A stretch of 64,000 bases of DNA from an uncultured Candidatus Rokubacteria bacterium (GCA_963754315.1 CAVWFS010000019.1:861745-925744), one strand, 5' to 3'. Counted from the first letter of the stretch, positions 1 to 64,000 are shown. The notes: generated by a model from the letters alone, not told the origin. Made by a program: numbers and translations.

Positions 1-1
1 C

Positions 2-481
2 CGTTACGTGATCCAGGGAAGGTGGCTGCTGAACGGCAGCATCGGGGTGAGCCAACTCTTCGCTGAGTCTGAGCCGAATAGAACCGTCCCGGCCGGATCT
101 GGCAATCTCTCGTACTTCTTCCCGGATGGGGTGGCGACTATCGGCTTCAGCACGGGCTTCGCGAATACCTTCGCCTACGGCCAGAACTTCGGAGTCATCT
201 ACACGTCGGGCGTCACCGGCGCCGTGTCCTACCGTTTCACGCCGCTGATCTCCGGGTTCGCGGGTGCCTACTACCGAATCAATATTCCCGCCGACGTCGG
301 CGGCGGTCTCGATAGCATCAACAGAGACGTCCGCGGAGCGTCGATAGGCTTAGGAGTTCAGCTCCGTCCCTGGCTCAATCTTAATCTTGGTTACTCCTAT
401 ATCGATCAGAGCAACCCGACCGGCGGGGCCCAACCCTTTACGGAGAATCGCGGTTTCATCTCCTTCAATGCAGCGTTCTAA
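2..481 (+). CDS. Outer-membrane beta-barrel protein, C-terminal part (EPS-locus associated); 5' end outside window
   Basis: Frame open from the window edge. Alternating amphipathic beta-strands and a C-terminal ENRGFISFNAAF ending in Phe, the BAM-type signature. Confidence 0.7.
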   Translation, partial: RYVIQGRWLLNGSIGVSQLFAESEPNRTVPAGSGNLSYFFPDGVATIGFSTGFANTFAYGQNFGVIYTSGVTGAVSYRFTPLISGFAGAYYRINIPADVGGGLDSINRDVRGASIGLGVQLRPWLNLNLGYSYIDQSNPTGGAQPFTENRGFISFNAAF

Positions 482-518
482 GCAGCATCGCTCCGATGCC
501 GGCGGTCTCTATGCGCAC

Positions 519-2024
519 TCAAGGCGAGAAAGTCAGCTCAGCGACGCTCAGGGCAACGATGTCGCCGAGATCGACGGCATTGTCGTTCAGGCTCCCCGGG
601 CGGATCAGCGCCGAGAACACGCGGTAGACACCGCTGGCGATGACCCCAGCCGGGGGGAAAATGTACTGAAAAAAGCTCGAGGCATCGAGCTGGAAGCCAG
701 GGGGGACGACCTGCATCGGCGACAGAGAGGTTGGCGCCGACAGCGATCCCGTCCGCTCGAGGACGCCGTGGCCAGAGAACAGGACCAGCGTCTTTCGGTC
801 AGGGAGCAGGGCACCGACGTAGAGGTCCAGGGCCGAGCTGGCGTCCGGATTGTGTACCGACAATCCGAGGCTTAGCGTCTGCCCTGAGCCGAACCGAGTT
901 CCATTGAGCCAGACTCGCGTGTTGGCAAGTAGGGCGGCGCTCGGTCGCAACACATAGGCGTCCTCGTCGACGTCCGTCACCGTCACCAACAGACCAAAAC
1001 CGGGCACATGGCCCAATCGACCGAACATACCATTCGGCGACGCGGCCCCGGGGCCGCCGGAAACCGTTGCCGACGACCACGAACGAGTCTCTGTGTCGAG
1101 GAAGTAAACGATGTCCCCGCCGCTCCAGACTATCATCCGATCGGTATCCGGGTCGTAGGCGAGGCCTGGCGACGTGTTGTTCGCGAGCAGAGGCGTGCCC
1201 GGCCACTTCTCGCGAATGAACGAGCTCCCTGGCCCGATGTCGTAGACTGACACGCCTCCGTTGTTGTCGTCTGGTCCTCCGATGATGACGAGCTTGCTCC
1301 TCACCGGATCCACGGCACTCGTCATGTGGTAGTCAATGAAATTGTCACTGGCCAGCCGATCGTAACTGTTGGTTTCGAAGGTGTACGCGTAGAGATCCCG
1401 AGAGTCATGCAGATATACTTTCTTCGAGTTCGGGTCGTATGCGGCCACCACTCCGGCGTCGGGACCTGGTTGTGGACCCGACGGATCCATCCGCTGCCAG
1501 ATAAGGGACGGGAAGTGGAACGTCCACGTGACACGACTGAAGTGCCCCGGGCCACAGGCGAGGCTTCCACCGTACACGAAGAGCCGGTCGGCATGGGCAA
1601 TGTAGGCCATGCCACCGTAGCTGTGCCGGGAATTGGGCCGCCCGTCCGCCAGCGTCTCCTGGCAGTCGCGAGTACCAATCGGTAAATTAGGCGGGCTCGG
1701 GTCGGTCAAGCGCTGGATCGTCCGCGTGGCCAGATCCAGTGCGTACAGCTCGTTTCCTGCGTAGTCGTTATGGCCGCCGCCCCACATGATAAGGCGGTCT
1801 CGAGTCGAGTCCACCACCCCACCGTTCCAAGCTAGGATCACGTTCTTGCAGCGCCCAGCAAAGTCGTAGTCCGGTGTGGACGGCGGGCACACCGCTCGCA
1901 TCTTCGTGTTGGGAATGGCTGTCCAGCCGGAAGGAAAATCCTGCGCGTTGGCCCGCGATGCTTGCGGGGGAAGCAACCAGGGCACCAGGAGCATCACGGT
2001 GGCCATCAGCAGATACCGAATCAA
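519..2024 (-). CDS. Secreted protein: module A (Kelch-like beta-propeller) + C-terminal module C
   Basis: Probable TTG start at 2024 with GGAGGG RBS. Signal peptide ending ANA-QD; WNGG..WGGGHNDYAGNE and DGRPNSRHSYGG motifs. The last ~130 aa are homologous to the end of 3173-4786. Confidence 0.8.
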   Translation of the reverse strand: MIRYLLMATVMLLVPWLLPPQASRANAQDFPSGWTAIPNTKMRAVCPPSTPDYDFAGRCKNVILAWNGGVVDSTRDRLIMWGGGHNDYAGNELYALDLATRTIQRLTDPSPPNLPIGTRDCQETLADGRPNSRHSYGGMAYIAHADRLFVYGGSLACGPGHFSRVTWTFHFPSLIWQRMDPSGPQPGPDAGVVAAYDPNSKKVYLHDSRDLYAYTFETNSYDRLASDNFIDYHMTSAVDPVRSKLVIIGGPDDNNGGVSVYDIGPGSSFIREKWPGTPLLANNTSPGLAYDPDTDRMIVWSGGDIVYFLDTETRSWSSATVSGGPGAASPNGMFGRLGHVPGFGLLVTVTDVDEDAYVLRPSAALLANTRVWLNGTRFGSGQTLSLGLSVHNPDASSALDLYVGALLPDRKTLVLFSGHGVLERTGSLSAPTSLSPMQVVPPGFQLDASSFFQYIFPPAGVIASGVYRVFSALIRPGSLNDNAVDLGDIVALSVAELTFSP

Positions 2025-2059
2025 GTGAGCGTCCCTCCACTTGTGTCGTGGACACCAGG

Positions 2060-2940
2060 GATCGTGTCCCCAGCAGTGGTGCACGAGCGGTGATTCGCGG
2101 AGGGCAGGTGCCCCTTCAGTTCAGCACGGCCGACAGCCACACGGACTGATTGTCGCTGAGCGCGTGCAGCCCTTCAAGCTGCATATATTGCCGCTGCAGC
2201 TGCCACTCGTCGTTCGGCTCGAGCAGCGGCCCCCACCAGCCGGATGATCGCCGCCTCGTTGGGGAAAATTCCCACCACGTCCGTCCGCTAGCTTGCAGCG
2301 CTCCAGCGGATTGGTGCGATCGAGCCATGCCTGGGACCAGCGTCAGCCCCCCTTAGGGGGAACTTCTCCCGCAGCTGGCCGCTCACCGCGCCATTGAGCG
2401 ATGGCCGCTCCCTGGCTCTCCTGGGCGAACACCGTGTTGATCAAGGCCAGGACCATCTACCGCTGCCCCTTGCCCGCGTGGGCCAGGGCCTTGCGGATGA
2501 AGTGCACCCGACACCGCTGCCAGCTCGCCTTGAGCACCTTGGCCACGGCTGCCCTCAACCCCTCGTGGGCATGGGAAATCACCAGCTTGACGCCACGCAA
2601 CCCCCGCCGGGTCAGGCTGCGCAGGACGCTGGTCCAAAACGGCTCCGCTTCGCTCGGCCCCACCACCAGCCCCAGCACCTCTCGCACCCCGTCGGTGTTC
2701 ACCGCCACCGACACGATGCGCCCCGCCTCCCGCACCTTCACGTAGGTCGCATCGATCCACAGGTACGGCCAATCCCGTCCAGGGGTCGGTTCACGAATGT
2801 CCCGACCCGCTCGTCAATCTGACTGCACAGCCGCGAGACTTGACTCTTCGAGATGCCGCTCATCCCCAGCGCGCGGACCACCTCATCCACCGAGCGCGCG
2901 TCGACACCCCCTGGATGTACGCCTCTTGGATCACCAGGCA
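2060..2940 (-). mobile_element. IS256 (Mutator) family transposase remnant, frameshifted and 5'-truncated
   Basis: Fragments VIQEAYIQG, ALGMSGISKSQVSRLC, REVLGL..GPSEAEPFW, WQRCRVHF and NDEWQLQRQYMQLE. End-like motif CACCACTGCTGGGGACACGAT at ~2061-2081. Confidence 0.85.
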
Positions 2941-3172
2941 ACTGGTGTCTACCTCGCCCGGGCGGCGGTTGGCTGGACCGACTCAAGCAAGGCGGGCACA
3001 TCACGCTTGTGTATCATGCTCGTCGGCTATCGAGCGGTGCCAACTCTACGGCGAAACGTGAGCCAGTGGCTGGACCAGGCGCCCCGGCTCGTCGCCGTGC
3101 ATAGGGCAGTCGATGTTGCCAGTGATCCGCTCACCCCTGACCCTTGACGGCTGACCGCACAGGGTCGATCCT

Positions 3173-4786
3173 GATGGTCAGTGGGCATGGGGCGCCATTT
3201 CGAAAGAAGCACGCGGTGATTCGAGGCCGTCAGGCTGCGCTCGAGCTTCTCCTGTTCACCCTCGCCATATCTCTGCTGGTAGGAACCGCTCAGGGGCACA
3301 CGACTCCGATCGACATTCCGAGTGGGGTCTTCATTGCGCTGGAGCGGCCGGACTGGGGCCGGGGGCCGGCGCGGGAGACGAAGCACTCGACGTACGCGCA
3401 CAACCCGATCGACGGGCGGCTGTACCAGATGGGGGGGACTTTGGGGGGACGGTGGGGGGGTCGTCGTACCGGCAGGACATGTACTCGGTGTCGATTGCGG
3501 AGCGGTGGGCGAGCCGGAACGACCGGAACGCGGGCTGGCGGCAGGAGTACCCGTACTGTGGGCCGGAGGGAGGGCGGCAGCCGAAGTCGCCGGACTATGT
3601 CGGGTGGACGTGGGACACCAAGCGGCGGGTGTTCTGGAGCGTGCCGGGCACGTTTGTAATCCCGGCGGCGGTGTGTCCAGGCATCACGGCGAGCTGGGGG
3701 GACGACCCCCCGAAGTATTTGTTCAACCACCTGATGACCTTTGATCCCTTCGAGCCGGACCTGACCCAGCGCTGGCAGGACCGGGGGCGCGACATTGGGC
3801 CGACGGCCGTGGACACGTGGATGAGCGTGTACGACGCGGGGACCGACAGTCTGATTCGCTTCGGGTGGGACGGGGCGCGCGGGGCGATGGTGAACATCTA
3901 TGACATTACGGCCGGGCAGTGGACGGCGAAGTTGCTGGGGTTGAACGCGGTGGGGCAGGACATCCGGATCTTTAAGGAGATGCTGGCGGCGGACTGGGGG
4001 CAGCGGGTGATTTATGTGATCGACGGGATTGCGGGGCGGCTGCATCGCTACCGGGTAGATGGGCGGACGATCGAGGACCTGGGGGTGGTGCCGGGGGGCC
4101 CGATCGCCTATGCGGCCAACAATGATGCCTACGCGGTGTGGGACAGCCTGCACCGGGTGCTGTTCTTTTTCCGGATGGACACGAGCATCCTGCACGTCTA
4201 TCACCCGGACACGCAGGAGTGGGAGACGCCACCGCTGGTGACAGATCCGCCGGGGCTGACGCCGCACGTGCGGCACGCGGCGGTGTTCGACCCGTACCAG
4301 AACGTGCTGGTCCTCCTGGGGACGACGGACACGGCGAACCCCTACATGTACCTGTACCGCTATGCGGAAGAAGGTAGGCCGAGCACCCGGCTCTCCCTCA
4401 GTGGAATCCAGTTCCATGCGGGCCAGACGTTGAATCTCGGACTGTCCGTCCACAATCCCAACGAGAACTCACCTCTCGAGCTTTACGTCGGCGCCGTGCT
4501 TCCGGACGGGAAGACCCTGGTTCTGTTCTCTGGCCCCGGCGTCCTCGAGCGGACGGGATCGCTGTCCGCACTCGCCTCCCTGTCGCCGATGCAGGTCGTT
4601 CCCCCTGGCTTTCAGCTCGATGCACCGAGCTTTTTCCAGTACACGTTCCCCCCCGCCGGGGTCACTGCGAGCGGTGTCTACCGTGTGTTCTCGGCGTTGA
4701 TCCGCCCGGCAAGCCTGGACGACAATGCCGTCGATCCCGACGATATCGTCGCCCTGAGCGTGGTCGAACTGAGTTTCGCGCCGTGA
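3173..4786 (+). CDS. Secreted protein: module B (beta-propeller-like) + module C; one frameshift in a G tract at 3431-3437
   Basis: ORF 3144-3659 (signal peptide, PIDIPSGVFIALERPDW) and ORF 3452-4786 join if G7 is G8, as in the paralog at 31217. Exact start uncertain. Confidence 0.75.
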   Translation, partial: DGQWAWGAISKEARGDSRPSGCARASPVHPRHISAGRNRSGAHDSDRHSEWGLHCAGAAGLGPGAGAGDEALDVRAQPDRRAAVPDGGDFGGTVGGSSYRQDMYSVSIAERWASRNDRNAGWRQEYPYCGPEGGRQPKSPDYVGWTWDTKRRVFWSVPGTFVIPAAVCPGITASWGDDPPKYLFNHLMTFDPFEPDLTQRWQDRGRDIGPTAVDTWMSVYDAGTDSLIRFGWDGARGAMVNIYDITAGQWTAKLLGLNAVGQDIRIFKEMLAADWGQRVIYVIDGIAGRLHRYRVDGRTIEDLGVVPGGPIAYAANNDAYAVWDSLHRVLFFFRMDTSILHVYHPDTQEWETPPLVTDPPGLTPHVRHAAVFDPYQNVLVLLGTTDTANPYMYLYRYAEEGRPSTRLSLSGIQFHAGQTLNLGLSVHNPNENSPLELYVGAVLPDGKTLVLFSGPGVLERTGSLSALASLSPMQVVPPGFQLDAPSFFQYTFPPAGVTASGVYRVFSALIRPASLDDNAVDPDDIVALSVVELSFAP

Positions 4787-6063
4787 GCATGCGCTGCACA
4801 ATCACCTCAATGAGGTCTACTGCCATCGGGATACGGCCAGCCGTCCTCGTCATCCTCGCGATCGTCTTGCAACCCCTCTCGGTCAGCGCCAAGGAGATCG
4901 GACCCGAAGCGGACTGGTGCCGCGAGGCGAATACCCTGCCAGCCGGCGCTGAGCTCCTGCTACGTCCAGGCGACTACCACGGCCCTTGCACGATTCGGCG
5001 CGGGGAGGGAGGCGCGGGAGGGCCGATCTCCATTCGCGCCAAGGATCCCGACCGGCCCGCCCGCATCGTGTACTCCGGCGGCAGCCACAACGTGCTGAAT
5101 ATCCGTCGCGACGACGTGACCATCCGCGGTCTCGAATTCGGGCCGACACTACAGGATGTCGACGGCATCCGGATCTACGACGGCAACAGGATTACCATCG
5201 AGGACTGCCACTTCTCGCAGATGGGTGGTATTGCCGTTGTGGCGAATTATGCCAACGTTCGCGACCTCACCATTCGGCGAAACGCCATCCGGCATTCGAA
5301 GTCGACGGCGATGTACTTCGGGTGCCATGACGGGATCTCGTGCACCGCCTCCGATCTCGCTATCGAGCACAACTTTATCGACGGCGTTGATACCGAGCAT
5401 GGGATCGGCTACGGCATCCAGATCAAACTCAACTCAACGGCAACCATCCGCGACAACGTGATCGTCAACACCAAGGGACCCGGCATCATGGTCTACGGAG
5501 CGGCCGACCCCTCCCGCGTCAGCCTGGTAGAGAGGAACCTTGTGGCGGGCTCGCGCACCTCGTCGGGTATCGTGGTCGGCGGCGGTCCGGCGGTGGTTCG
5601 CAATAACGTCGCTCTCGCCAACGCCGAAGTCGGGGTCGGGCTTGAGGACTATCGCCGACGGGGACTCCTTCAGGGGATTCTAGTTGCTCACAACACGCTG
5701 TACGGGAACAGCAAGGGCGCGATCGGCGTGCCCGCCTCCGGTCGCCTCGAAGCCAAAGTGATCAACAACGCGGCGCACGCCAAGGTCGGGACTCGGTCGT
5801 TGCCGGCCGACCGATCGGGTTTGCTCGCCAGGGGCAATGTCGACTGTTCCCTTGCCCCATGCTTCGGCAATCCGGAGGGGATGGACTTCTCGCCTCATGC
5901 CACCTCACCGCTCTTGGGTCGGGGGCGCCCCGAGGCTGACCAGAGGATGCCCGTAGACGACTACTTGGGGCGGCGGCGCGGAGGGTTGCCCACGCCCGGC
6001 GCATTCGACGGCGCGGCGGAGCCCCTTGTCATCGGCATCCAGCCGGGCGAGCGCCCTCGATGA
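4783..6063 (+). CDS. Secreted right-handed parallel beta-helix protein (pectin-lyase-like fold; module D)
   Basis: Signal peptide; PbH1-type repeats (VTIRGLEF, ITIEDCHF, LTIRRNAI, TIRDNVI). Homologous to the C-terminus of 32501-37075. Confidence 0.8.
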   Translation: MSMRCTITSMRSTAIGIRPAVLVILAIVLQPLSVSAKEIGPEADWCREANTLPAGAELLLRPGDYHGPCTIRRGEGGAGGPISIRAKDPDRPARIVYSGGSHNVLNIRRDDVTIRGLEFGPTLQDVDGIRIYDGNRITIEDCHFSQMGGIAVVANYANVRDLTIRRNAIRHSKSTAMYFGCHDGISCTASDLAIEHNFIDGVDTEHGIGYGIQIKLNSTATIRDNVIVNTKGPGIMVYGAADPSRVSLVERNLVAGSRTSSGIVVGGGPAVVRNNVALANAEVGVGLEDYRRRGLLQGILVAHNTLYGNSKGAIGVPASGRLEAKVINNAAHAKVGTRSLPADRSGLLARGNVDCSLAPCFGNPEGMDFSPHATSPLLGRGRPEADQRMPVDDYLGRRRGGLPTPGAFDGAAEPLVIGIQPGERPR

Positions 6064-6140
6064 ACTCCCACGATCCACGCGCAAATGTGCTGCTCGTTTT
6101 GGGTCGTTGCTGCAATTTTTGCGGCTACCGACGGCAGAAA

Positions 6141-6157
6141 TGTCTGATTCCCCGACG
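6141..6157 (+). promoter_or_regulatory. Candidate enhancer-binding-protein site TGT-N11-ACG
   Basis: TGTCTGATTCCCCGACG lies ~115-130 bp upstream of the sigma-54 site; a similar box is at 31190-31206. Confidence 0.35.
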
Positions 6158-6272
6158 TTCGTTTCTCACTAATAGCCACTAACGCCTATCCCAACCTGCC
6201 ATCCGTGGAGCAACTCACGTGGCTGCGCCACATGGCTAACAAAATCAAACCCTTTCGTGACAGAACTCAAAG

Positions 6273-6287
6273 TGGCACCTGTCTTGC
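6273..6287 (+). promoter_or_regulatory. Sigma-54 (-24/-12) promoter of the main EPS operon
   Basis: TGGCAC-CTGTC-TTGC, an exact match to the TGGCAC-N5-TTGC consensus just upstream of the priming glycosyltransferase. Confidence 0.75.
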
Positions 6288-6302
6288 GACTAACCCACTC
6301 TC

Positions 6303-7676
6303 GTGCTCAGAGTATTCGGACACTACTTACCGGCGATCGCAGTCGTCTCAATCCTGGGGGACCTGGTCACCCTGACCGCATCTGTCCTCCTTGCTTCACA
6401 ATCCGCGGGATGGATCGGCACGGGGCCGCTCTGGCCTAAGGCCCTTGCCGTGTGCGGTATCACGGTCTTCAGCATCTATGTCACTGATCTCTATCGAACC
6501 GATTCACGTCTGAACAGGCGCGAGCTGGTCGCGCGGCTGGTGGTCGCTCTGCTCGCAAGCGCGCTGGTTATGGCCGCGCTTGGTTTTGCTGTCCCCGCCC
6601 TGCGTTTCAGCCGCTCTGCCTTTGTCCAGATCTTCAGCGCCTTCGCGATCGGCCTTGTTCCCTGGCGAATTGTCTTGCACCGGATCTGTCTGAATGGTCG
6701 CCTGCACGCGCGCGTCCTCGTGCTCGGGCTCAGCCGCGCGGCCGGGCGACTCGTCGAGCTGCGGACGACCGGCTCGCAACCCTTCGTGATCCTCGGCTTC
6801 CTGGATGACGCTCCCGATGCCCATGACAAGCTGCCCGCGGGGACGGAGCTCCTCGGTAAGCCGCGGGATCTCCTGAATCTCGTCGACGAGCTACGGCCAG
6901 ACCTCATCGTCGTCGCTCTCTCCGACATGCGGGGAGCATTGCCGACGAGTGATCTACTCGAATGCCGCCTGCGTGGAATTCGGGTTGAGGAGTGGCCGAC
7001 ATTTTTTGAGAAGCAGACGGGGAGGGTGCTGGTCACCGATCTCCGACCGAGCTGGCTCATATTCTCCGATGGCTTCGTTTCGATCCAGATCACGCAGACG
7101 TTGAAGAAGGTTCTGGATCTTACCCTCGCCCTCTCCCTTCTCGTCCTCACACTGCCCCTCATGCTGCTGGTGGCAGTCTCCATCAGGCTCGATTCCAAGG
7201 GGCCGATCCTATTCCGCCAGCCCCGGGTCGGTCACAACAGCCGCATCTTCATGATCAACAAGTTCCGTTCGATGCGAGACAACGCCGAACGTGAATCGGG
7301 GGCCGTGTGGGCTACCGCCGGCGATCCTCGGGTGACCCGAGTCGGTCGCATCATCCGGCGGACGCGGCTCGATGAGCTGCCGCAGCTCTTCAACGTGCTC
7401 CTGGGAGAAATGAGCTTCGTGGGACCCCGCCCAGAGCGGCCCGAATTCGTGCGCACGCTTCACCGACAGATCCCTTTCTACTCAGGCCGGCTTGCCGTCA
7501 AGCCAGGCATCACCGGATGGGCCCAGGTCCGTCATCACTATGCGGCCTCGGTCGAGGATGCGATGGAAAAGCTTCAGTACGACCTCTACTACATCAAGAA
7601 CCTGTCCCCCTTCTTGGACATTCTCATCCTCCTCAGCACGATTCAGGTCGTGCTCTTCGCGCGAGGAGCACGCTAA
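6303..7676 (+). CDS. Priming polyprenyl-phosphate glycosylphosphotransferase (exosortase/PEP-CTERM system sugar transferase type)
   Basis: N-terminal TM helices. Bac_transf motifs [60 protein letters not shown]. Confidence 0.95.
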
Positions 7677-7680
7677 GCCG

Positions 7681-9954
7681 ATGGATCAGTGGCGTCTCGC
7701 TCATCGCATCGCCCTCGGGATCCTTCGCCGGCGCAAGACCCTCGCCGTGGTCACCTTCCTCTTGGCTGTGCTGGTGACCTTTCCCGCCGCCTATTATCTG
7801 TCACATGAACCGCCTCGATACCAGGCGGTGGCCACGATTCTGCTCGAGGTCAAGCCCGATCGCGTCCCCCTCTTTCAGGAACTCTCGCCCATGCGGCCGC
7901 TGTCGGTCCAGATGGCCATCCTCCGCAGCCGGTCGCTCGCCGAGAGCGTCCTCAGCAGCCTGCCTCGAGCGTCGGTCCAAGATTTGACCGACAACCTGTA
8001 CTACGTCGATTACCTCCAGAAGCTCGTGAACCTCTATCATCGGCTGCTCGGAGTGCCACCGGTTACTTCGAGCTCACGCGGGGAGGCGGTGGCGGAGCTC
8101 CAGGGCGGGCGGATGAAGTTCGTTCCCCTCGGTGACGGCCTCGTGTCGGTCTCGGCCATCGCGTCCAAACCGGAGATCGCGGTGGACCTCGCTCAAACCT
8201 ACATCGAGGTCCTTCTCGGCCGGACGCGAACGTTCAACATCGACGATGCGCGAGTGTCGCGAGAGTTCCTCGAGCAGCAGGTCGCCGACGTCAAGAAGAA
8301 GCTGCAGGCGAGCGAAGAATCGCTGCGCGTCTTCACCTCCTCCCACGGCGGCATCAAGGTTCCCGAGCAAAGCCAGGCGACGACTACCCAGCTCTCCCAG
8401 GCCGAGACGGCGCTGGCCGAGGTGCAAGCTAACCGGAAAATGATTGAATCCAGGCTAGCCGGGCTCCGCGAGAAGGTTGAGCAGCAGAAGCGGACGCCAT
8501 CCCCGGCCGTCTCGCTTGGCCCGGCCAGCACGCCGACGCCGTCCAGTGCGGCATCGCCTGAAGTGAGGCGATTGCGCGATCAGCTTGAACAGCTCGAGAC
8601 GACGCTGCTCGATCTCCGCATGCGATTCACGGACGAGCATCCGCGGGTCAGACCCGTCAAGGACAAGCTCGCTGAGTTACGGAGCCAGCTCGGGAGTGCT
8701 GTCAAAGAGAGCACGATCGTCACGCCCATGGTAGGAGCGGTACCACCCTCGGAGAGGGTCAACTTTTCAGAGCAGCTCGTCGCTCTGGAAACCTCTCTGC
8801 TGGCCATGACCGCGCAGGAGGAGGCTTTACGCAAGCAAGCCGACACCCTGCGCGCCAGCCTCGCGGGATTGTCGCGAAGCGAGCTGGCCTACAGCCGTCT
8901 GGGACGTGAAGTCGACAGCAACCGTAACCTCTACTCTCTTCTCTCGGAAAAGCTCACCGCCGCCCGTATTCGGGAGCAGGGTGAGATGAAGGTCGTGAAA
9001 GTCATTGACCCGCCGGAGCTCGGGGTGAGCGCGAGCAACGACAAGCGCTTTAAGTTCCTGACCCTCGCGGCGGGCCTGGCCCTGCTCGTGGGGGGCGGGG
9101 TGCCCGTGGCCGCCGAGCTTCTCGGCAAGCACATCGAGTCGGAGGATGATGTTCATCAGGCGACCGATTTGCAGGTCATCGCCCTCGTCCCGCATCGCCG
9201 CTCGGGCCGCCCCGTATTCACGGCAATCGCCGGCCTCGAAAGACCCCGCCAGTCCGAGAACGATATTATATTCAGCGAGGCGTTTCGATCCCTCCGGGTA
9301 GCCGTCCAGCTTGCTATGCGCTCGGACAACGTCCGCAGTCTTCTTATCGCCAGCGCGTCCCCCGGCGACGGCAAGACCACCGTGTTGATCAACCTCGGAC
9401 TGGCCTTCAACGAGGGCGGAACGCACGTGGTGCTCGCCGATACCGATTTTCTTCGGCCAACGCTGCACAGCAGTATGCACGTGCCATCCACGGCCGGATT
9501 GGGTGAGGTCTTGCGGGCCGAGCGAACGCTCGATGACTCGCTTTTCCTGGTCGCCGACGGGCTGTGGGTGGCGGCCCCCGCCCACGGTATCGATGCCAGC
9601 GTCCGGGGGAGTCTTGCCACCAGCCGTCTGAAGGCCCTCGTCGGCGAGATGGCGACGAAGGCCGAGCTCGTGATCTGTGATTCGCCGCCGGTCCTCGCCG
9701 CCCCCGAGAGCCTCTTTCTGGGGTCTGCTGTCGACGCCGTCATCTTGGTCGTCAAGGCCGGTCGAACAAGCTTCCGGGACCTGGCCCGCACTAAGCGGAA
9801 GCTCGAAAGCGTCGGCGCCAGAATCCTGGGCGTGGTGATCAACGATTTGCCAGCCGCGACCCTGCGGCGGACGTATCGACGGTATGCCGCCAGCTATCAG
9901 AAGGATAACGCCATGGTCAGGAAGATCGGCCCTTCGCAACCGCCGCATGAATGA
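7681..9954 (+). CDS. wzc: Wzc-like polysaccharide co-polymerase / BY-kinase fusion
   Basis: Two TM segments flanking a coiled coil (FTDEHPRV). EAFRSLR, Walker A SASPGDGKTT, DTDFLRP, DSPP and a C-terminal Tyr cluster. Confidence 0.9.
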   Translation: MDQWRLAHRIALGILRRRKTLAVVTFLLAVLVTFPAAYYLSHEPPRYQAVATILLEVKPDRVPLFQELSPMRPLSVQMAILRSRSLAESVLSSLPRASVQDLTDNLYYVDYLQKLVNLYHRLLGVPPVTSSSRGEAVAELQGGRMKFVPLGDGLVSVSAIASKPEIAVDLAQTYIEVLLGRTRTFNIDDARVSREFLEQQVADVKKKLQASEESLRVFTSSHGGIKVPEQSQATTTQLSQAETALAEVQANRKMIESRLAGLREKVEQQKRTPSPAVSLGPASTPTPSSAASPEVRRLRDQLEQLETTLLDLRMRFTDEHPRVRPVKDKLAELRSQLGSAVKESTIVTPMVGAVPPSERVNFSEQLVALETSLLAMTAQEEALRKQADTLRASLAGLSRSELAYSRLGREVDSNRNLYSLLSEKLTAARIREQGEMKVVKVIDPPELGVSASNDKRFKFLTLAAGLALLVGGGVPVAAELLGKHIESEDDVHQATDLQVIALVPHRRSGRPVFTAIAGLERPRQSENDIIFSEAFRSLRVAVQLAMRSDNVRSLLIASASPGDGKTTVLINLGLAFNEGGTHVVLADTDFLRPTLHSSMHVPSTAGLGEVLRAERTLDDSLFLVADGLWVAAPAHGIDASVRGSLATSRLKALVGEMATKAELVICDSPPVLAAPESLFLGSAVDAVILVVKAGRTSFRDLARTKRKLESVGARILGVVINDLPAATLRRTYRRYAASYQKDNAMVRKIGPSQPPHE

Positions 9955-10082
9955 CCACTGCCTGGCGACTGTTACCGGTCACCGTGCCATCGCCGTTAGC
10001 CTCAGCGGTCGCGGAGCAGCCGCATCGTCGACGTGCGGAGCATGCTGGGTGGCAACCGTCGTCGCATCGTGACCGTCTAAGC

Positions 10083-10937
10083 ATGCGCAACGCGCTCACC
10101 TTTGACGTCGAGGAGTACTTCCACGTGGAGGCATTCAAGGACATCATCGAGACCGACCGGTGGGCCAGCCTTGAGTCGCGGGTCGTGGCGAGCACACACC
10201 GGGTGCTCGATCTCCTCGAGGCGCGCCACGTGTCGGCGACGTTTTTTGTCCTCGGTTGGGTCGCCGACCGGCACCGGGCTCTCGTGCGCGAAATCCAGTC
10301 GCGAGGCCACGAGGTGGCTTGCCACAGCTACGCGCACCAGGTGATCTACACCATGGACCGTGAGGCTTTCCGGGCCGACGTACGCCGGGCGAAGCAAGCC
10401 CTCGAGGACGCGACGGGGGCCACGGTCCTAGGCTATCGGGCGCCCACGTTCTCTGTGGTGGAGCAGACGCTGTGGGCGCTCGAAGTCCTCGCCGAAGAGG
10501 GCTTTCGCTACGACTCGAGCATCTTCCCGATACGTCACGACCGTTATGGAATGTCCCAGGCGCCTCGCTTCCCGCACCGTGTGTCCTTGCCGAGCGGCGG
10601 AAGGATAGTGGAGTTCCCTGTGTCAACTATGAGGGTGGTAGGGCAGAACGTGCCCTTCTCGGGCGGGGGGTACTTTCGGGTAGCACCGTATCCTCTTGTC
10701 CGGGCTGCCTTACGCCATGTCAACCGGCGCGACCGGCTGGCAGCCATGGTCTATCTCCATCCTTGGGAGATGGACCCGGAGCAACCACGCTTTCCGGTCG
10801 GGGCGGTAGCACGCGTACGCCACTACGCCAACCTTGGCCAGACAGCCGCCAAGCTCGACCGCCTGCTTCAGGACTTCTCCTTCGCTCCGGCCTGTCAGGT
10901 GCTCGGCGAGCAGGGCTTCTGGGAGGTCACCGCGTGA
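10083..10937 (+). CDS. Polysaccharide deacetylase (XrtA-system type, DUF3473)
   Basis: NALTFDVEEYF, ATFFVLGWVA, GHEVACHSYAH, GYRAPTFS, GGGYFR, YLHPWEMDP. Confidence 0.9.
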   Translation: MRNALTFDVEEYFHVEAFKDIIETDRWASLESRVVASTHRVLDLLEARHVSATFFVLGWVADRHRALVREIQSRGHEVACHSYAHQVIYTMDREAFRADVRRAKQALEDATGATVLGYRAPTFSVVEQTLWALEVLAEEGFRYDSSIFPIRHDRYGMSQAPRFPHRVSLPSGGRIVEFPVSTMRVVGQNVPFSGGGYFRVAPYPLVRAALRHVNRRDRLAAMVYLHPWEMDPEQPRFPVGAVARVRHYANLGQTAAKLDRLLQDFSFAPACQVLGEQGFWEVTA

Positions 10938-12029
10938 ACATCGTCACCGTGGTGGGCGCCCGCCCGAACTTCGTGAAGATCGCCCCGATCATGGTCGAGT
11001 TGGGCCGCTGTCCGGAGCTATCTTCGATGTCTGATTCACACCGGTCAGCACTACGACGGGCCTATGTCCGAGCAGTTCTTCGCCGATCTCGACTATCCGG
11101 CCTCCCGACATCAACCTCGAGGTGGGCTCCGGCTCACACGCCGCTCAGATCGCCGAGGTCATGCGGGGCTCGAACCCGTGCTGGAGCGTCTGCGCCCTGA
11201 TATGGTGCTGGTGGTCGGAGACGTGAACTCGACATTCGCCGCGGCCATCATCGCGGTCAAGATGAGCATTCCCGTTGCCCACGTCGAAGCCGGTCTCCGA
11301 AGCTTCGATCGCACGCATGCCGGAGGAGATCAACAGGATCCTGACCGATGCTGTCGCGGACTGCTCTTCGCCACCGAGGAGACCGCGCAGACGCAACCTG
11401 GCCGCGGAGGGCGTCGCCCCAGAGCAGCATCCATTTCGTCGGCAACGTCATGATCGATACGCTCTTGCCGCTTCAAGACCAAGGCGTCGGCCTCACGAAT
11501 TCTCGAGGAGCTCGGCCTCGCCCACCGCGGATTCGTGGTGTTGACTCTACATCGTCCGAGCAACGTGGACAGTTCGGAGGCGCTGCAGCGCCTGCTCGGT
11601 GCCCTCGCCTGCATCGGCTCCGATGTGCCCATTGTCTTTCCGGTTCATCCAAGGACGTGGCCGCGGCTGAAACGAGCACAGTCGACGACGGCCATCGCCC
11701 GTGGCCTCAGGTTGATCGATCCACTGTCCTATCTCGACTTCATCAAGCTCATGAGCAGCGCTGTCTGCGTGCTGACCGACTCCGGCGGCATCCAGGAGGA
11801 AACCACGGCTCTCGGCATCCCCTGCCTGACCCTTCGCACCACCACGGAGCGACCGGTGACGACCACGTGCGGTACCAATCGAGTCGTGGGGCTCGACCCC
11901 GAGAGGATCGCGCGGGCATGGGATGAGGTCCGCGACGGACAATGGCCGCGCGGAAACATCCCGGAACTGTGGGACGGACGGACTGCCGAGCGAATTGTGC
12001 GCATTCTACGCGGGCGAGAGAGGAACTGA
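10934..12029 (+). CDS. wecB: UDP-N-acetylglucosamine 2-epimerase (non-hydrolysing); several frameshifts, probably sequencing errors
   Basis: Pieces in different frames: VVGARPNFVKIAP, VVGDVNST, HVEAGLRSFD, MPEEINR, VGNVMID, TLHRPSNVD, TDSGGIQEET, TTERP. Confidence 0.85.
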
Positions 12030-12038
12030 GAGCATCCG

Positions 12039-13061
12039 ATGGAAATCGTCGAACTTCGGGGGGAGACGCTGGAGTGGGATACTTTCGTGAGAACCTCCCC
12101 CGCTGGCAGTCCGTTTCACCTGGTGCGATGGCGACGCGCGGTCGAGGACGCCTTCGGGCATCGCGCGCATTACCTGATGGCCCGCGACGGTGGCCGTCTT
12201 GAGGGCATTCTTCCCCTCTTCGAGGTCACCGGGCTGCTGGGCGGTCGGGCCTTAATCTCTATCCCGTACGCTGTCTACGGCGGGCTATGCGCCAACTCGC
12301 CGGCCGCGGGCCGAGAGCTTCTGGAGGCCGCCACCGCCCTCGCCAGGGAGCGCAAAGCCGCCTACATCGAACTGCGCCAGCGGCAGGACCTCGGTCTCGA
12401 CCTTCCCACCAAAGCTCTCTACGTCACCTTCGTTCGTCAGATTTCGGACAGCGAGGAGGCCAACTTCCAGATCATTCCTCGCAAGCAGCGGCGAATGGTT
12501 CGTCAAGGGGCCAAGCACGGGCTGCGCGTGGAAATCAGCCCGGATCACTTTGACGCCTTCTATGACATCTACGCGCGTAGCCTGCACAACCTTGGCTCAC
12601 CCGTGTTCCCCCGCGCGCTGCTGCGCGGTGTTCTCGCCCACTTCGATAAGGACTGCGACCTCCTTACCGTCTGGCATGGAAATCGCATGGTTGCGGGTGT
12701 CATGAGCCTCTACTACGAGGACGCAGTGATGCCCTACTACGGGGGCGCGAGGCAGGAGGCGTTCACATACGCCGTCAACGACTTCATGTATTGGGAGCTG
12801 ATGTGCCATGCCGCCAGGCGGGGCTGCCGTCTCTTCGACTTCGGCCGAAGCCGCGAGGGGACGGGCCCCTACCACTTCAAGCGACACTGGGGCTTCGAGC
12901 CAGCTCCTCTTCCCTACCAATACGTCATGCTGCGCGAGGGTGCCTTGCCCAACCTCAGCCCGTCTAATCCCAGGTTCCAGCTCGCCACTCGTGTGTGGAA
13001 ACGGTTACCCCTCTCGGTCACCAAGGCCGTGGGCCCCCTCCTCGCCCGCCACCTACCATAA
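12039..13061 (+). CDS. FemAB-like protein, exosortase/PEP-CTERM-system associated
   Basis: SIPYAVYGG, IPRKQRRMVR, LGSPVFP, PYYGG, NDFMYWELM, FDFGRS, FKRHWGF. Confidence 0.9.
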   Translation: MEIVELRGETLEWDTFVRTSPAGSPFHLVRWRRAVEDAFGHRAHYLMARDGGRLEGILPLFEVTGLLGGRALISIPYAVYGGLCANSPAAGRELLEAATALARERKAAYIELRQRQDLGLDLPTKALYVTFVRQISDSEEANFQIIPRKQRRMVRQGAKHGLRVEISPDHFDAFYDIYARSLHNLGSPVFPRALLRGVLAHFDKDCDLLTVWHGNRMVAGVMSLYYEDAVMPYYGGARQEAFTYAVNDFMYWELMCHAARRGCRLFDFGRSREGTGPYHFKRHWGFEPAPLPYQYVMLREGALPNLSPSNPRFQLATRVWKRLPLSVTKAVGPLLARHLP

Positions 13062-13147
13062 GCCGTGCGGATCCGCGCGCTCGCCAATCGTTCGCTGTTC
13101 GCTGTCGGGGTCGTAGCCGCCTTGCCTGTAGCCATCGAGCTGCCATC

Positions 13148-14254
13148 ATGAAGGTTCGATTCATCACCTCGCTACGCGAGTTCGACGCCCTGGCGCCGAT
13201 CTGGCAAGAGATCACGCGGGCCAGCGGGCAGACATCGCCCTTCGTGAGCCACGACTGGTTTGCGTGCTGCTGGAGGGCGGCCGGACCCAACCGCCACCGA
13301 GAAGTCTGGCTTCTCGAGGATGCTGCGGGCCCCGTCGCGCTAATTCCGCTGGTCAAGCTGAGGAGTCGTACACGCGGTTTAAGCGTGCGAACGATCCGTC
13401 TCCTCGATTCTCCCGATACGCCCTTCGTGGACTTCCCGGTCGCCCGAGGGATCGACGAGGTTATGTCGGTGTTTCTCGACTCGCTTCGACAGCGGCGGGA
13501 CTGGGACGTCTTTTCGATCAGTAAGCTGCCCATCCATTCCATGCTTTATAAGGTTCTGGAGGCGACCCTACCCGGGCAATTTCCATGGCGGATTGCCGGC
13601 AGAGAGCAGTCCCCCCACCTGGCGATCTCCGGCACGTGGGACGATTTCTTACGGCAGAAGAGTCCGCGTTTCCGAAAGACGTTCCGCAACGTCGAGAACC
13701 GGATGGATCGCAGCGGCAAGGTCGCGATCGAAGAGCATCGCGAGGTCGATCCTGATGGGCCGGCCTTCGCCGATGCGCTGGAGGTCTCGCATCAGAGCTG
13801 GAAAGGGCCGAGCGGGGTGGCCATGGCGACGATGGAGGGTATGCCGCGCTTCTTCCGCGAACTCACTCGGCGGGCCAGCGCCAACGGTTGGCTCCATCTC
13901 TGGATGCTTCGGCTCGACGGGCGTCCCATCGCCACCGAGTATCAGATCGGCGCTGGAGGCAGCCTCCACGCCCTCCGGGCCGATTTCGACGCCGCCTTCG
14001 CCGACTTATCGCCGGGGGCATTCCTCAATGGCTGCATCGTGAAGACACTCTTTCAGCGACGGACCGTCCACGAATACGATATGGGCCCGGGCACCAACGA
14101 GTACAAACTGCGGTGGGCAAGCGGGACCCACGAAGCGGTTGGCATGGAGATCAACGCACCAACTCCGTATGGGCGCCTATTGCACAAGGTTGAAACGTGC
14201 CTGGTTCCCGCTGCTCGACGGTGGCGCGATCGCCTGGGTCAGGCATGCGGCTGA
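13148..14254 (+). CDS. GNAT-family acyltransferase (CelD/BcsL-like)
   Basis: SPFVSHDW, GTWDDFL, LRLDGRPIA, LSPGAFL, YDMGPGTNEYKLRW. Confidence 0.85.
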   Translation: MKVRFITSLREFDALAPIWQEITRASGQTSPFVSHDWFACCWRAAGPNRHREVWLLEDAAGPVALIPLVKLRSRTRGLSVRTIRLLDSPDTPFVDFPVARGIDEVMSVFLDSLRQRRDWDVFSISKLPIHSMLYKVLEATLPGQFPWRIAGREQSPHLAISGTWDDFLRQKSPRFRKTFRNVENRMDRSGKVAIEEHREVDPDGPAFADALEVSHQSWKGPSGVAMATMEGMPRFFRELTRRASANGWLHLWMLRLDGRPIATEYQIGAGGSLHALRADFDAAFADLSPGAFLNGCIVKTLFQRRTVHEYDMGPGTNEYKLRWASGTHEAVGMEINAPTPYGRLLHKVETCLVPAARRWRDRLGQACG

Positions 14255-16104
14255 TTGGTGGACTCGTCAACTGGGACAACCAGCGGCCGGTAGGCCAGTC
14301 GAGGCTACGGGCGATGGCGACGGCTGGCGCGCCCGGGGCAGAATCAACTGCCCGGGTCGGCCTCAACGGATCCATGGGACTCTTCAGTGTCCTTGGCCAC
14401 TCGAGTCTGGATGACGCGTCCGATATACAGTGGGTCGCTGATCTCGACCTGACCAACCTCGACGAGCTGAGAGCCCTGGCCCAGCCGCCGACCGGGAACG
14501 GCGGCTGGCTAGCCGCCCTTTGGCAGCGCGAAGGGCCGCGCTTCGTCCGCCGCCTCCGTGGAGCCTTCGCACTCGCCCTATGGGATGAGCGTCGGCGGAC
14601 CTTGCTTTTGGCCGTCGACCATCTCGGCATACGGCGGCTTCACTACGCGACCGACCATCGCCGGACGGCCTTTGCATCCCGTCCAACCGCTGTACTGCGA
14701 GAGGCGGATATCGACCGCAGCGTGGATCTGACGGCTATCTACAACTACTTAAACTTCGGGTATATCCCCGCCCCCGGCAGCGCCTTCCGGCACGCGCATC
14801 GTCTCCCGCCGGGCCATCTCCTCCTCGTCCACGACAGCCACGTCACCCTCGAACAGTACTGGGATGTGGCCTTCGAGAAGCGTTCTCTCCACGAGGGTGA
14901 GACGGCCGGGCAGCTGTACCACTTGACAGAGCACGCGGTTCGCACGGCGGTCGGCGGGACCGACTCGCAGGAGCTCGGCGCCTTTCTGAGCGGCGGAACC
15001 GACAGCAGCACGGTGGTGGGTCTCATGACCGCCATCTCCGGTGCCAAGGTCAAGACCTTTTCGATTGGTTTCGGAGAGGAACGTTATAATGAATTGTCCT
15101 ATGCCGAGCTGACGGCGAATCATTTCGGGACCGCCCACCATACCCATATCGTCACTCCGCAGGAGGCGTTCAAGCTCCTGCCGGTGCTGGTCGAAGCGTA
15201 TGATGAACCGTTCGGGAACAGCTCGGCCATCGGCACCCTCGTGTGTGCCGAACTTGCGCGCGACTTCGGGATACGGATGTTGCTCGCGGGCGACGGTGGC
15301 GACGAGATCTTCGGTGGGAACGAGCGCTACCGCACAGATCGGATCTTCGCGCGCTATGCTCATATGCCGTCGATCTTCCGGCGCCAGATATTCGAGCCGA
15401 TTCTCTTCCGCCTACCGGCCGGCGACCACGGGCTGGTGAGGCGTGCTCAACGTTACGTTCGGCGGGCCAGCATGCCGAACCCGCGGCGCTTCTACTCGTA
15501 TGAATTCTTCTTCGCGCAACAGGTCAACGATCTGCTCGATCCGGCCTTCTGCGCTGCTCTCGATGTCGAGGCACCCTGGAATATCCTCGAGGGACACTAC
15601 GCGCGCACGGGCACCAGCGAGGAGCTGAATCGGCTGCTCTACCTGGACCTCAAGCTCACCATCGGTGACAACGACCTCCTGAAGGTCACGCGCACATGCG
15701 AGTTGGCCTCGGTAGGTGTCCGCTTCCCCCTCCTCGACCTTGCCCTCGTCGATTTCACCGGAACGTGGCCGGCACGCTTCAAGGTTCGCGGCCTGGAGAA
15801 GCGTTACCTCTTCAAAAAGACCTTCGCCAAGCTGCTCCCCGCGGCCACCCTGGCTAAGAAAAAGCACGGCTTCGGTGTGCCGACGAGCGCGTGGCTCAAG
15901 GGCGAGCCTGAGTTCATCGCGCTCGCCCGTGACACCCTCCTCAGCTCCCGATGCCGACAACGCGGCTATTTTCGTCAGGGGGCCCTTGAGCATCTCTTCC
16001 AATGTCAGCAGGCTGACGTCACGCCGTACTACGGAAGCATCCTGTGGACGGTATTGATGCTCGAACTCTGGCATCAGCGGCACGTCGACCCGGTGGCGGC
16101 ATGA
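14245..16104 (+). CDS. Asparagine-synthase-like protein lacking the N-terminal glutaminase Cys
   Basis: LRGAFALALWD, FLSGGTDSS, YDEPFGNSS, AGDGGDEIFGG, KKHGFGVP. Starts MRLIGG, not MCGI. Confidence 0.85.
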   Translation: MRLIGGLVNWDNQRPVGQSRLRAMATAGAPGAESTARVGLNGSMGLFSVLGHSSLDDASDIQWVADLDLTNLDELRALAQPPTGNGGWLAALWQREGPRFVRRLRGAFALALWDERRRTLLLAVDHLGIRRLHYATDHRRTAFASRPTAVLREADIDRSVDLTAIYNYLNFGYIPAPGSAFRHAHRLPPGHLLLVHDSHVTLEQYWDVAFEKRSLHEGETAGQLYHLTEHAVRTAVGGTDSQELGAFLSGGTDSSTVVGLMTAISGAKVKTFSIGFGEERYNELSYAELTANHFGTAHHTHIVTPQEAFKLLPVLVEAYDEPFGNSSAIGTLVCAELARDFGIRMLLAGDGGDEIFGGNERYRTDRIFARYAHMPSIFRRQIFEPILFRLPAGDHGLVRRAQRYVRRASMPNPRRFYSYEFFFAQQVNDLLDPAFCAALDVEAPWNILEGHYARTGTSEELNRLLYLDLKLTIGDNDLLKVTRTCELASVGVRFPLLDLALVDFTGTWPARFKVRGLEKRYLFKKTFAKLLPAATLAKKKHGFGVPTSAWLKGEPEFIALARDTLLSSRCRQRGYFRQGALEHLFQCQQADVTPYYGSILWTVLMLELWHQRHVDPVAA

Positions 16105-17126
16105 GCTCGGCCCAGCCCTCGCCGCTCACACGCTGGGTGGCGGCCGGTCTGTACCATAGCCGATTGATGTCTCCCCTGTCCCGGGCGGTCGGATTGGCTG
16201 CCCGTCCCCCCGCCTTCCAGATTCTCACCTTTCACCGGGTTAACGATGAGCATGATCCCTTTTTCGAGTCGGTCCCCACCCGGGTGTTCGAGCAACGCAT
16301 GGCCTATCTGGCCGAGACGTGCCACGTGCTGACCGTCGAACAACTGGTCAAGCGCGCACGGGCCGGGAACCTTCCCTCCAATGCGGTCGCGATCACGTTC
16401 GACGATGGCTATCGGGACAATCTGACGCACGGGGCGCCGATTCTCGTACGGCTGGGCCTCCCTGCCACCATTTTCCTGGCCACAGGGTTCATTGGGACCA
16501 CCGCCGTCGCCTGGTCCGACCGGGTGGCGATGGCCTTCAAGCTGACCACCCGCGAGTCGCTGATGACGCCCTGGCGAAAGATCGTCAGCCTTACCAGTCA
16601 GACCGACCGGCTGCGCGCCCTCGCGCAGACGATCGCGTTCCTCAAGCAACAGCCCGATGACGAGCTTCGCGTCACCGTCGATCGTTTGCTCGAGACCCTG
16701 GGGGTGACCGATCAGAAGCCGCTCAAGGATCTCATGCTCACCTGGGACGACGTGAACGCGCTGGTGGGATTGGGCTTCTCAATCGGGGCCCACACCGTCA
16801 ATCACCCGATTCTCTCGCGTGTCAGCGCTCAGCGGGCCCGCACCGAAATCATGGGCTCCCGTCAGATCATCGAATCAGCGTGCGGCCAAGCCCCCACGTC
16901 ATTTGCCTACCCCAACGGCACCGCCGACGATTATACGCAGACGGTCACGCATCTGGTACGCGAGGCCGGATTCACGTCAGCCGTCACCACCCGATTCGGA
17001 CTCAACACGGCCAGCACCTCGCCATTCGAGCTCAGGCGAGGCGGGCCGTGGGAGGAAGACCTCCCGACCTTTGCCCTGAAGCTCGCAGGATATCGGCTGC
17101 TCGGGGCTCGCGCGAACGTCTCATGA
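16101..17126 (+). CDS. Polysaccharide deacetylase (NodB domain)
   Basis: ILTFHRV, AITFDDGYRDN, IGAHTVNHP, FAYPNG. Confidence 0.9.
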   Translation: MSSAQPSPLTRWVAAGLYHSRLMSPLSRAVGLAARPPAFQILTFHRVNDEHDPFFESVPTRVFEQRMAYLAETCHVLTVEQLVKRARAGNLPSNAVAITFDDGYRDNLTHGAPILVRLGLPATIFLATGFIGTTAVAWSDRVAMAFKLTTRESLMTPWRKIVSLTSQTDRLRALAQTIAFLKQQPDDELRVTVDRLLETLGVTDQKPLKDLMLTWDDVNALVGLGFSIGAHTVNHPILSRVSAQRARTEIMGSRQIIESACGQAPTSFAYPNGTADDYTQTVTHLVREAGFTSAVTTRFGLNTASTSPFELRRGGPWEEDLPTFALKLAGYRLLGARANVS

Positions 17127-18421
17127 AGCGCGTCCTCATGGTCGCCTATCACTTTCCGCCTGAAGCGAGTAGTAGCGGAGTGCTCAGGACCCTCAAGTTC
17201 GGAAAGTATCTGCCCAGCTTCGGGTGGACACCTCATATTCTCACTCTCTGCGAATCTGCCTATCGAGTGCGTGACGAGCAACTCCTCGCCCAGATCCCAC
17301 CGACGGCGGTGATCCATCGCGTGCGCGGCTTCGACGCTACCCGCCACCTCGCCATCCAAGGTCGCTACCCGGCCGCCCTCACCGTGCCCGATCGATTCGT
17401 GAGCTGGCTGCCCTTCGGCGCCGCCAAGGGACTCGGCGTGATTCGGTCGATGGGCATCCACGCCCTCTATTCGACGAGCCCCTTGCCCACCGCGCACCTC
17501 ATCGCGGCCGTGCTTAGAACGCGGACGGGGATCCCCTGGATTGCCGACTTCAGGGATCCTTGGATCGAGGAAGGGCTCTATCCCCGACCCGGCTCTCTGC
17601 GCAACTGGGTCGAAAGGCGGCTGGAACGCATCGTGATAAGCCAGGCCGACCGGATTACCGTGACGACCCCGCTCTTTCGGGAGGAACTCGCGCGGCGCTA
17701 TCCTCAGCTGCCGCCTGAGAAGATCCGGGTCGTCTTCAATGGGTACGACGAGGAAGACTTCGAGGGGATCAAAGCCACCCCTCGCACGGATCGTTTCGAG
17801 ATCCTGCACGCGGGGCTGGTCACGCCGGACTATCGGGACCCGCGACCGCTCCTGGACGCGGTGGCGAGCCTAATCGGCGGCGGCCATCTGCCGGCGGACG
17901 ACGTGAGGGTCGCCTTTCTCGGAGGCGGCCCCTACCTCGACGCGCCTGCCTTCCGCCAAGTCCTCCAGCAGCGGGGACTAGACCGGGTCGTTGACGTGAC
18001 TGGTCGCGTGTCCTATGAGGAGTCTCTCGTGCGCATGGGCCAGGCTTCGGTCCTCCTTCTGCTGCAGGCCTCCGATGACACTCGATCGTTGATCCCCGCC
18101 AAAGCGTTCGAGTATCTCCGGGCTGGGAGGCCACTGCTGGCCCTCACCTCCGACGGAATGACGGCCGAATTACTGCGCACCACCGGGCGGGGCATCGTTG
18201 TCCCGCCCGGGAACAGCGAGTCGATCGCGCGCGTCCTACTCGATTTGTACGCGCAGCACCGTGATACCGACCGGCACGACACGGTCGCCGACCCGGGCAA
18301 GGTCGACATCTCGCGCTACGAACGGCGATTTCTGACTGGCGAGCTCGCCCACTTGCTCGATGAAGTCATCGGCGCCGAAGATGTGGCCGCCACGCCATCC
18401 GGCCGCGTCCAGATGGCCTGA
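17123..18421 (+). CDS. Glycosyltransferase family 4
   Basis: VLMVAYHFPP..SGVLR, PWIADFRDPW, NGYDEEDF, IPAKAFEYL. Confidence 0.9.
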   Translation: MKRVLMVAYHFPPEASSSGVLRTLKFGKYLPSFGWTPHILTLCESAYRVRDEQLLAQIPPTAVIHRVRGFDATRHLAIQGRYPAALTVPDRFVSWLPFGAAKGLGVIRSMGIHALYSTSPLPTAHLIAAVLRTRTGIPWIADFRDPWIEEGLYPRPGSLRNWVERRLERIVISQADRITVTTPLFREELARRYPQLPPEKIRVVFNGYDEEDFEGIKATPRTDRFEILHAGLVTPDYRDPRPLLDAVASLIGGGHLPADDVRVAFLGGGPYLDAPAFRQVLQQRGLDRVVDVTGRVSYEESLVRMGQASVLLLLQASDDTRSLIPAKAFEYLRAGRPLLALTSDGMTAELLRTTGRGIVVPPGNSESIARVLLDLYAQHRDTDRHDTVADPGKVDISRYERRFLTGELAHLLDEVIGAEDVAATPSGRVQMA

Positions 18422-19746
18422 TGCGCGACATCGTCCTGACTGCCTTCGTGTTCGCCATGCTGCCGGTCTGCCTGGTCCGTCCTTGGATCGGCATCTTGAT
18501 GTGGTCGTGGCTCGGCTACATGAACCCTCACCGGTTGACGTGGGGGTTTGCCTTCACCATGCCGTTTGCCCAGCTGATTGCTGTCACCACGCTGATTGGC
18601 TTCGTATTCACGAAGGCGCGCGCACCGCTCCCTCGTGTACGTGAGATCTATCTCCTTCTTGGTCTGTGGGCGGTGTTCACGGTATCGACCCAGTTCGCCC
18701 TTTATCCTGAGAGCGCCTGGGATCAGCTGACCAAGGTGTCGAAGATCTTCTTCATGACTCTGATCACCATATCCCTCTGCCAGGAATCCCGCAAAGTCCA
18801 CGCCCTCGTCTGGGTCATCGCGATGTCTCTGGGCTTCTTCGGCCTCAAGGGAGGCATCTGGGCGGTGCTCACCGGCGCCGAGAACCAGGTCCTGGGTCCC
18901 GCCGGCTCCTTCATCGAAGGCAATACCGAGATCGGCCTGGCGTTGGTCATGAATTTGCCCCTCCTCCTCTACGTTCGGCGCGAGGAGAAGCGCGGCTGGC
19001 TGCGCCTCCTGCTCATAATCATGTTCGGTTTCTCCACGATCGCTATTGTCGGCACCTATTCACGGGGCGCGCTGCTGGGACTGCTGGTTGTCCTGGCGGT
19101 GCTCGTTCTGAAGAGCCGGGCGAGGGTCCTGGCGGTCGTCTTGCTCCTCGTCGGCATCCTCCTTGTGACCCCGATGATCCCCGAGAAGTGGTTCGCGAGG
19201 ATGGACACCATCAACACGTATGAGCAGGACGGATCGGCCATGGCCCGGCTGACGGTCTGGTACGCCGCCTGGCAACTCGGTCTCGAGCACCCAATGCTAG
19301 GAGGGGGCTTCAAGACGTTTGACAAGGCCGTCATCAACAAGTACGTGCCGGAGTGGAACCTGGACACCGACGCGCACAACATCTTCTTCCAGATTCTCGG
19401 CGAACATGGGTTTACTGGTCTCGCACTCTATCTAGCCCTCACGATCTCAACGCTGCTCAGCCTGCGTCGTCTGGAACGCCGTACCCGTCATGAACCAACT
19501 CTGAGCCGGATTCACAACCTCAGCCAGCTCGTACAGGTCAGTCTGGTCGGTTACATGGTGAGCGGGTTTTTCCTCGGTCTCTGCTATTTCGACCTCTTCT
19601 ATCACCTTGTCGCCATCACCATCATCCTTAAGCAGCTGGCGTTGGCCGGTGAACGGGTGCCGACGGCGCTAGCCACCGAGGCACCTCCCACGTCGCTCGT
19701 GCGGCGCCCTAGCCCTTGGGGCCGGCCCGCGCTGGGGAGCGGTTGA
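18421..19746 (+). CDS. Putative O-glycosylation ligase / Wzy-like polymerase (exosortase-A-associated type)
   Basis: MRD start, MNPHRLTWGFA, many TM helices, TYSRGA, SAMARL..W, AHNIFFQILGEHGFTGL. Confidence 0.85.
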   Translation: MRDIVLTAFVFAMLPVCLVRPWIGILMWSWLGYMNPHRLTWGFAFTMPFAQLIAVTTLIGFVFTKARAPLPRVREIYLLLGLWAVFTVSTQFALYPESAWDQLTKVSKIFFMTLITISLCQESRKVHALVWVIAMSLGFFGLKGGIWAVLTGAENQVLGPAGSFIEGNTEIGLALVMNLPLLLYVRREEKRGWLRLLLIIMFGFSTIAIVGTYSRGALLGLLVVLAVLVLKSRARVLAVVLLLVGILLVTPMIPEKWFARMDTINTYEQDGSAMARLTVWYAAWQLGLEHPMLGGGFKTFDKAVINKYVPEWNLDTDAHNIFFQILGEHGFTGLALYLALTISTLLSLRRLERRTRHEPTLSRIHNLSQLVQVSLVGYMVSGFFLGLCYFDLFYHLVAITIILKQLALAGERVPTALATEAPPTSLVRRPSPWGRPALGSG

Positions 19747-19749
19747 TAT

Positions 19750-21618
19750 ATGTGCGGGATCGCTGGCGTTCTTAACCTAAACGGTCGGCCCGCGGACGCT
19801 CGGCTGCTTCGGGCGATGACGGACTCGCTCACCCATCGAGGCCCCGACGGGGCCGGAGCCTGGGTCAGCGGTCCGGTGGCCCTGGGCCATCGGCGGCTCG
19901 CCATCATCGACCTCGCCACCGGCTCCCAGCCAATGGGGAACGAAGAGGGGACGGTCTGGCTCACCTACAATGGCGAGCTCTACAACTTTCGCGAACTGCG
20001 AGTCGAGCTCGAAGCACGCGGGTTTACTTTTCGGACGAACTCGGACACCGAGGTGCTTCTGAGGGCGTACGAAGCGTTCGGCGTCGAATGTCTACTGCGC
20101 CTGCGCGGGATGTTCGCCTTTGCTATCTGGGATGACCGCCGCCGCCGGCTCTTTCTGGCGCGCGACCGAGTAGGCATCAAGCCTCTCGTGTACGCCGCCG
20201 ACGGTCAGCGCGTGCTCTTCGCCTCCGAAATTAAGGGAATCCTTCAGGACCCGACGGTCTCGCGTGAGTTGGACTGGGTAGCGGTGCGCGACTACCTTGC
20301 TCATTCCTATATCCCAAGCCCGCGCACAATTTTTCGTGGCATCCGCAAGCTTCCCCCCGGCTCCTATCTCGTCCTCGACGCGGGCATGGCCGAGCCTGAG
20401 GTTCGCCGCTACTGGGACCTTCAGTTCAGGCCAGATGAGACGCGGTCAGACGCGGAGTGGTTGGAAGACTTGCGCTGGCATCTTGGCGACGCAGTCCGCA
20501 GTCACCTGGTCAGCGACGTCCCGGTCGGCGCCTTCCTGAGCGGCGGCCTCGACTCGAGCACGGTGGTGGCCTTTATGGCGGGGGCGGCGGAAGCGCCGCG
20601 TACCTTTTCTATCGGCTTCGACGAGACCGAGTTCGACGAGCTTCCGTTTGCCCGCACGGTGGCCCGGAGGTACCGGACCGACCATTGCGAATTTGTCGTC
20701 AAACCAGACGCACTCGATGTGCTGCCACGCCTAAGCAGGCAGTTCGACGAGCCGTTCGGTGACGCTTCTGCCGTCCCCACCTACTACGTCTCGAAGATCG
20801 CGCGCGAGCACGTCACCGTGGTCCTCTCGGGTGACGGAGGAGACGAGAACTTTGCCGGCTACTCGCGCTACCAGCGGGCCCAAACCCTCCACAGGCGGCT
20901 CGATCATCTGCCCGGTAGCGTTGTACGAGCGCTCCTCCGTCTGGCCGCCCGCTGGTGGCGGCCCGGCGCCCGCGGGCAAGGCTATCTCGAGCTGCTCGGC
21001 GCGGATCCGGTGGAGCGCTACTTCCGGATGGTCACCTTCCACACGAGCGCGAGCCTGGCTCGCCTCCTCACCGCCGAGGCGCGCGCGCAGGTCGCGCCAA
21101 AAGTCGATCCTGCTCTTTTTCGGCGCCTGATCGATGTGGACAACGTATCCGATTACCTTTCAACCCTCCAGTACCTGGACATCCGAACTTATCTCCCCGA
21201 GGACATTCTGACCAAGGTCGACCGCACTAGCATGCTCGTCTCCCTCGAGTCGCGCGTTCCCCTGCTCGATCACATCCTCATGGAGTTTTTGGCAACGATG
21301 CCGACGCGGCTGAAATACGAAGCCGGCCACGGCAAAGTCATCCTGAAGCGGGCCATGGCCAATGACCTGCCCGACGAGGTGCTCCGGCGTCGGAAGATGG
21401 GGTTCGGCGTCCCTCTGGGCACCTGGTTCCGCGGCACACTGGCTGACTACTCCCGCGACCTTCTGACAGGATCCCGGGCGAGCCAACGCGGCATCTTCGA
21501 CCCGGTCGCGGTAGCCGCCCTGCTCGACGCGCATGCCACGGGGCATGACCGGTCGAGTCAGATTTGGTCCCTTCTGTGCTTCGAAGAATGGGCACGGCAA
21601 TGGCTCGACCGATCCTGA
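19750..21618 (+). CDS. asnB: Asparagine synthase (glutamine-hydrolysing) family amidotransferase
   Basis: MCGIAG, HRGPD, GHRRLAIID, NGELYNF, LSGGLDSS, SGDGGDE, KVDRTSM. Confidence 0.93.
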   Translation: MCGIAGVLNLNGRPADARLLRAMTDSLTHRGPDGAGAWVSGPVALGHRRLAIIDLATGSQPMGNEEGTVWLTYNGELYNFRELRVELEARGFTFRTNSDTEVLLRAYEAFGVECLLRLRGMFAFAIWDDRRRRLFLARDRVGIKPLVYAADGQRVLFASEIKGILQDPTVSRELDWVAVRDYLAHSYIPSPRTIFRGIRKLPPGSYLVLDAGMAEPEVRRYWDLQFRPDETRSDAEWLEDLRWHLGDAVRSHLVSDVPVGAFLSGGLDSSTVVAFMAGAAEAPRTFSIGFDETEFDELPFARTVARRYRTDHCEFVVKPDALDVLPRLSRQFDEPFGDASAVPTYYVSKIAREHVTVVLSGDGGDENFAGYSRYQRAQTLHRRLDHLPGSVVRALLRLAARWWRPGARGQGYLELLGADPVERYFRMVTFHTSASLARLLTAEARAQVAPKVDPALFRRLIDVDNVSDYLSTLQYLDIRTYLPEDILTKVDRTSMLVSLESRVPLLDHILMEFLATMPTRLKYEAGHGKVILKRAMANDLPDEVLRRRKMGFGVPLGTWFRGTLADYSRDLLTGSRASQRGIFDPVAVAALLDAHATGHDRSSQIWSLLCFEEWARQWLDRS

Positions 21619-21637
21619 TTCTTTGCGAGCGAAGATA

Positions 21638-22756
21638 ATGGTCCACATCGTTCATGTCGTGCACTCGCTGGAAGTGGGAGGCACCGAGATGGGCGTCGTC
21701 AATCTCATCTCTGCCCTCCGGGACGACTTTCGCCATACCGTGGTGGCCATGACTGGAGCAGGCCCCCTCGCCGCGCGACTCCCGCTCGAGGTCGCCCTGT
21801 ACCAGCTCGGCAAGCAGCCGGGAAAGGACGTCAAGACGTTCACACGGCTGATCATGCTACTCCGAAAGCTAGCGCCCGAGGTCGTACACACGCGGAGCTG
21901 GGCGGCGATGGATGCCGTGGTGGCGGCCCGGCTGAGCCGGGTGCCGGTTGTCGTGCACGGAGAGCACGGTCGGGAGGCGATGGACCCTCACGGGTTGAAC
22001 CGGCGCCGGAACCGTGTGCGCCGATTGTTGACCCCATTCATCGACCGCTTCGTAACTGTCTCCTGCGATCTCGGGCGCTGGCTCGACATGACCGTCGGCG
22101 TCCCGCCCCGGAAGATCCTGACGATTCACAATGGGGTCGACACCTGCCGATTTTCCGGTGACCACCGGGAGGCCGGCCGCCGCGCTCTGAAACTCGCGCC
22201 GGAGACGGTCGCCGTCGGCACCGTTGGCCGGCTCGATCCCGTCAAGGGTCAACATGGGCTGCTGGAAGGCTTTGCCGGGGTCGATGCGGAGCTGGCGCCG
22301 ACTGCCCTGGTCGTGGTCGGAGACGGCCCCTGCCGAAGCGCCCTCGCGGGTCGCGCACGTCAACGGGATCTTTTGGGACGCGTCCATCTGCTCGGCGAGC
22401 GGGCCGACATCCCAATACTCCTCGGGGGACTCGACGTCTACGTGCTGCCCTCCATCGCGGAGGGAATTTCCAACACCATCCTGGAAGCTATGGCCACCGG
22501 CCTACCGGTGATTGCCACACGCACTGGCGGCAACCCCGAATTGGTCGAGGACGGCGCGACCGGGATGCTGGTTCCGGTGGGAGACTCCGCGATGCTTACT
22601 GCCGCACTGACGACATATCTGAGGCGTCCTGACCTTCGCGCCGCCCACGGTACGGCCGGCCGCCAGCGGGCGGTGGAGAGCTTTGCGCTCGAACGGATGA
22701 CTCGGCGATATCGCGACCTCTATTGCGAGCTGATCCGGGAGAAAGTTGCCGCCTAG
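21638..22756 (+). CDS. Glycosyltransferase family 4 (PEP-CTERM/XrtA-associated type)
   Basis: GGTEMGVVNL, HGEHGRE, IHNGVD, VGRLDPVK, EGISNTILEAMATGLP. Confidence 0.92.
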   Translation: MVHIVHVVHSLEVGGTEMGVVNLISALRDDFRHTVVAMTGAGPLAARLPLEVALYQLGKQPGKDVKTFTRLIMLLRKLAPEVVHTRSWAAMDAVVAARLSRVPVVVHGEHGREAMDPHGLNRRRNRVRRLLTPFIDRFVTVSCDLGRWLDMTVGVPPRKILTIHNGVDTCRFSGDHREAGRRALKLAPETVAVGTVGRLDPVKGQHGLLEGFAGVDAELAPTALVVVGDGPCRSALAGRARQRDLLGRVHLLGERADIPILLGGLDVYVLPSIAEGISNTILEAMATGLPVIATRTGGNPELVEDGATGMLVPVGDSAMLTAALTTYLRRPDLRAAHGTAGRQRAVESFALERMTRRYRDLYCELIREKVAA

Positions 22757-22758
22757 CC

Positions 22759-24662
22759 ATGTGTGGAATTGCCGGTATCGTCCACGCCGACCCCAAGTAT
22801 CCGATCGATCTCGACTTGCTCCGTCGCATGACCATGACTCTTGAACATCGGGGCCCTGATGCCCAGAGTGTTCGGGGGTGGCGCGGCGCCGCCTTCGGCC
22901 ACCGCCGCCTCAGCATCATCGATCTGGCCACGGGGGATCAGCCCGTTTTCAACGAAGACCGGACGAAGGCGGTGGTGTTAAACGGCGAGATCTATAACTA
23001 TCACGACCTGCGCGCTGAGCTCGAAGCGCGGGGCCACCGCTTCGCGACGCAGAGCGATACGGAGTCTATCGTCCACGCCTACGAGGAATACGGGGATCGC
23101 TGCGTGGAACACCTCCGCGGGATGTTCGCATTCGCGGTCTGGGATGACCGCGAGCGGCGCCTGCTGTTAGCTCGGGACCGGGTCGGCAAGAAACCCCTCT
23201 ACTATACCCACGACGGAGAGCGCCTCGCCTTCGCCTCCGAACTGAAGGCGCTGCTTGCAGACCCTGCTTGCAAGCGGGAGATAGACCTCCAAACCCTGAA
23301 CGACTACTTTTCGCTGGGAGCGGTGCAGGCGCCGGCGACGATCTTTCGGGGTGTGCGCCAGCTTCCTCCCGCGCACCTGCTCGTGTGGAAACAGGGGGTC
23401 ATACGGATCCACGAGTACTGGGATGTTCCCCGCGACCCGATCGAGCCGAAAACGGAAGCCCAGGCTCTCGAGCAGTTTGCCGAGATATTCGAAGAGGCGG
23501 TGCGACTACGACTCATGAGCGACGTGCCGCTCGGCGCATTCTTGAGCGGAGGGGTCGACTCGAGCGCAGTGGTCGCCATGATGGCGCGACTTTCGCGGCG
23601 GGCGGTGGTGACGACGAGTGTCGGCTTCGCCGAGCGGGCCTTTAACGAGATCGAGCACGCTCGTGCGGTCGCTCGTACGATCAGGAGCGATCACTCCGAA
23701 GTGCTCGTGCGCTCGCAGGCCGCTGACATCCTACCGAGGCTGGTCTGGCATCTCGACGAGCCGTTCGCGGACTCCTCTGCCCTGCCCACGTACTACGTCG
23801 CCAAGGCCGCCCGGGAACGGGTGACGGTCGCGCTCTCCGGCGACGGCGGTGACGAGGGGTTTGCCGGTTATCAGCGCCGCTATGGCCTTAACGCCTGGGA
23901 GACTCGCTGCCGACGTTGGCTCCCGGGTTGGGTCCGCACCGGCATTCTAGCTCCGGCCGGCACGATATATCCAAAAGCCGACTGGCTTCCCCGGCCGCTG
24001 CGAGCCCGATACTTCCTCCAGAACCTCGGGACGACGTTCGAGCGGGCCTACTTCGCCGATCTCTCCCTGTTCCGACGAGAAGAGAAGGCTGCCCTCCTCT
24101 CCGCGGAGCTCAGAAGGGAACTCAACGGGCACGACTCCTTCACGGCCTTCGCGCGCCACTTCGCGCGCGTGGCCGGCCTGGATCCCCTACGCCAGCTGCT
24201 CTATGTCGATCTCAAGACCTGGCTCGCCAACGACATCCTGGTCAAAGTTGATCGGATGAGCATGGCGAACTCGCTCGAGGTTCGCTCCCCGTTCCTGGAC
24301 CACAAGGTGATCGAGTTTGCCGCCACCTTGCCGTCCAACCTCAAGTATCGCGGGCGCACTTCTAAGTACCTTCTGAAACGCCACCTGGAGGGGCAGCTCC
24401 CGCGTTCCGTGATTCATCGTGCGAAACATGGATTCGAGATGCCAGTGGCCGCCTGGCTCCGCGGCGAGCTGCGGGAGATGGGTCAGGAGCTGTTACTGTC
24501 GCCGCGCGCACTCAATCGTGGCTACGTGGTGGCGTCTGGCGTACGCCGTCTCTGGGACCCCACCAGCGAGGTCTCCAGGATCACTCGGCACGGCTCTGGG
24601 CCCTGCTTGTCCTCGAGCTGTGGCACCGGACGTTCGTGGATCGGGTGCCACCGGGCATATGA
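22759..24662 (+). CDS. asnB: Asparagine synthase family amidotransferase; frameshift near 24560
   Basis: MCGIAG and all core motifs. The true C-terminus HQRGLQDHSARLWALLVLELWHRTF lies in another frame, ending at TGA 24660-24662 and overlapping the next ATG. Confidence 0.88.
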
Positions 24663-25396
24663 AGACGTTCGACGCGCAGTGGCAGGCTCGCTTCGAGCGC
24701 TTCGCGGCTGGCTCCTCCGAGGACCATGCGGTCTCGGGCTGGTCGCGCGAAGGACTTCAGCGGCGTGTCCGGCTGTTCCAGGGGCTGCTGGGGGAGCTGG
24801 CGCTGCCACATCCGGCCAGTGTTCTCGACCTTGGCTGTGGAGCGGGAACGTACGTTCGCACTCTGAGCGGACTCGGTCACATGGCGGTCGGGATGGACTA
24901 CGCGTTCCAGAGCCTGCGGCGCGGGGTCGCCGCGGACCCAGGAGGCGAGGGACGCTATCTTGCCGCCGACGGGGTGGCCCTGCCATTTCGGTCAAACTCC
25001 TTTGATCTGATCACTTGCATTGGCGTGCTTCAGGCGGTGAGTCGTCCCGAGATGCTTGTCGCGCAAATTGCGCGCGTGCTGCGCCCGGGGGGCATTCTGA
25101 TCATCGAGGTCTTGAATCCGCTGGAGCTGCCGGCACTCGGTCAACGAGTACTGGACGCCCTCAACTCGCGGCCGCCTCGACTCCGCCGGCACCGTTCTTC
25201 ACAGATGCGACAATGGTTAGCCGGCTGGGGCATCCCGGTTGTGCGCCAGGTAGGTGTCTACCTTCCGCCGCGCAGTCACCCAGGGCTAGGCCGCGTCTTT
25301 GATTATCCACGTCTCACACGCCTTCTTGAGCTCGTTCCGTTTGGGTCTTCGATGGTCGCGCACGCCTTTTGGCTGTTAGGAAGAAAGGTGACATGA
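24659..25396 (+). CDS. Class I SAM-dependent methyltransferase
   Basis: VLDLGCGAG, LPFRSNSFD, RVLRPGG. Confidence 0.88.
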   Translation: MKTFDAQWQARFERFAAGSSEDHAVSGWSREGLQRRVRLFQGLLGELALPHPASVLDLGCGAGTYVRTLSGLGHMAVGMDYAFQSLRRGVAADPGGEGRYLAADGVALPFRSNSFDLITCIGVLQAVSRPEMLVAQIARVLRPGGILIIEVLNPLELPALGQRVLDALNSRPPRLRRHRSSQMRQWLAGWGIPVVRQVGVYLPPRSHPGLGRVFDYPRLTRLLELVPFGSSMVAHAFWLLGRKVT

Positions 25397-25418
25397 GCGT
25401 GCGGCTTGGAGCGCGGAC

Positions 25419-26825
25419 TTGAAGGGGCCGATCTCTTTTGAAGGCTTGACCGTCCTGCTGGCGGCCGTGAGCGGCCTCGCCGTGGGGGGGGTAGCTCTAA
25501 GGCGACATCGATACGGGGGGCTTCCCCGGAGTTTCGGCGCGGGCATGGTTGCTTTTGTCAGCGTCGTCGTTACCAATATTGCCCTGCTTTCCAAGAACCT
25601 TCGCGGGCACATCAGACGCTCTACCGGAAGGTACTTCTCCCGGAGCAAATACGATTATCGGCAACAGTGGACCAACTTCTCGACCCGCCTGCGCTCGCTG
25701 GTAACCATGGAGGAACTCGCTCCGGCGCTTCTATCGGTGGTGACCGATGCGGTGGGAACGGCACAGGGAGCCCTATACCTCGCCGGCGAGCACGACGATG
25801 TGTATCATCTGGCTGCCTCTCGCGAATTCGACCGACTGCCAGCAGACCTAGGAAAGGGCTCGTTCCTGTTCTCGCGACCGGCCGGGCCGCGGACTCCATT
25901 CCCCATCGAGGCGAATGGCCCAGACTCATGGCTCGACACGGCACCGTTGCCCAGCTCTGAAGTCATCGCCGTCCCCTTGTACTGGAGGAATACGCTGGTG
26001 GGCTGTCTAGTGCTGGGTCCGCCGCGGACCGGTGTCGGGTACGACAAAGAGGATTTTGACTTCTTGGCTACCGTGGGCGAATCGGCCGCTGGAATTGTCG
26101 TCACCGTGCTCATGGCGGAGCGCTCAGCCCGAGCGCGGGAATTCGAAGCGCTCCATCAGCTGACCTCATGCGTGATTCACGACTTCAAGAACGCAGTGAC
26201 CGCGCTCTCCATGCTCAGCGCAAATGCCCGCGATCATTTCGATGATCCCGAATTTCAGCGCGATGCGCTCAGGACCCTGGCGCGGACCGTGGACCAGATG
26301 AGGGGATTGCTCGCCAAACTGTCGCCCTCCCCCGAAGTCAGCCGCATCCGTTTCGAGGCTGTCGATCTCGCCAAGCTCCTGCTGGAAACGGCCAGTACCG
26401 TTCTCGATGGCAAGCCGGTAACGGTGGAGGAGCGCATTCGGCCGATCCCTCTAATTCTCGCCGACCGGGTGGCACTCGGCCGCGTACTCCAGAACTTCCT
26501 CCTCAATGCTCTCGAGGCGATCGACCACGCCGGGCGGATCACCCTCAGCACCGAGCCTCAGCAGGGTTTGGTCTCCTGCGCGGTGGCGGACGACGGGTGC
26601 GGAATGTCGGCTGAGTTCATCCGCCGGTCCCTCTTCGTGCCTTTCCGTTCTACGAAGAAGGGGGGCTGGGGCATTGGTTTGTACCATGCAAGAGAGATCG
26701 TGGCCGCTCACGGTGGCCGCATCGAGGTGGACAGCCACGAAGGGAGGGGCACAACCTTTCGGCTGCTCTTCCAACCGGCTGCCCCTTCTCGCACCGCCGA
26801 TCGCAACAGGACCACCCACCCATGA
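25419..26825 (+). CDS. prsK: PrsK-like GAF-HisKA-HATPase sensor kinase with shortened N-terminal membrane region
   Basis: KYDYRQQW motif, GAF domain, VIHDFKN, NFLLNALEA, DDGCGMS..FI, LFVPFRSTKKGGWGIGLY. Confidence 0.8.
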   Translation: MKGPISFEGLTVLLAAVSGLAVGGVALRRHRYGGLPRSFGAGMVAFVSVVVTNIALLSKNLRGHIRRSTGRYFSRSKYDYRQQWTNFSTRLRSLVTMEELAPALLSVVTDAVGTAQGALYLAGEHDDVYHLAASREFDRLPADLGKGSFLFSRPAGPRTPFPIEANGPDSWLDTAPLPSSEVIAVPLYWRNTLVGCLVLGPPRTGVGYDKEDFDFLATVGESAAGIVVTVLMAERSARAREFEALHQLTSCVIHDFKNAVTALSMLSANARDHFDDPEFQRDALRTLARTVDQMRGLLAKLSPSPEVSRIRFEAVDLAKLLLETASTVLDGKPVTVEERIRPIPLILADRVALGRVLQNFLLNALEAIDHAGRITLSTEPQQGLVSCAVADDGCGMSAEFIRRSLFVPFRSTKKGGWGIGLYHAREIVAAHGGRIEVDSHEGRGTTFRLLFQPAAPSRTADRNRTTHP

Positions 26826-26833
26826 GGCCCTTG

Positions 26834-27754
26834 ATGGCCCGGCTCGCAGCGGGGCCTTCGGCGTGGGACATCACCGGACGGCTCTCGCTCCTGCTGGCGG
26901 GGGGGAACCGGCGGTCAATCGCGGCTGACATCTCGTCGCGGTGGTGGCGCCTCGGCATGGCGGGGCTGGCCATCGTGGTCGTGTACGCACCTACACTAAT
27001 GTCGATGGCTCGAGAGTGGGCGACATTCCCCACACTCTCCCATGGCTTTGCCGTTCCCCCGATCGCCATGTACCTGATATGGCGTCGCCGTGGCGATCTC
27101 GAGCAATTCAACCCCGACCTGTCCTGGGGAGGGCTACTGGTCGTGATCAGTGGGCTCGGATTGTACGCGGCCGGGACACTGGCGGCGGAGCCCTTCATCG
27201 CTCGCGTCTCCTTCCCGGTGACGCTGTTCGGAGCGGCGCTCCTGCTCGGGGGAGCTGCCGTCGCCCGGGAGCTATTCCCGGGGCTGGGATACCTCTTCTT
27301 CATGATCCCCTTGCCGTGGTCTGTGCTGAGGGAACTGACCGGTCCGGCCAAGCTGATCGATGCAACAGTGACGGCGGCGGTGTCGACGTGGTTTGGTGTG
27401 CCCGTCCTCCGAGAGGGAACCGTGCTCTACCTGCCGAACATCACCCTGGAAGTGGCCGATGCTTGTAGCAGCATCCCTTCCATCGCAAGCTTGCTGGCCT
27501 TGGGCGCCGCGTACGGTCTCGCCCGGCGCCGCTCGGGGCCGGTGTGTCTCGTTCTGCTCCTAACTGCGTTCCCGCTGGGCGCCCTCTCGAACCTTGTCCG
27601 GATCATTTTGACCGTGCTGGGTACATACCATCTCGGCCCTGTGGTTCTTGGCAGTGCCCTCCACATGTGGAACGGGACGGTCGTGTTCCTCATGACGTTC
27701 GGGGCGCTGGTGCTGCTGGATTGCGGCCTGGATCGGGCCCGGCCCGGCCGCTGA
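26834..27754 (+). CDS. xrt: Exosortase (EpsH family), no EpsI domain
   Basis: SHGFAVP, FFMIPLP, GVPVLREG, LEVADACSS (Cys), NLVRI (Arg), LHMWNG (His). Start uncertain (26822 or later). Confidence 0.88.
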   Translation: MARLAAGPSAWDITGRLSLLLAGGNRRSIAADISSRWWRLGMAGLAIVVVYAPTLMSMAREWATFPTLSHGFAVPPIAMYLIWRRRGDLEQFNPDLSWGGLLVVISGLGLYAAGTLAAEPFIARVSFPVTLFGAALLLGGAAVARELFPGLGYLFFMIPLPWSVLRELTGPAKLIDATVTAAVSTWFGVPVLREGTVLYLPNITLEVADACSSIPSIASLLALGAAYGLARRRSGPVCLVLLLTAFPLGALSNLVRIILTVLGTYHLGPVVLGSALHMWNGTVVFLMTFGALVLLDCGLDRARPGR

Positions 27755-27762
27755 GGCCAGTC

Positions 27763-28104
27763 ATGGATCCCCGGCTCCCGGGATTATTGGCCTTATTGGA
27801 GCGGAAGCAGCTTCAGGAGGCTGCGGCGGGGCCCTCCGTTCCCGTCAACGCGGTCATACTCGGGCGATTCCCCCCGCTACTCACAGTTGTTTGCCGGTAT
27901 CAACTACCTTTGCGGATCATTGCCCAAGAGTACCGGTATCGCCTCAATCGCCTTCTCCATATCCTCTCCCCGCGATCGCGAGAGGTGTTGCGCACCCCGC
28001 CCGCGGCGCCTTGTGCTGAAGACCCCGCGTCATTCGCGCGCGCGCTTCACCTCCCGATTCCCTTTCAGCAGACTGCGTCGGCCCCCGGGGGAGACCTCTT
28101 GTGA
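27763..28104 (+). CDS. Hypothetical protein
   Basis: Fills the gap between xrt and prsR; its stop overlaps the prsR GTG. No recognisable motif. Confidence 0.3.
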   Translation: MDPRLPGLLALLERKQLQEAAAGPSVPVNAVILGRFPPLLTVVCRYQLPLRIIAQEYRYRLNRLLHILSPRSREVLRTPPAAPCAEDPASFARALHLPIPFQQTASAPGGDLL

Positions 28105-29447
28105 GTTTGCCCAATGCCTTGATCGTGGAAGACGACGAGGCGATTCGTATTCAGTTGAAGTACGCGCTGCAGGGCGAGTTTCGGCTCACTTTCGCGGAAT
28201 CCCGGCCGCAGGCACTCGCAGCCGCAGCCGCAGACCGGCCGGCGGTGGTTCTGCTCGATCTCGGGCTCCCGCCGAATTCCGACACCACCAGTGAAGGGCT
28301 CAAGACGCTCGAAGAGCTGTGTCAGTCGCCGGTCAAGGTCATTGTGCTCACGGGTCACAGCGAGCGCAAGAATGCCCTCGCCGCCGTTCACCTCGGCGCC
28401 TTTGACTACCAGCTGAAGCCCATCGATCTCGATACCCTGCGCGTGATGATGCGTCGCGCCGTCTACCTCTTGGAGCTAGACCACGAAGGCGTACCCTCCC
28501 TCGCCGGCCCGGACACTACCACCGCCCTCGAAGAGCTCCTCGGCACGACTCCCGCGATGCGGGAGATCTTCAGGATCATCCAGCGAGTGGCCAAGACGGA
28601 CGCCACCGTCCTCATTGAGGGTGAAAGCGGGACCGGCAAGGAGCTCATAGCGGCGGCGATCCACCAACGAAGCCCGCGCTGCTCCGCCCCCTTCATCGCC
28701 GTCAACTGCGGCGCCATTCCCGAGACGCTGGTCGAGTCAGAACTGTTTGGCCACCAGGATGACGGCTTCACTCGCGCTAACGGCCCAAGCAAACTGGAGC
28801 TGGCCGATCACGCCACGCTCTTTTTGGGCGAGATCGGCGAGCTAAGCCTTCTCCTTCAGGTAAAGCTACTGCGCTTTCTCCAGCAGCGCACTATCGAGCG
28901 CAGCAGCCAGGAGGCGATGAAGCTCGATGTGAGGGTCATCGCCGCCACCGACCAGGACCTCAAGACACTCCTGAAGCTGAAGCGGTTTCGTCAAGATCTC
29001 TACTACCGCCTGTCGATCGTGACCATCCGCGTTCCGCCTCTCCGCGAGCGCGGCGAGGACATCGCCTTTCTCGCCAACGCCTTCCTCCGGCGGATCTGTC
29101 ACCAGCATCGCAGAACGTCGACGTTCAGCCCGGAGGCCGTGAAGGCCATGATGGCCTACTCGTGGCCCGGAAACATCAGAGAGCTCGAGAACAAGGTCAC
29201 CCGGTCTCTGATCATGGCGCAGGGGCGGACGATTGGTCCGGTGGAACTGGAACTCACGTCCCAACATGAAGGTCGCCCGGCTCTCCTCCGGCAAGCACGC
29301 CGGCACGCAGAGCGCCAGGCGTTGGTGACCGCTCTCGGTCGCAACCATGGGAACATCAGTCGGGCTGCGCGCGAGCTCGAGGTAAGCCGGCCGACCCTCC
29401 ACAGCCTACTCGACAAACACGCCATCGACGCCAAGACCTTCCGCTAA
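28101..29447 (+). CDS. prsR: PrsR-like NtrC-family response regulator with degenerate AAA+ motifs
   Basis: REC domain (IVEDD, LLDLGLPP, KP), Walker A GESGTGKE, Fis HTH. GAFTGA is replaced by DGFTRA and Walker B reads FLGEIG. Confidence 0.85.
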   Translation: MSLPNALIVEDDEAIRIQLKYALQGEFRLTFAESRPQALAAAAADRPAVVLLDLGLPPNSDTTSEGLKTLEELCQSPVKVIVLTGHSERKNALAAVHLGAFDYQLKPIDLDTLRVMMRRAVYLLELDHEGVPSLAGPDTTTALEELLGTTPAMREIFRIIQRVAKTDATVLIEGESGTGKELIAAAIHQRSPRCSAPFIAVNCGAIPETLVESELFGHQDDGFTRANGPSKLELADHATLFLGEIGELSLLLQVKLLRFLQQRTIERSSQEAMKLDVRVIAATDQDLKTLLKLKRFRQDLYYRLSIVTIRVPPLRERGEDIAFLANAFLRRICHQHRRTSTFSPEAVKAMMAYSWPGNIRELENKVTRSLIMAQGRTIGPVELELTSQHEGRPALLRQARRHAERQALVTALGRNHGNISRAARELEVSRPTLHSLLDKHAIDAKTFR

Positions 29448-29476
29448 GTCAACATGGCACCCCAGAGAATTAGTCA

Positions 29477-30619
29477 ATGAACGCTACGAAGCGGTACGGG
29501 CTGGCGGGCGCCCTTCTTTTTTCCCTCTTTCTTTCCCAAGTCCTTGCCCGAGGCGAGGAAGCTTCCTTCGGTGCCGGCTGGTCCCCGCTGCCCAACACGT
29601 CGCTGCGGACGGTGTGTCCCCCGAACACAGCCCAGTATGGGTTCGCCGACCGGTGCCAGAACGTGATTCTGGCCTGGAATGGCGGCGTGATTGACACACG
29701 GCGCGGTCGCCTGATCGTGTGGGGAGGGGGGCACAACGATTACCGGGGCAACGAGATCTACGCGATCACCGTCAAGCCACCGAAAGTTGAGCGACTGACA
29801 AACCCATCGCCCCCGAATGTGCCCCTCAACACCACCAACTGCACGACCACGCTGGCGGACGGGACGCCCAACTCGCGGCATACGTACGGCGGTCTGGCCT
29901 ACATCGAACACGTCGACCGCATGTTCGTCTACGGGGGAAGCCTGGGCTGCAGCCCTGGCCACTTCGGCGGTGATACCTGGACGTTCAGCTTTGCCACCAA
30001 CACGTGGCAGGCCATGAGGCCGTCGGGCCCACAGCCGCGCTACGACGCCGGCATTGTCGCCGCCTACGATCCCAACACCCGGAAGGTCTTCCTGCACGAC
30101 GCCTGGGATCTCTTCGCCTACACGTTCGAGACCAACAGCTACCAGCGGCTGGCCACCGGCAATCACATCGACTACCACATGACGGCGGCGGTGGATCCTA
30201 TACGCAAAAAACTCATCATCGTAGGGGGAACGGCCGGCAGCGGCGGCGGGGTCACCGTCTACGATATCGGAGCGCGAAGTGGATTCGGGCGGCAACAGTG
30301 GACAACAACCGGCGGAGATCGAATCGTGCACACCGCATCGCCGGGGCTCGCGTACGATCCTGACTCCGACCGGATGGTGGCGTGGGCCGGCGGGGATACG
30401 TTGCACAGCCTGAATATGGATACCCGAATGTGGACTGCGCACAGATTTTCGGGGGGACCGGATACTGCGCCAGAGAACGGAATGTTCGGGCGGTGGGGTT
30501 ATTTGGCGCAGTACGGAGTGTTTGTCACGGTCACGAGCGTGGACCGTAATGCCTATGTTTTGCGCTTAACCAACGCACCACGCACGGACGACCCAGCGCC
30601 GGCTGGCGGTTCACGTTGA
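29477..30619 (+). CDS. Secreted stand-alone module A protein
   Basis: Signal peptide; WGGGHNDYRGNE, DGTPNSRHTYGG, IDYHM, NGMFGRWGY. Confidence 0.85.
   Translation: MNATKRYGLAGALLFSLFLSQVLARGEEASFGAGWSPLPNTSLRTVCPPNTAQYGFADRCQNVILAWNGGVIDTRRGRLIVWGGGHNDYRGNEIYAITVKPPKVERLTNPSPPNVPLNTTNCTTTLADGTPNSRHTYGGLAYIEHVDRMFVYGGSLGCSPGHFGGDTWTFSFATNTWQAMRPSGPQPRYDAGIVAAYDPNTRKVFLHDAWDLFAYTFETNSYQRLATGNHIDYHMTAAVDPIRKKLIIVGGTAGSGGGVTVYDIGARSGFGRQQWTTTGGDRIVHTASPGLAYDPDSDRMVAWAGGDTLHSLNMDTRMWTAHRFSGGPDTAPENGMFGRWGYLAQYGVFVTVTSVDRNAYVLRLTNAPRTDDPAPAGGSR
29658..30249 (+). repeat. 592-bp inverted repeat, copy 1 (partner 36306-36897)
   Basis: Identical by eye to the reverse complement of 36306-36897. The ORF track gives identical shadow ORFs (29817-30017 and 36538-36738). 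Confidence 0.9.
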
Positions 30620-30658
30620 GCCGATCTTGCCGGAGACGAGCGAAAAGGAGTTAGGGTC

Positions 30659-31150
30659 ATGTATATGTATCCCCTTCGCGCCGCGAGCGCAATTGTGGTC
30701 CTTGCCGCTACTGTACTCGCACTGCCCTTCCACGCGGTAGCGGCCCCGCCTCAATCCGCGCTCAGCAGCACGATCAGCACGAACCCAATCATCATCGGCA
30801 GTCAGCTACGCGAGGCCCTTCGCCTGGCCGGGATCGCTCTCCAACAGCTGGACCGACTCGCTCCCGAAGACTCGCTCGACCAGGCTGCTGCCACCTGTCG
30901 CGAGGTGTATGTCCTCATCCGGGCAGCCCGGAGCGGGATGATCAACGCCAAGGCAAAGGCCCGGTTCCCCGACCCGCTTCTCGACTGGGAAATCGAGCGC
31001 ACGACGATCGCCTGGAATGAGTCCCGACGCCCGGTGGAAGATGCGAACGGCACCCTCAGCTACAATAAACCTGAGTACGTCCGTGCGGCCACGGAACACC
31101 TGAATATTGCGGTGGCCAACATCGAACTCGTGCTTCAGGTCCTGCCCTGA
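30659..31150 (+). CDS. Secreted hypothetical protein, predicted helical
   Basis: AGGAG RBS, signal peptide ending AVA-AP, amphipathic helical sequence. Confidence 0.75.
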   Translation: MYMYPLRAASAIVVLAATVLALPFHAVAAPPQSALSSTISTNPIIIGSQLREALRLAGIALQQLDRLAPEDSLDQAAATCREVYVLIRAARSGMINAKAKARFPDPLLDWEIERTTIAWNESRRPVEDANGTLSYNKPEYVRAATEHLNIAVANIELVLQVLP

Positions 31151-31189
31151 CCCCGCCGGGGATGTGACCGTGCCCGCCCATGCCTCGGT

Positions 31190-31206
31190 TGTGACAAAAC
31201 CCGACA
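31190..31206 (+). promoter_or_regulatory. Candidate regulator box TGT-N11-ACA
   Basis: TGTGACAAAACCCGACA, 10 nt before the 31217 ATG; resembles the box at 6141. Confidence 0.3.
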
Positions 31207-31216
31207 GAGTTGGCGC

Positions 31217-32404
31217 ATGAGGAGGCACGCTCGTTCCCTGCTGTTCGGGGGTCTGTTGCTCGGCAGCCTTATGATAGCGGTCGCGCGGATCGAAGGTGAG
31301 AGTGCTTCGCCGCCCGCATCATTCGTTCTCCCGAAGCCGATCGACATTCCGAACGGGCTGTTCGTGGCACTGGAGCGGCCAGACATCGGTCGGGGGGTGG
31401 CGGGTGAAACAAAGCACGTCACCTGGGCCCACAACCCTGTGGACGGGCGGCTGTACCAGATGGGGGGGGATTTCAGCGGGCCGGTGGGGGGGTCCTCGTA
31501 CCGGCAAGACATGTACTCGGTGTCGATTGCGGAGCGGTGGGCGAGCCGGAACGACCGGAACGCGGGCTGGCGGCAGGAGTACCCGTACTGTGGGCCGGAG
31601 GGGGGGCGGCAGCCGAAGTCGCCCGACTATGTGGGGTGGACGTGGGACACGAAGCGGCGAGTGTTCTGGAACGTGCCGGGCACGTTTGTGATCCCGGCAG
31701 CGGTGGTGTGCCCGGGCGTCACGTCCAGTTGGGCGGACGATCCGCCGAAGTATCTCTTCAACCACCTGATGACCTTCGATCCGTTCGAGCCGGATCTGAC
31801 GAAGCGCTGGAAGGACGTGGGGACCAACATTGGGCCGACCCCGGTGGACACGTGGATGAGCGTGTACGACGCAGGGACCGATAGTCTCGTTCGTTTCGGG
31901 TGGGATGGCGGCCGCGGGGCGATGGTGAACGTCTACGACATCGCGAAGGGCCGGTGGGCGGAGAAGCCCCTCGGACGGAATGCTCTCGGGCAGGACATCC
32001 GGATCTGGAAGGAGATGCTGGCGCCGGACTGGGGGCAGCGAGTGATCTACGCGATCGATGGGCTCGCGGGGCGGCTGCATCGCTACCAGGTGGACGGGCG
32101 GACGATCGAGGACTTGGGGGCGGTGCCGGGGGGCCCGATCGCCTATGCGGCCAACAATGATGCCTACGCGGTGTGGGATAGTCTGCACCGAGTGCTGTTC
32201 TTTTTCCGGATGGACACGAGCATGCTGCACGTCTATCACCCGACTCGAAAGACCTGGGAGACCCCGCCGATGGCCACCGATCCCCCAGCGCTCAAACCCC
32301 ACGTCCGCCACGGGTTGGTGTTCGACTCATATCAGAACGTGCTAGTATTTCTCGGAACCACTGATACGTCGAATCTATATCTATACTTGTATCGCTACCG
32401 CTGA
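31217..32404 (+). CDS. Secreted stand-alone module B protein (most divergent copy)
   Basis: Signal peptide; PIDIPNG, ETKHVTWAHNP, GGDF, SYRQDMY, EYPYCG, ends LYLYRYR. Confidence 0.85.
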   Translation: MRRHARSLLFGGLLLGSLMIAVARIEGESASPPASFVLPKPIDIPNGLFVALERPDIGRGVAGETKHVTWAHNPVDGRLYQMGGDFSGPVGGSSYRQDMYSVSIAERWASRNDRNAGWRQEYPYCGPEGGRQPKSPDYVGWTWDTKRRVFWNVPGTFVIPAAVVCPGVTSSWADDPPKYLFNHLMTFDPFEPDLTKRWKDVGTNIGPTPVDTWMSVYDAGTDSLVRFGWDGGRGAMVNVYDIAKGRWAEKPLGRNALGQDIRIWKEMLAPDWGQRVIYAIDGLAGRLHRYQVDGRTIEDLGAVPGGPIAYAANNDAYAVWDSLHRVLFFFRMDTSMLHVYHPTRKTWETPPMATDPPALKPHVRHGLVFDSYQNVLVFLGTTDTSNLYLYLYRYR

Positions 32405-32500
32405 CTGCCTCGGTCAGCCCCCCGCGGGCGAGCGTCGCCTCAGCCTGGAGTCGCGTCTCGGATCAGGATGTCAGCCAGTGTACCTGCTCGAGGCTGAAGA

Positions 32501-35500
32501 TCACTCGTGCAGTTCGAAGGCACCAACATCGGCGGCTCCGCTGCGCGGAACGTCCACGAAGTCATCGGCAGGTCGCCAGGGCTCAGGCCCGCTCCCCGCC
32601 GCGTCGATCAACGGACTGTTCGGAGCTGGCCAGAGGACGTAGGGCGGCGGCGGCATGGCTTGAACAAAGCACCCCGTCGTCGGTCCGCATGTGATGTTCC
32701 CCAGGATGGTGCCGGCCGGCGAGCTCGGCCAGAGATCCGGAGTCCCCACCAGGGGCCGAATGGCGTTGAAGGCGATGACGTTGCCGCTCTGGTTGCCCCA
32801 CCCCGCTACATTGATGCCGGAGTCGCTGTTGTCGAGTACCGTGTTGTGCACAATCCACACGTTCTTCTGCAAATTTCGACGCCCATAGTTCTGGGCGCTG
32901 ATCCCCCCGAAGGCATTTCCGACTAAAACATTGTTCCACACGATGGCGGGGCCGCCCCCTACCACGATCCCGCCTTCCTCCAGCGACCCCTCCACGTAAT
33001 TCTTCTCGATAACACTGGGCGGATCGCCTCGGTTGGAGCCGTACACCATGATACCTGGTCCCTTCGTTCGGGAAATTGTGTTGCCCCGCACCGTGCCGTA
33101 GGAGTTCAGCTTGATCTGTAGGCCGTACCCGATGCCGTTCGAGGTGACCCCGTTGATCACGTTGTTCTCGACGAGCAGCTCCGTCACGTGACAACTCGTG
33201 CCGTCGTGGCACCCGAAGTACAGCCCAGTCTGATTCAAGTCCTTGAAGAGGTTCTCGCGCACCGTGAGTCGGTGGCTATCCTGCGTGTTGGCACTGATGG
33301 CAATGCCCCCGATACCCTCGAATGTGTTCCGTTCGATCACGATATCGTGGGCGCTCCAGATCCTGATGGCATCCACGTCCTCCTGAGTCGGTGCAAACGC
33401 AAAACCCCGAATGTACAGATACCCCGCGCCCCGGAGCTCTAGGACGTTATGATTCGATCCCGCGTAGGCGAAGGTCGCCCGCGAGGAGTTTCCCTCGTCC
33501 TGAGATCGCATCACGATTGGCGCCGCCGCCGTGCCCACCGCCGTGATCCAACACGGACTGGTGTAGGAGCCGGCCACGAAGACGATCTCGGTACCGGGCT
33601 GCGCCTTGTTGAGGATGTTGCACCATGGATCCGCCGCGCCAACCTTGATTGTCGTGCCCGACTGAGCGATCGTGGCACTCGCCGTGTTGGAGTACGGACC
33701 GAGATTGGCGGCCGCATCGGTGGCCCGCACCCGGTAGCTGTAGCTGGTGCCCGCCGTACGCCCCGTGTCACTGTAGACGGTCCCGCTCGGCGTGGCCACC
33801 TGAGCGAAACTGCTGCAGCCCGCGCCCTGGCACCGCTCCACCAGGTAACCCGTCACCTCAACGTTGTCCGTGGCCGCCGTCCAGCTGAGGTTGATCTCGC
33901 TGGCGCTGGCCACCGTGGCGCCCAGGTTCGTGGGCGCCGTAGGCGTCATCGTGTCAGCGATCGTGGGCGCCGTGGGCGTCGTCGTGTCAGCGATCGTGGC
34001 ACTCGCCGTGTTGGAGTACGGACCGAGATTGGCGGCCGCATCGATGGCCCGCACCCGGTAGCTGTAGCTGGTGCCCGCCGTACGCCCCGTGTCACTGTAG
34101 ATGGTCCCGCTCGGCGTGGCCACCTGAGCGAAACTGCTGCAGCCCGTGCCCTCGCACCGCTCCACCCGGTAACCCGTCACCCCAACGTTATCCGTGGCCG
34201 CCGTCCAGCTGAGGTTGATCTCGCTGGCGCTGGCCACCGTGGCGCCCAGGTTCGTGGGCGCCGTGGGCGTCGTGGTATCTCCCGTTCCGAAAGACGGCCT
34301 GTAGCGGTAGAAGTACATGTAGGGGTTCGCCGTGTCCGTCGTCCCCAGGAGGACCAGCACGTTCTGGTCCGGGTCGAACACCGCCGCGTGCCGCACGTGC
34401 GGCGTCAGCCCCGGCGGATCCGTCACCAGCGGTGGTGTCTCCCACTCCTGCGTGTCCGGGTGATAGACGTGCAGGATGCTCGTGTCCATCCGGAAAAAGA
34501 ACAGCACCCGGTGCAGGCTGTCCCACACCGCGTAGGCATCATTGTTGGCCGTATAGGCGATCGGGCCCCCCGGCACCGCCCCCAGGTCCTCGATCGTCCG
34601 CCCGTCCACCCGGTAGCGATGCAGCCGCCCCGCAATCCCGTCGATCACATAAATCACCCGCTGCCCCCAGTCCGCCGCCAGCATCTCCTTAAAGATCCGG
34701 ATGTCCTGCCCCACCGCGTTCAACCCCAGCAACTTCGCCGTCCACTGCCCGGCCGTAATGTCATAGATGTTCACCATCGCCCCGCGCGCCCCGTCCCACC
34801 CGAAGCGAATCAGACTGTCGGTCCCCGCGTCGTACACGCTCATCCACGTGTCCACGGCCGTCGGCCCAATGTCGCGCCCCCGGTCCTGCCAGCGCTGGGT
34901 CAGGTCCGGCTCGAAGGGATCAAAGGTCATCAGGTGATTAAATAGGTACTTCGGCGGATCGTCCGCCCAACTGGACGTGATGCCCGGGCAGACCACCGCT
35001 GCCGGGATCACAAACGTGCCCGGCACGCTCCAGAACACCCGCCGCTTGCTGTCCCACGTCCACCCCACATAGTCCGGCGATTTCGGCTGCCGGCCCCCCT
35101 CCGGCCCACAGTACGGGTACTCCTGCCGCCAGCCCGCGTTCCGGTCGTTCCGGCTCGCCCACCGCTCCGCAATCGACACCGAGTACATGTCCTGCCGGTA
35201 CGACGACCCCCCCACCGTCCCCCCAAAGTCGCCCCCCATCTGGTACAGCCGCCCGTCGATCGGGTTGTGCGCGTACGTCGAGTGCTTCGTCTCCCGCGCC
35301 GGCCCCCGGCCCCAGTCCGGCCGCTCCAGCGCTATGAAGACCCCACTTGGAATGTCGATCGGGGTCCCCGGGCGCAGTGGCGGCGGAGCGCTGTTCGACA
35401 CGGTCACCAGGCGGGCGGCCGCCGTGGCGCTGTTTCCGGCCGCGTCGCGGGCTACCGCCGTGAGCGTGTGCATCCCATCGCCCTCTGCCGTCGTGTCCCA

Positions 35501-37075
35501 CACCACCGCGTAAGGTCCGATCGTCGTCTCTGCCCCCAGATTGGCGCCGTCAAGCTTGAACTGCACTCCCACCACGTTATCGGACGCGGACGCCGTCACT
35601 GTCACCGTCCCCGCGACGGTTGCCCCCGCTGCCGGCGCGCTCAACGTCACCGTCGGGTTGGTGGCATCGGTCGGTGACGCCCCGTTTCCGACGGTGACTG
35701 TGCGGGCGGCCGCCGTGGCGCTGTTTCCAGTGGCATCGCGGGCCACCGCTGTGAGGGTGTGCGCGCCATTGGCCGCTGTCGTCGTATCCCATGCGACCGA
35801 GTACGGGTGGGTCGTTGCCTCTGTCCCCAGATTGACGCCATCGAGTTTGAACTGGACTCCCACCACGGAGACGTCATCCGACGCGGACGCCGCCACCGTC
35901 ACCGTCCCCGCGACGATCTCGCCTGCGGCCGGCGCGCTGAGCGTCACCGTCAGGTTTGTGGGGTCGGTCGGTGGCCGGTCTGGCGAAGGTTGAAGCGAAA
36001 GGGCGTACGCATCGAGGTCTACGCTCGTCACTGCAACGAACACGCCCGGCCCAGGCACGTAGCCCCACCGGCCGAAAGTCCCGTTCTCCGGCGCCGCGCC
36101 CGGCCCGCCGGTCAACGTCTGCGTCGTCCACGTCTGCGTGTCGGTATTCAAGCTGTAGACGGTGTCCTCCCCAGCCCATACCACCATCCGATCCGATCCG
36201 GGATCATAACTGATGCCGGGAGACAAGGCGTTGACCACTCCTGGGCCCCCGGTCCACCTCTGCGCCATGTACGCGCTCCCTGGCCCGATGTCGTAGACGG
36301 TGACTCCGCCGCCGCTGCCGGCCGTTCCCCCTACGATGATGAGTTTTTTGCGTATAGGATCCACCGCCGCCGTCATGTGGTAGTCGATGTGATTGCCGGT
36401 GGCCAGCCGCTGGTAGCTGTTGGTCTCGAACGTGTAGGCGAAGAGATCCCAGGCGTCGTGCAGGAAGACCTTCCGGGTGTTGGGATCGTAGGCGGCGACA
36501 ATGCCGGCGTCGTAGCGCGGCTGTGGGCCCGACGGCCTCATGGCCTGCCACGTGTTGGTGGCAAAGCTGAACGTCCAGGTATCACCGCCGAAGTGGCCAG
36601 GGCTGCAGCCCAGGCTTCCCCCGTAGACGAACATGCGGTCGACGTGTTCGATGTAGGCCAGACCGCCGTACGTATGCCGCGAGTTGGGCGTCCCGTCCGC
36701 CAGCGTGGTCGTGCAGTTGGTGGTGTTGAGGGGCACATTCGGGGGCGATGGGTTTGTCAGTCGCTCAACTTTCGGTGGCTTGACGGTGATCGCGTAGATC
36801 TCGTTGCCCCGGTAATCGTTGTGCCCCCCTCCCCACACGATCAGGCGACCGCGCCGTGTGTCAATCACGCCGCCATTCCAGGCCAGAATCACGTTCTTGC
36901 AGTAATCCGCGAAAGCGTACTCCGGTGTGTTCGGAGGGCACACCGTCCTCAGTCTCGTATTGGTCATCTCAGTCCAGCCGGCCGGAAAGCTCTGCGCGTC
37001 TGCTTGTCCGACCAGCAGCGCCACCGCCCATGAGATTTGGCAGAGTACAAACAGCAGACGAACAACTTTCGGCAT
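32501..37075 (-). CDS. Large secreted multidomain protein: A - Ig(Big) x2 - B - FN3 x2 - D (beta-helix)
   Basis: ATG 37075 with GGAGG RBS and a signal peptide. Approximate domains: A 35995-36990; Ig-like repeats (VVGVQFKLDG..HTLTAVARDA.GN) 35395-35955; B 34300-35370; FN3 (INLSWTAATDNV..YSYRVRA.DAAAN) 33666-34275; D 32501-33655. Confidence 0.9.
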   Translation of the reverse strand: MPKVVRLLFVLCQISWAVALLVGQADAQSFPAGWTEMTNTRLRTVCPPNTPEYAFADYCKNVILAWNGGVIDTRRGRLIVWGGGHNDYRGNEIYAITVKPPKVERLTNPSPPNVPLNTTNCTTTLADGTPNSRHTYGGLAYIEHVDRMFVYGGSLGCSPGHFGGDTWTFSFATNTWQAMRPSGPQPRYDAGIVAAYDPNTRKVFLHDAWDLFAYTFETNSYQRLATGNHIDYHMTAAVDPIRKKLIIVGGTAGSGGGVTVYDIGPGSAYMAQRWTGGPGVVNALSPGISYDPGSDRMVVWAGEDTVYSLNTDTQTWTTQTLTGGPGAAPENGTFGRWGYVPGPGVFVAVTSVDLDAYALSLQPSPDRPPTDPTNLTVTLSAPAAGEIVAGTVTVAASASDDVSVVGVQFKLDGVNLGTEATTHPYSVAWDTTTAANGAHTLTAVARDATGNSATAAARTVTVGNGASPTDATNPTVTLSAPAAGATVAGTVTVTASASDNVVGVQFKLDGANLGAETTIGPYAVVWDTTAEGDGMHTLTAVARDAAGNSATAAARLVTVSNSAPPPLRPGTPIDIPSGVFIALERPDWGRGPARETKHSTYAHNPIDGRLYQMGGDFGGTVGGSSYRQDMYSVSIAERWASRNDRNAGWRQEYPYCGPEGGRQPKSPDYVGWTWDSKRRVFWSVPGTFVIPAAVVCPGITSSWADDPPKYLFNHLMTFDPFEPDLTQRWQDRGRDIGPTAVDTWMSVYDAGTDSLIRFGWDGARGAMVNIYDITAGQWTAKLLGLNAVGQDIRIFKEMLAADWGQRVIYVIDGIAGRLHRYRVDGRTIEDLGAVPGGPIAYTANNDAYAVWDSLHRVLFFFRMDTSILHVYHPDTQEWETPPLVTDPPGLTPHVRHAAVFDPDQNVLVLLGTTDTANPYMYFYRYRPSFGTGDTTTPTAPTNLGATVASASEINLSWTAATDNVGVTGYRVERCEGTGCSSFAQVATPSGTIYSDTGRTAGTSYSYRVRAIDAAANLGPYSNTASATIADTTTPTAPTIADTMTPTAPTNLGATVASASEINLSWTAATDNVEVTGYLVERCQGAGCSSFAQVATPSGTVYSDTGRTAGTSYSYRVRATDAAANLGPYSNTASATIAQSGTTIKVGAADPWCNILNKAQPGTEIVFVAGSYTSPCWITAVGTAAAPIVMRSQDEGNSSRATFAYAGSNHNVLELRGAGYLYIRGFAFAPTQEDVDAIRIWSAHDIVIERNTFEGIGGIAISANTQDSHRLTVRENLFKDLNQTGLYFGCHDGTSCHVTELLVENNVINGVTSNGIGYGLQIKLNSYGTVRGNTISRTKGPGIMVYGSNRGDPPSVIEKNYVEGSLEEGGIVVGGGPAIVWNNVLVGNAFGGISAQNYGRRNLQKNVWIVHNTVLDNSDSGINVAGWGNQSGNVIAFNAIRPLVGTPDLWPSSPAGTILGNITCGPTTGCFVQAMPPPPYVLWPAPNSPLIDAAGSGPEPWRPADDFVDVPRSGAADVGAFELHE
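33666..34275 (-). repeat. Tandem near-identical FN3-coding repeats (period 324 bp) with duplicated linker
   Basis: Matching sequence at 33666 and 33990; linker TIADTTTPTAP-TIADTMTPTAP. Confidence 0.9.
34302..35370 (-). repeat. ~1.07-kb direct repeat, copy 1 (partner 55617-56682); also homologous to 3300-4365 and 31332-32401
   Basis: Near-identical DNA at offset 21312; identical shadow ORFs 35008-35226 and 56320-56538. Confidence 0.9.
36306..36897 (-). repeat. 592-bp inverted repeat, copy 2 (partner 29658-30249)
   Basis: Reverse complement of 29658-30249. Confidence 0.9.
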
Positions 37076-37160
37076 TCGTGAACCTCCGTTCAGGACGGGC
37101 GTCCGACCATGCCGCTCAGCATGTGCAAATCCCGTCGATGCTCGTGGTCGAGACTCTCTG

Positions 37161-37176
37161 GCAATTCGCATACCGA
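37161..37176 (-). promoter_or_regulatory. Candidate sigma-54 promoter for the large multidomain gene
   Basis: TCGGTATGCGAATTGC on the minus strand: GG-N10-GC with TTGC, ~85 nt upstream of the ATG. Confidence 0.35.
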
Positions 37177-37635
37177 TCAAGGCCCCGAGCAGAATGCATG
37201 GGTTCGCGTGACACTTCGGCGTGATTCAGTGACAGACTGGCGCGGCAACGATCGGACTTCGACAAAACAGTCGGCGAGAGTTCTTCTCGGGAGACCCGCG
37301 AGTGGTTTGCTGCTCTGACTGCGAGCGGTCTGTGGAGCCCGACATGCCCAGAAAGCAGTCGGCCTGCTAGGAAATAGGGCAATCCGAGAGTCTGGCCGGG
37401 AGACTACCCTGCTCGCGATCCGTGTCTTGGGACCGCTGGCGAAACAGGTTGATGCCGCCGCGACCACGAACCTCTCGGCCGCCCGGCTACGTACGCTTCA
37501 CGTGATCGGCGGTGATCCTATCGGTTGTGGTGGTCTACTCCCTCCTTGTGTCGGTCACCCTCGCGGCGGCCGCAGCGCGCAGCAGTCAGGGCCGGCGCCT
37601 CGTGTCGCGCACTCGCCCCGCCTTGCCGGGTGGGC

Positions 37636-38516
37636 TCACGGTCCAGTCGAGTAGATCGGATCCCCGCCTGGCGGCAGCATCCTGATCAGCGTGACGCTAT
37701 TTTGGCGCCACTTGTGAGGCTCGAGAAGGCTTAGGAGCTCGAACTTTTGAAAGGAGTCGGTGGCTTGCCTCAGCTTGAGGTCCAGCACGATCGGGCGAAG
37801 CTGGACATTGGTCAGGGTGGAGTGCAACAGCAGGAGCCCGTGCTGGGGGTTGATGAGGGGCCAGTATTCGGCAAGGAAAGCGGAGTAGTGGGGGAAGGAG
37901 CCACAATCAAACCACACAAAGTCGAACGGGAGGATCTCGCGCGGCAGGGACGAGGACATGCCTCGGAAATCCCCCTTCTGGAATCTCAGGATGTGCTCAA
38001 GTCCCAGGGCGGCTGCTGCCTTCTCTACTCGGTGAGCGCTGGTGGCTGGATGCGAGACGTCATCGATGATGGTGAGCACCGACGCGTAGTCCGCCTCGTA
38101 GTACTCTGGGCGGGCCAGAGGTAGTGGATGGCGGCCGCGGAGCACACGTCGCATGCCGGAGTGCTGGTCCGAGCGCACGTGGCCGCGCAGGACTTCCCGA
38201 TACTTGTGATCTTCGTCCTGATTGTCGGCCAGAGCCTGCAGGATGAAGAGCGAGGAATACCCGGCCCCCACCTCCAGCGCGCTGTGGGGCTTGGTGCAGC
38301 GAATGAGGCTGTAGATTAGGGGGCTGAGCATCTCGACGCCCATACTCCAGTTCTGGTCAACAGCACTGACCGCGTCGTAAAAGCCCGAGGTCAGCGGCAT
38401 GGCCGGCTTCGGGCTGTGAGCGTGGCTGTCACCGGACCGTCGGTCCACCACCAGAGGCTCTCCATCTCGGGGAGCGCACTGGCAAGAAGGTTGCTGGCAA
38501 CATCCGACGAATTCAT
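37636..38516 (-). CDS. Class I SAM-dependent methyltransferase (Methyltransf_24-like); probable frameshift near the 5' end
   Basis: ALEVGAGYSS, PFDFVWFDCG. A strong AGGAGG RBS precedes ATG 38516, which is in a different frame from the main ORF 37636-38451. Confidence 0.7.
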
Positions 38517-38611
38517 CGTGTGACCTCCTAGACTTGGATGCGAGATCGCCGCCCGAGAGACCTCACCGGCCGCAATACCTGCCGGGTCGGAGATCACTGG
38601 CGACGACCTGC

Positions 38612-41600
38612 TCACTCGAGTGCCGCCTCTGCCCGCTCCCGCCAGAAGCTCATGTCCATCTCGCGGTACATGGTCGCTGCGCTCACGAGCTGCTCTGCGG
38701 CCATCGCCTGATTCCCGACCGCGCTGCCGAGCTGGCCAAGGCTCAGGTGGCAGTGGGCCTCAAGCGGGCGCATGCCCAGCTCTTTGGCCTGGGTAAGAGC
38801 CTCCCGGTAGTGGGCTTCGGCGCGCTCGCGCTCCGGGGGATGCTGATGGGCGGCGATATCACCGACCAGGCGCAGGGCACACGCGTGATTGCCACGTTCC
38901 CCGTGCTCGCTGGTGAGGGCCAGCACATGCCCGACCGAGGCCTGAGCCTCTTCCAAACAGCCGGCCAGCATCTGAGCCTCCCCCAGCGAAAGGCCGCAGA
39001 TGGTTCGGAACACGACAGTCTCCATGACAGTGGTGTGTTCTAAGGCTCGCGTGAGTAGCGCCACCGCGTCAGCGGTGCGACCGTGCAAAGCATATGCTGC
39101 CCCCAACGCCGGCGCCACCATGGGGAACCAGAGTGGGAGGTCCGCCTCGTAACAAATAGCGAGGGCCCGTTCGAGCAAGCGGAGCGCCCTAGGCACGTCG
39201 CCTTGGCCGAGGGACAGCCGACCGCTCCCCCACAAGGCAACCATGAGGCTCGAGGGATGCGCCACTGCCTCGGCAATCTGGAGCCCCTCTTGCGCAAGGG
39301 GGATGCCGGACGCGAACGTGCCCAGCTCGGCATGGCCCCAGGCACTCCAGGCGCGAGCGGTCACGGCAGGTAGATTGACCTGGCCAAAACGTTCGTGGCG
39401 CTGACCCCAGTCGATCGACGATGCTGTTCGCCCGAAGCAATTGATTGCCTGACAATAGTTGCCCTTGGCATGGTAAGCGAAGCCCAGATTGAGATTCGCG
39501 AGTGCGTCCTGAATAGTTTCGCCGCTGGCCGTGGCCAGCGCGAGAGCGCGGTGCCCGGTGGCGATCGCTTGATCATGCGCACCCATGAACCAAAAATGGA
39601 GTGACAGCAGGCGCGAGATCTGTCCCAGCCGACGCTGATCGTCGAGGGCACTGGCCAGGGACTCGGCCTCGCGCAGACACGCCAGCATGCGTCCAAAGTT
39701 GCCAGAGGGAAGGAGTGCCGCCCGAAGGGCGAACCGTAGGTCGATAGCCTGCTCGCGCGTGTCGCGCCGCTCGGGCAGGTGCTCGAGAGCGCCGAGTGCT
39801 TCATCGAAGTACCCCACGGCTTGTCTATGCGCTGACCGCGTCGCCGCCTTGGTTCCGGCCTGATGACAGTATTGCAGCGCCTTCTCCCACACCTCGCCCC
39901 GAATGGCGTGGTATGCGAGCTGTTCCACCTGGGCGCCGAGATAGTCGGGAGTGGTCTGTTCGACTGTCTCCACGATTCGCGCGTGCAATACCCGACGACG
40001 ATCGTGAAGGAGACTGCCATAGGCCACGTCGTGGGTGAGCGCGTGCTTGAACGTGTAAGCGATTTCCGGGAAGAGGCTAACTTCGTAGAGGAACTCGGAG
40101 GTCTGGAGATGGGCGAGCGCCCCCCGCAGGATTCCCTCCGAAAGCTCGGTAATAGCCTGCAGAAGCACCAAGGTGACGTCACGACCGATGACGGCCGCCG
40201 TTTGCAAGAGGGTCTTCTCTTCCGCCGGAAGGCGGTCCATCCTGGCGGCGAGGACTGCCTGGACAGTTGCCGGCACTGGCAGGGTCGGGAGCGCTTGCAC
40301 GAGGCGATAGGCCCCTGGCTCTCCCAGCACAATCTGACTCTCGACCAGGGTCCGGACACTCTCCTCGAGGAAGAACGGGTTCCCTTCAGTACGCTCGATT
40401 AGCGCTCGCGTGAGCGGCTCGAGGGTCGCATCATCTCCCAGGAGGGATCGGAGGAGCCCCTCGGCACGAGCGGGCGGTAATGGGTCGATCCGCATCTGAG
40501 TATAGTGGGGTTTCCCCCCCCCCCATTGGTGCTGATACTCAGGGCGGTAGTTGACGAGGAGGAGGATACGCGCAGTTCGGAGGCTGGCTACGAAACCATC
40601 TAGGAACGCTTGCGTCTCCGTATCGATCCAGTGGAGGTTTTCACAGACCAGCAGCACGGGCTGAACCTGACTCTCACACAGTAAAAGGCGCTTGAGGGCG
40701 TCCAGCGTTCGCTGCCGGCGTTGGGGGGGATCAAGCGCCAGCCACGCGCGGTCGCTCACGGGCACATCCAATAGCGCCAGCACGGCCGGCAAGGTCGATT
40801 CGAGGGCTGGATCGAGCCTACGCAGCCTGGCGGTGACCTCCTCGCGAATCCACGCTTCGTCGCTTCGTGGCTCAAGGTCAAAGTAGGCTCTCAGAAGATC
40901 CCGAAGGGGATAATAGGGCGTCGCCGTTCCGTAGGAAACCGCCTCGCCTTCCAGCAGCAGCCAGCCCCGCGCTGATGGGGAACTGAGAAACTCAGAAAAG
41001 AGGCGCGTCTTCCCTACCCCAGGTTCACCGATGACCGCGACCACTTGGCCGGCGCCCCCCGCCGCAAGCCCGAGGGCTCGGCCGAGAAGCTCGAGCTCTG
41101 GCTGACGCCCCACAAAACGGGTGAGTCCGCGGGCGGCGAACACCTGGAGACGGGCGCGGGGCTGTCCAGCGCCCACTAACTCAAAGATCTCTAGGGGACG
41201 CGCCAGCCCCTTGACAGAGGTTCGCCCGAGCGGTTTGACCTGGATAACCCCTTCGGCCAGCCGGAGCGTGTCCGCCGTCAACAGAATGCTCCCCGCCGGT
41301 GCGAGCTGTTCCATGCGCGCCGCTAGATGCGTGGTCTGTCCGATGGCCGAGTAGTCCATATGAAGATCGCTGCGGATGGCCCGGACGACGACTTCACCCG
41401 AATTGAGACCCACCCGGATCTGGATCTCGACACCGTGCTTGCGGCGGACCTGGTCCGCGTAATTCTTGATCACCTCTTGCATAGCCAGGGCGGCATAGCA
41501 AGCGCGCACGGCATGATCCTCGTGCGCCAGCGGGGCGCCGAAGAGAGCCATGACCCCGTCGCCCATTACTTGGTTGACGGTGCCTTCGTACCGGTGGACG

Positions 41601-41971
41601 GCCGCCATCATCCGTTCCACCACCGGATCGAGCAGTTTCCGTGCCTCCTCGGGATCGCGGTCGGAGAGGAGCTCCAGGGAGTTCTTGAGGTCAGCGAAGA
41701 GAACAGTAACCTGTTTGCGCTCGCCTTCCAGGGCCGCCTTCGAAAAGATGATCCTCTCGGCAAGGTACTTGGGAGTGTAAGACTCTGGAGAAACGCTTGG
41801 AGATCCGTCTGGATGAGCAGGGATCAAGGGCTGCCCACATCCACCGCAGAACCTCTCGCCCGGCTCATTCGAGAATCCACAACCCTGACACGGCAGAGTC
41901 AACATCGCGCCGCATTCGGAGCAGAAGCGACGGCCTATACGATTCGGATGCTGACACCGAGGGCACTGCAT
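38612..41971 (-). CDS. Class III adenylate/guanylate cyclase with double zinc ribbon, AAA ATPase and TPR domains
   Basis: MQCPRC..FCSECG..FCGGCG, ERKQVTVLFAD, GDGVMALFGAP, GEPGVGKTRL, TEGNPFFLEE, FKHALTHDVAY, TPR-like C-terminus. Confidence 0.93.
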   Translation of the reverse strand: MQCPRCQHPNRIGRRFCSECGAMLTLPCQGCGFSNEPGERFCGGCGQPLIPAHPDGSPSVSPESYTPKYLAERIIFSKAALEGERKQVTVLFADLKNSLELLSDRDPEEARKLLDPVVERMMAAVHRYEGTVNQVMGDGVMALFGAPLAHEDHAVRACYAALAMQEVIKNYADQVRRKHGVEIQIRVGLNSGEVVVRAIRSDLHMDYSAIGQTTHLAARMEQLAPAGSILLTADTLRLAEGVIQVKPLGRTSVKGLARPLEIFELVGAGQPRARLQVFAARGLTRFVGRQPELELLGRALGLAAGGAGQVVAVIGEPGVGKTRLFSEFLSSPSARGWLLLEGEAVSYGTATPYYPLRDLLRAYFDLEPRSDEAWIREEVTARLRRLDPALESTLPAVLALLDVPVSDRAWLALDPPQRRQRTLDALKRLLLCESQVQPVLLVCENLHWIDTETQAFLDGFVASLRTARILLLVNYRPEYQHQWGGGKPHYTQMRIDPLPPARAEGLLRSLLGDDATLEPLTRALIERTEGNPFFLEESVRTLVESQIVLGEPGAYRLVQALPTLPVPATVQAVLAARMDRLPAEEKTLLQTAAVIGRDVTLVLLQAITELSEGILRGALAHLQTSEFLYEVSLFPEIAYTFKHALTHDVAYGSLLHDRRRVLHARIVETVEQTTPDYLGAQVEQLAYHAIRGEVWEKALQYCHQAGTKAATRSAHRQAVGYFDEALGALEHLPERRDTREQAIDLRFALRAALLPSGNFGRMLACLREAESLASALDDQRRLGQISRLLSLHFWFMGAHDQAIATGHRALALATASGETIQDALANLNLGFAYHAKGNYCQAINCFGRTASSIDWGQRHERFGQVNLPAVTARAWSAWGHAELGTFASGIPLAQEGLQIAEAVAHPSSLMVALWGSGRLSLGQGDVPRALRLLERALAICYEADLPLWFPMVAPALGAAYALHGRTADAVALLTRALEHTTVMETVVFRTICGLSLGEAQMLAGCLEEAQASVGHVLALTSEHGERGNHACALRLVGDIAAHQHPPERERAEAHYREALTQAKELGMRPLEAHCHLSLGQLGSAVGNQAMAAEQLVSAATMYREMDMSFWRERAEAALE

Positions 41972-42054
41972 CTGGGAGGCATCCTCCGTGCGGGGCGGCG
42001 TCTCCGCTCTGCCGGTTACCCTACTCCGGCGGCCGCGGATGGGAAACGGCCCGC

Positions 42055-42180
42055 ATCGACTCAAAATTTTGGTTACCTAGGGCGACCGCCTAGATCAGAA
42101 GTCGCGGGTACCAAGCTATCAGAGGAGGGTACGGTGACGCGAGCGAGTGTGCGCGAGTATGCCGCCAGACAGCGGGAGGG
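42055..42180 (+). mobile_element. Possible transposon left-end remnant with first codons of an integrase-type transposase
   Basis: TCGACTCAAAATTTTGGTTACC end-like motif, GAGGAGG RBS and VTRASVREYAARQRE, which resembles transposase N-termini from memory; the similarity then stops. Confidence 0.3.
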
Positions 42181-42282
42181 GTCTTGCCGCCGGCCTGAAC
42201 GGCTCGCAGCCAGCACACGCACTGGGCTCATGGTACCGGCGGCCAATCAACCGCGCCGTCCGACCCACCCCCTGTTGACCGA

Positions 42283-43194
42283 TCAGCGGATGTACGCCTG
42301 CTTCTTCTCGCTCCGCGCGCTGGCCTTGGCGGTCGCGTGATCGACGGCCGCCATCAGATGCTCGCCCCAGCGGCCCGGATGTATCGTGCGTGGTAGTTCG
42401 CGCGCAAAAAATTCCCTGGGCAGGATGCGCAAGGCGTAGAGCTTCTCTTTGGACTTACTGGGAACGAGCATGAGTCCACGAAAATTCTTCCACCACCAGC
42501 TCGTTCCCTCCACCCCGGGGTAGATCGGGATGGCGAATCCCCGATGCTTCATGTTGAACGCGATCGTGATCCGTTGCCGCTCTCCCCGATACGGCTCCAC
42601 ATAATGATAGAGCGTGCTCGGGAATAGTACCATCAGCCCCGACTGCGGCGTGATCGTAACCTCCCGCTCGAAAGGATCGGGATTGTGCAAAACCTCCTTC
42701 GGCGCCCCGCTGCGATCCTGGAACTTCGTGTACCCGGACACCGCGCCGCCCCCGCCTTCTGCGCCTCCCGGATCAACATAATAGAACGACGACCAGATGG
42801 TCCCATACCCATAGTGATCGTGCGCGGTGTTGAAAGCACCCCTTCGATTCACGTTCGCCCACGCGATCATTTCCCAGTCGTCAAGATGCGCGTCGGTCGG
42901 ATCCATCACCGTTCGCCGCACGACTTCGCGGACGAGGGCATGGGACCGCGCAACGAAGGTCTGCACACACGCCTCCGGCCACGTGTGCAGGTCGGGCTTT
43001 GACTGCCAGCCACCTCGGTTAGTCTTCACCACCCCTGGTGACTCTTCCATCTTCCGCAGGATGACCTGCCTCAGTTCGCGATTGAGCACCTCTCCGTCCG
43101 GCCATAGGAACTTGCATACCGGACTGGAGAAGAGCTGCACCACTTCGGCTTTGGCCACCTGGCACTCGAGACTGGCGCTTGCCATCTTACTCAT
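42283..43194 (-). CDS. 2OG-Fe(II) oxygenase (TIGR02466-like)
   Basis: LFSSPV, TNRGGWQS, WANVNRRG..N..HDH, WSSFYYV, LFPSTLYHYVEP, RITIAFN. Confidence 0.85.
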   Translation of the reverse strand: MSKMASASLECQVAKAEVVQLFSSPVCKFLWPDGEVLNRELRQVILRKMEESPGVVKTNRGGWQSKPDLHTWPEACVQTFVARSHALVREVVRRTVMDPTDAHLDDWEMIAWANVNRRGAFNTAHDHYGYGTIWSSFYYVDPGGAEGGGGAVSGYTKFQDRSGAPKEVLHNPDPFEREVTITPQSGLMVLFPSTLYHYVEPYRGERQRITIAFNMKHRGFAIPIYPGVEGTSWWWKNFRGLMLVPSKSKEKLYALRILPREFFARELPRTIHPGRWGEHLMAAVDHATAKASARSEKKQAYIR

Positions 43195-43263
43195 GCTCCA
43201 CCTCCGACGAAGACGACGCCCTACCAACCATGGTCCTCCACGGCCCACGCTCGGCGCTCACCA

Positions 43264-44568
43264 CTAGCGCCGACCACCCCGCTCCGCGGGTTTCGCGGGC
43301 CCCGACCGCACCACCTGTCGACACACGTCGGCGAACACGGCCGCCGCCCCTTCCCAGCCGCAGTCCCGTTCCACAAACTCACGGCTCGCTGCCTGCAGAC
43401 GCCTTCGGGCCTTCTCATCGCCCAGCAGTCCGACCACGGCCTCCGCAAATCCTTCCGCCCCATCGGCCAGAACCACGTTCTCGCCATGAGTCACCGGTAG
43501 TCCTTCCGCCCCGATCCGGGTGGAAACCACCGGCTTCCCCATGGCCATCGCCTCGTAGAACTTGATCCGCGTCCCGCCGCCGATCCGCAGAGGAATAATG
43601 TAGACCGCGTGTCGCGCGATGTACGGCCTGACATCATCCACCCGCCCGACCACTCTTATCTCCGGATAACTCGCCAAAAGATCGAGCAGCCTGCGAGATG
43701 GCTTCCGGCCCACGATGCTGACGCTCACGTTGGGGATCTTCACCTTGATCTTCCCGAGGATCTCCTGGGCAAAGAAGATCAGTGCGTCCTCGTTAGGCAG
43801 CCAATCCATCGATCCCGTGAAGACAAGGCTGTTCGGGATCTCGGGCCCGGGCCAAGGCCGAAAGTACTCAGTATCAACTCCCGTGGGAATCGAATGTACG
43901 TGACGGAGCCCGAACTCGCGTTCCATCAGCCTTTTGTCAACGTCTGACACGGCAATGACAGCATCGAACCGGCGACATGCCAGGCGCTCGTACCTATACA
44001 TCTTCCTCCATTGACTCCTCCAAAACAGCTTCATGACCGGGCTTCGGGCCGTCCCCAGGTGACGCTCCAAGATCACCGATTCCACATTGTGCTGAAACAG
44101 AATCGTGGGGTATCCCTTCACTCGCCTGAAGTTCAGGCTGGGCTGTAAGAAATCGCAGACGAGTACGTCATAGTGCTTCTGCGCCAGCTCCGCCAACAGC
44201 GCGCTCTCCAGCGCCGGCGAATAGTCGTTGAGGACCGCGATCGGGTAGCGAGACCACAGTCGGCGGGCGATCCGCCCATAGAAGGCGACCGAGTTCTTTA
44301 CCACTTCCCTCCACGGAACGGGAATGAACTTCGCGCAGATCCTTCCTGCGTGCTCCAGGTACGGATCGTCGGTCGGATGCTCCACGTTTGCGATGAATGT
44401 CACGGCAAACACCTTCCCCAACTCCTCGAGCAACTTACCCGTCCGGATCTTGCCTCCGGCATCCATTGGGTAGGGAAATCGCTGGGCAAAAAAGAGCATC
44501 CGAAGCCGCTGATCACGAGCTGGCGCCATCATCGCGACCGTTCCACGTCCCTTGTCTTGCTCGCTCAC
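43264..44568 (-). CDS. Glycosyltransferase family 4
   Basis: FPYPMDAGGKIRT, FQHNVES, FTGSMDWLPNED, IGGGTRIKFYEAMAMG. Confidence 0.9.
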   Translation of the reverse strand: MSEQDKGRGTVAMMAPARDQRLRMLFFAQRFPYPMDAGGKIRTGKLLEELGKVFAVTFIANVEHPTDDPYLEHAGRICAKFIPVPWREVVKNSVAFYGRIARRLWSRYPIAVLNDYSPALESALLAELAQKHYDVLVCDFLQPSLNFRRVKGYPTILFQHNVESVILERHLGTARSPVMKLFWRSQWRKMYRYERLACRRFDAVIAVSDVDKRLMEREFGLRHVHSIPTGVDTEYFRPWPGPEIPNSLVFTGSMDWLPNEDALIFFAQEILGKIKVKIPNVSVSIVGRKPSRRLLDLLASYPEIRVVGRVDDVRPYIARHAVYIIPLRIGGGTRIKFYEAMAMGKPVVSTRIGAEGLPVTHGENVVLADGAEGFAEAVVGLLGDEKARRRLQAASREFVERDCGWEGAAAVFADVCRQVVRSGPAKPAERGGRR

Positions 44569-45933
44569 CGCGACTCTACCGCACCGTCGCCGACGCGTCT
44601 CACTACGTATCGATACTTGCCGCTTCGCTCAGGTGCAATGGCCCGCACCCGGTCCACTACCATCGCCACGCTCGAGCCTAGATGATGACGAAACACCCGC
44701 ATGATCCTATCCACTTCGCGCGTTTCGTCAAATTCGGGGCCTACAACCAGCTGGAGGCGCACGAATGTCCTGGATTCTTGGATAATCTTGAACTGCTCAA
44801 CACCCGGTGTATCGCGCAAGTGCACGGCAAACGCGACGTCGTGCACCTTGCCACCGTGTTCGCTCAGCAGGAAGTCGTTCGTCCGTCCCATCACTGCCTC
44901 CAGCAGAGGCAGCCCACGCCCGCACGAGCATTCGCGGTTCGACAGCACCGCCACGTCGCCGTTCGCATAACGCACGAATGGAAACTCGTGTGAAAACAAG
45001 TTTGTTACTACGACTTCACCCGGCACGCCATAGCCCGCCGGCCCGCCATCGGGGGCGACCGTTTCAACGATCACGTCTTCGGCGGTAATATGCATACCAC
45101 CGCTTGGACACTCGTGAGCCAAAAACCCTGCGTCGCGCCCGCCGTACCCATCGGCGACAGCACAGCCGAACGCGCGCGCGATCGCGGCCCGCTGGTGCGG
45201 ATACACCTTCTCCGCGGTCACGAAGGCGACCCGGTACCGAGATGGTTCATCCTGATACCACGCTCTATGGCGCGCTGCGCGATCAGGCTCAGCGACGAAG
45301 GATACCCGAACAGCATCACCGGTCGAAAGGCCCGAATCTCGTGGAGGATGTCGTCGAGTCGCTGAGCCGACAACGACACGGCCGGACCAGTCGTGTCCGC
45401 AACACCAAGTCTCGTAGCCGCCGCATCCGATCCTGCGCGCTCAGCTCGATCGGTGAACTCCATGCCACGACCTCGCGATCACCGATGTCAACGCTCCACC
45501 AACGCGTCGCGCGCCACTTCGCCGCCACCTCTCGCGTCAGCCGCCGCTTGCCAATGAGGAAGCGCAATGGATCGCCGCTGGAGCCAGTCGTCGAAAACAT
45601 CTTCATGTCAGCTGCCTCGTCCGCGCGCAACCTCCCCATGTTGGCCCTCATCGTTGCCTTATCCAGCACCGGCAACCGAGCCAGATCCCTCAGGGATCCC
45701 AACGTTGTCGGTTCGAAATCCAACCGCTTAAAAAGGTCGCGGTAGTAGGGCACGTGGGCCCCCGCGTACCGCAACAGGGCGCCCAACCGGTCGATCTGCA
45801 GCCGCTCGAGTTCCTCACGGCCAAGCCACTGGCTCCGTTCCAGTTCATGTCGAGCCGCCACCGTCCCATGGCCTTTCAGCCATTCATGGGCCGGAAAAAA
45901 GAGATTGGTACAGGCCTTGGCATACACGTTCAC
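44565..45933 (-). CDS. Phenylacetate-CoA ligase / CapK-like adenylate-forming enzyme; frameshifted
   Basis: Fragments HVPYYRDLF, TTGSSGDP, FGYPSS, TAE..YGGRD, VVTNLF..PFVRY..GD, GRTND, SGKYRYV across three ORFs. GTG start overlaps the upstream stop. Confidence 0.85.
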
Positions 45934-47036
45934 AGGACCGACTCCATCGTCTGTTTCGCTTTGGCAATCGCCAGATACTCGGCCAACCATTGTTGCCGCA
46001 GCCTGGGCCAGCCGTATCGCCCGGCCTCTTCTTGACCGGCCACCGCCAGACGGTCCGCGAGCTCCTGATCGCTCAAAAGACGAAGCACGGCCTCCGCCAT
46101 CGCGGTGGAATCACCAGGTGCTACCAGGAGGGCCGTGCGTCCGTTCTCGGCAATGTGCGGCACTCCTCCCACGTCAGTGGAGACGACCGGAACCCCACTG
46201 GCGAACGCCTCGAGAATCGAGATCGGCATGTTGTCGACACGGCTCGGATTCAGGGCGACCGTCGCCTTTTCATACAACTCCGGCATCGCGGCATTGTCGA
46301 CACGTCCAGCAAAGCTGACCGCTTCGGCAACGCCGAGCGCCTCCGCGAGTCTTCGTAGACGTGCCAGTTCCGGTCCGGACCCAGCCACGGTTAGGGTCGC
46401 TTTCGGGAATTGCGTCTGGACATCCTTAAACGCGCGCACCGCGGTGGCGATATCATAGATCGCCTCCAGATTCCGGGCGACCAGGATATTAGGGGTCTGG
46501 GCCCCTCGCCGGGAGGCAGTCGCGCGGAAGCGTTCTACGTCGACAATGTTGGGGATAACTCGAGGTTCAAAACCCAGGTCGCTAAAGACCTTCTGTAAGA
46601 ACCTCGAAGGCGTGATCAATGCATCGGCGGCGGCCAGCGTGCGATGCACCAAGCGTGGCGCTCGACTGAAAAAGCTCTCGGCGCCACCGCCCCGATAGTT
46701 GACAATCACCGGGACGCTGCGCAGCTTGGCGACCCAGATAGCCGGCGCGGCGAACATGTGCCAGGACCAACCCGAGTTTGCCATGACATGGAGCACGTCG
46801 GCCTTGCCCGTCGCACGCCACGCGGTAACAAGGTAGGGCACGAGGCGAAAGACCGCGCGCAAGCCGCGCAACCATCCGACCCAGGCCGGTCGGTACGGTC
46901 GGTTGGTCTGTACGAGCATCACGGTGGCGCCTTCCACGCGCAAGAGTTCAGCGAGATCGCGGGTCTGATTTGCCATGCCGCCCCATGGAGGAGGCAGGGG
47001 TCCCACCAGTCCAATATGGAGGCCCCGCCAACTCAT
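45930..47036 (-). CDS. Glycosyltransferase family 4
   Basis: VGPLPPPWGGMANQ, MANSGWSW, ARNLEAIY, DNMPISILEAFASG. Confidence 0.9.
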   Translation of the reverse strand: MSWRGLHIGLVGPLPPPWGGMANQTRDLAELLRVEGATVMLVQTNRPYRPAWVGWLRGLRAVFRLVPYLVTAWRATGKADVLHVMANSGWSWHMFAAPAIWVAKLRSVPVIVNYRGGGAESFFSRAPRLVHRTLAAADALITPSRFLQKVFSDLGFEPRVIPNIVDVERFRATASRRGAQTPNILVARNLEAIYDIATAVRAFKDVQTQFPKATLTVAGSGPELARLRRLAEALGVAEAVSFAGRVDNAAMPELYEKATVALNPSRVDNMPISILEAFASGVPVVSTDVGGVPHIAENGRTALLVAPGDSTAMAEAVLRLLSDQELADRLAVAGQEEAGRYGWPRLRQQWLAEYLAIAKAKQTMESVL

Positions 47037-47060
47037 GGCTTCTCGAGTCTGGCCAGGCAT

Positions 47061-47846
47061 TTACCGGCGCTCATAGACGCCGAGCAGACACTTCTCGGGA
47101 TAGGTCAGCCCGATCCAATTCAGGGTGCGACGGCCGAGGAGTTCAATCCTCAGCGTCGTTGCGAACCGACCGAAGGCGCGGCAGTCCTCGAGCGCGCTGA
47201 AGTATCGTTCCCGGAATCCAGCCTGTTCAAAAAGGCCGGCCAGTCGCCTCCGCGTGTTCATTTTATAGGCCACCGGAAAAGTGTCACGTTCGTGTGTTTC
47301 CCATAACCAGCGCTTGGCGAGGTGATGGAGGGCGAAGGGCATGAGCTTGGTGATGACAGGCACCGGCGACCATCGGTTCACGGTATAGATGACGATCTGC
47401 GCTCCGGGGCGGGTCATCCGGGCGATGGTCGACACGCTCTGCTCTGGACAAGCTATGTGTTCGGCAACCATCCGGAGGGTGACGATGTCAAAGGTCCGAT
47501 CCAGCGGCACGTCCTCGATCGAACACTGGAATCGCTCGTGAAGAAATGGATTCTCTTTGATGGTTTCGGCCGGATCCACTCCGACGAGGAGTCCACAGCG
47601 AGCTACCAGCGTCTCCGTCAAACGCGGATTCGCGATGAAGACATTCCGGCCACAACCGACGTCAAGCCACCTACAGCCCGGAGTAACGAGCTTCGCCACC
47701 ACGGTCTCGTAGTATTCATCGGGGGTGAAGTAATCGAAGCGGCGCCGGAGCCGCGGTGACCATCCTGGGGGCGCGAGATCTCCGTAACGCATACGGAAGG
47801 TCTCCAGGAGTTCAGCCTGACTGGGATGGAGATCGCCATGGTTCAC
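47061..47846 (-). CDS. Class I SAM-dependent methyltransferase
   Basis: WLDVGCGRN, FDIVTLRMVAEHI, DTFPVAYKMNT. Start uncertain. Confidence 0.8.
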   Translation of the reverse strand: MNHGDLHPSQAELLETFRMRYGDLAPPGWSPRLRRRFDYFTPDEYYETVVAKLVTPGCRWLDVGCGRNVFIANPRLTETLVARCGLLVGVDPAETIKENPFLHERFQCSIEDVPLDRTFDIVTLRMVAEHIACPEQSVSTIARMTRPGAQIVIYTVNRWSPVPVITKLMPFALHHLAKRWLWETHERDTFPVAYKMNTRRRLAGLFEQAGFRERYFSALEDCRAFGRFATTLRIELLGRRTLNWIGLTYPEKCLLGVYERR

Positions 47847-47899
47847 GACACGTACTCCGCTGCCCAATCTCAATGGCACCGAGCGGAAGACATCATCGT

Positions 47900-48874
47900 C
47901 TATCTCCTCACCACCCAGGGCCACAACCCTGCCAGCTGGATGGCGAGAGCCAGTAGGAGACCGAAAAGCAACAGCGCCGCGACACGAAGCCGCGATCGAC
48001 TGTCGATCAGAGCGGTGACCGCGGGGCCGCTCTCGGGCGTTGGTAGAATCCGAATGCGCGCTCGAGCATCGAGCAGGGTGCTCACCGCTTCTCCGACCCC
48101 GCCACCTAGCCGACCTGCCCAGTGGACCACTGGATGAGCGTCGCCCGAGAGGACGGCGTTTCCCCAATACAGATACCACTGGCTGAGCCCGCGGCGATAG
48201 TACTCCAACGCCTTGTCTCGATGGACGAACCCGGGTCGGCCTGGCCCGTTCGCGCCCATCAGCATCGGTACGCGACGACCTTGCAGCGAATCACGCACTT
48301 CGAAGGCGCTGAGCGGCTCTCCGCTCTGCGGGTCCACGCCATGAAAGTTGTTGTAGACGTCGAGAAACAGCCACTTGTCCCGTCCTCGATCAAACACCTC
48401 AACAAACGTATGCCCGTGGCCGCCAAAGCCATCGAAAGAGAATGCCCATTGCCGCGCCACAATCCCCGCCGCGTGAGCAAGGGCCAGAAACACCTTTACG
48501 AAATCCCCGCAATAACCACGCCCTTGACGGATCCCGATGTAGGTGGTGCGCAGATCTGCCCGGATCGGGGTGCTGTCCCGGGCATGCTCGGCAAGGTGGG
48601 CGGCGAGGGTCTTCGCCTTGTCCCAGTCGCTGCTGATAGCTACTGGGATTAGCAGCTTAACCACTTCCGACAGCTCGGCCGGTGCCGGGCGACGCTCGAG
48701 TCTAAAGTCGGTGGGCACGTCAGCCGGCGTCCACGCAAAGTCACCGGGGCGGCTCGGCATCATGAGCAACGCGTTGCGCATCCGCACCGCCTTCGTCGAT
48801 GGGTGGGCCTGGGACAGAACCCATGCCGTGATGGCGACGAGGGCCAGCAGATTGAGGGCCACCCCGGTCGTCAC
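47900..48874 (-). CDS. Membrane-anchored transglutaminase-like domain protein
   Basis: GYCGDF (Cys), GHTFVEVF (His), WLFLDV (Asp); TM helices at both ends. Confidence 0.8.
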   Translation of the reverse strand: MTTGVALNLLALVAITAWVLSQAHPSTKAVRMRNALLMMPSRPGDFAWTPADVPTDFRLERRPAPAELSEVVKLLIPVAISSDWDKAKTLAAHLAEHARDSTPIRADLRTTYIGIRQGRGYCGDFVKVFLALAHAAGIVARQWAFSFDGFGGHGHTFVEVFDRGRDKWLFLDVYNNFHGVDPQSGEPLSAFEVRDSLQGRRVPMLMGANGPGRPGFVHRDKALEYYRRGLSQWYLYWGNAVLSGDAHPVVHWAGRLGGGVGEAVSTLLDARARIRILPTPESGPAVTALIDSRSRLRVAALLLFGLLLALAIQLAGLWPWVVRR

Positions 48875-48878
48875 GCTC

Positions 48879-50195
48879 TCACCAACTGAGCCCTACGTAC
48901 TGTGCCCGAAGATTCGCGCGCTCTCTGATGTTTACGAGGTCAAGCACGATCTGGTCCGGGCGAGCGTGTCTAGCCAGGCCCGTGATGGTCTCGGGGTCAT
49001 TGAGCCCGACCACGAGGATGTCGGAATCGACGATCACCTTCTCGATGTCGCGGCGTAGGAGGCAGCCGATGTGCGGTACGTGCTGTTCGATAAACCTCCG
49101 GTTAGCCCCGAGCAGGCTCGACAGGTGCACGTCGGGGTCGTACACGAGCAGCCCCAGCCCCTTACCAATGAAGTGTTCGGCGAGCAAAACCAATGGGCTC
49201 TCACGCAGGTCGTCGGTCCCGGCCTTGAACGATAGCCCAATCATCCCAACCCGTCGCCTTCCTGACGACATCACCTTCGCGATAGCATGGTCGAGGTGGA
49301 GGCGATTCGATGGCAATATAGCCGCCAGCATCGGGAGTTCCACGTCGCGCATCTTGGCCAGATATGTGGTGGCCCGGAGATCCTTCGGTAGGCAAGACCC
49401 ACCGAACGCGAACCCCGGCTTCAAGTACGCCGGCGATATGTTGAGCTGTGTGTCACGGCAGACCAAGTCCATGACTTCGAAGGCGTCGACGCCTAGTGCC
49501 TCGCACAACCGTGCCGTCTCATTGGCGAACGTGATCTTAAGTGCGTGAAAATTGTTACAGCAATACTTGACCATCTCCGCGGCCCGAATCGACGTCGCGT
49601 AGAACTGGCCGGGCAAATGACCGAAGAGGGCCCGTAGTGTCTCCGTGGCCACTGCTGAGCGGGCCCCGACAATGGTAAACGGGGGCCGGTCATAGTCTCG
49701 GATCGAGGTCCCCTCCCGCAGAAACTCTGGCTGGAAGCACACGTGGAATCCCTCTCCCTCCTTCTTACCCGACTCCTTCTCGAGAATTGGCAGCAGGATT
49801 TCTTCCACCGTGCCAGGGACGAGCGTCGAACGGAACACGACGACGTGGGGAAACGCCGTTGCTTGCATGGCCAGACCGATGTCGTGCGCGACGCGTAGCA
49901 GCGCCGACTGGTCCTGGCTGCCATTGGCGGCGGCAGGCGTCCCCACACAGACCAACGACATCTGACTGGCCTTAAGCGCGACCTCGGCGTGCTGGGTAAC
50001 GGCCACACGACCGCTGGCCACGGCTTGAGCCATGAGGTCGACCATTCCCTCTTCGACCACCGGCGTGCGACCGTCCGCGATGAGGTCAAGCTTGGCCTGA
50101 TCGACATCGACGCCAATTACCTCGTGCCCGTCACGACTCAAGCATGCGAGTGACACCGCCCCGACATAACCGAGACCGAACACACTGATCTTCAC
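48879..50195 (-). CDS. Nucleotide-sugar dehydrogenase (GDP-mannose/UDP-glucose 6-dehydrogenase, AlgD-like)
   Basis: ISVFGLGYVG, CVGTP, RST, PEFLREG, GFAFGGSCLPKD, GLSFKAGTDDLRESP. Confidence 0.93.
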   Translation of the reverse strand: MKISVFGLGYVGAVSLACLSRDGHEVIGVDVDQAKLDLIADGRTPVVEEGMVDLMAQAVASGRVAVTQHAEVALKASQMSLVCVGTPAAANGSQDQSALLRVAHDIGLAMQATAFPHVVVFRSTLVPGTVEEILLPILEKESGKKEGEGFHVCFQPEFLREGTSIRDYDRPPFTIVGARSAVATETLRALFGHLPGQFYATSIRAAEMVKYCCNNFHALKITFANETARLCEALGVDAFEVMDLVCRDTQLNISPAYLKPGFAFGGSCLPKDLRATTYLAKMRDVELPMLAAILPSNRLHLDHAIAKVMSSGRRRVGMIGLSFKAGTDDLRESPLVLLAEHFIGKGLGLLVYDPDVHLSSLLGANRRFIEQHVPHIGCLLRRDIEKVIVDSDILVVGLNDPETITGLARHARPDQIVLDLVNIRERANLRAQYVGLSW

Positions 50196-51424
50196 GACGC
50201 GCGTTCTCCTTGCAGTTCCTTCGCCTGACTCCAGCCCTGGTGCCTCGACAAACACCGCTCGATCATTGCATCCAGGCGGCGCATCGAGTGATCCCACGCG
50301 TGATGTGTCAGCATCCGCCGGCGGCCGGCCACTGATAGACGGTGACGCTCAGTGGCATCATCGAGGATGCGCACGATGGCGCGTACATAATCATCGGGCG
50401 TCTGCGCCACCAAAAAGTGATCATTATCGAGTGCATCGACGCCGGCCGCCGCCATCCGGCTCGTGACCACCGGTACTCCCAGCGCCATCGATTCGAGGAT
50501 CTTGTTTTGCGTACCGCGGGCGATGTTGAGCGGCGCCACCATGAGAGCAGAACGGTGAAGATAGGGGCGCACGTCGCTCACGGAGCCGGTCACGGTGACG
50601 CCAGGGATCTCGGCCAGCCGGCGGACCGCGGACGACGGATCGGCCCCGACGATCACCAGCTTGACACGTGGGCGTCGGGCGCGCAGAAGTGGGAGCGTGC
50701 GCGCGCAAAAATCAAGCATACATTCCTGATTTGGGAAGTAGTCCATGCGGCCGACGAACGAGATCATGTCGGTGTCGTACGGCTCTTCGCGAGGCGCAAA
50801 GTAGGTGCCGTCGACACCGTTCGGGAACCAATCCGTCGCCACGCCGACTGAGTACCCCTCCAGGGTCTCCCATTCGGCCCGCGTGGTGGCTGTGCAGAGG
50901 TCAAAGTGCCGAGCCAGGCGCTTCTCCAAACGTTCGAGCTTGCGCCCCTCCAGCCAATAACCGGCTGCCAGTGGGAACGGCTTAAAGCGAGCATAATCGA
51001 GCCACTTCTGCGAGTCCATGTCACCGAAGTCGAGGATCTTTGGCATGCCGCGCAGCCCCGCCACGTACGGCGCCACCGAGGAGCAGTGGACGAAAACCAG
51101 GTCGAACCTCTCCTGCTTACCAAGCACGCGGATCCGGCGGGCGAGATGGCCAGAGTGAAAATAGCCCACCGACGACGGCACCGGCGTTGGCAGGCGCGTC
51201 AGCATCCGGCCCCACTGCACCGCTTCGCGTACCACGGCCATCTCGAAGCGTGCGCAGTGGGGGGCGATACCGCGTCCCTCCTCGGCTTCGGCCGTGGAGC
51301 GGGCCAACGAGCATACGGTGACCTCGTGTTTCTGAGCCAGGTGGCGGATCGTGTTAAACGGTCTGATCTTGCCCCCGCGTTTGGGTGGAAAAGGGAAGCG
51401 GTGGCAGACGTAGAGAATTTTCAC
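50192..51424 (-). CDS. Glycosyltransferase family 4 (PEP-CTERM/XrtA sugar transferase type)
   Basis: HRFPFPPKRGGKIR, DFGDMDSQKW, FVGRMDYFPN, IARGTQNKILE. Confidence 0.92.
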   Translation of the reverse strand: MKILYVCHRFPFPPKRGGKIRPFNTIRHLAQKHEVTVCSLARSTAEAEEGRGIAPHCARFEMAVVREAVQWGRMLTRLPTPVPSSVGYFHSGHLARRIRVLGKQERFDLVFVHCSSVAPYVAGLRGMPKILDFGDMDSQKWLDYARFKPFPLAAGYWLEGRKLERLEKRLARHFDLCTATTRAEWETLEGYSVGVATDWFPNGVDGTYFAPREEPYDTDMISFVGRMDYFPNQECMLDFCARTLPLLRARRPRVKLVIVGADPSSAVRRLAEIPGVTVTGSVSDVRPYLHRSALMVAPLNIARGTQNKILESMALGVPVVTSRMAAAGVDALDNDHFLVAQTPDDYVRAIVRILDDATERHRLSVAGRRRMLTHHAWDHSMRRLDAMIERCLSRHQGWSQAKELQGERAS

Positions 51425-53343
51425 GTGGCCTCCTTGAGCTCCGCAGTGACGTCCTCGACATCCCGGCGGTCGAGGAAGATTCGCGCCCAGATCTCGAGGG
51501 CAAGCATCGCCACCAGACGGTCGGTACCGTCGATCCGCCGCGTTTCATGGGCCGCAATCAGCGTGCGCACTGCGTCGTAGCGGAACAGGCCACGAGCGGC
51601 CACGGCCGATTCCGACAACAGGAGACGTACCACGGGCACCAAGTCGCTCTTAAGCCATGCCCCCATCGGCGTGCCGAAACCGCGCTTCTCACGCTCGAGG
51701 ATGTCGTTCGGCAGGAGGCCTGTCACCGCCTGCTTCATCGCATGCTTGAGACGCCCTCCCCGGATCTTGATTCCTTGCGGCATACGGGCGGCGAGTTCCA
51801 CGAGCTCATGGTCGAGAAGCGGAACCCGGCACTCGAGTGAAGTGGCCATCGACATTTTGTCGGTCAAGTGCAGCAGGTCGTCGGGGAGTTGGGTGGCCGC
51901 GTCGACGGCCAGAATCCGATTGAGGGAATCGCTGCCAGAAGTCTGGTCGAAGGCGTCGGTCACCGCATCCCATCGTCCGCTACCGTTCTCGAGCAAGAGG
52001 GCTTCCATCTCGTTGTCGGAGAAGACCTCAACATACGACCGATAACGATGCTCGAAGGGCAAGCCCGCCGTTGCTGCGAAGCCCTTGGCCAACCGTGCCA
52101 GGTTCAGGAGACGACCGTGGCGATCGCTTGGAAGCCTCTCGCCCACTGCGGCCGCCGCCCGAACCGCCCAGCGCGGTAGGCGATCGAGACGTGCCAGGTA
52201 GTAGTCTCCGAGATAGCGGCGGTAGCCCCCGAACAGCTCATCGCCTCCCACTCCAGACAGGATCACCGTCACGTCTCGACGCGCAAACTCCGAAACGAGA
52301 TAGGTGGTCACAAACGCCGTGTCGGCGATCGGCTCATCCATGTGCCACAGCAGGTGCGGAAGCAACCCGACCACATCAGGCCGAACGATGATCTCGTGGT
52401 GATCCGTCCCGAACAGCCGAGCTACGCGCCGCGCGTACGGCAGCTCGTTGTACAGGCGCTCGGCCCGCCCCCCCGTGAAGCCGATTGCATAGGTCTTGAT
52501 TGGCCGGCTGCTGTGGGCGGCCATGAAAGCGACCACGGTGCTGGAGTCGACTCCCCCGGAAAGGAAGGCGCCAATGGGAACATCACTCACCATCTGCATA
52601 CGCACGGAATGCTCGAGTCGGGAGCGGAGGCGTTCGGTCCACTCGGCTTCGCTCGTGTGATGGTCAATATCGCTAGGAATGCGCCAGTAGCGCCGCTCCT
52701 CAAGGCCGCCGCCTTCGATCGTGAGCAAGGTCGCGGGAGGAAGCTTGCGGATGGCGCGGAACATGGAATGCGGCCCCGGAACGTAGCCCAGGCTTAAATA
52801 CGAGTGAAGCGCAGTATAGTCCAGCGCGGCCGTCACTCCCGGCAACGCTAAGATAGCTTTCGCCTCACTGGCGAAGATGAAATGCTGGCCCTTCTGATGG
52901 AGGTAAATCGGCTTGATGCCGAGCCGGTCGCGTCCGATGAGGAGTCGGCGACGTCTCCCGTCCCATAGTGCAAAGACGAACATGCCGTTCAAGTGACGAA
53001 CAAATTCGTCGCCGTACTCCGCATAAAGGTGGATGAGGACTTCGCAGTCCGAGTTGGTCTGGAAGCGGTGTCCCCTCGGTTCCAGGACGCTTCGAAGCTC
53101 TCGGAAGTTATAGATCTCGCCGTTGCAAACGAGCGTTAGAGTTTTGTCGTGGTTGGACAGCGGTTGGCGGCCACCGGCGACATCGATGATCGATAGCCTG
53201 CGCATGCCAATTGCGCAGGGCCCATCGACGAACTGTCCTTCATCATCAGGGCCCCGGTGCACCATCACCTGACCCATGGTGGACAGCCACTCGTCAGGAG
53301 CAGGCCCGTCGTCAAGCCGGAGAATGCCGTAGATACCGCACAT
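51421..53343 (-). CDS. asnB: Asparagine synthase family amidotransferase
   Basis: MCGIYG, HRGPDD, NGEIYNF, LSGGVDSS, SGVGGDELFGGY, KRGFGTP. Confidence 0.93.
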   Translation of the reverse strand: MCGIYGILRLDDGPAPDEWLSTMGQVMVHRGPDDEGQFVDGPCAIGMRRLSIIDVAGGRQPLSNHDKTLTLVCNGEIYNFRELRSVLEPRGHRFQTNSDCEVLIHLYAEYGDEFVRHLNGMFVFALWDGRRRRLLIGRDRLGIKPIYLHQKGQHFIFASEAKAILALPGVTAALDYTALHSYLSLGYVPGPHSMFRAIRKLPPATLLTIEGGGLEERRYWRIPSDIDHHTSEAEWTERLRSRLEHSVRMQMVSDVPIGAFLSGGVDSSTVVAFMAAHSSRPIKTYAIGFTGGRAERLYNELPYARRVARLFGTDHHEIIVRPDVVGLLPHLLWHMDEPIADTAFVTTYLVSEFARRDVTVILSGVGGDELFGGYRRYLGDYYLARLDRLPRWAVRAAAAVGERLPSDRHGRLLNLARLAKGFAATAGLPFEHRYRSYVEVFSDNEMEALLLENGSGRWDAVTDAFDQTSGSDSLNRILAVDAATQLPDDLLHLTDKMSMATSLECRVPLLDHELVELAARMPQGIKIRGGRLKHAMKQAVTGLLPNDILEREKRGFGTPMGAWLKSDLVPVVRLLLSESAVAARGLFRYDAVRTLIAAHETRRIDGTDRLVAMLALEIWARIFLDRRDVEDVTAELKEAT

Positions 53344-53527
53344 GATGTCCTGGGTTAGCGCTCGACCGGCTCACGTCGACATGCTAGCGTTGCCGAGTTC
53401 GCGAAACGTCGATGCATCAGGAGTCTGGGATGCTCACCCCTTAGCCCCGCCGGGACGCCCAAAAGCCCACATCTGCAGGTCCTCACACCACTGCCACGCT
53501 TCGATGTCATCCTTGAGGGGTCTTGGT

Positions 53528-53543
53528 GCAAAGATGAGGCCTA
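53528..53543 (-). promoter_or_regulatory. Candidate sigma-54 promoter of the minus-strand EPS operon
   Basis: TAGGCCTCATCTTTGC: GG-N10-GC with TTGC in the intergenic region. Confidence 0.3.
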
Positions 53544-53894
53544 AGACAGTGGGGATGGCAGACAGCAGTGTTCCGAGATCCTGGATTCTGCGAGCAGCGG
53601 GACTCTGCAATGTTTGCGTAGCGTCCAACACAGAAAGTGCTTGTGGAAGCGGAGTCTGCCGTCCCCGGACCCCTCCGGCGGGTTGTGCCGGACGTGTACT
53701 TAGCTAAGGGCGTCACTACCTGACGGCCGCCGGACTCGGCGTCGCCGGTGACTCTGTGTCAGACGCCTACCAGCTTGGACCGCAGACGCTACTCATTATT
53801 GGACAGATTGGGCACATCGGGATGGACCGGACTGGGCGACCTCGGTGGAGGTGATGTGGCCATTTTGCCACACCGAACAACTGCCTCGAACGGA

Positions 53895-54170
53895 TCAGTC
53901 AAATTTCCAGTCGGTACCCGCCGACCGGGGTGAGCCGCTCGCCACCACGGTCGCCCCGTTCATAAGCCAGATGTAGACACCCCGGAACTGTGCCGCCACA
54001 GAATGTCCGCCCTGCCGTCCACGTTGAAGCCGGCAACGCCCTGGATGCCCCAGTCCGTTACAAACCGTGCCCCAGCGACCCGCTGGCCGCGATACTCGGG
54101 CCGTTCATCAGCCAGAGGTGGCCAGCGCCAGAGCGGTACCGCCACAGGTCCGGCCGTCCCCGCTGAAGTC
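53895..54170 (-). pseudogene. Decayed FG-GAP/VCBS-like repeat pair downstream of the module A gene
   Basis: Frame-broken DFSGDGR..LWRYRSG..LWLMNG and DWGIQGVAGFNVDGRADILWRHSSG..YIWLMNG. Confidence 0.7.
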
Positions 54171-55317
54171 AAAAAACGCGCAAGGATTCAGGGGCTGGCG
54201 GCGGGTCCGGCGCAAGGGATGGTGGCAGGCCGTTGAGACGAAGCGCGTAGGCATTCACATTTGCGCCAGTTACCGTCACGAACACGCCCGCCTCTGGTAC
54301 ATACCCCCACCGACCGAACGTCCCGTTCTCTGGCGCCGCCCCCGGGCCGCCGCTCAACGTTTGCGTAGTCCACGCCTGCGTGTCCATGTTCAGGCTGTAC
54401 ACCGTGCCTCCACCAACCCATACCACCATTCGATCCGAGCCGGGATCATAGGCGATACCCGGAGACAAGGCGTTGACCACGGCCGCTTCGCCTGTCCATC
54501 TCTGCGCGTTGTACATGCTTCCGGGGCCAATGTCATAGACCATCAGCCCGCCGTGGTTGCTAGCTGTCCCTCCGATGATGACTAGTCTCTTCCGGACGGG
54601 GTCAACCGCCGCCATCATGTGGTAGTCGATGAAGTTGCCACTGGCCAGTCGTTCGTAGCTGTTCGTCTCGAACGTATACGCATAGAGATCGTGCGCGTCG
54701 TGCAGAAATACTTTTCTCGAATTCGGATCGTAGGCGGCGACGATTCCCGCGTCGTAGCGCGGCTGGGGCCCCGAGGGGTTCATCCGTTGCCAAGTCAGGG
54801 ACGTGAAGCTGAACGTCCACGTGTCGCCTCCAAAGTTCCCGGGACCGCACGCTAAGCTACCACCATAGACGAACAGCCGATCCGCGTGCTCGATGTACGC
54901 TACTCCACCGTACGTGTGGCGGGCATTCGGCCGTCCGTCGGCCAACGCCTCAGGGCAGGTCGGCGTACTAATCGGCAAGTTCGGTGGACTGGGGTCCGTC
55001 AGCCGCTGCATTGTTCGCGTTCCAACATCAAGCGCATAGATCTCGTTGCCCGCGTAGTCTCGATGCCCGCCCCCCCAAATGATCAGCCGGCTGCGCCGCG
55101 TGTCCACCGTCCCTCCGTTCCAAGCGAGGATCACGTTCTTGCAAAAGCTCTTGAACTCGTACTCCGGCGAGTTCGGCGGACACACTGTCTGCAGCTTCGT
55201 ATTGGCCAGCTCGGACCAGCCCGACGCAAAGGTTTGGGCTTCCGTCTGTCCGGAGATCAGAAGGACCGCCCCGAGCACTAGCCAGTGAACGAGACAGACT
55301 GATATCATCCTAATCAC
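54169..55317 (-). CDS. Secreted stand-alone module A protein with PPPAPESLRVF tail
   Basis: Signal peptide; WGGGHRDYAGNE, DGRPNARHTYGG, IDYHM, NGTFGRWGY. Confidence 0.85.
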   Translation of the reverse strand: MIRMISVCLVHWLVLGAVLLISGQTEAQTFASGWSELANTKLQTVCPPNSPEYEFKSFCKNVILAWNGGTVDTRRSRLIIWGGGHRDYAGNEIYALDVGTRTMQRLTDPSPPNLPISTPTCPEALADGRPNARHTYGGVAYIEHADRLFVYGGSLACGPGNFGGDTWTFSFTSLTWQRMNPSGPQPRYDAGIVAAYDPNSRKVFLHDAHDLYAYTFETNSYERLASGNFIDYHMMAAVDPVRKRLVIIGGTASNHGGLMVYDIGPGSMYNAQRWTGEAAVVNALSPGIAYDPGSDRMVVWVGGGTVYSLNMDTQAWTTQTLSGGPGAAPENGTFGRWGYVPEAGVFVTVTGANVNAYALRLNGLPPSLAPDPPPAPESLRVF

Positions 55318-55424
55318 TTACCGAGTCACTTCCTGAGGTTCGCCGTCCGGAGACGACGCAGAACGAATGGCAGTAAGACGGATCCCCGCCACGCTAAGCT
55401 CCGGCTGTCGGAATGCGTCAAGTC

Positions 55425-55554
55425 AGTCAATATTCTAGTCGGTACCCGTCGTGAGCCGCTCACCACACCACGATCGCCCCGTTCATAAGTCAGATGTGGA
55501 CACCGCCGGAACTGTGTGCCACAGAATGTCCGCCTGGCCGTCCCCGCTGAAGTC
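55425..55554 (-). pseudogene. Decayed single FG-GAP/VCBS-like repeat downstream of the module B gene
   Basis: DFSGDGQADILW then frame-broken; DNA homologous to 53895-54170 with an internal deletion. Confidence 0.65.
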
Positions 55555-56800
55555 AAAAAACGCGCAAGGATTCAGGGGCTGGCGGCGGGCCCGGCGCATG
55601 CGGCAGGCCCGGCGCATAGCGGTACAGGTACATGTAGGGGTTCGCATCCGTCGTCCCCAGGAGTACCAGCACGTTCTGGTCCGGGTCGAACACCGCCGCG
55701 TGCCGCACGTGCGGCGTCAGCCCAGGCGGATCCGTCACCAGCGGTGGCGTCTCCCACTCCTGCGTGTCCGGGTGATAGACGTGCAGGATGCTCGTGTCCA
55801 TCCGGAAAAAGAACAGCACCCGGTGCAGGCTGTCCCACACCGCGTAGGCATCATTGTTGGCCGTATAGGCGATCGGGCCCCCCGGCACCGCCCCCAGGTC
55901 CTCGATCGTCCGCCCATCTACCCGGTAGCGATGCAGCCGCCCCGCAATCCCGTCGATCACATAGATCACCCGCTGCCCCCAGTCCGCCGCCAGCATCTCC
56001 TTAAAGATCCGGATGTCCTGCCCCACCGCGTTCAACCCCAGCAACTTCGCCGTCCACTGCCCGGCCGTAATGTCATAGATGTTCACCATCGCCCCGCGCG
56101 CCCCGTCCCACCCGAAGCGAATCAGACTGTCGGTCCCCGCGTCGTACACGCTCATCCACGTGTCCACGGCCGTCGGCCCAATGTCGCGCCCCCGGTCCTG
56201 CCAGCGCTGGGTCAGGTCCGGCTCGAAGGGATCAAAGGTCATCAGGTGATTAAATAGGTACTTCGGCGGATCGTCCGCCCAACTGGACGTGATGCCCGGG
56301 CAGACCACCGCTGCCGGGATCACAAACGTGCCCGGCACGCTCCAGAACACCCGCCGCTTGCTGTCCCACGTCCACCCCACATAGTCCGGCGATTTCGGCT
56401 GCCGGCCCCCCTCCGGCCCACAGTACGGGTACTCCTGCCGCCAGCCCGCGTTCCGGTCGTTCCGGCTCGCCCACCGCTCCGCAATCGACACCGAGTACAT
56501 GTCCTGCCGGTACGACGACCCCCCCACCGTCCCCCCAAAGTCGCCCCCCATCTGGTACAGCCGCCCGTCGATCGGGTTGTGCGCGTACGTCGAGTGCTTC
56601 GTCTCCCGCGCCGGCCCCCGGCCCCAGTCCGGCCGCTCCAGCGCTATGAAGACCCCACTTGGAATGTCGATCGGGGTCCCCGCCGCCGCGGCGCTGTTCC
56701 CAGGGGCGTCGCGAGCCACCGTCGTCAACATCAGCACGGCGGCACTCAAGATCAGGGACTGCAGAAGACGGACCGGACCTACCCTGATCACCCCAAACAT
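55553..56800 (-). CDS. Secreted stand-alone module B protein with PPPAPESLRVF tail
   Basis: Hydrophobic leader, then module B nearly identical to 34302-35370. Start uncertain (ORF open to 56947). Confidence 0.8.
   Translation of the reverse strand: MFGVIRVGPVRLLQSLILSAAVLMLTTVARDAPGNSAAAAGTPIDIPSGVFIALERPDWGRGPARETKHSTYAHNPIDGRLYQMGGDFGGTVGGSSYRQDMYSVSIAERWASRNDRNAGWRQEYPYCGPEGGRQPKSPDYVGWTWDSKRRVFWSVPGTFVIPAAVVCPGITSSWADDPPKYLFNHLMTFDPFEPDLTQRWQDRGRDIGPTAVDTWMSVYDAGTDSLIRFGWDGARGAMVNIYDITAGQWTAKLLGLNAVGQDIRIFKEMLAADWGQRVIYVIDGIAGRLHRYRVDGRTIEDLGAVPGGPIAYTANNDAYAVWDSLHRVLFFFRMDTSILHVYHPDTQEWETPPLVTDPPGLTPHVRHAAVFDPDQNVLVLLGTTDANPYMYLYRYAPGLPHAPGPPPAPESLRVF
55617..56682 (-). repeat. ~1.07-kb direct repeat, copy 2 (partner 34302-35370)
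   Basis: Few SNPs and one 3-bp indel (TTDTANP vs TTDANP). Confidence 0.9.
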
Positions 56801-56889
56801 CCATCTGGCAGTTCTGAGCACCACGACGCTTGCCTCCACACTCTTTGGATAAGAAGCTCCTCCTACGCTCATCGTCCGCGGCCGATCGA

Positions 56890-56905
56890 GCAATTCTCGT
56901 TCCCT
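56890..56905 (-). promoter_or_regulatory. Candidate sigma-54 promoter for the B/A gene pair
   Basis: AGGGAACGAGAATTGC: GG-N10-GC with TTGC. Confidence 0.3.
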
Positions 56906-57099
56906 TTCGGCAATAACGACCAGGCAGCTATTGGCGCGAGTTTTCACACCTGCAGGTCAGGGCTCTGTCACTATCCGCCGCCCTGATGTCAACTCACGTC
57001 AGCCAAGTGACAAACTGAACCCCTGAACCCGGGTTCCTAGCTCTGTCAAGGGGGATGTTCGGGCGCGTCCCAAGTTCGGTCTGTGAAAGTGAAAGGGAA

Positions 57100-57330
57100 A
57101 TTCCTGAGGGCGCCAGCGCGCAGCGGAGGATGAGGCGTCTTCGACGACGAATCAGGCTGATATACGCGGGTTGCCCGGAAGGGCCGAGCCGCATGACCGT
57201 GGTTCGTCGGGAGCTGCCTCCGTCTAGGAGCGCGAGTCGTCCCAATCCAAGGACCAGGCGTCGCATAGCTAGCGCGAGGGCTCTCCAATCGTGCCCGCAT
57301 CGCGCTGCGGCCGTCGCCGCTCAGGAATCT
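57100..57330 (-). ncRNA. Candidate bridge/seek RNA of the IS110-family element
   Basis: Non-coding region 3' of the transposase containing CTCCTAGAC, identical to the left junction. Boundaries inferred. Confidence 0.45.
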
Positions 57331-57376
57331 CGCCGTCACGGTTGTCCTCTGTTGTCCGCTGCTCCGCCCCCGTTGC

Positions 57377-58486
57377 TTACGCTGCCCGGCTCGCCGCCTC
57401 GCGGCGGGTCATCGCGGCCCAGATGAAGCCCACGAGTTCGCGGGCCACGGCCGCCACGGCGATGGGCGTGCGCTTGCCGTGGCCCACAAGATGACGGTAG
57501 CGCCGGTGCAAGCGTTGCTGGGCCCGCCAGGCGTGCTTGGTGATCGCGCCGGGTTGGCCCTGACTGCGCCGCGCCAGGGCGCCGCCGAGGCTGGGGTGAT
57601 GGCGATAATGCCAGGCCGCTTCCACGAGGACGCGGCGCGCATGGCTGTTGCCCGCCTTGGTCAGCGCCCCGCGCCGCTCGCGGTCGCCCGAGGAGTACTC
57701 ACTGGGCACCAGCCCCAGGTAGGCCATGAGCTGGCGCGGGCGGTGGAAGCGCTGAAAGTCCACGATCTCCGCGAGCAAGATCATGGCCGACAGGGTGTCG
57801 ATCCCGCGGAAGCACCGCAGCCAGCCCACGGGCTCTCGATACGGCGCCGTCTCCGCCAGCGCCGTGATCTCCTTGTCCAGCTCGGCCAGCCGCGCCAGGG
57901 CCTGCTCCAGGGCAAACAGGGAAGCCTCGGCCGCGCGCTGCAGGGCGGGCACGGCGAACTGCTGGCTGCGGATCCAGGTCCAGTGCGCGCGGCTCCAGTT
58001 CTTGCCCGCGTGGTAGACCCGGCCGTGGCGCGCCAACAACTTCAGGACCCGATGCCGCCAGCGCAGGACGTCGCGCCGCACATCATCCCGACACCGCAGC
58101 AGATCCCGCACGGCCTCCTCGCCCTCATCCGGCACATGGATGGCGGTCAGCTCCCCGGCGCGGAAGAGCCGCACCAGCTTGGCGGCATCGCGCCGGTCGG
58201 TCTTGATCCGCTGCCCCGGCCGCCGCGGCGTCAAGGCCGGGGCGATCACCTGGCAAGTCACCCCGAACGCGGTGATCTGGCGATAGAGGTCGTACCCCGA
58301 TACCCCGGCCTCATAGCACGCCGTCACCGCCCCCTCGCGCGTGAGCCGCTCGAACAAGCGGCGGAGGTGGTGGGGCTCGTTGGGGATCTCCCGCAGCTCT
58401 GGCTGCGTCGCGTCCGGCCGCAGGATCCCCGCCACGATCTTCCGCTTGCTGTCATCGAGCGCCACGTGTGTAGTACCCTTCTTCAT
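57377..58486 (-). CDS. IS110-family transposase (DEDD recombinase)
   Basis: VALDDSK, CYEAG, KTDRRDA, GIDTLSA, YLGLVPSEYSSG, TKAGNSHARRVLVEAAW. Confidence 0.95.
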   Translation of the reverse strand: MKKGTTHVALDDSKRKIVAGILRPDATQPELREIPNEPHHLRRLFERLTREGAVTACYEAGVSGYDLYRQITAFGVTCQVIAPALTPRRPGQRIKTDRRDAAKLVRLFRAGELTAIHVPDEGEEAVRDLLRCRDDVRRDVLRWRHRVLKLLARHGRVYHAGKNWSRAHWTWIRSQQFAVPALQRAAEASLFALEQALARLAELDKEITALAETAPYREPVGWLRCFRGIDTLSAMILLAEIVDFQRFHRPRQLMAYLGLVPSEYSSGDRERRGALTKAGNSHARRVLVEAAWHYRHHPSLGGALARRSQGQPGAITKHAWRAQQRLHRRYRHLVGHGKRTPIAVAAVARELVGFIWAAMTRREAASRAA

Positions 58487-58639
58487 GACCGGCCTCCTGT
58501 CGCATGTGGCTCTGTTCCTCCCCGGAACAACCCACGCTTACTTTGCGATACGGCAGGCCGGTCCTTCCATATTGTCTAGGAGGCTCCAACCCTGGAGAAG
58601 GCCGGGTCGTGACGAGACCGACCGAGCCATTCTCCCCGG

Positions 58640-58775
58640 AGTGCGCGAGCCTCCAGGACGTGCTCCAAAAAGGGGATGAGGCCCGCTCAGCGACGCGAGC
58701 TGGTTGCCACGCTGGTGGCGGCGTATCGCGTGCCGACACGGCGGGCCTGTGAGGTGGTGCACTGCAACGGAATCG
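58640..58775 (+). mobile_element. IS3-family (IS407-like) orfA/orfB junction remnant
   Basis: LQDVLQK followed by an AAAAAG slippery motif and MRPAQRRELVATLVAAYRVPTRRACEV. Confidence 0.6.
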
Positions 58776-58779
58776 ACCC

Positions 58780-60000
58780 GCCGTCGATCGAAGATCTGCG
58801 CGCGCGGGCCGGCGACGCGCACCTTGCCATCGTGGGTGGTCAGCGCCGAGTACCGACCCGCGATCGCCACCGTACATCGCAAGCACGCGGACATGTGCTA
58901 TTCGCGCACCGGCGTCGCGCGGGTCGGCACGTCGCCCGCCGAGTATCGGGGACGTGCCCGCGGGTACCTGCCGTTCGACAAGGAGCACCCGGCCGCGATC
59001 CGGGTCCTGCCGTGCCGGTACGCTGCGTTCATCGCCGTGCTCGCGCCAGGTTCAAAAACTCGGACATGGGCCAATGCGCTACTCTCGAGCCAGAGGAGAA
59101 GCCGGCGACGGCAGCGACCGGGAGACATAGACGCCGGTCTCCTCCAGCCCCCCGCCGCGCTTCGCCGCAAAGTCCCGGATTCGATGCGCAACTTCTGGGT
59201 GCCTTTGCACAAGCTGTTCGATGGCGATGAGTGTCTACGCGGCAAGCGGCTGTCGGTGAGGCTGTCGGCGAACCATGTCAACGAAGAGCTGCGTCGCGCT
59301 CACTTGCGCTTCCTCGCCGGTGGGCATCACAGCGGCTGGGTGGAACCGGACCTCAGCGAGCCGCCGTTCGTCATCCGTGACGGTATAGCCGAGTTCTACG
59401 AGAGGGCCCTAACGACGGAGGCTGGGCTGCTGACACCTGTCGCCCACCAGAGGCTGATCGAGCGGGCGACGTACCGCAACGAGCCGCTGACGTACTTGGT
59501 GCCGAAGAGCAAGGCGGAAATCGCCCGCTGTTGTGGCGAACCTATCGCTCGAGCCTGAACCTGCTCCCCGAAGCCGAGTGGTGCGCGCGCGGCTCCCGAG
59601 TATCTCCACGCTCATTCGTCACGTAATCGGTGACGACGGCAAGGAATACGATCTCAATGCCGCGCCGGACGTGGCCGCAAACATCCAGAGGGGCGGCTAT
59701 CGCGCGTGTCACTATCTTGACTTCACCGCTCACGGGTGGATCGATGTCGAGTGCAGCGCTGTGGCGCTCGACATTCCGCGCCAGCTTCCCGCGTACTCGA
59801 TAATCGCTTTCCCCTGACTTCTTTCCCCCTCGTTCACCAGACGGATCTAATGCAGTGGACAGATCAGGCCGTCCAGCCGGCGATGTTGGAGCTCTTGTGG
59901 AGCGCAACCGGTGCCGGTCGCCCCGCAGGCGCTCTCGGATCAGCGGTATGCGGCCAACCTGGCTGTCGTGGCGGGCATGATGGGCACACGCGATCCGAGG
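58780..60000 (+). pseudogene. Fragmented hypothetical gene
   Basis: Coding-like pieces in shifting frames: EYRPAIATVHRKHADMCYSRTGVARVGT, FWVPLHKLF, DLNAAPDV..GGYRACHYLDFT..GWI, FFPLVHQ. Confidence 0.5.
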
Positions 60001-60153
60001 CGTGACGAACGGGTGGATCGACGAAGGACACGGCGATTCCCGCGTTCCGGCGGTGGATGCGCGACTGGTTCCGCCACGACGTGGATCGCATGACCATGTT
60101 CTATCGACGGCTCGGTTGGCCCGCCGGTCGGGCCTTCGCTCAAGGAGACTGAA

Positions 60154-60694
60154 ATGCCAGGCAAGATCATCGCAGAGATCCGCAACAACCGGTTCCCAAC
60201 GGTGGCCGTCCCGCCGGACACATACGTAATCTGGCGCAACCTCGATCCTCACCCGCACACGTCGAGACGGACTCCGACAGCTGCTATTCTCTCCAACGTC
60301 GGGCCTCTGTTCTCGGGTGGCGAGTCGAGCCCAGTGTACTTTGGTCGCGCGGCCTCGGTCGACTACGTGTGTCCCAGTCACGCGAACATGACCGGTCGTG
60401 TGGTCGTCGATGCCAACGCCACCCTTCCGCCCGGAGGGATTGGTCTCGCCGGACGAGCACGAACACGGCGGGATCCATGGCCACCACCTCAGGCACTTTC
60501 ACGGCTTCGTCACCGGTGGACGCACCCCGCAGCGCCTCTTCATGTCGCACACGCCGGTCATCGCCGACGAGCGCCACCGCTTCCAGGTCATAATCCAGGG
60601 GAGCTTCGTCGAGCCGAGGCATGCCGACGCCTACGCCGCGATCCGCAATGGGTCGTATGCCGACGGCGTCATACAGACTTTCCACCACATCGCA
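60154..60694 (+). pseudogene. Cupredoxin (plastocyanin/amicyanin-like) domain + His-rich second domain, frameshifted and truncated by an IS110 fragment
   Basis: AAGGAG RBS; VIWRNLDPHPHT and YVCPSHANMTGRVVV type-1 copper motif; then EHEHGGIHGHHLRHFHG in the next frame. Confidence 0.65.
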
Positions 60695-61212
60695 CTGGAA
60701 CAAGCCCACCTCAAGCTCTCGAGCCTGGTCCCGGACCTCCTCGGCGTGAGCGCCCGGCCGATGCTCGCGGCGCTGGCCGACGGGGCCACCGACCCCGGGG
60801 CGCTGAGCGCTTTCGGGTCGAAAGATCCCGGCGTTGCTGCGCGGGCGTGCTCCCGAACTGACGCCGCTCGAACGCGTCCTCCCTGGCGGCGGCGAGATCG
60901 GCAACGACCACGGCCAACATCCGTTTGTGCACATCAATGCCGGCGATCGCGTAGGCCATGTGGGGCGCTCCTTCTGGCGGGAGCGGAGAGCGTGCCTTCA
61001 GGTAACCTTACGCAGGGTCAGGCTATCAACGCTCCCAGAGGAGACAGAGACGCCCACTTATTCGCCCAACACGCACGCTCCGGATCAGACAGATATACGG
61101 CCTTGACCTTGACCGGTCCAGTAAGCGCTCGACCTTGCCGCTCCCGGCCGCGGCGATCATAGCGCAGTGCGATTTTCATGAGGGTTCGCGGGCCGCAGGG
61201 CTTCGATGACAG
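60695..61212 (-). mobile_element. Rearranged partial IS110 copy (left end + 5' transposase, plus an inverted internal piece)
   Basis: 60836-61212 matches 62393-62764; 60695-60805 is the reverse complement of ~61913-62022. Confidence 0.85.
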
Positions 61213-61228
61213 GGTCGAAAATCCAGCG

Positions 61229-62515
61229 CTACGCGGGAACAACCGTCGACTGGGCGCTGGCCAGTTCGACCCGATAGCCGAAGCTGCGGAGTGCGCGGAT
61301 CATTCGGGCCGTCCGGTGTCGCTTGGACTTTTGGCTCAGGGCTGGGCCGCGTTCCTCGTACCGGACGCCCTGATGCAGGATCTTCCAGATCAGGCGGCAC
61401 AGCCGGTGGGCAATTACGCCGATCGTTTGGGGATGCCCGAGCCGCGGGACATAGCGGCGATAGAGGATCTCGAAGATCGTCCCTTTCGATTTCACCGCGG
61501 CGTTGGCCGCCTGGTTGAGCAGGCGCCGCATCTGACGGTTGCCCTTCGGGGACCGGTGACTGTAGTTCGCCTCCGCGCTCTCGTTCTCGCCGGGGCAGGC
61601 GCCCACCCACGAGGCGAGCTGGCCCGCGGACGGAAAGGTCGCGGCCGTGGGGCCGACCTCGGCCAGGATCTGCTGCGCCGAATCCACCCCGAGCCCGGGC
61701 ACCTCCGCCAGCCGCTGGACCTGGTCCTGATACGGGCCTAGCAGCTCGGCCATCGCCTGGTCGAGGCGGGTGATCTGGCTGTCGAGGAGCTGCAACTCCT
61801 CGAGCACCATCTTCAGGAGGCGTCGGTAGACGGGACTGAGTTCCTGGCAGGCCTCGAGGGCGTCGCGCAACTGCTCGGCGTGGCCCGCAAGCGATGATCG
61901 GCCAGGGCCGCCAGCGCCCCGGGGTCGGTGGCCCCGTCGGCCAGCGCCTCGAGCATCCGCCGGGCGCTCACGCCGAGGAGGTCCGAGACCAGGCTCGAGA
62001 GCTTGAGGTGGGCTTGTTCCAGCAGCGCCTCCAGCCGGTTCTGGAGCTGGACCCGGTTGCGCGTCAGTTGGACCTTCGTGCGCGTCACCGTCCGCCACAG
62101 GCGCTGCTCGGGCGCGGGCACGAAGCTCAGGATCAACTCCTGGGCGACCAACCGCTTCACCAGCCGTTCGGCGTCCGTGAAGTCGCGCTTGCGCCCCCGC
62201 CGCGCGCGGTTCGATCGCGCGTGCGCCAGGTGCAGGGTGCCGGCCATCGGGCCGGCCCCGGCCCGCGCCCGGGCGCGCGGCGTCCAGTGACCGTTCCAGC
62301 GCGGCCCAGACGGGCTTCCAGTACTGCGCCGTCGATTCCATGACGACTTCGTCGACCTGGTGCTCGCTCAGCCAGTCGGCCAGCAGGCGCAGCTGCGCGG
62401 GCGTGCTCCCGAACTGACGCCGCTCGAACGCGTCCTCCCTGGCGGCGGCGAGATCGGCGACGACCACGGCCAACATCCGTTTGTGCACGTCAATGCCGGC
62501 GATCGCGTAGGCCAT
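61229..62515 (-). CDS. IS110-family transposase with two compensating frameshifts
   Basis: AGIDVHK, VVMESTAQYWK, then GRKRDFTDAERL in ORF 61813-62247, then VPGLG..ILAEVG..LASWVGACPGENESA..KGN. Confidence 0.88.
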   Translation of the reverse strand: MAYAIAGIDVHKRMLAVVVADLAAAREDAFERRQFGSTPAQLRLLADWLSEHQVDEVVMESTAQYWKPVWAALERSLDAARPGAGRGRPDGRHPAPGARAIEPRAAGAQARLHGRRTAGEAVGRPGVDPELRARARAAPVADGDAHEGPTDAQPGPAPEPAGGAAGTSPPQALEPGLGPPRRERPADARGAGRRGHRPRGAGGPGRSSLAGHAEQLRDALEACQELSPVYRRLLKMVLEELQLLDSQITRLDQAMAELLGPYQDQVQRLAEVPGLGVDSAQQILAEVGPTAATFPSAGQLASWVGACPGENESAEANYSHRSPKGNRQMRRLLNQAANAAVKSKGTIFEILYRRYVPRLGHPQTIGVIAHRLCRLIWKILHQGVRYEERGPALSQKSKRHRTARMIRALRSFGYRVELASAQSTVVPA

Positions 62516-62720
62516 GTGGGGCGCTCCTTCTGGCGGGAGCGGAGAGCGTGCCTTCAGGTAACCTTATGCAGGGTCACAGGCTATCAACGCTCCCAGAGGA
62601 GACAGAGACGCCCACTTATTCGCTCAACACGCACGCTCCGGATCAGACAGATATACGGCCTTGACCGCTCCAGTAAGCGCTCGACCTTGCCGCTCCCGGC
62701 CGCGGCGATCATAGCGCAGT
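62516..62720 (-). ncRNA. Candidate IS110 bridge RNA
   Basis: 5' non-coding region carrying ATATCT (matches target flank + core) followed by GACCCT (matches donor end + core). A second copy lies at ~60960-61165. Confidence 0.55.
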
Positions 62721-63560
62721 GCGATTTTCATGAGGTTTCGCGGGCCGCAGGGCCTCGATGACAGATATGGCGAAGGACAGGACGGCGGATGGCCAAGCGT
62801 CACGAGGTTGACACGTCGACCAGACGGCAGCCACACTTCCGAGAGGAGGCCACCCCCCCGAAATAAGGGTTTGCCAGCGTTTCTGATCGCTAGCCGAGCC
62901 TCCACTCTGTGGCACGACGAGTGCACTGGCGAACTAGTATGGACGGACCACGTCCGGCCGGGCCGCAGCTCCCTTCTGGCTGACCGGTGGGTCACCCTCC
63001 GAACGTGGCAGAGGCCCGGGGGTGGTTAGGGTGAGCGCGTAGCCTCGAGGTCCGTCAGTCGGAAGCAGACCTTGTCTGACATCTGGCGAGTGTGATTGAC
63101 AGACCAATCTGACCTCCCGGACCACAGCCTGGGCCTCATGTGTGTCCACGATCTTGAGGGGAGGCTGCCTTCGTCCAATGAGGCCGCCGCAGGTGCGTGC
63201 GGTGCTGGAATTGTGGAGTGGAGCGACGCTGGACTTGGCGGACGGGACGGCCGTGGAGCTGATGGATGAGGAGACCACAAACCTGGAGCAGGGCTGGTTT
63301 ACGCGGAGCTTACGGGGGCCGGATTTGGTTCAAAGAAAACTTCCTCGTCAACAACAAAGAGGTGCTCGGGAAAAAGCACGGGGGCCGGTAAGAGAAAAGT
63401 GCCATGTCCGCTTGGAAGAGCGGCAGCTGGGCTCCGCAGGTCCCGGGGCCGTATGTTCGCTTCGACAACCTGATCGTCGGAATCTCAAAGCACCACGTCG
63501 AGATTGACTGGACGTCCGAGTTCACGCATTTCGCACAAGCCTCTCATTGAAGGGGTTACC

Positions 63561-64000
63561 ATGTCTCGCCGCGCTTGGATACTGTCTCTGGGCGGCCTTA
63601 TCCTGGCCGCAATGGCAAGTCAGGCCATGGCTCAGGACTATTTTCCGCCTCCTGAATCGCAGGGGAGAAGGAAGTCGGAGATCGCTCGTCACGCCGAACG
63701 TGCCTCCCAGCGCCGAAGAAAAAGCCCAGGTTCTGAGTCTCACAGGTTTGAATTGGGACAGGCTGCTGCTGGCCCAGAATCACAGCGCAAGTTTCGATCG
63801 TGTCGCCACCGTGCTGGTGATCCGCAACGGCTGGATCGCGGGCGATTGGGGGGACAACACGACAGATCGTGGCGAGCTACTCCATGGGGAAGTCGTGGGT
63901 AAGTTTGGCCATGGCCAAGGTGTTCGACTTGAGCGAGGCCAACCAGTTGCCGAACGGTCAACGGATCGGACCGGAGAGTTTCGCGTATTTGTATTTGCCC
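63561..64000 (+). pseudogene. Secreted serine hydrolase (beta-lactamase-like) gene, frameshifted, runs off the window
   Basis: Signal peptide + DYFPPPESQG; VLVIRNGWIAGDW and YSMGKS (SxxK) in other frames. Confidence 0.55.

Follow-up and report, generated by a model that had tools for sequence, protein, structure and literature searches.

The rbm genes of Vibrio cholerae are flanked by two vps clusters, and RbmB is a beta-helix. Two secreted propeller proteins, Bap1 and RbmC, are aimed at the organism's own uronate exopolysaccharide (EPS), carry swappable outer domains, and occur alongside a lysine-base lyase. That polysaccharide, VPS, bears a glycine amide-linked to its uronate, according to two reports (PMC10102183; bioRxiv 10.64898/2026.08.03.742583), and RbmB uses calcium together with its lysine base, according to a third (PMC12993940). 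The locus described here, in a 64,000-nucleotide stretch (the window) from an uncultured Candidatus Rokubacteria bacterium, appears by analogy to work in a like manner, without being a member of the same group. It encodes two predicted propeller modules, A and B, in four sets around two EPS operons, along with a beta-helix, D. The original prediction knew of no described system with this architecture; the Vibrio EPS-binding propellers and EPS lyase are a working analogue. The differences are several. Bap1 and RbmC have eight blades and a four-tryptophan site, whereas A and B have six predicted Kelch-type blades and a single invariant tryptophan on the ligand face of A, with none on that of B, which sets them apart from the Bap1/RbmC matrix adhesins. 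A and B are, moreover, a paralogous pair with sets of His, Asp, Lys and Arg residues, fused to each other and to D; they lie within an XrtA/PEP-CTERM locus; and they occur also in CPR bacteria, archaea and phages.

The XrtA/PEP-CTERM system (EpsH/exosortase, PrsK-PrsR-PrsT, sigma-54) is represented by many NCBIfam models that the operons in the window match, but these models include none of A, B, D or a small gene, X. The system's sigma-54 and PrsR logic is described in PMC1569441, the accessible part of which does not contain the word 'propeller', and our literature search found no paper tying Kelch to PEP-CTERM and exosortase.

EPS operon 1 (6303..29447, plus strand; NCBIfam and Pfam) encodes a priming glycosyltransferase (GT), Wzc, deacetylases, FemAB/GNAT proteins, three AsnB-like amidotransferases, GT4s, the ligase, PrsK, exosortase and PrsR, with TIGR03013, TIGR03006, TIGR03019, TIGR03097 and TIGR02602 over cut-off. 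EPS operon 2 (42283..53343, minus strand; TIGR03087 and TIGR03026 over cut-off, and Pfam) encodes an AsnB-like protein, GT4s, a nucleotide-sugar dehydrogenase, transglutaminase-like and methyltransferase proteins, a split CoA-ligase-like gene and a 2OG-Fe oxygenase. Upstream of the window are genes that match TIGR02917 (PrsT) and, just below cut-off, TIGR03027 (an export protein). The locus as a whole thus has the exosortase, system-specific GTs, ligase, deacetylase, FemAB and PrsK/R/T of an XrtA/PEP-CTERM locus: TIGR03013, 03006, 03019, 03097, 03087, 02602 and 02917 match over cut-off, TIGR02915, 02916, 03027 and 03088 just under it, and TIGR03109 and 03108 under it. Judging by these genes, the EPS made here is likely to contain uronate and to be amidated. 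A candidate sigma-54-type promoter matching 10 of 11 consensus positions precedes operon 1 (6273..6288, plus), and weaker sigma-54-like sites lie upstream of two of the A/B sets described below, the giant (37160..37175, minus; 8/11) and the B4-A4 pair (56889..56904, minus; 9/11). None of A, B, D or X carries a PEP-CTERM tag—a C-terminal PEP motif followed by a membrane helix and a basic tail—and a pattern scan of the genome picked out one convincing PEP-CTERM ORF, on contig C7.

All four A/B sets are present where they were first reported. Set 1 comprises A1-C (519..2024, minus; start uncertain, 2006 to 2024), a Kelch-type propeller A with a C-terminal module C (522-929); B1-C (3174..4786, plus), a propeller B with module C; and D1 (about 4810..6063, plus), a right-handed beta-helix. 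A frameshift near 3430, within a run of G and overlooked at first reading, interrupts B1-C and leaves its signal peptide in a different frame; it may be genuine or an assembly error. Between the two propeller genes lies the broken remnant of a Mutator/IS256-family transposase (2160..2912, minus), recognized by PF00872 on 2460-2813 (E 3e-32) and also in a six-frame read. In set 2, the stand-alone propellers A2 (29477..30619, plus) and B2 (31217..32404, plus) flank X (30659..31150, plus; 163 aa, hydrophobic N-terminus). Set 3 is a single giant, A-Ig-Ig-B-FN3-FN3-D (32501..37075, minus; Pfam Big_7 twice, fn3 twice, and Beta_helix), with A at about 36988-36000, the Ig pair at 35959-35380, B at 35362-34300, the FN3 pair at 34276-33660 and D at 33655-32504. 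Set 4 consists of B4 (55553..56821, minus) and then A4 (54169..55308, minus), both ending in PPPAPESLRVF, a tail of the PxxPxxLxV type, which is frequent in relatives of A and B. In both genes the last codons of this ending overlap the start of a frameshifted repeat, which we take to be FG-GAP-like: one remnant at the end of A4 (53880..54172, minus) and a second, more decayed, at the end of B4 (55420..55556, minus).

The sets had been placed before, between and after the EPS operons, all with signal peptides. Their coordinates agree with that placement, except that set 1 is really inside the wider EPS locus, since PrsT and the export protein lie upstream of the window; and each gene does have a hydrophobic N-terminus, as judged by inspection. 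By tblastn, A, B and D (4, 4 and 2 copies) are confined to the window within the 6.5-Mb genome, and module C has two further copies outside it. The latter end two unrelated proteins, which bears out the description of C as an interchangeable tail.

Three of the B copies are 96–99% identical, the assembly shows frameshifts in homopolymers and repeats, and a 592-bp tract inside A2 (29658..30249, plus) recurs exactly, inverted, inside the A domain of the giant (36306..36897, minus). One might suspect from this that the four sets are assembly duplications or chimeras, but that is exceedingly improbable. Divergence between copies is mosaic (DNA identity 67–87% for A, 84–99% for B); their N-termini, ends and neighbours are distinct; related genomes, too, have several A/B sets; and orthologues of A2, B2 and X (P0055, P0001 and P0318) each come from a 10,288-bp ENA contig of an independent assembly. 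The copies contain probable gene-conversion tracts, overlooked at first reading, and in the exact pair A2 is likely to have been the donor and the giant the recipient.

A and B had been thought unrelated. They are, instead, distant paralogues (HHalign 98.5%, E 3e-15, 329 columns), and both are predicted to be six-bladed propellers of the Kelch type, according to DSSP assignments on AF2 models of A4 and B2 (mean pLDDT 92.5 and 90.5). The top fold match of each model is a Kelch domain: for A, that of LZTR1 (Z 26.4, rmsd 2.6, 277 aligned; VIA-align), and for B, one with Z 26.5, rmsd 3.0 and 289 aligned (VIA-align). Pfam finds Kelch matches in A; those in B are mostly below the curated cut-off. 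Six-bladed Kelch domains, whether of LZTR1, KLHDC2/3/10, muskelin and Keap1, of plant specifier proteins or of E. coli YjhT/NanM, resemble A and B in fold (Z 22–26), and there are matches to Pfam PF24681; but the top structural matches, which are eukaryotic binding domains, share only 10–17% identity with A and B, and the invariant residues are distinct. No NCBIfam family matches A or B at E 1e-3, no bacterial protein in the PDB is a sequence relative of A, and PDB and fold searches gave no solved carbohydrate-active Kelch propeller as a close relative of either.

The conserved residues of each protein are predicted to cluster in a polar pocket. In A (76 domains under 60% identity; A4 numbering, counted from 55317) these are W66 (96%), H85 (97%), D87 (89%), N91 (100%), H134 (99%), Y136 (100%) and R336 (93%), and in B (147 domains; B2 numbering), K66 (95%), H67 (93%), D85 (99%) and D137 (98%). 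By DSSP topology, on which the predicted clustering rests, they map to loops of the ligand face or to the point where the innermost strand begins, in blades 1, 2 and 6. K66, H67 and D85, which were absent from the search patterns, are retained in every one of 40 B domains drawn from EPS loci, small cells and phages; H85, Y88, N91 and H134 in phage A were partly selected by the scan patterns. B residues R364 and E266 are variable.

Three known families were considered and set aside. Galactose/glyoxal oxidases (AA5) have a seven-bladed propeller and a C-terminal domain that supplies a copper-binding histidine, whereas both models are six-bladed, and the proteins A2, A4 and B2 stop right after the propeller. 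GH33 sialidases are marked by Asp-box repeats and a RIP motif, neither of which is matched in A4 or B2. The NanM/YjhT mutarotases (TIGR03547) resemble A and B in fold only (Z about 22), with no NCBIfam match at E 1e-3. The comparison with the propeller lyases PL22, PL24 and PL25 points both ways: these have a His/Tyr/Arg catalytic site in a seven-bladed propeller, and A has a His/Tyr/Arg/Asn set but six blades, the two sets being compared by composition.

D is a right-handed beta-helix (PF13229 over cut-off) with invariant Lys180 and Asp92 in alignment (numbering from 4888), and resembles the beta-helix lyases, PL6 and relatives. Its best PDB profile matches are two polysaccharide lyases, one of them PL6 (E 1e-4 and 3e-4), although these span only the N-terminal 40–100 positions. 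From its sequence, D is likely to be a polysaccharide lyase. It forms a tight subfamily of its own, tied to the XrtA/PEP-CTERM system: the ligase is present in 18 of 21 genomes of the close subfamily. X, missed at first, matches no Pfam or NCBIfam family, and recurs near B in other genomes.

The foreseen linkage of A and B to EPS loci is borne out. The XrtA-type ligase (TIGR03097) is present in 15 of the 18 A/B-positive genomes of the phylum versus 31 of 251 overall, counts in which kin are not independent (G037 and G051 have identical scores and are probably one), and all eight A/B genera are among the 17 of 68 that have the ligase (hypergeometric 3e-6). The overlap is incomplete: 16 of the 31 ligase-positive genomes show no A/B (E 1e-10), and in three of the 18 A/B genomes (67–90% complete) no ligase is seen. 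EPS markers accompany 12 of the 19 B loci that come from organisms other than small cells, versus 24 of 525 control tiles, and a Thermodesulfobacteriota genome (L018) has the same layout, with A, B and a beta-helix next to the ligase. Might A and B nevertheless be generic surface modules, unconnected with this EPS in particular, whose presence in EPS loci and giants reflects the clustering of genes for secreted proteins and common possession by a few related lineages? A is widespread, with at least 488 near-length relatives, and often alone; some A-positive stretches (L125, L137–L141) have no EPS marker; and A/B are rare in other phyla (the seed only in 401, the seed and one weak match in 251, the seed and two weak matches in 351). 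This explanation is improbable, nonetheless, given the distribution among genera, the Thermodesulfobacteriota layout, and the fusion of A to B in 41 of 68 long B proteins (42 by score, with one repeat protein dropped). The evidence supports both a functional link between A and B and a link to EPS.

That A and B always occur together is true of this genome but not of others. A is present in 9 of the 10 GTDB genomes that have B, and in 13 of 29 non-redundant B loci of at least 4 kb; among the other 16, some have a third Kelch paralogue or D, instead. Of 67 viral A loci, only three have B. The functional link is backed by recurrent fusion: 38 A-B fusions occur in both orders, with linkers of 1–208 aa, and the identities of their A and B parts rise and fall together (rho 0.44, a value reached by none of 2000 permutations). 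This co-variation, the presence of four paired sets in a single genome, and the many linkers shorter than 20 aa are what one would expect if A and B, perhaps with D and X, formed one obligate physical complex, with the giant as its single-chain form. A fixed assembly of this kind, which the original prediction's 'one machine' implied, is very improbable, since the fusions come in both orders with linkers up to 208 aa that can include Ig spacers, B is often beside another propeller or D rather than A, and phage A is mostly without B. The coupling would reflect a shared substrate, and not necessarily contact.

As to what A and B do, we tentatively favor, at somewhat less than even odds, enzymes that act, with D, on the EPS of the surrounding locus. 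The His/His/Asn/Tyr/Arg set of A would cleave the chain, probably by beta-elimination at uronate, and the Lys/His/Asp/Asp set of B would catalyze the second step, with either the product or a side group as its target. We propose that, because B acts second, it is mostly found in the company of A, a third propeller or D, and A is often alone. Free and tethered versions (with the C tail, with Ig/FN3 spacers, or as the giant) would serve the producer in trimming its own matrix or releasing it, and PrsK/PrsR/sigma-54 may control this. Alternatively, A and B might be non-catalytic, binding two features of the same glycan: the matrix would be cross-linked or anchored as by Bap1/RbmC, D alone would cut, as RbmB does, and the A-B of parasites would be adhesins. 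We find this possible, if somewhat doubtful. All the top structural matches are binding Kelch domains; swappable tails and anchors suit display for adhesion; and the five small-cell genomes tested keep A/B with neither D nor the ligase over cut-off. According to published reports, Bap1 and RbmC bind VPS via a propeller with variable outer domains (PMC10102183), Bap1 has a single central site that binds one VPS unit with the help of metal (bioRxiv 10.64898/2026.08.03.742583), and an adhesin from Saccharibacteria attaches to a wall polysaccharide of the host (bioRxiv 10.64898/2026.10.06.756255). Because Bap1 binds VPS in such a site, a polar pocket could be purely for binding. The Bap1 site is a cradle of four tryptophans, however, quite unlike the Lys/His/Asp/Asp of B, whose ligand-face loops have no invariant aromatic residue, and the residue sets are fixed across phages and loci with differing glycosyltransferases, although one would expect a pocket that sets specificity to differ among these.

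The enzymatic reading extends to organisms that make no such EPS. A, B or A-B are found in large, putatively surface or virion-module proteins of CPR bacteria, small-genome archaea and phages, which the original prediction did not foresee. Giant A-B or B proteins of these carriers terminate in PG_binding_1, dockerin, choice-of-anchor U or a hydrophobic C-terminal helix. A single clade for small-cell B is rejected (p-AU 1e-67) in a tree in which four of the eleven 'small-cell' labels come from neighbours and C-termini. On the favored reading, CPR bacteria, small-genome archaea and phages would have acquired A, B or A-B more than once, and would use them, exposed on surface or virion proteins, to take hold of the EPS coats of producers and open them. 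In its fullest form, the proposal would make A and B the founders of two new carbohydrate-active families with the Kelch fold, one a lyase and the other a trimming enzyme for the second step, specific for amidated-uronate EPS of the XrtA/PEP-CTERM type, and that CPR bacteria, DPANN-type archaea and phages have repeatedly captured the pair as a surface head for EPS-coated hosts. All of this together is unlikely, but were it true, the nearest producer copy of a parasite's A-B head would point to its host. On the favored reading alone, in which the pair cuts the slime, it would show by what means such parasites reach their hosts.

Of the depolymerases predicted in Klebsiella prophages, 18% have a propeller fold, and their activity is unclear (PMC12491483). 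The Saccharibacteria adhesin is similar to A/B, as we read them, in binding host polysaccharide; A-B differs from these phage propellers and CPR adhesins in having a producer-side counterpart inside the EPS locus. Neither A nor B has a match in 50,697 GenBank phage records, and the window's own A and B proteins have none in PHROGs. A occurs, though, in 92 IMG/VR contigs, of which 80 were kept, with A-B fusions in three of the 80. In 12 of the 15 viral loci that were scanned, genes for head, connector, tail or structural proteins are no more than 6 kb away, and the BFVD entry that matches best in fold (TM 0.68) is an uncharacterised phage protein.

The four module sets lie where the original prediction had placed them: divergent A-C and B-C genes followed by D (519-6063), the tandem A2 and B2 (29477-32404), the giant A-Ig-Ig-B-FN3-FN3-D (32501-37075, minus strand) and the tandem B4 and A4 (54169-56800). 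A and B are predicted Kelch-type propeller modules, C is a tail module and D a beta-helix. The window forms the end of contig C19 in a 6.5 Mb genome (66% GC), and a search of the whole genome finds A, B and D in the window only. It contains two XrtA/PEP-CTERM-type EPS operons, identified with Pfam and NCBIfam, and immediately upstream of it lie PrsT and an export protein. Four details had been overlooked: a frameshift in B-C, in a G-run near 3430; a transposase remnant between A-C and B-C; a small gene, X (30659-31150; 163 aa), between A2 and B2; and the overlap of the PPPAPESLRVF ends with frameshifted FG-GAP-like repeats. Frameshifts also abound in similar repeats on contig C12, so the cause may be either decay or polishing error.

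The copies are real. At the DNA level their identity is a patchwork—67–87% among the A copies, 84–99% among the B copies—and orthologues of A2, B2 and X, each listed from a 10,288-bp ENA contig, speak against assembly duplication. Long identical blocks are common to B1, B3 and B4. Two convergent A genes, A2 (29658-30249) and the giant (36306-36897), have in common an inverted tract of 592 bp that is exact, with flanks that are much less identical. That all four sets are an artefact is, on this evidence, barely conceivable. The A2 orthologue from the other assembly, P0055, matches A2 over its full length (83–97% in the mature part); it matches the giant's A well only within the tract, outside of which the giant's A resembles A4. 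Because the orthologue fits A2 throughout and the giant only here, the comparison points to one-way gene conversion, probably with A2 as donor and the giant as recipient. Were the 592-bp repeat to invert, promoters and N-termini would be exchanged; switching of this kind is not favoured, since P0055 fits one-way conversion instead.

A and B had been taken for unrelated modules, and in this the original prediction erred: profile comparison makes them distant paralogues (98.5%, E 3e-15). Both are predicted to be six-bladed propellers, with mean pLDDT of 92.5 for A and 90.5 for B. Their best solved structural matches are Kelch domains of 10–17% identity, with LZTR1 at Z 26.4 for A and 26.5 for B; PL22, PL24 and PL25 entries and Bap1 are absent from the best 50 structural matches listed for the two models. 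Sequence searches of the PDB with A and B return weak matches only, nearly all of them eukaryotic Kelch domains, and A/B clusters in the ESM Atlas are named either 'hypothetical' or Kelch. None of A, B, C and X belongs to an NCBIfam family, C and X have no family in Pfam either, and PHROG has no match for A4 or B2; A and B go unnamed in the curated families. By the membership tests, they belong to none of AA5, GH33, NanM and PEP-CTERM.

What is fixed in these modules is a set of polar residues, a different one in each. W66, H85, D87, N91, H134, Y136 and R336 are present in 89–100% of 76 A domains, and K66, H67, D85 and D137 in 93–99% of 147 B domains. The first three of the B residues persist without exception (40 of 40) in domains from EPS loci (24), small cells (12; CPR bacteria and small-genome archaea) and phages (four); in phage A, some conserved residues were themselves part of the scan patterns. 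Strand topology, rather than coordinates, puts the invariant residues of both modules on the ligand face, in blades 1, 2 and 6, presumably in a single pocket. Sets of His, Tyr, Asn and Arg are typical of beta-elimination lyases, and when A is compared with propeller lyases such a set is present, on six blades. In D, Lys180 and Asp92 are invariant in 14 aligned copies; its best PDB profile matches are lyases, PL6 included, weak and confined to the N-terminus, and a PDB sequence search with D alone finds no match. A direct search with X recovers X itself and one orthologue, and more distant relatives are seen only inside B loci. The core Y.L[IV]RA...G...PDP....A.KR...AW.L.R.P is conserved in this small family, members of which neighbour B in the EPS loci of several genomes.

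A and B had also been said to occur always together. Pairing is indeed frequent beyond this genome; it is not universal. B is rare, with 53 near-length relatives and 247 representatives at E 1e-30, and A is commoner, with at least 488 near-length relatives. Of the 150 best B representatives, 68 are long enough for a second large domain, and 42 of these contain A at 100 bits or more, A first in 38 and B first in four; exclusion of one, a repeat protein, leaves 41 of 68. The other long representatives comprise nine with weak A-like domains and 17 with none. In the 38 strict A-B fusions the linkers span 1–208 aa, and the identities of A and B are correlated (rho 0.44). A is present in nine of 10 GTDB genomes with B, two of them near-identical. 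At the level of loci (69, reduced to 41 non-redundant and to 29 of at least 4 kb, some of which end at a contig edge), A accompanies B in 13 of 29, A or a third Kelch paralogue in 18, either of these or D in 21, and X in six. From the other side, B accompanies only three of 67 viral A loci. By these counts it is B, and not A, that relies on a partner, and an obligate A+B complex, for which the frequent fusions might be claimed, is very improbable. Two more Kelch propeller families, P3 and P3b, adjoin or fuse to B in loci that lack A (L042:14429-15796; L067:5012-6175; L013:10017-12566), one with a weak NanM-type match.

The proposed tie to exosortase-type EPS loci held up. Among 251 genomes of the phylum, 18 have A/B-like matches, 31 the TIGR03097 ligase of the XrtA/PEP-CTERM system and 21 the close D subfamily, and the ligase is found in 15 of the 18 A/B-positive and 18 of the 21 D-positive genomes; kin are not independent in these counts, and G037 and G051 probably represent one unit. 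(These two are filed in different families, with identical A/B and ligase scores and frame lengths, and are probably one contig set binned twice.) All eight A/B genera fall within the 17 ligase genera, of 68; 16 ligase-positive genomes have no A/B at the threshold used. In the regions fetched, A-B and D repeatedly adjoin genes for PrsR, exosortase, AsnB-like and GT4 proteins, and outside the phylum, in a Thermodesulfobacteriota genome (L018), A, B and a more distant beta-helix lie beside the same ligase. An EPS marker is present in 12 of 19 B loci from outside the small cells, versus 24 of 525 control tiles of the window's own genome. That A and B are stock modules, without a special tie to this EPS, is unlikely in view of this association, even with several A-only stretches devoid of any EPS marker. 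PKS/NRPS and carrier-protein genes also adjoin A-B loci (L018:3-7940; L012:7982-10705), and their products might add acyl or aminoacyl groups to the EPS. Next to one B-containing EPS locus (L079:23-4043) are a PorV/PorQ-family protein and a choice-of-anchor N protein. Amidation of the EPS, judged from the AsnB-like genes alone, is putative.

Sigma-54 sites are strong before operon 1 and weaker before B4 (9/11) and the giant (8/11), scores that chance would produce in about 0.012 and 0.09 of 150-bp stretches, respectively; no such site lies upstream of A2, A-C or B-C. The upstream stretches examined do not contain the TTTACA motif of PMC1569441, and a sigma-70 scan of 28000-38000 finds nothing. 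Co-regulation of the sets with the EPS operon through sigma-54 is only suggested, and their membership in the PrsR regulon weakly so.

A and B are repeatedly common to EPS producers and to parasites. Six of 10 GTDB B loci are labelled as CPR bacteria and one as an Aenigmatarchaeota archaeon, and an eighth is from an uncultured archaeon of about 0.8 Mb. In these small cells A-B or B forms the head of large proteins that also carry Ig, FN3, CBM96, LamG or F5/8 domains and close with a peptidoglycan-binding, dockerin or hydrophobic anchor; the neighbouring genes are housekeeping ones. One A-B giant (L056:1677-7121) ends in choice-of-anchor U and a Gly-Gly, hydrophobic, basic tail, which we take to be GlyGly-CTERM-like. 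D and the ligase are over cut-off in none of five small-cell genomes tested. A/B is not common among CPR bacteria: only the seed was found in 401 genomes of a CPR phylum sample, and samples of two other phyla give weak, partial matches only. In the B tree—a quick one of 35 picked rows, with four of the 11 small-cell labels inferred, and unrooted, so that the direction of transfer is unspecified—small-cell sequences occupy several supported places next to EPS-locus sequences; a Yonathbacteria copy is among the closest to the window's B. Monophyly of the small-cell sequences is rejected (p-AU 1e-67). From another quick tree, 23 of 70 rows were removed as near-duplicates. IMG/VR holds A in 92 contigs (80 kept), B alone in one and A-B fusions in three; GenBank phages match neither A nor B, and PLSDB plasmids do not match A. 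Of 15 viral loci scanned, 12 have head, connector, tail or structural-protein genes nearby. Additional Ig, LamG, FN3 or beta-helix domains occur in some carriers, and display on the virion seems probable. B or A can lie between portal and scaffold genes (L142:5377-6993; L161:4052-5368), which suggests head or neck decoration and not a classic tail fibre. That CPR, small-genome archaeal and phage proteins bear these heads is a testable lead on how episymbionts and phages recognize uncultured hosts, and the heads are a possible marker for predicting those hosts.

A, B and D are real, unnamed and EPS-linked; their mechanism is unproven. That A and B are directed at this EPS, in one way or another, is likely. 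Our favoured reading, tentatively held, is that A, B and D are enzymes: the producer context names a likely target, the parasite context implies that the target is exposed and worth reaching, and the constancy of the polar sets speaks for chemistry over variable recognition. A would cut the EPS, B would perform a second step and D would act as a further lyase, the three coupled by their substrate and delivered free or tethered. A close rival, possible if somewhat doubtful, would have A and B purely bind and cross-link the EPS, as PMC10102183 and bioRxiv 10.64898/2026.08.03.742583 show for Vibrio Bap1/RbmC. The claim that no such system had been described needs amending, for the Vibrio set works alike: RbmB, according to PMC12993940, is a lyase alongside Bap1/RbmC, and the likeness is that of a propeller-plus-lyase matrix set. 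The difference lies in the propellers, six-bladed in A and B and eight-bladed in Vibrio, with a different site, and membership fails. In environmental bacteria, the formation of flocs and biofilms is linked to EPS systems of this XrtA/PEP-CTERM kind (PMC1569441 and PMC9850573). In the literature searched we found no propeller-type matrix proteins or enzymes described for them, nor any account of the present combination of modules; supplementary domain tables on CPR bacteria or phages might mention such proteins. If the enzyme reading holds for A or B, carbohydrate-cleaving chemistry extends to a Kelch family that has no close solved relative; if they only bind, theirs is a second version, evolved independently, of the 'propeller plus lyase' matrix design of Vibrio. 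The proteins A, B, D and X, being small and having named pocket residues, lend themselves to direct expression and assay.

The tails and neighbours call for some comment. Because module C also terminates two unrelated proteins of the same genome, it is a general tail, possibly an anchoring or sorting domain that has yet to be named. By eye, these proteins look like a subtilase (C4:14828-17392) and a sugar dehydrogenase propeller (C14:152943-154730); in P0005, a B relative, C is apparently N-terminal. PPPAPESLRVF was rejected as a genome-wide sorting signal: the pattern matched four ORFs and is convincing only on A4 and B4. A PxxPxxLxV-type tail that resembles the first strand of an FN3 domain ends many A/B relatives (P0006-P0172), and is a possible sorting or strand-addition signal. 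Genes for an epimerase (11064-12029), an AsnB-like protein (22723-25005) and a CoA-ligase-like protein (44565-45990) are split or run on by frameshifts, which suggests assembly indels or decay. In the first AsnB-like protein (14197-16104) the MCGI start seen at the N-terminus of its paralogues is missing, and its match to the glutaminase domain is only partial. Despite the full exosortase/Prs system, the sole convincing PEP-CTERM ORF found in the genome is C7:757942-758631, the 5' end of which looks frameshifted. IS110-family transposase genes (57377-62515) flank the B4-A4 pair at the contig end.
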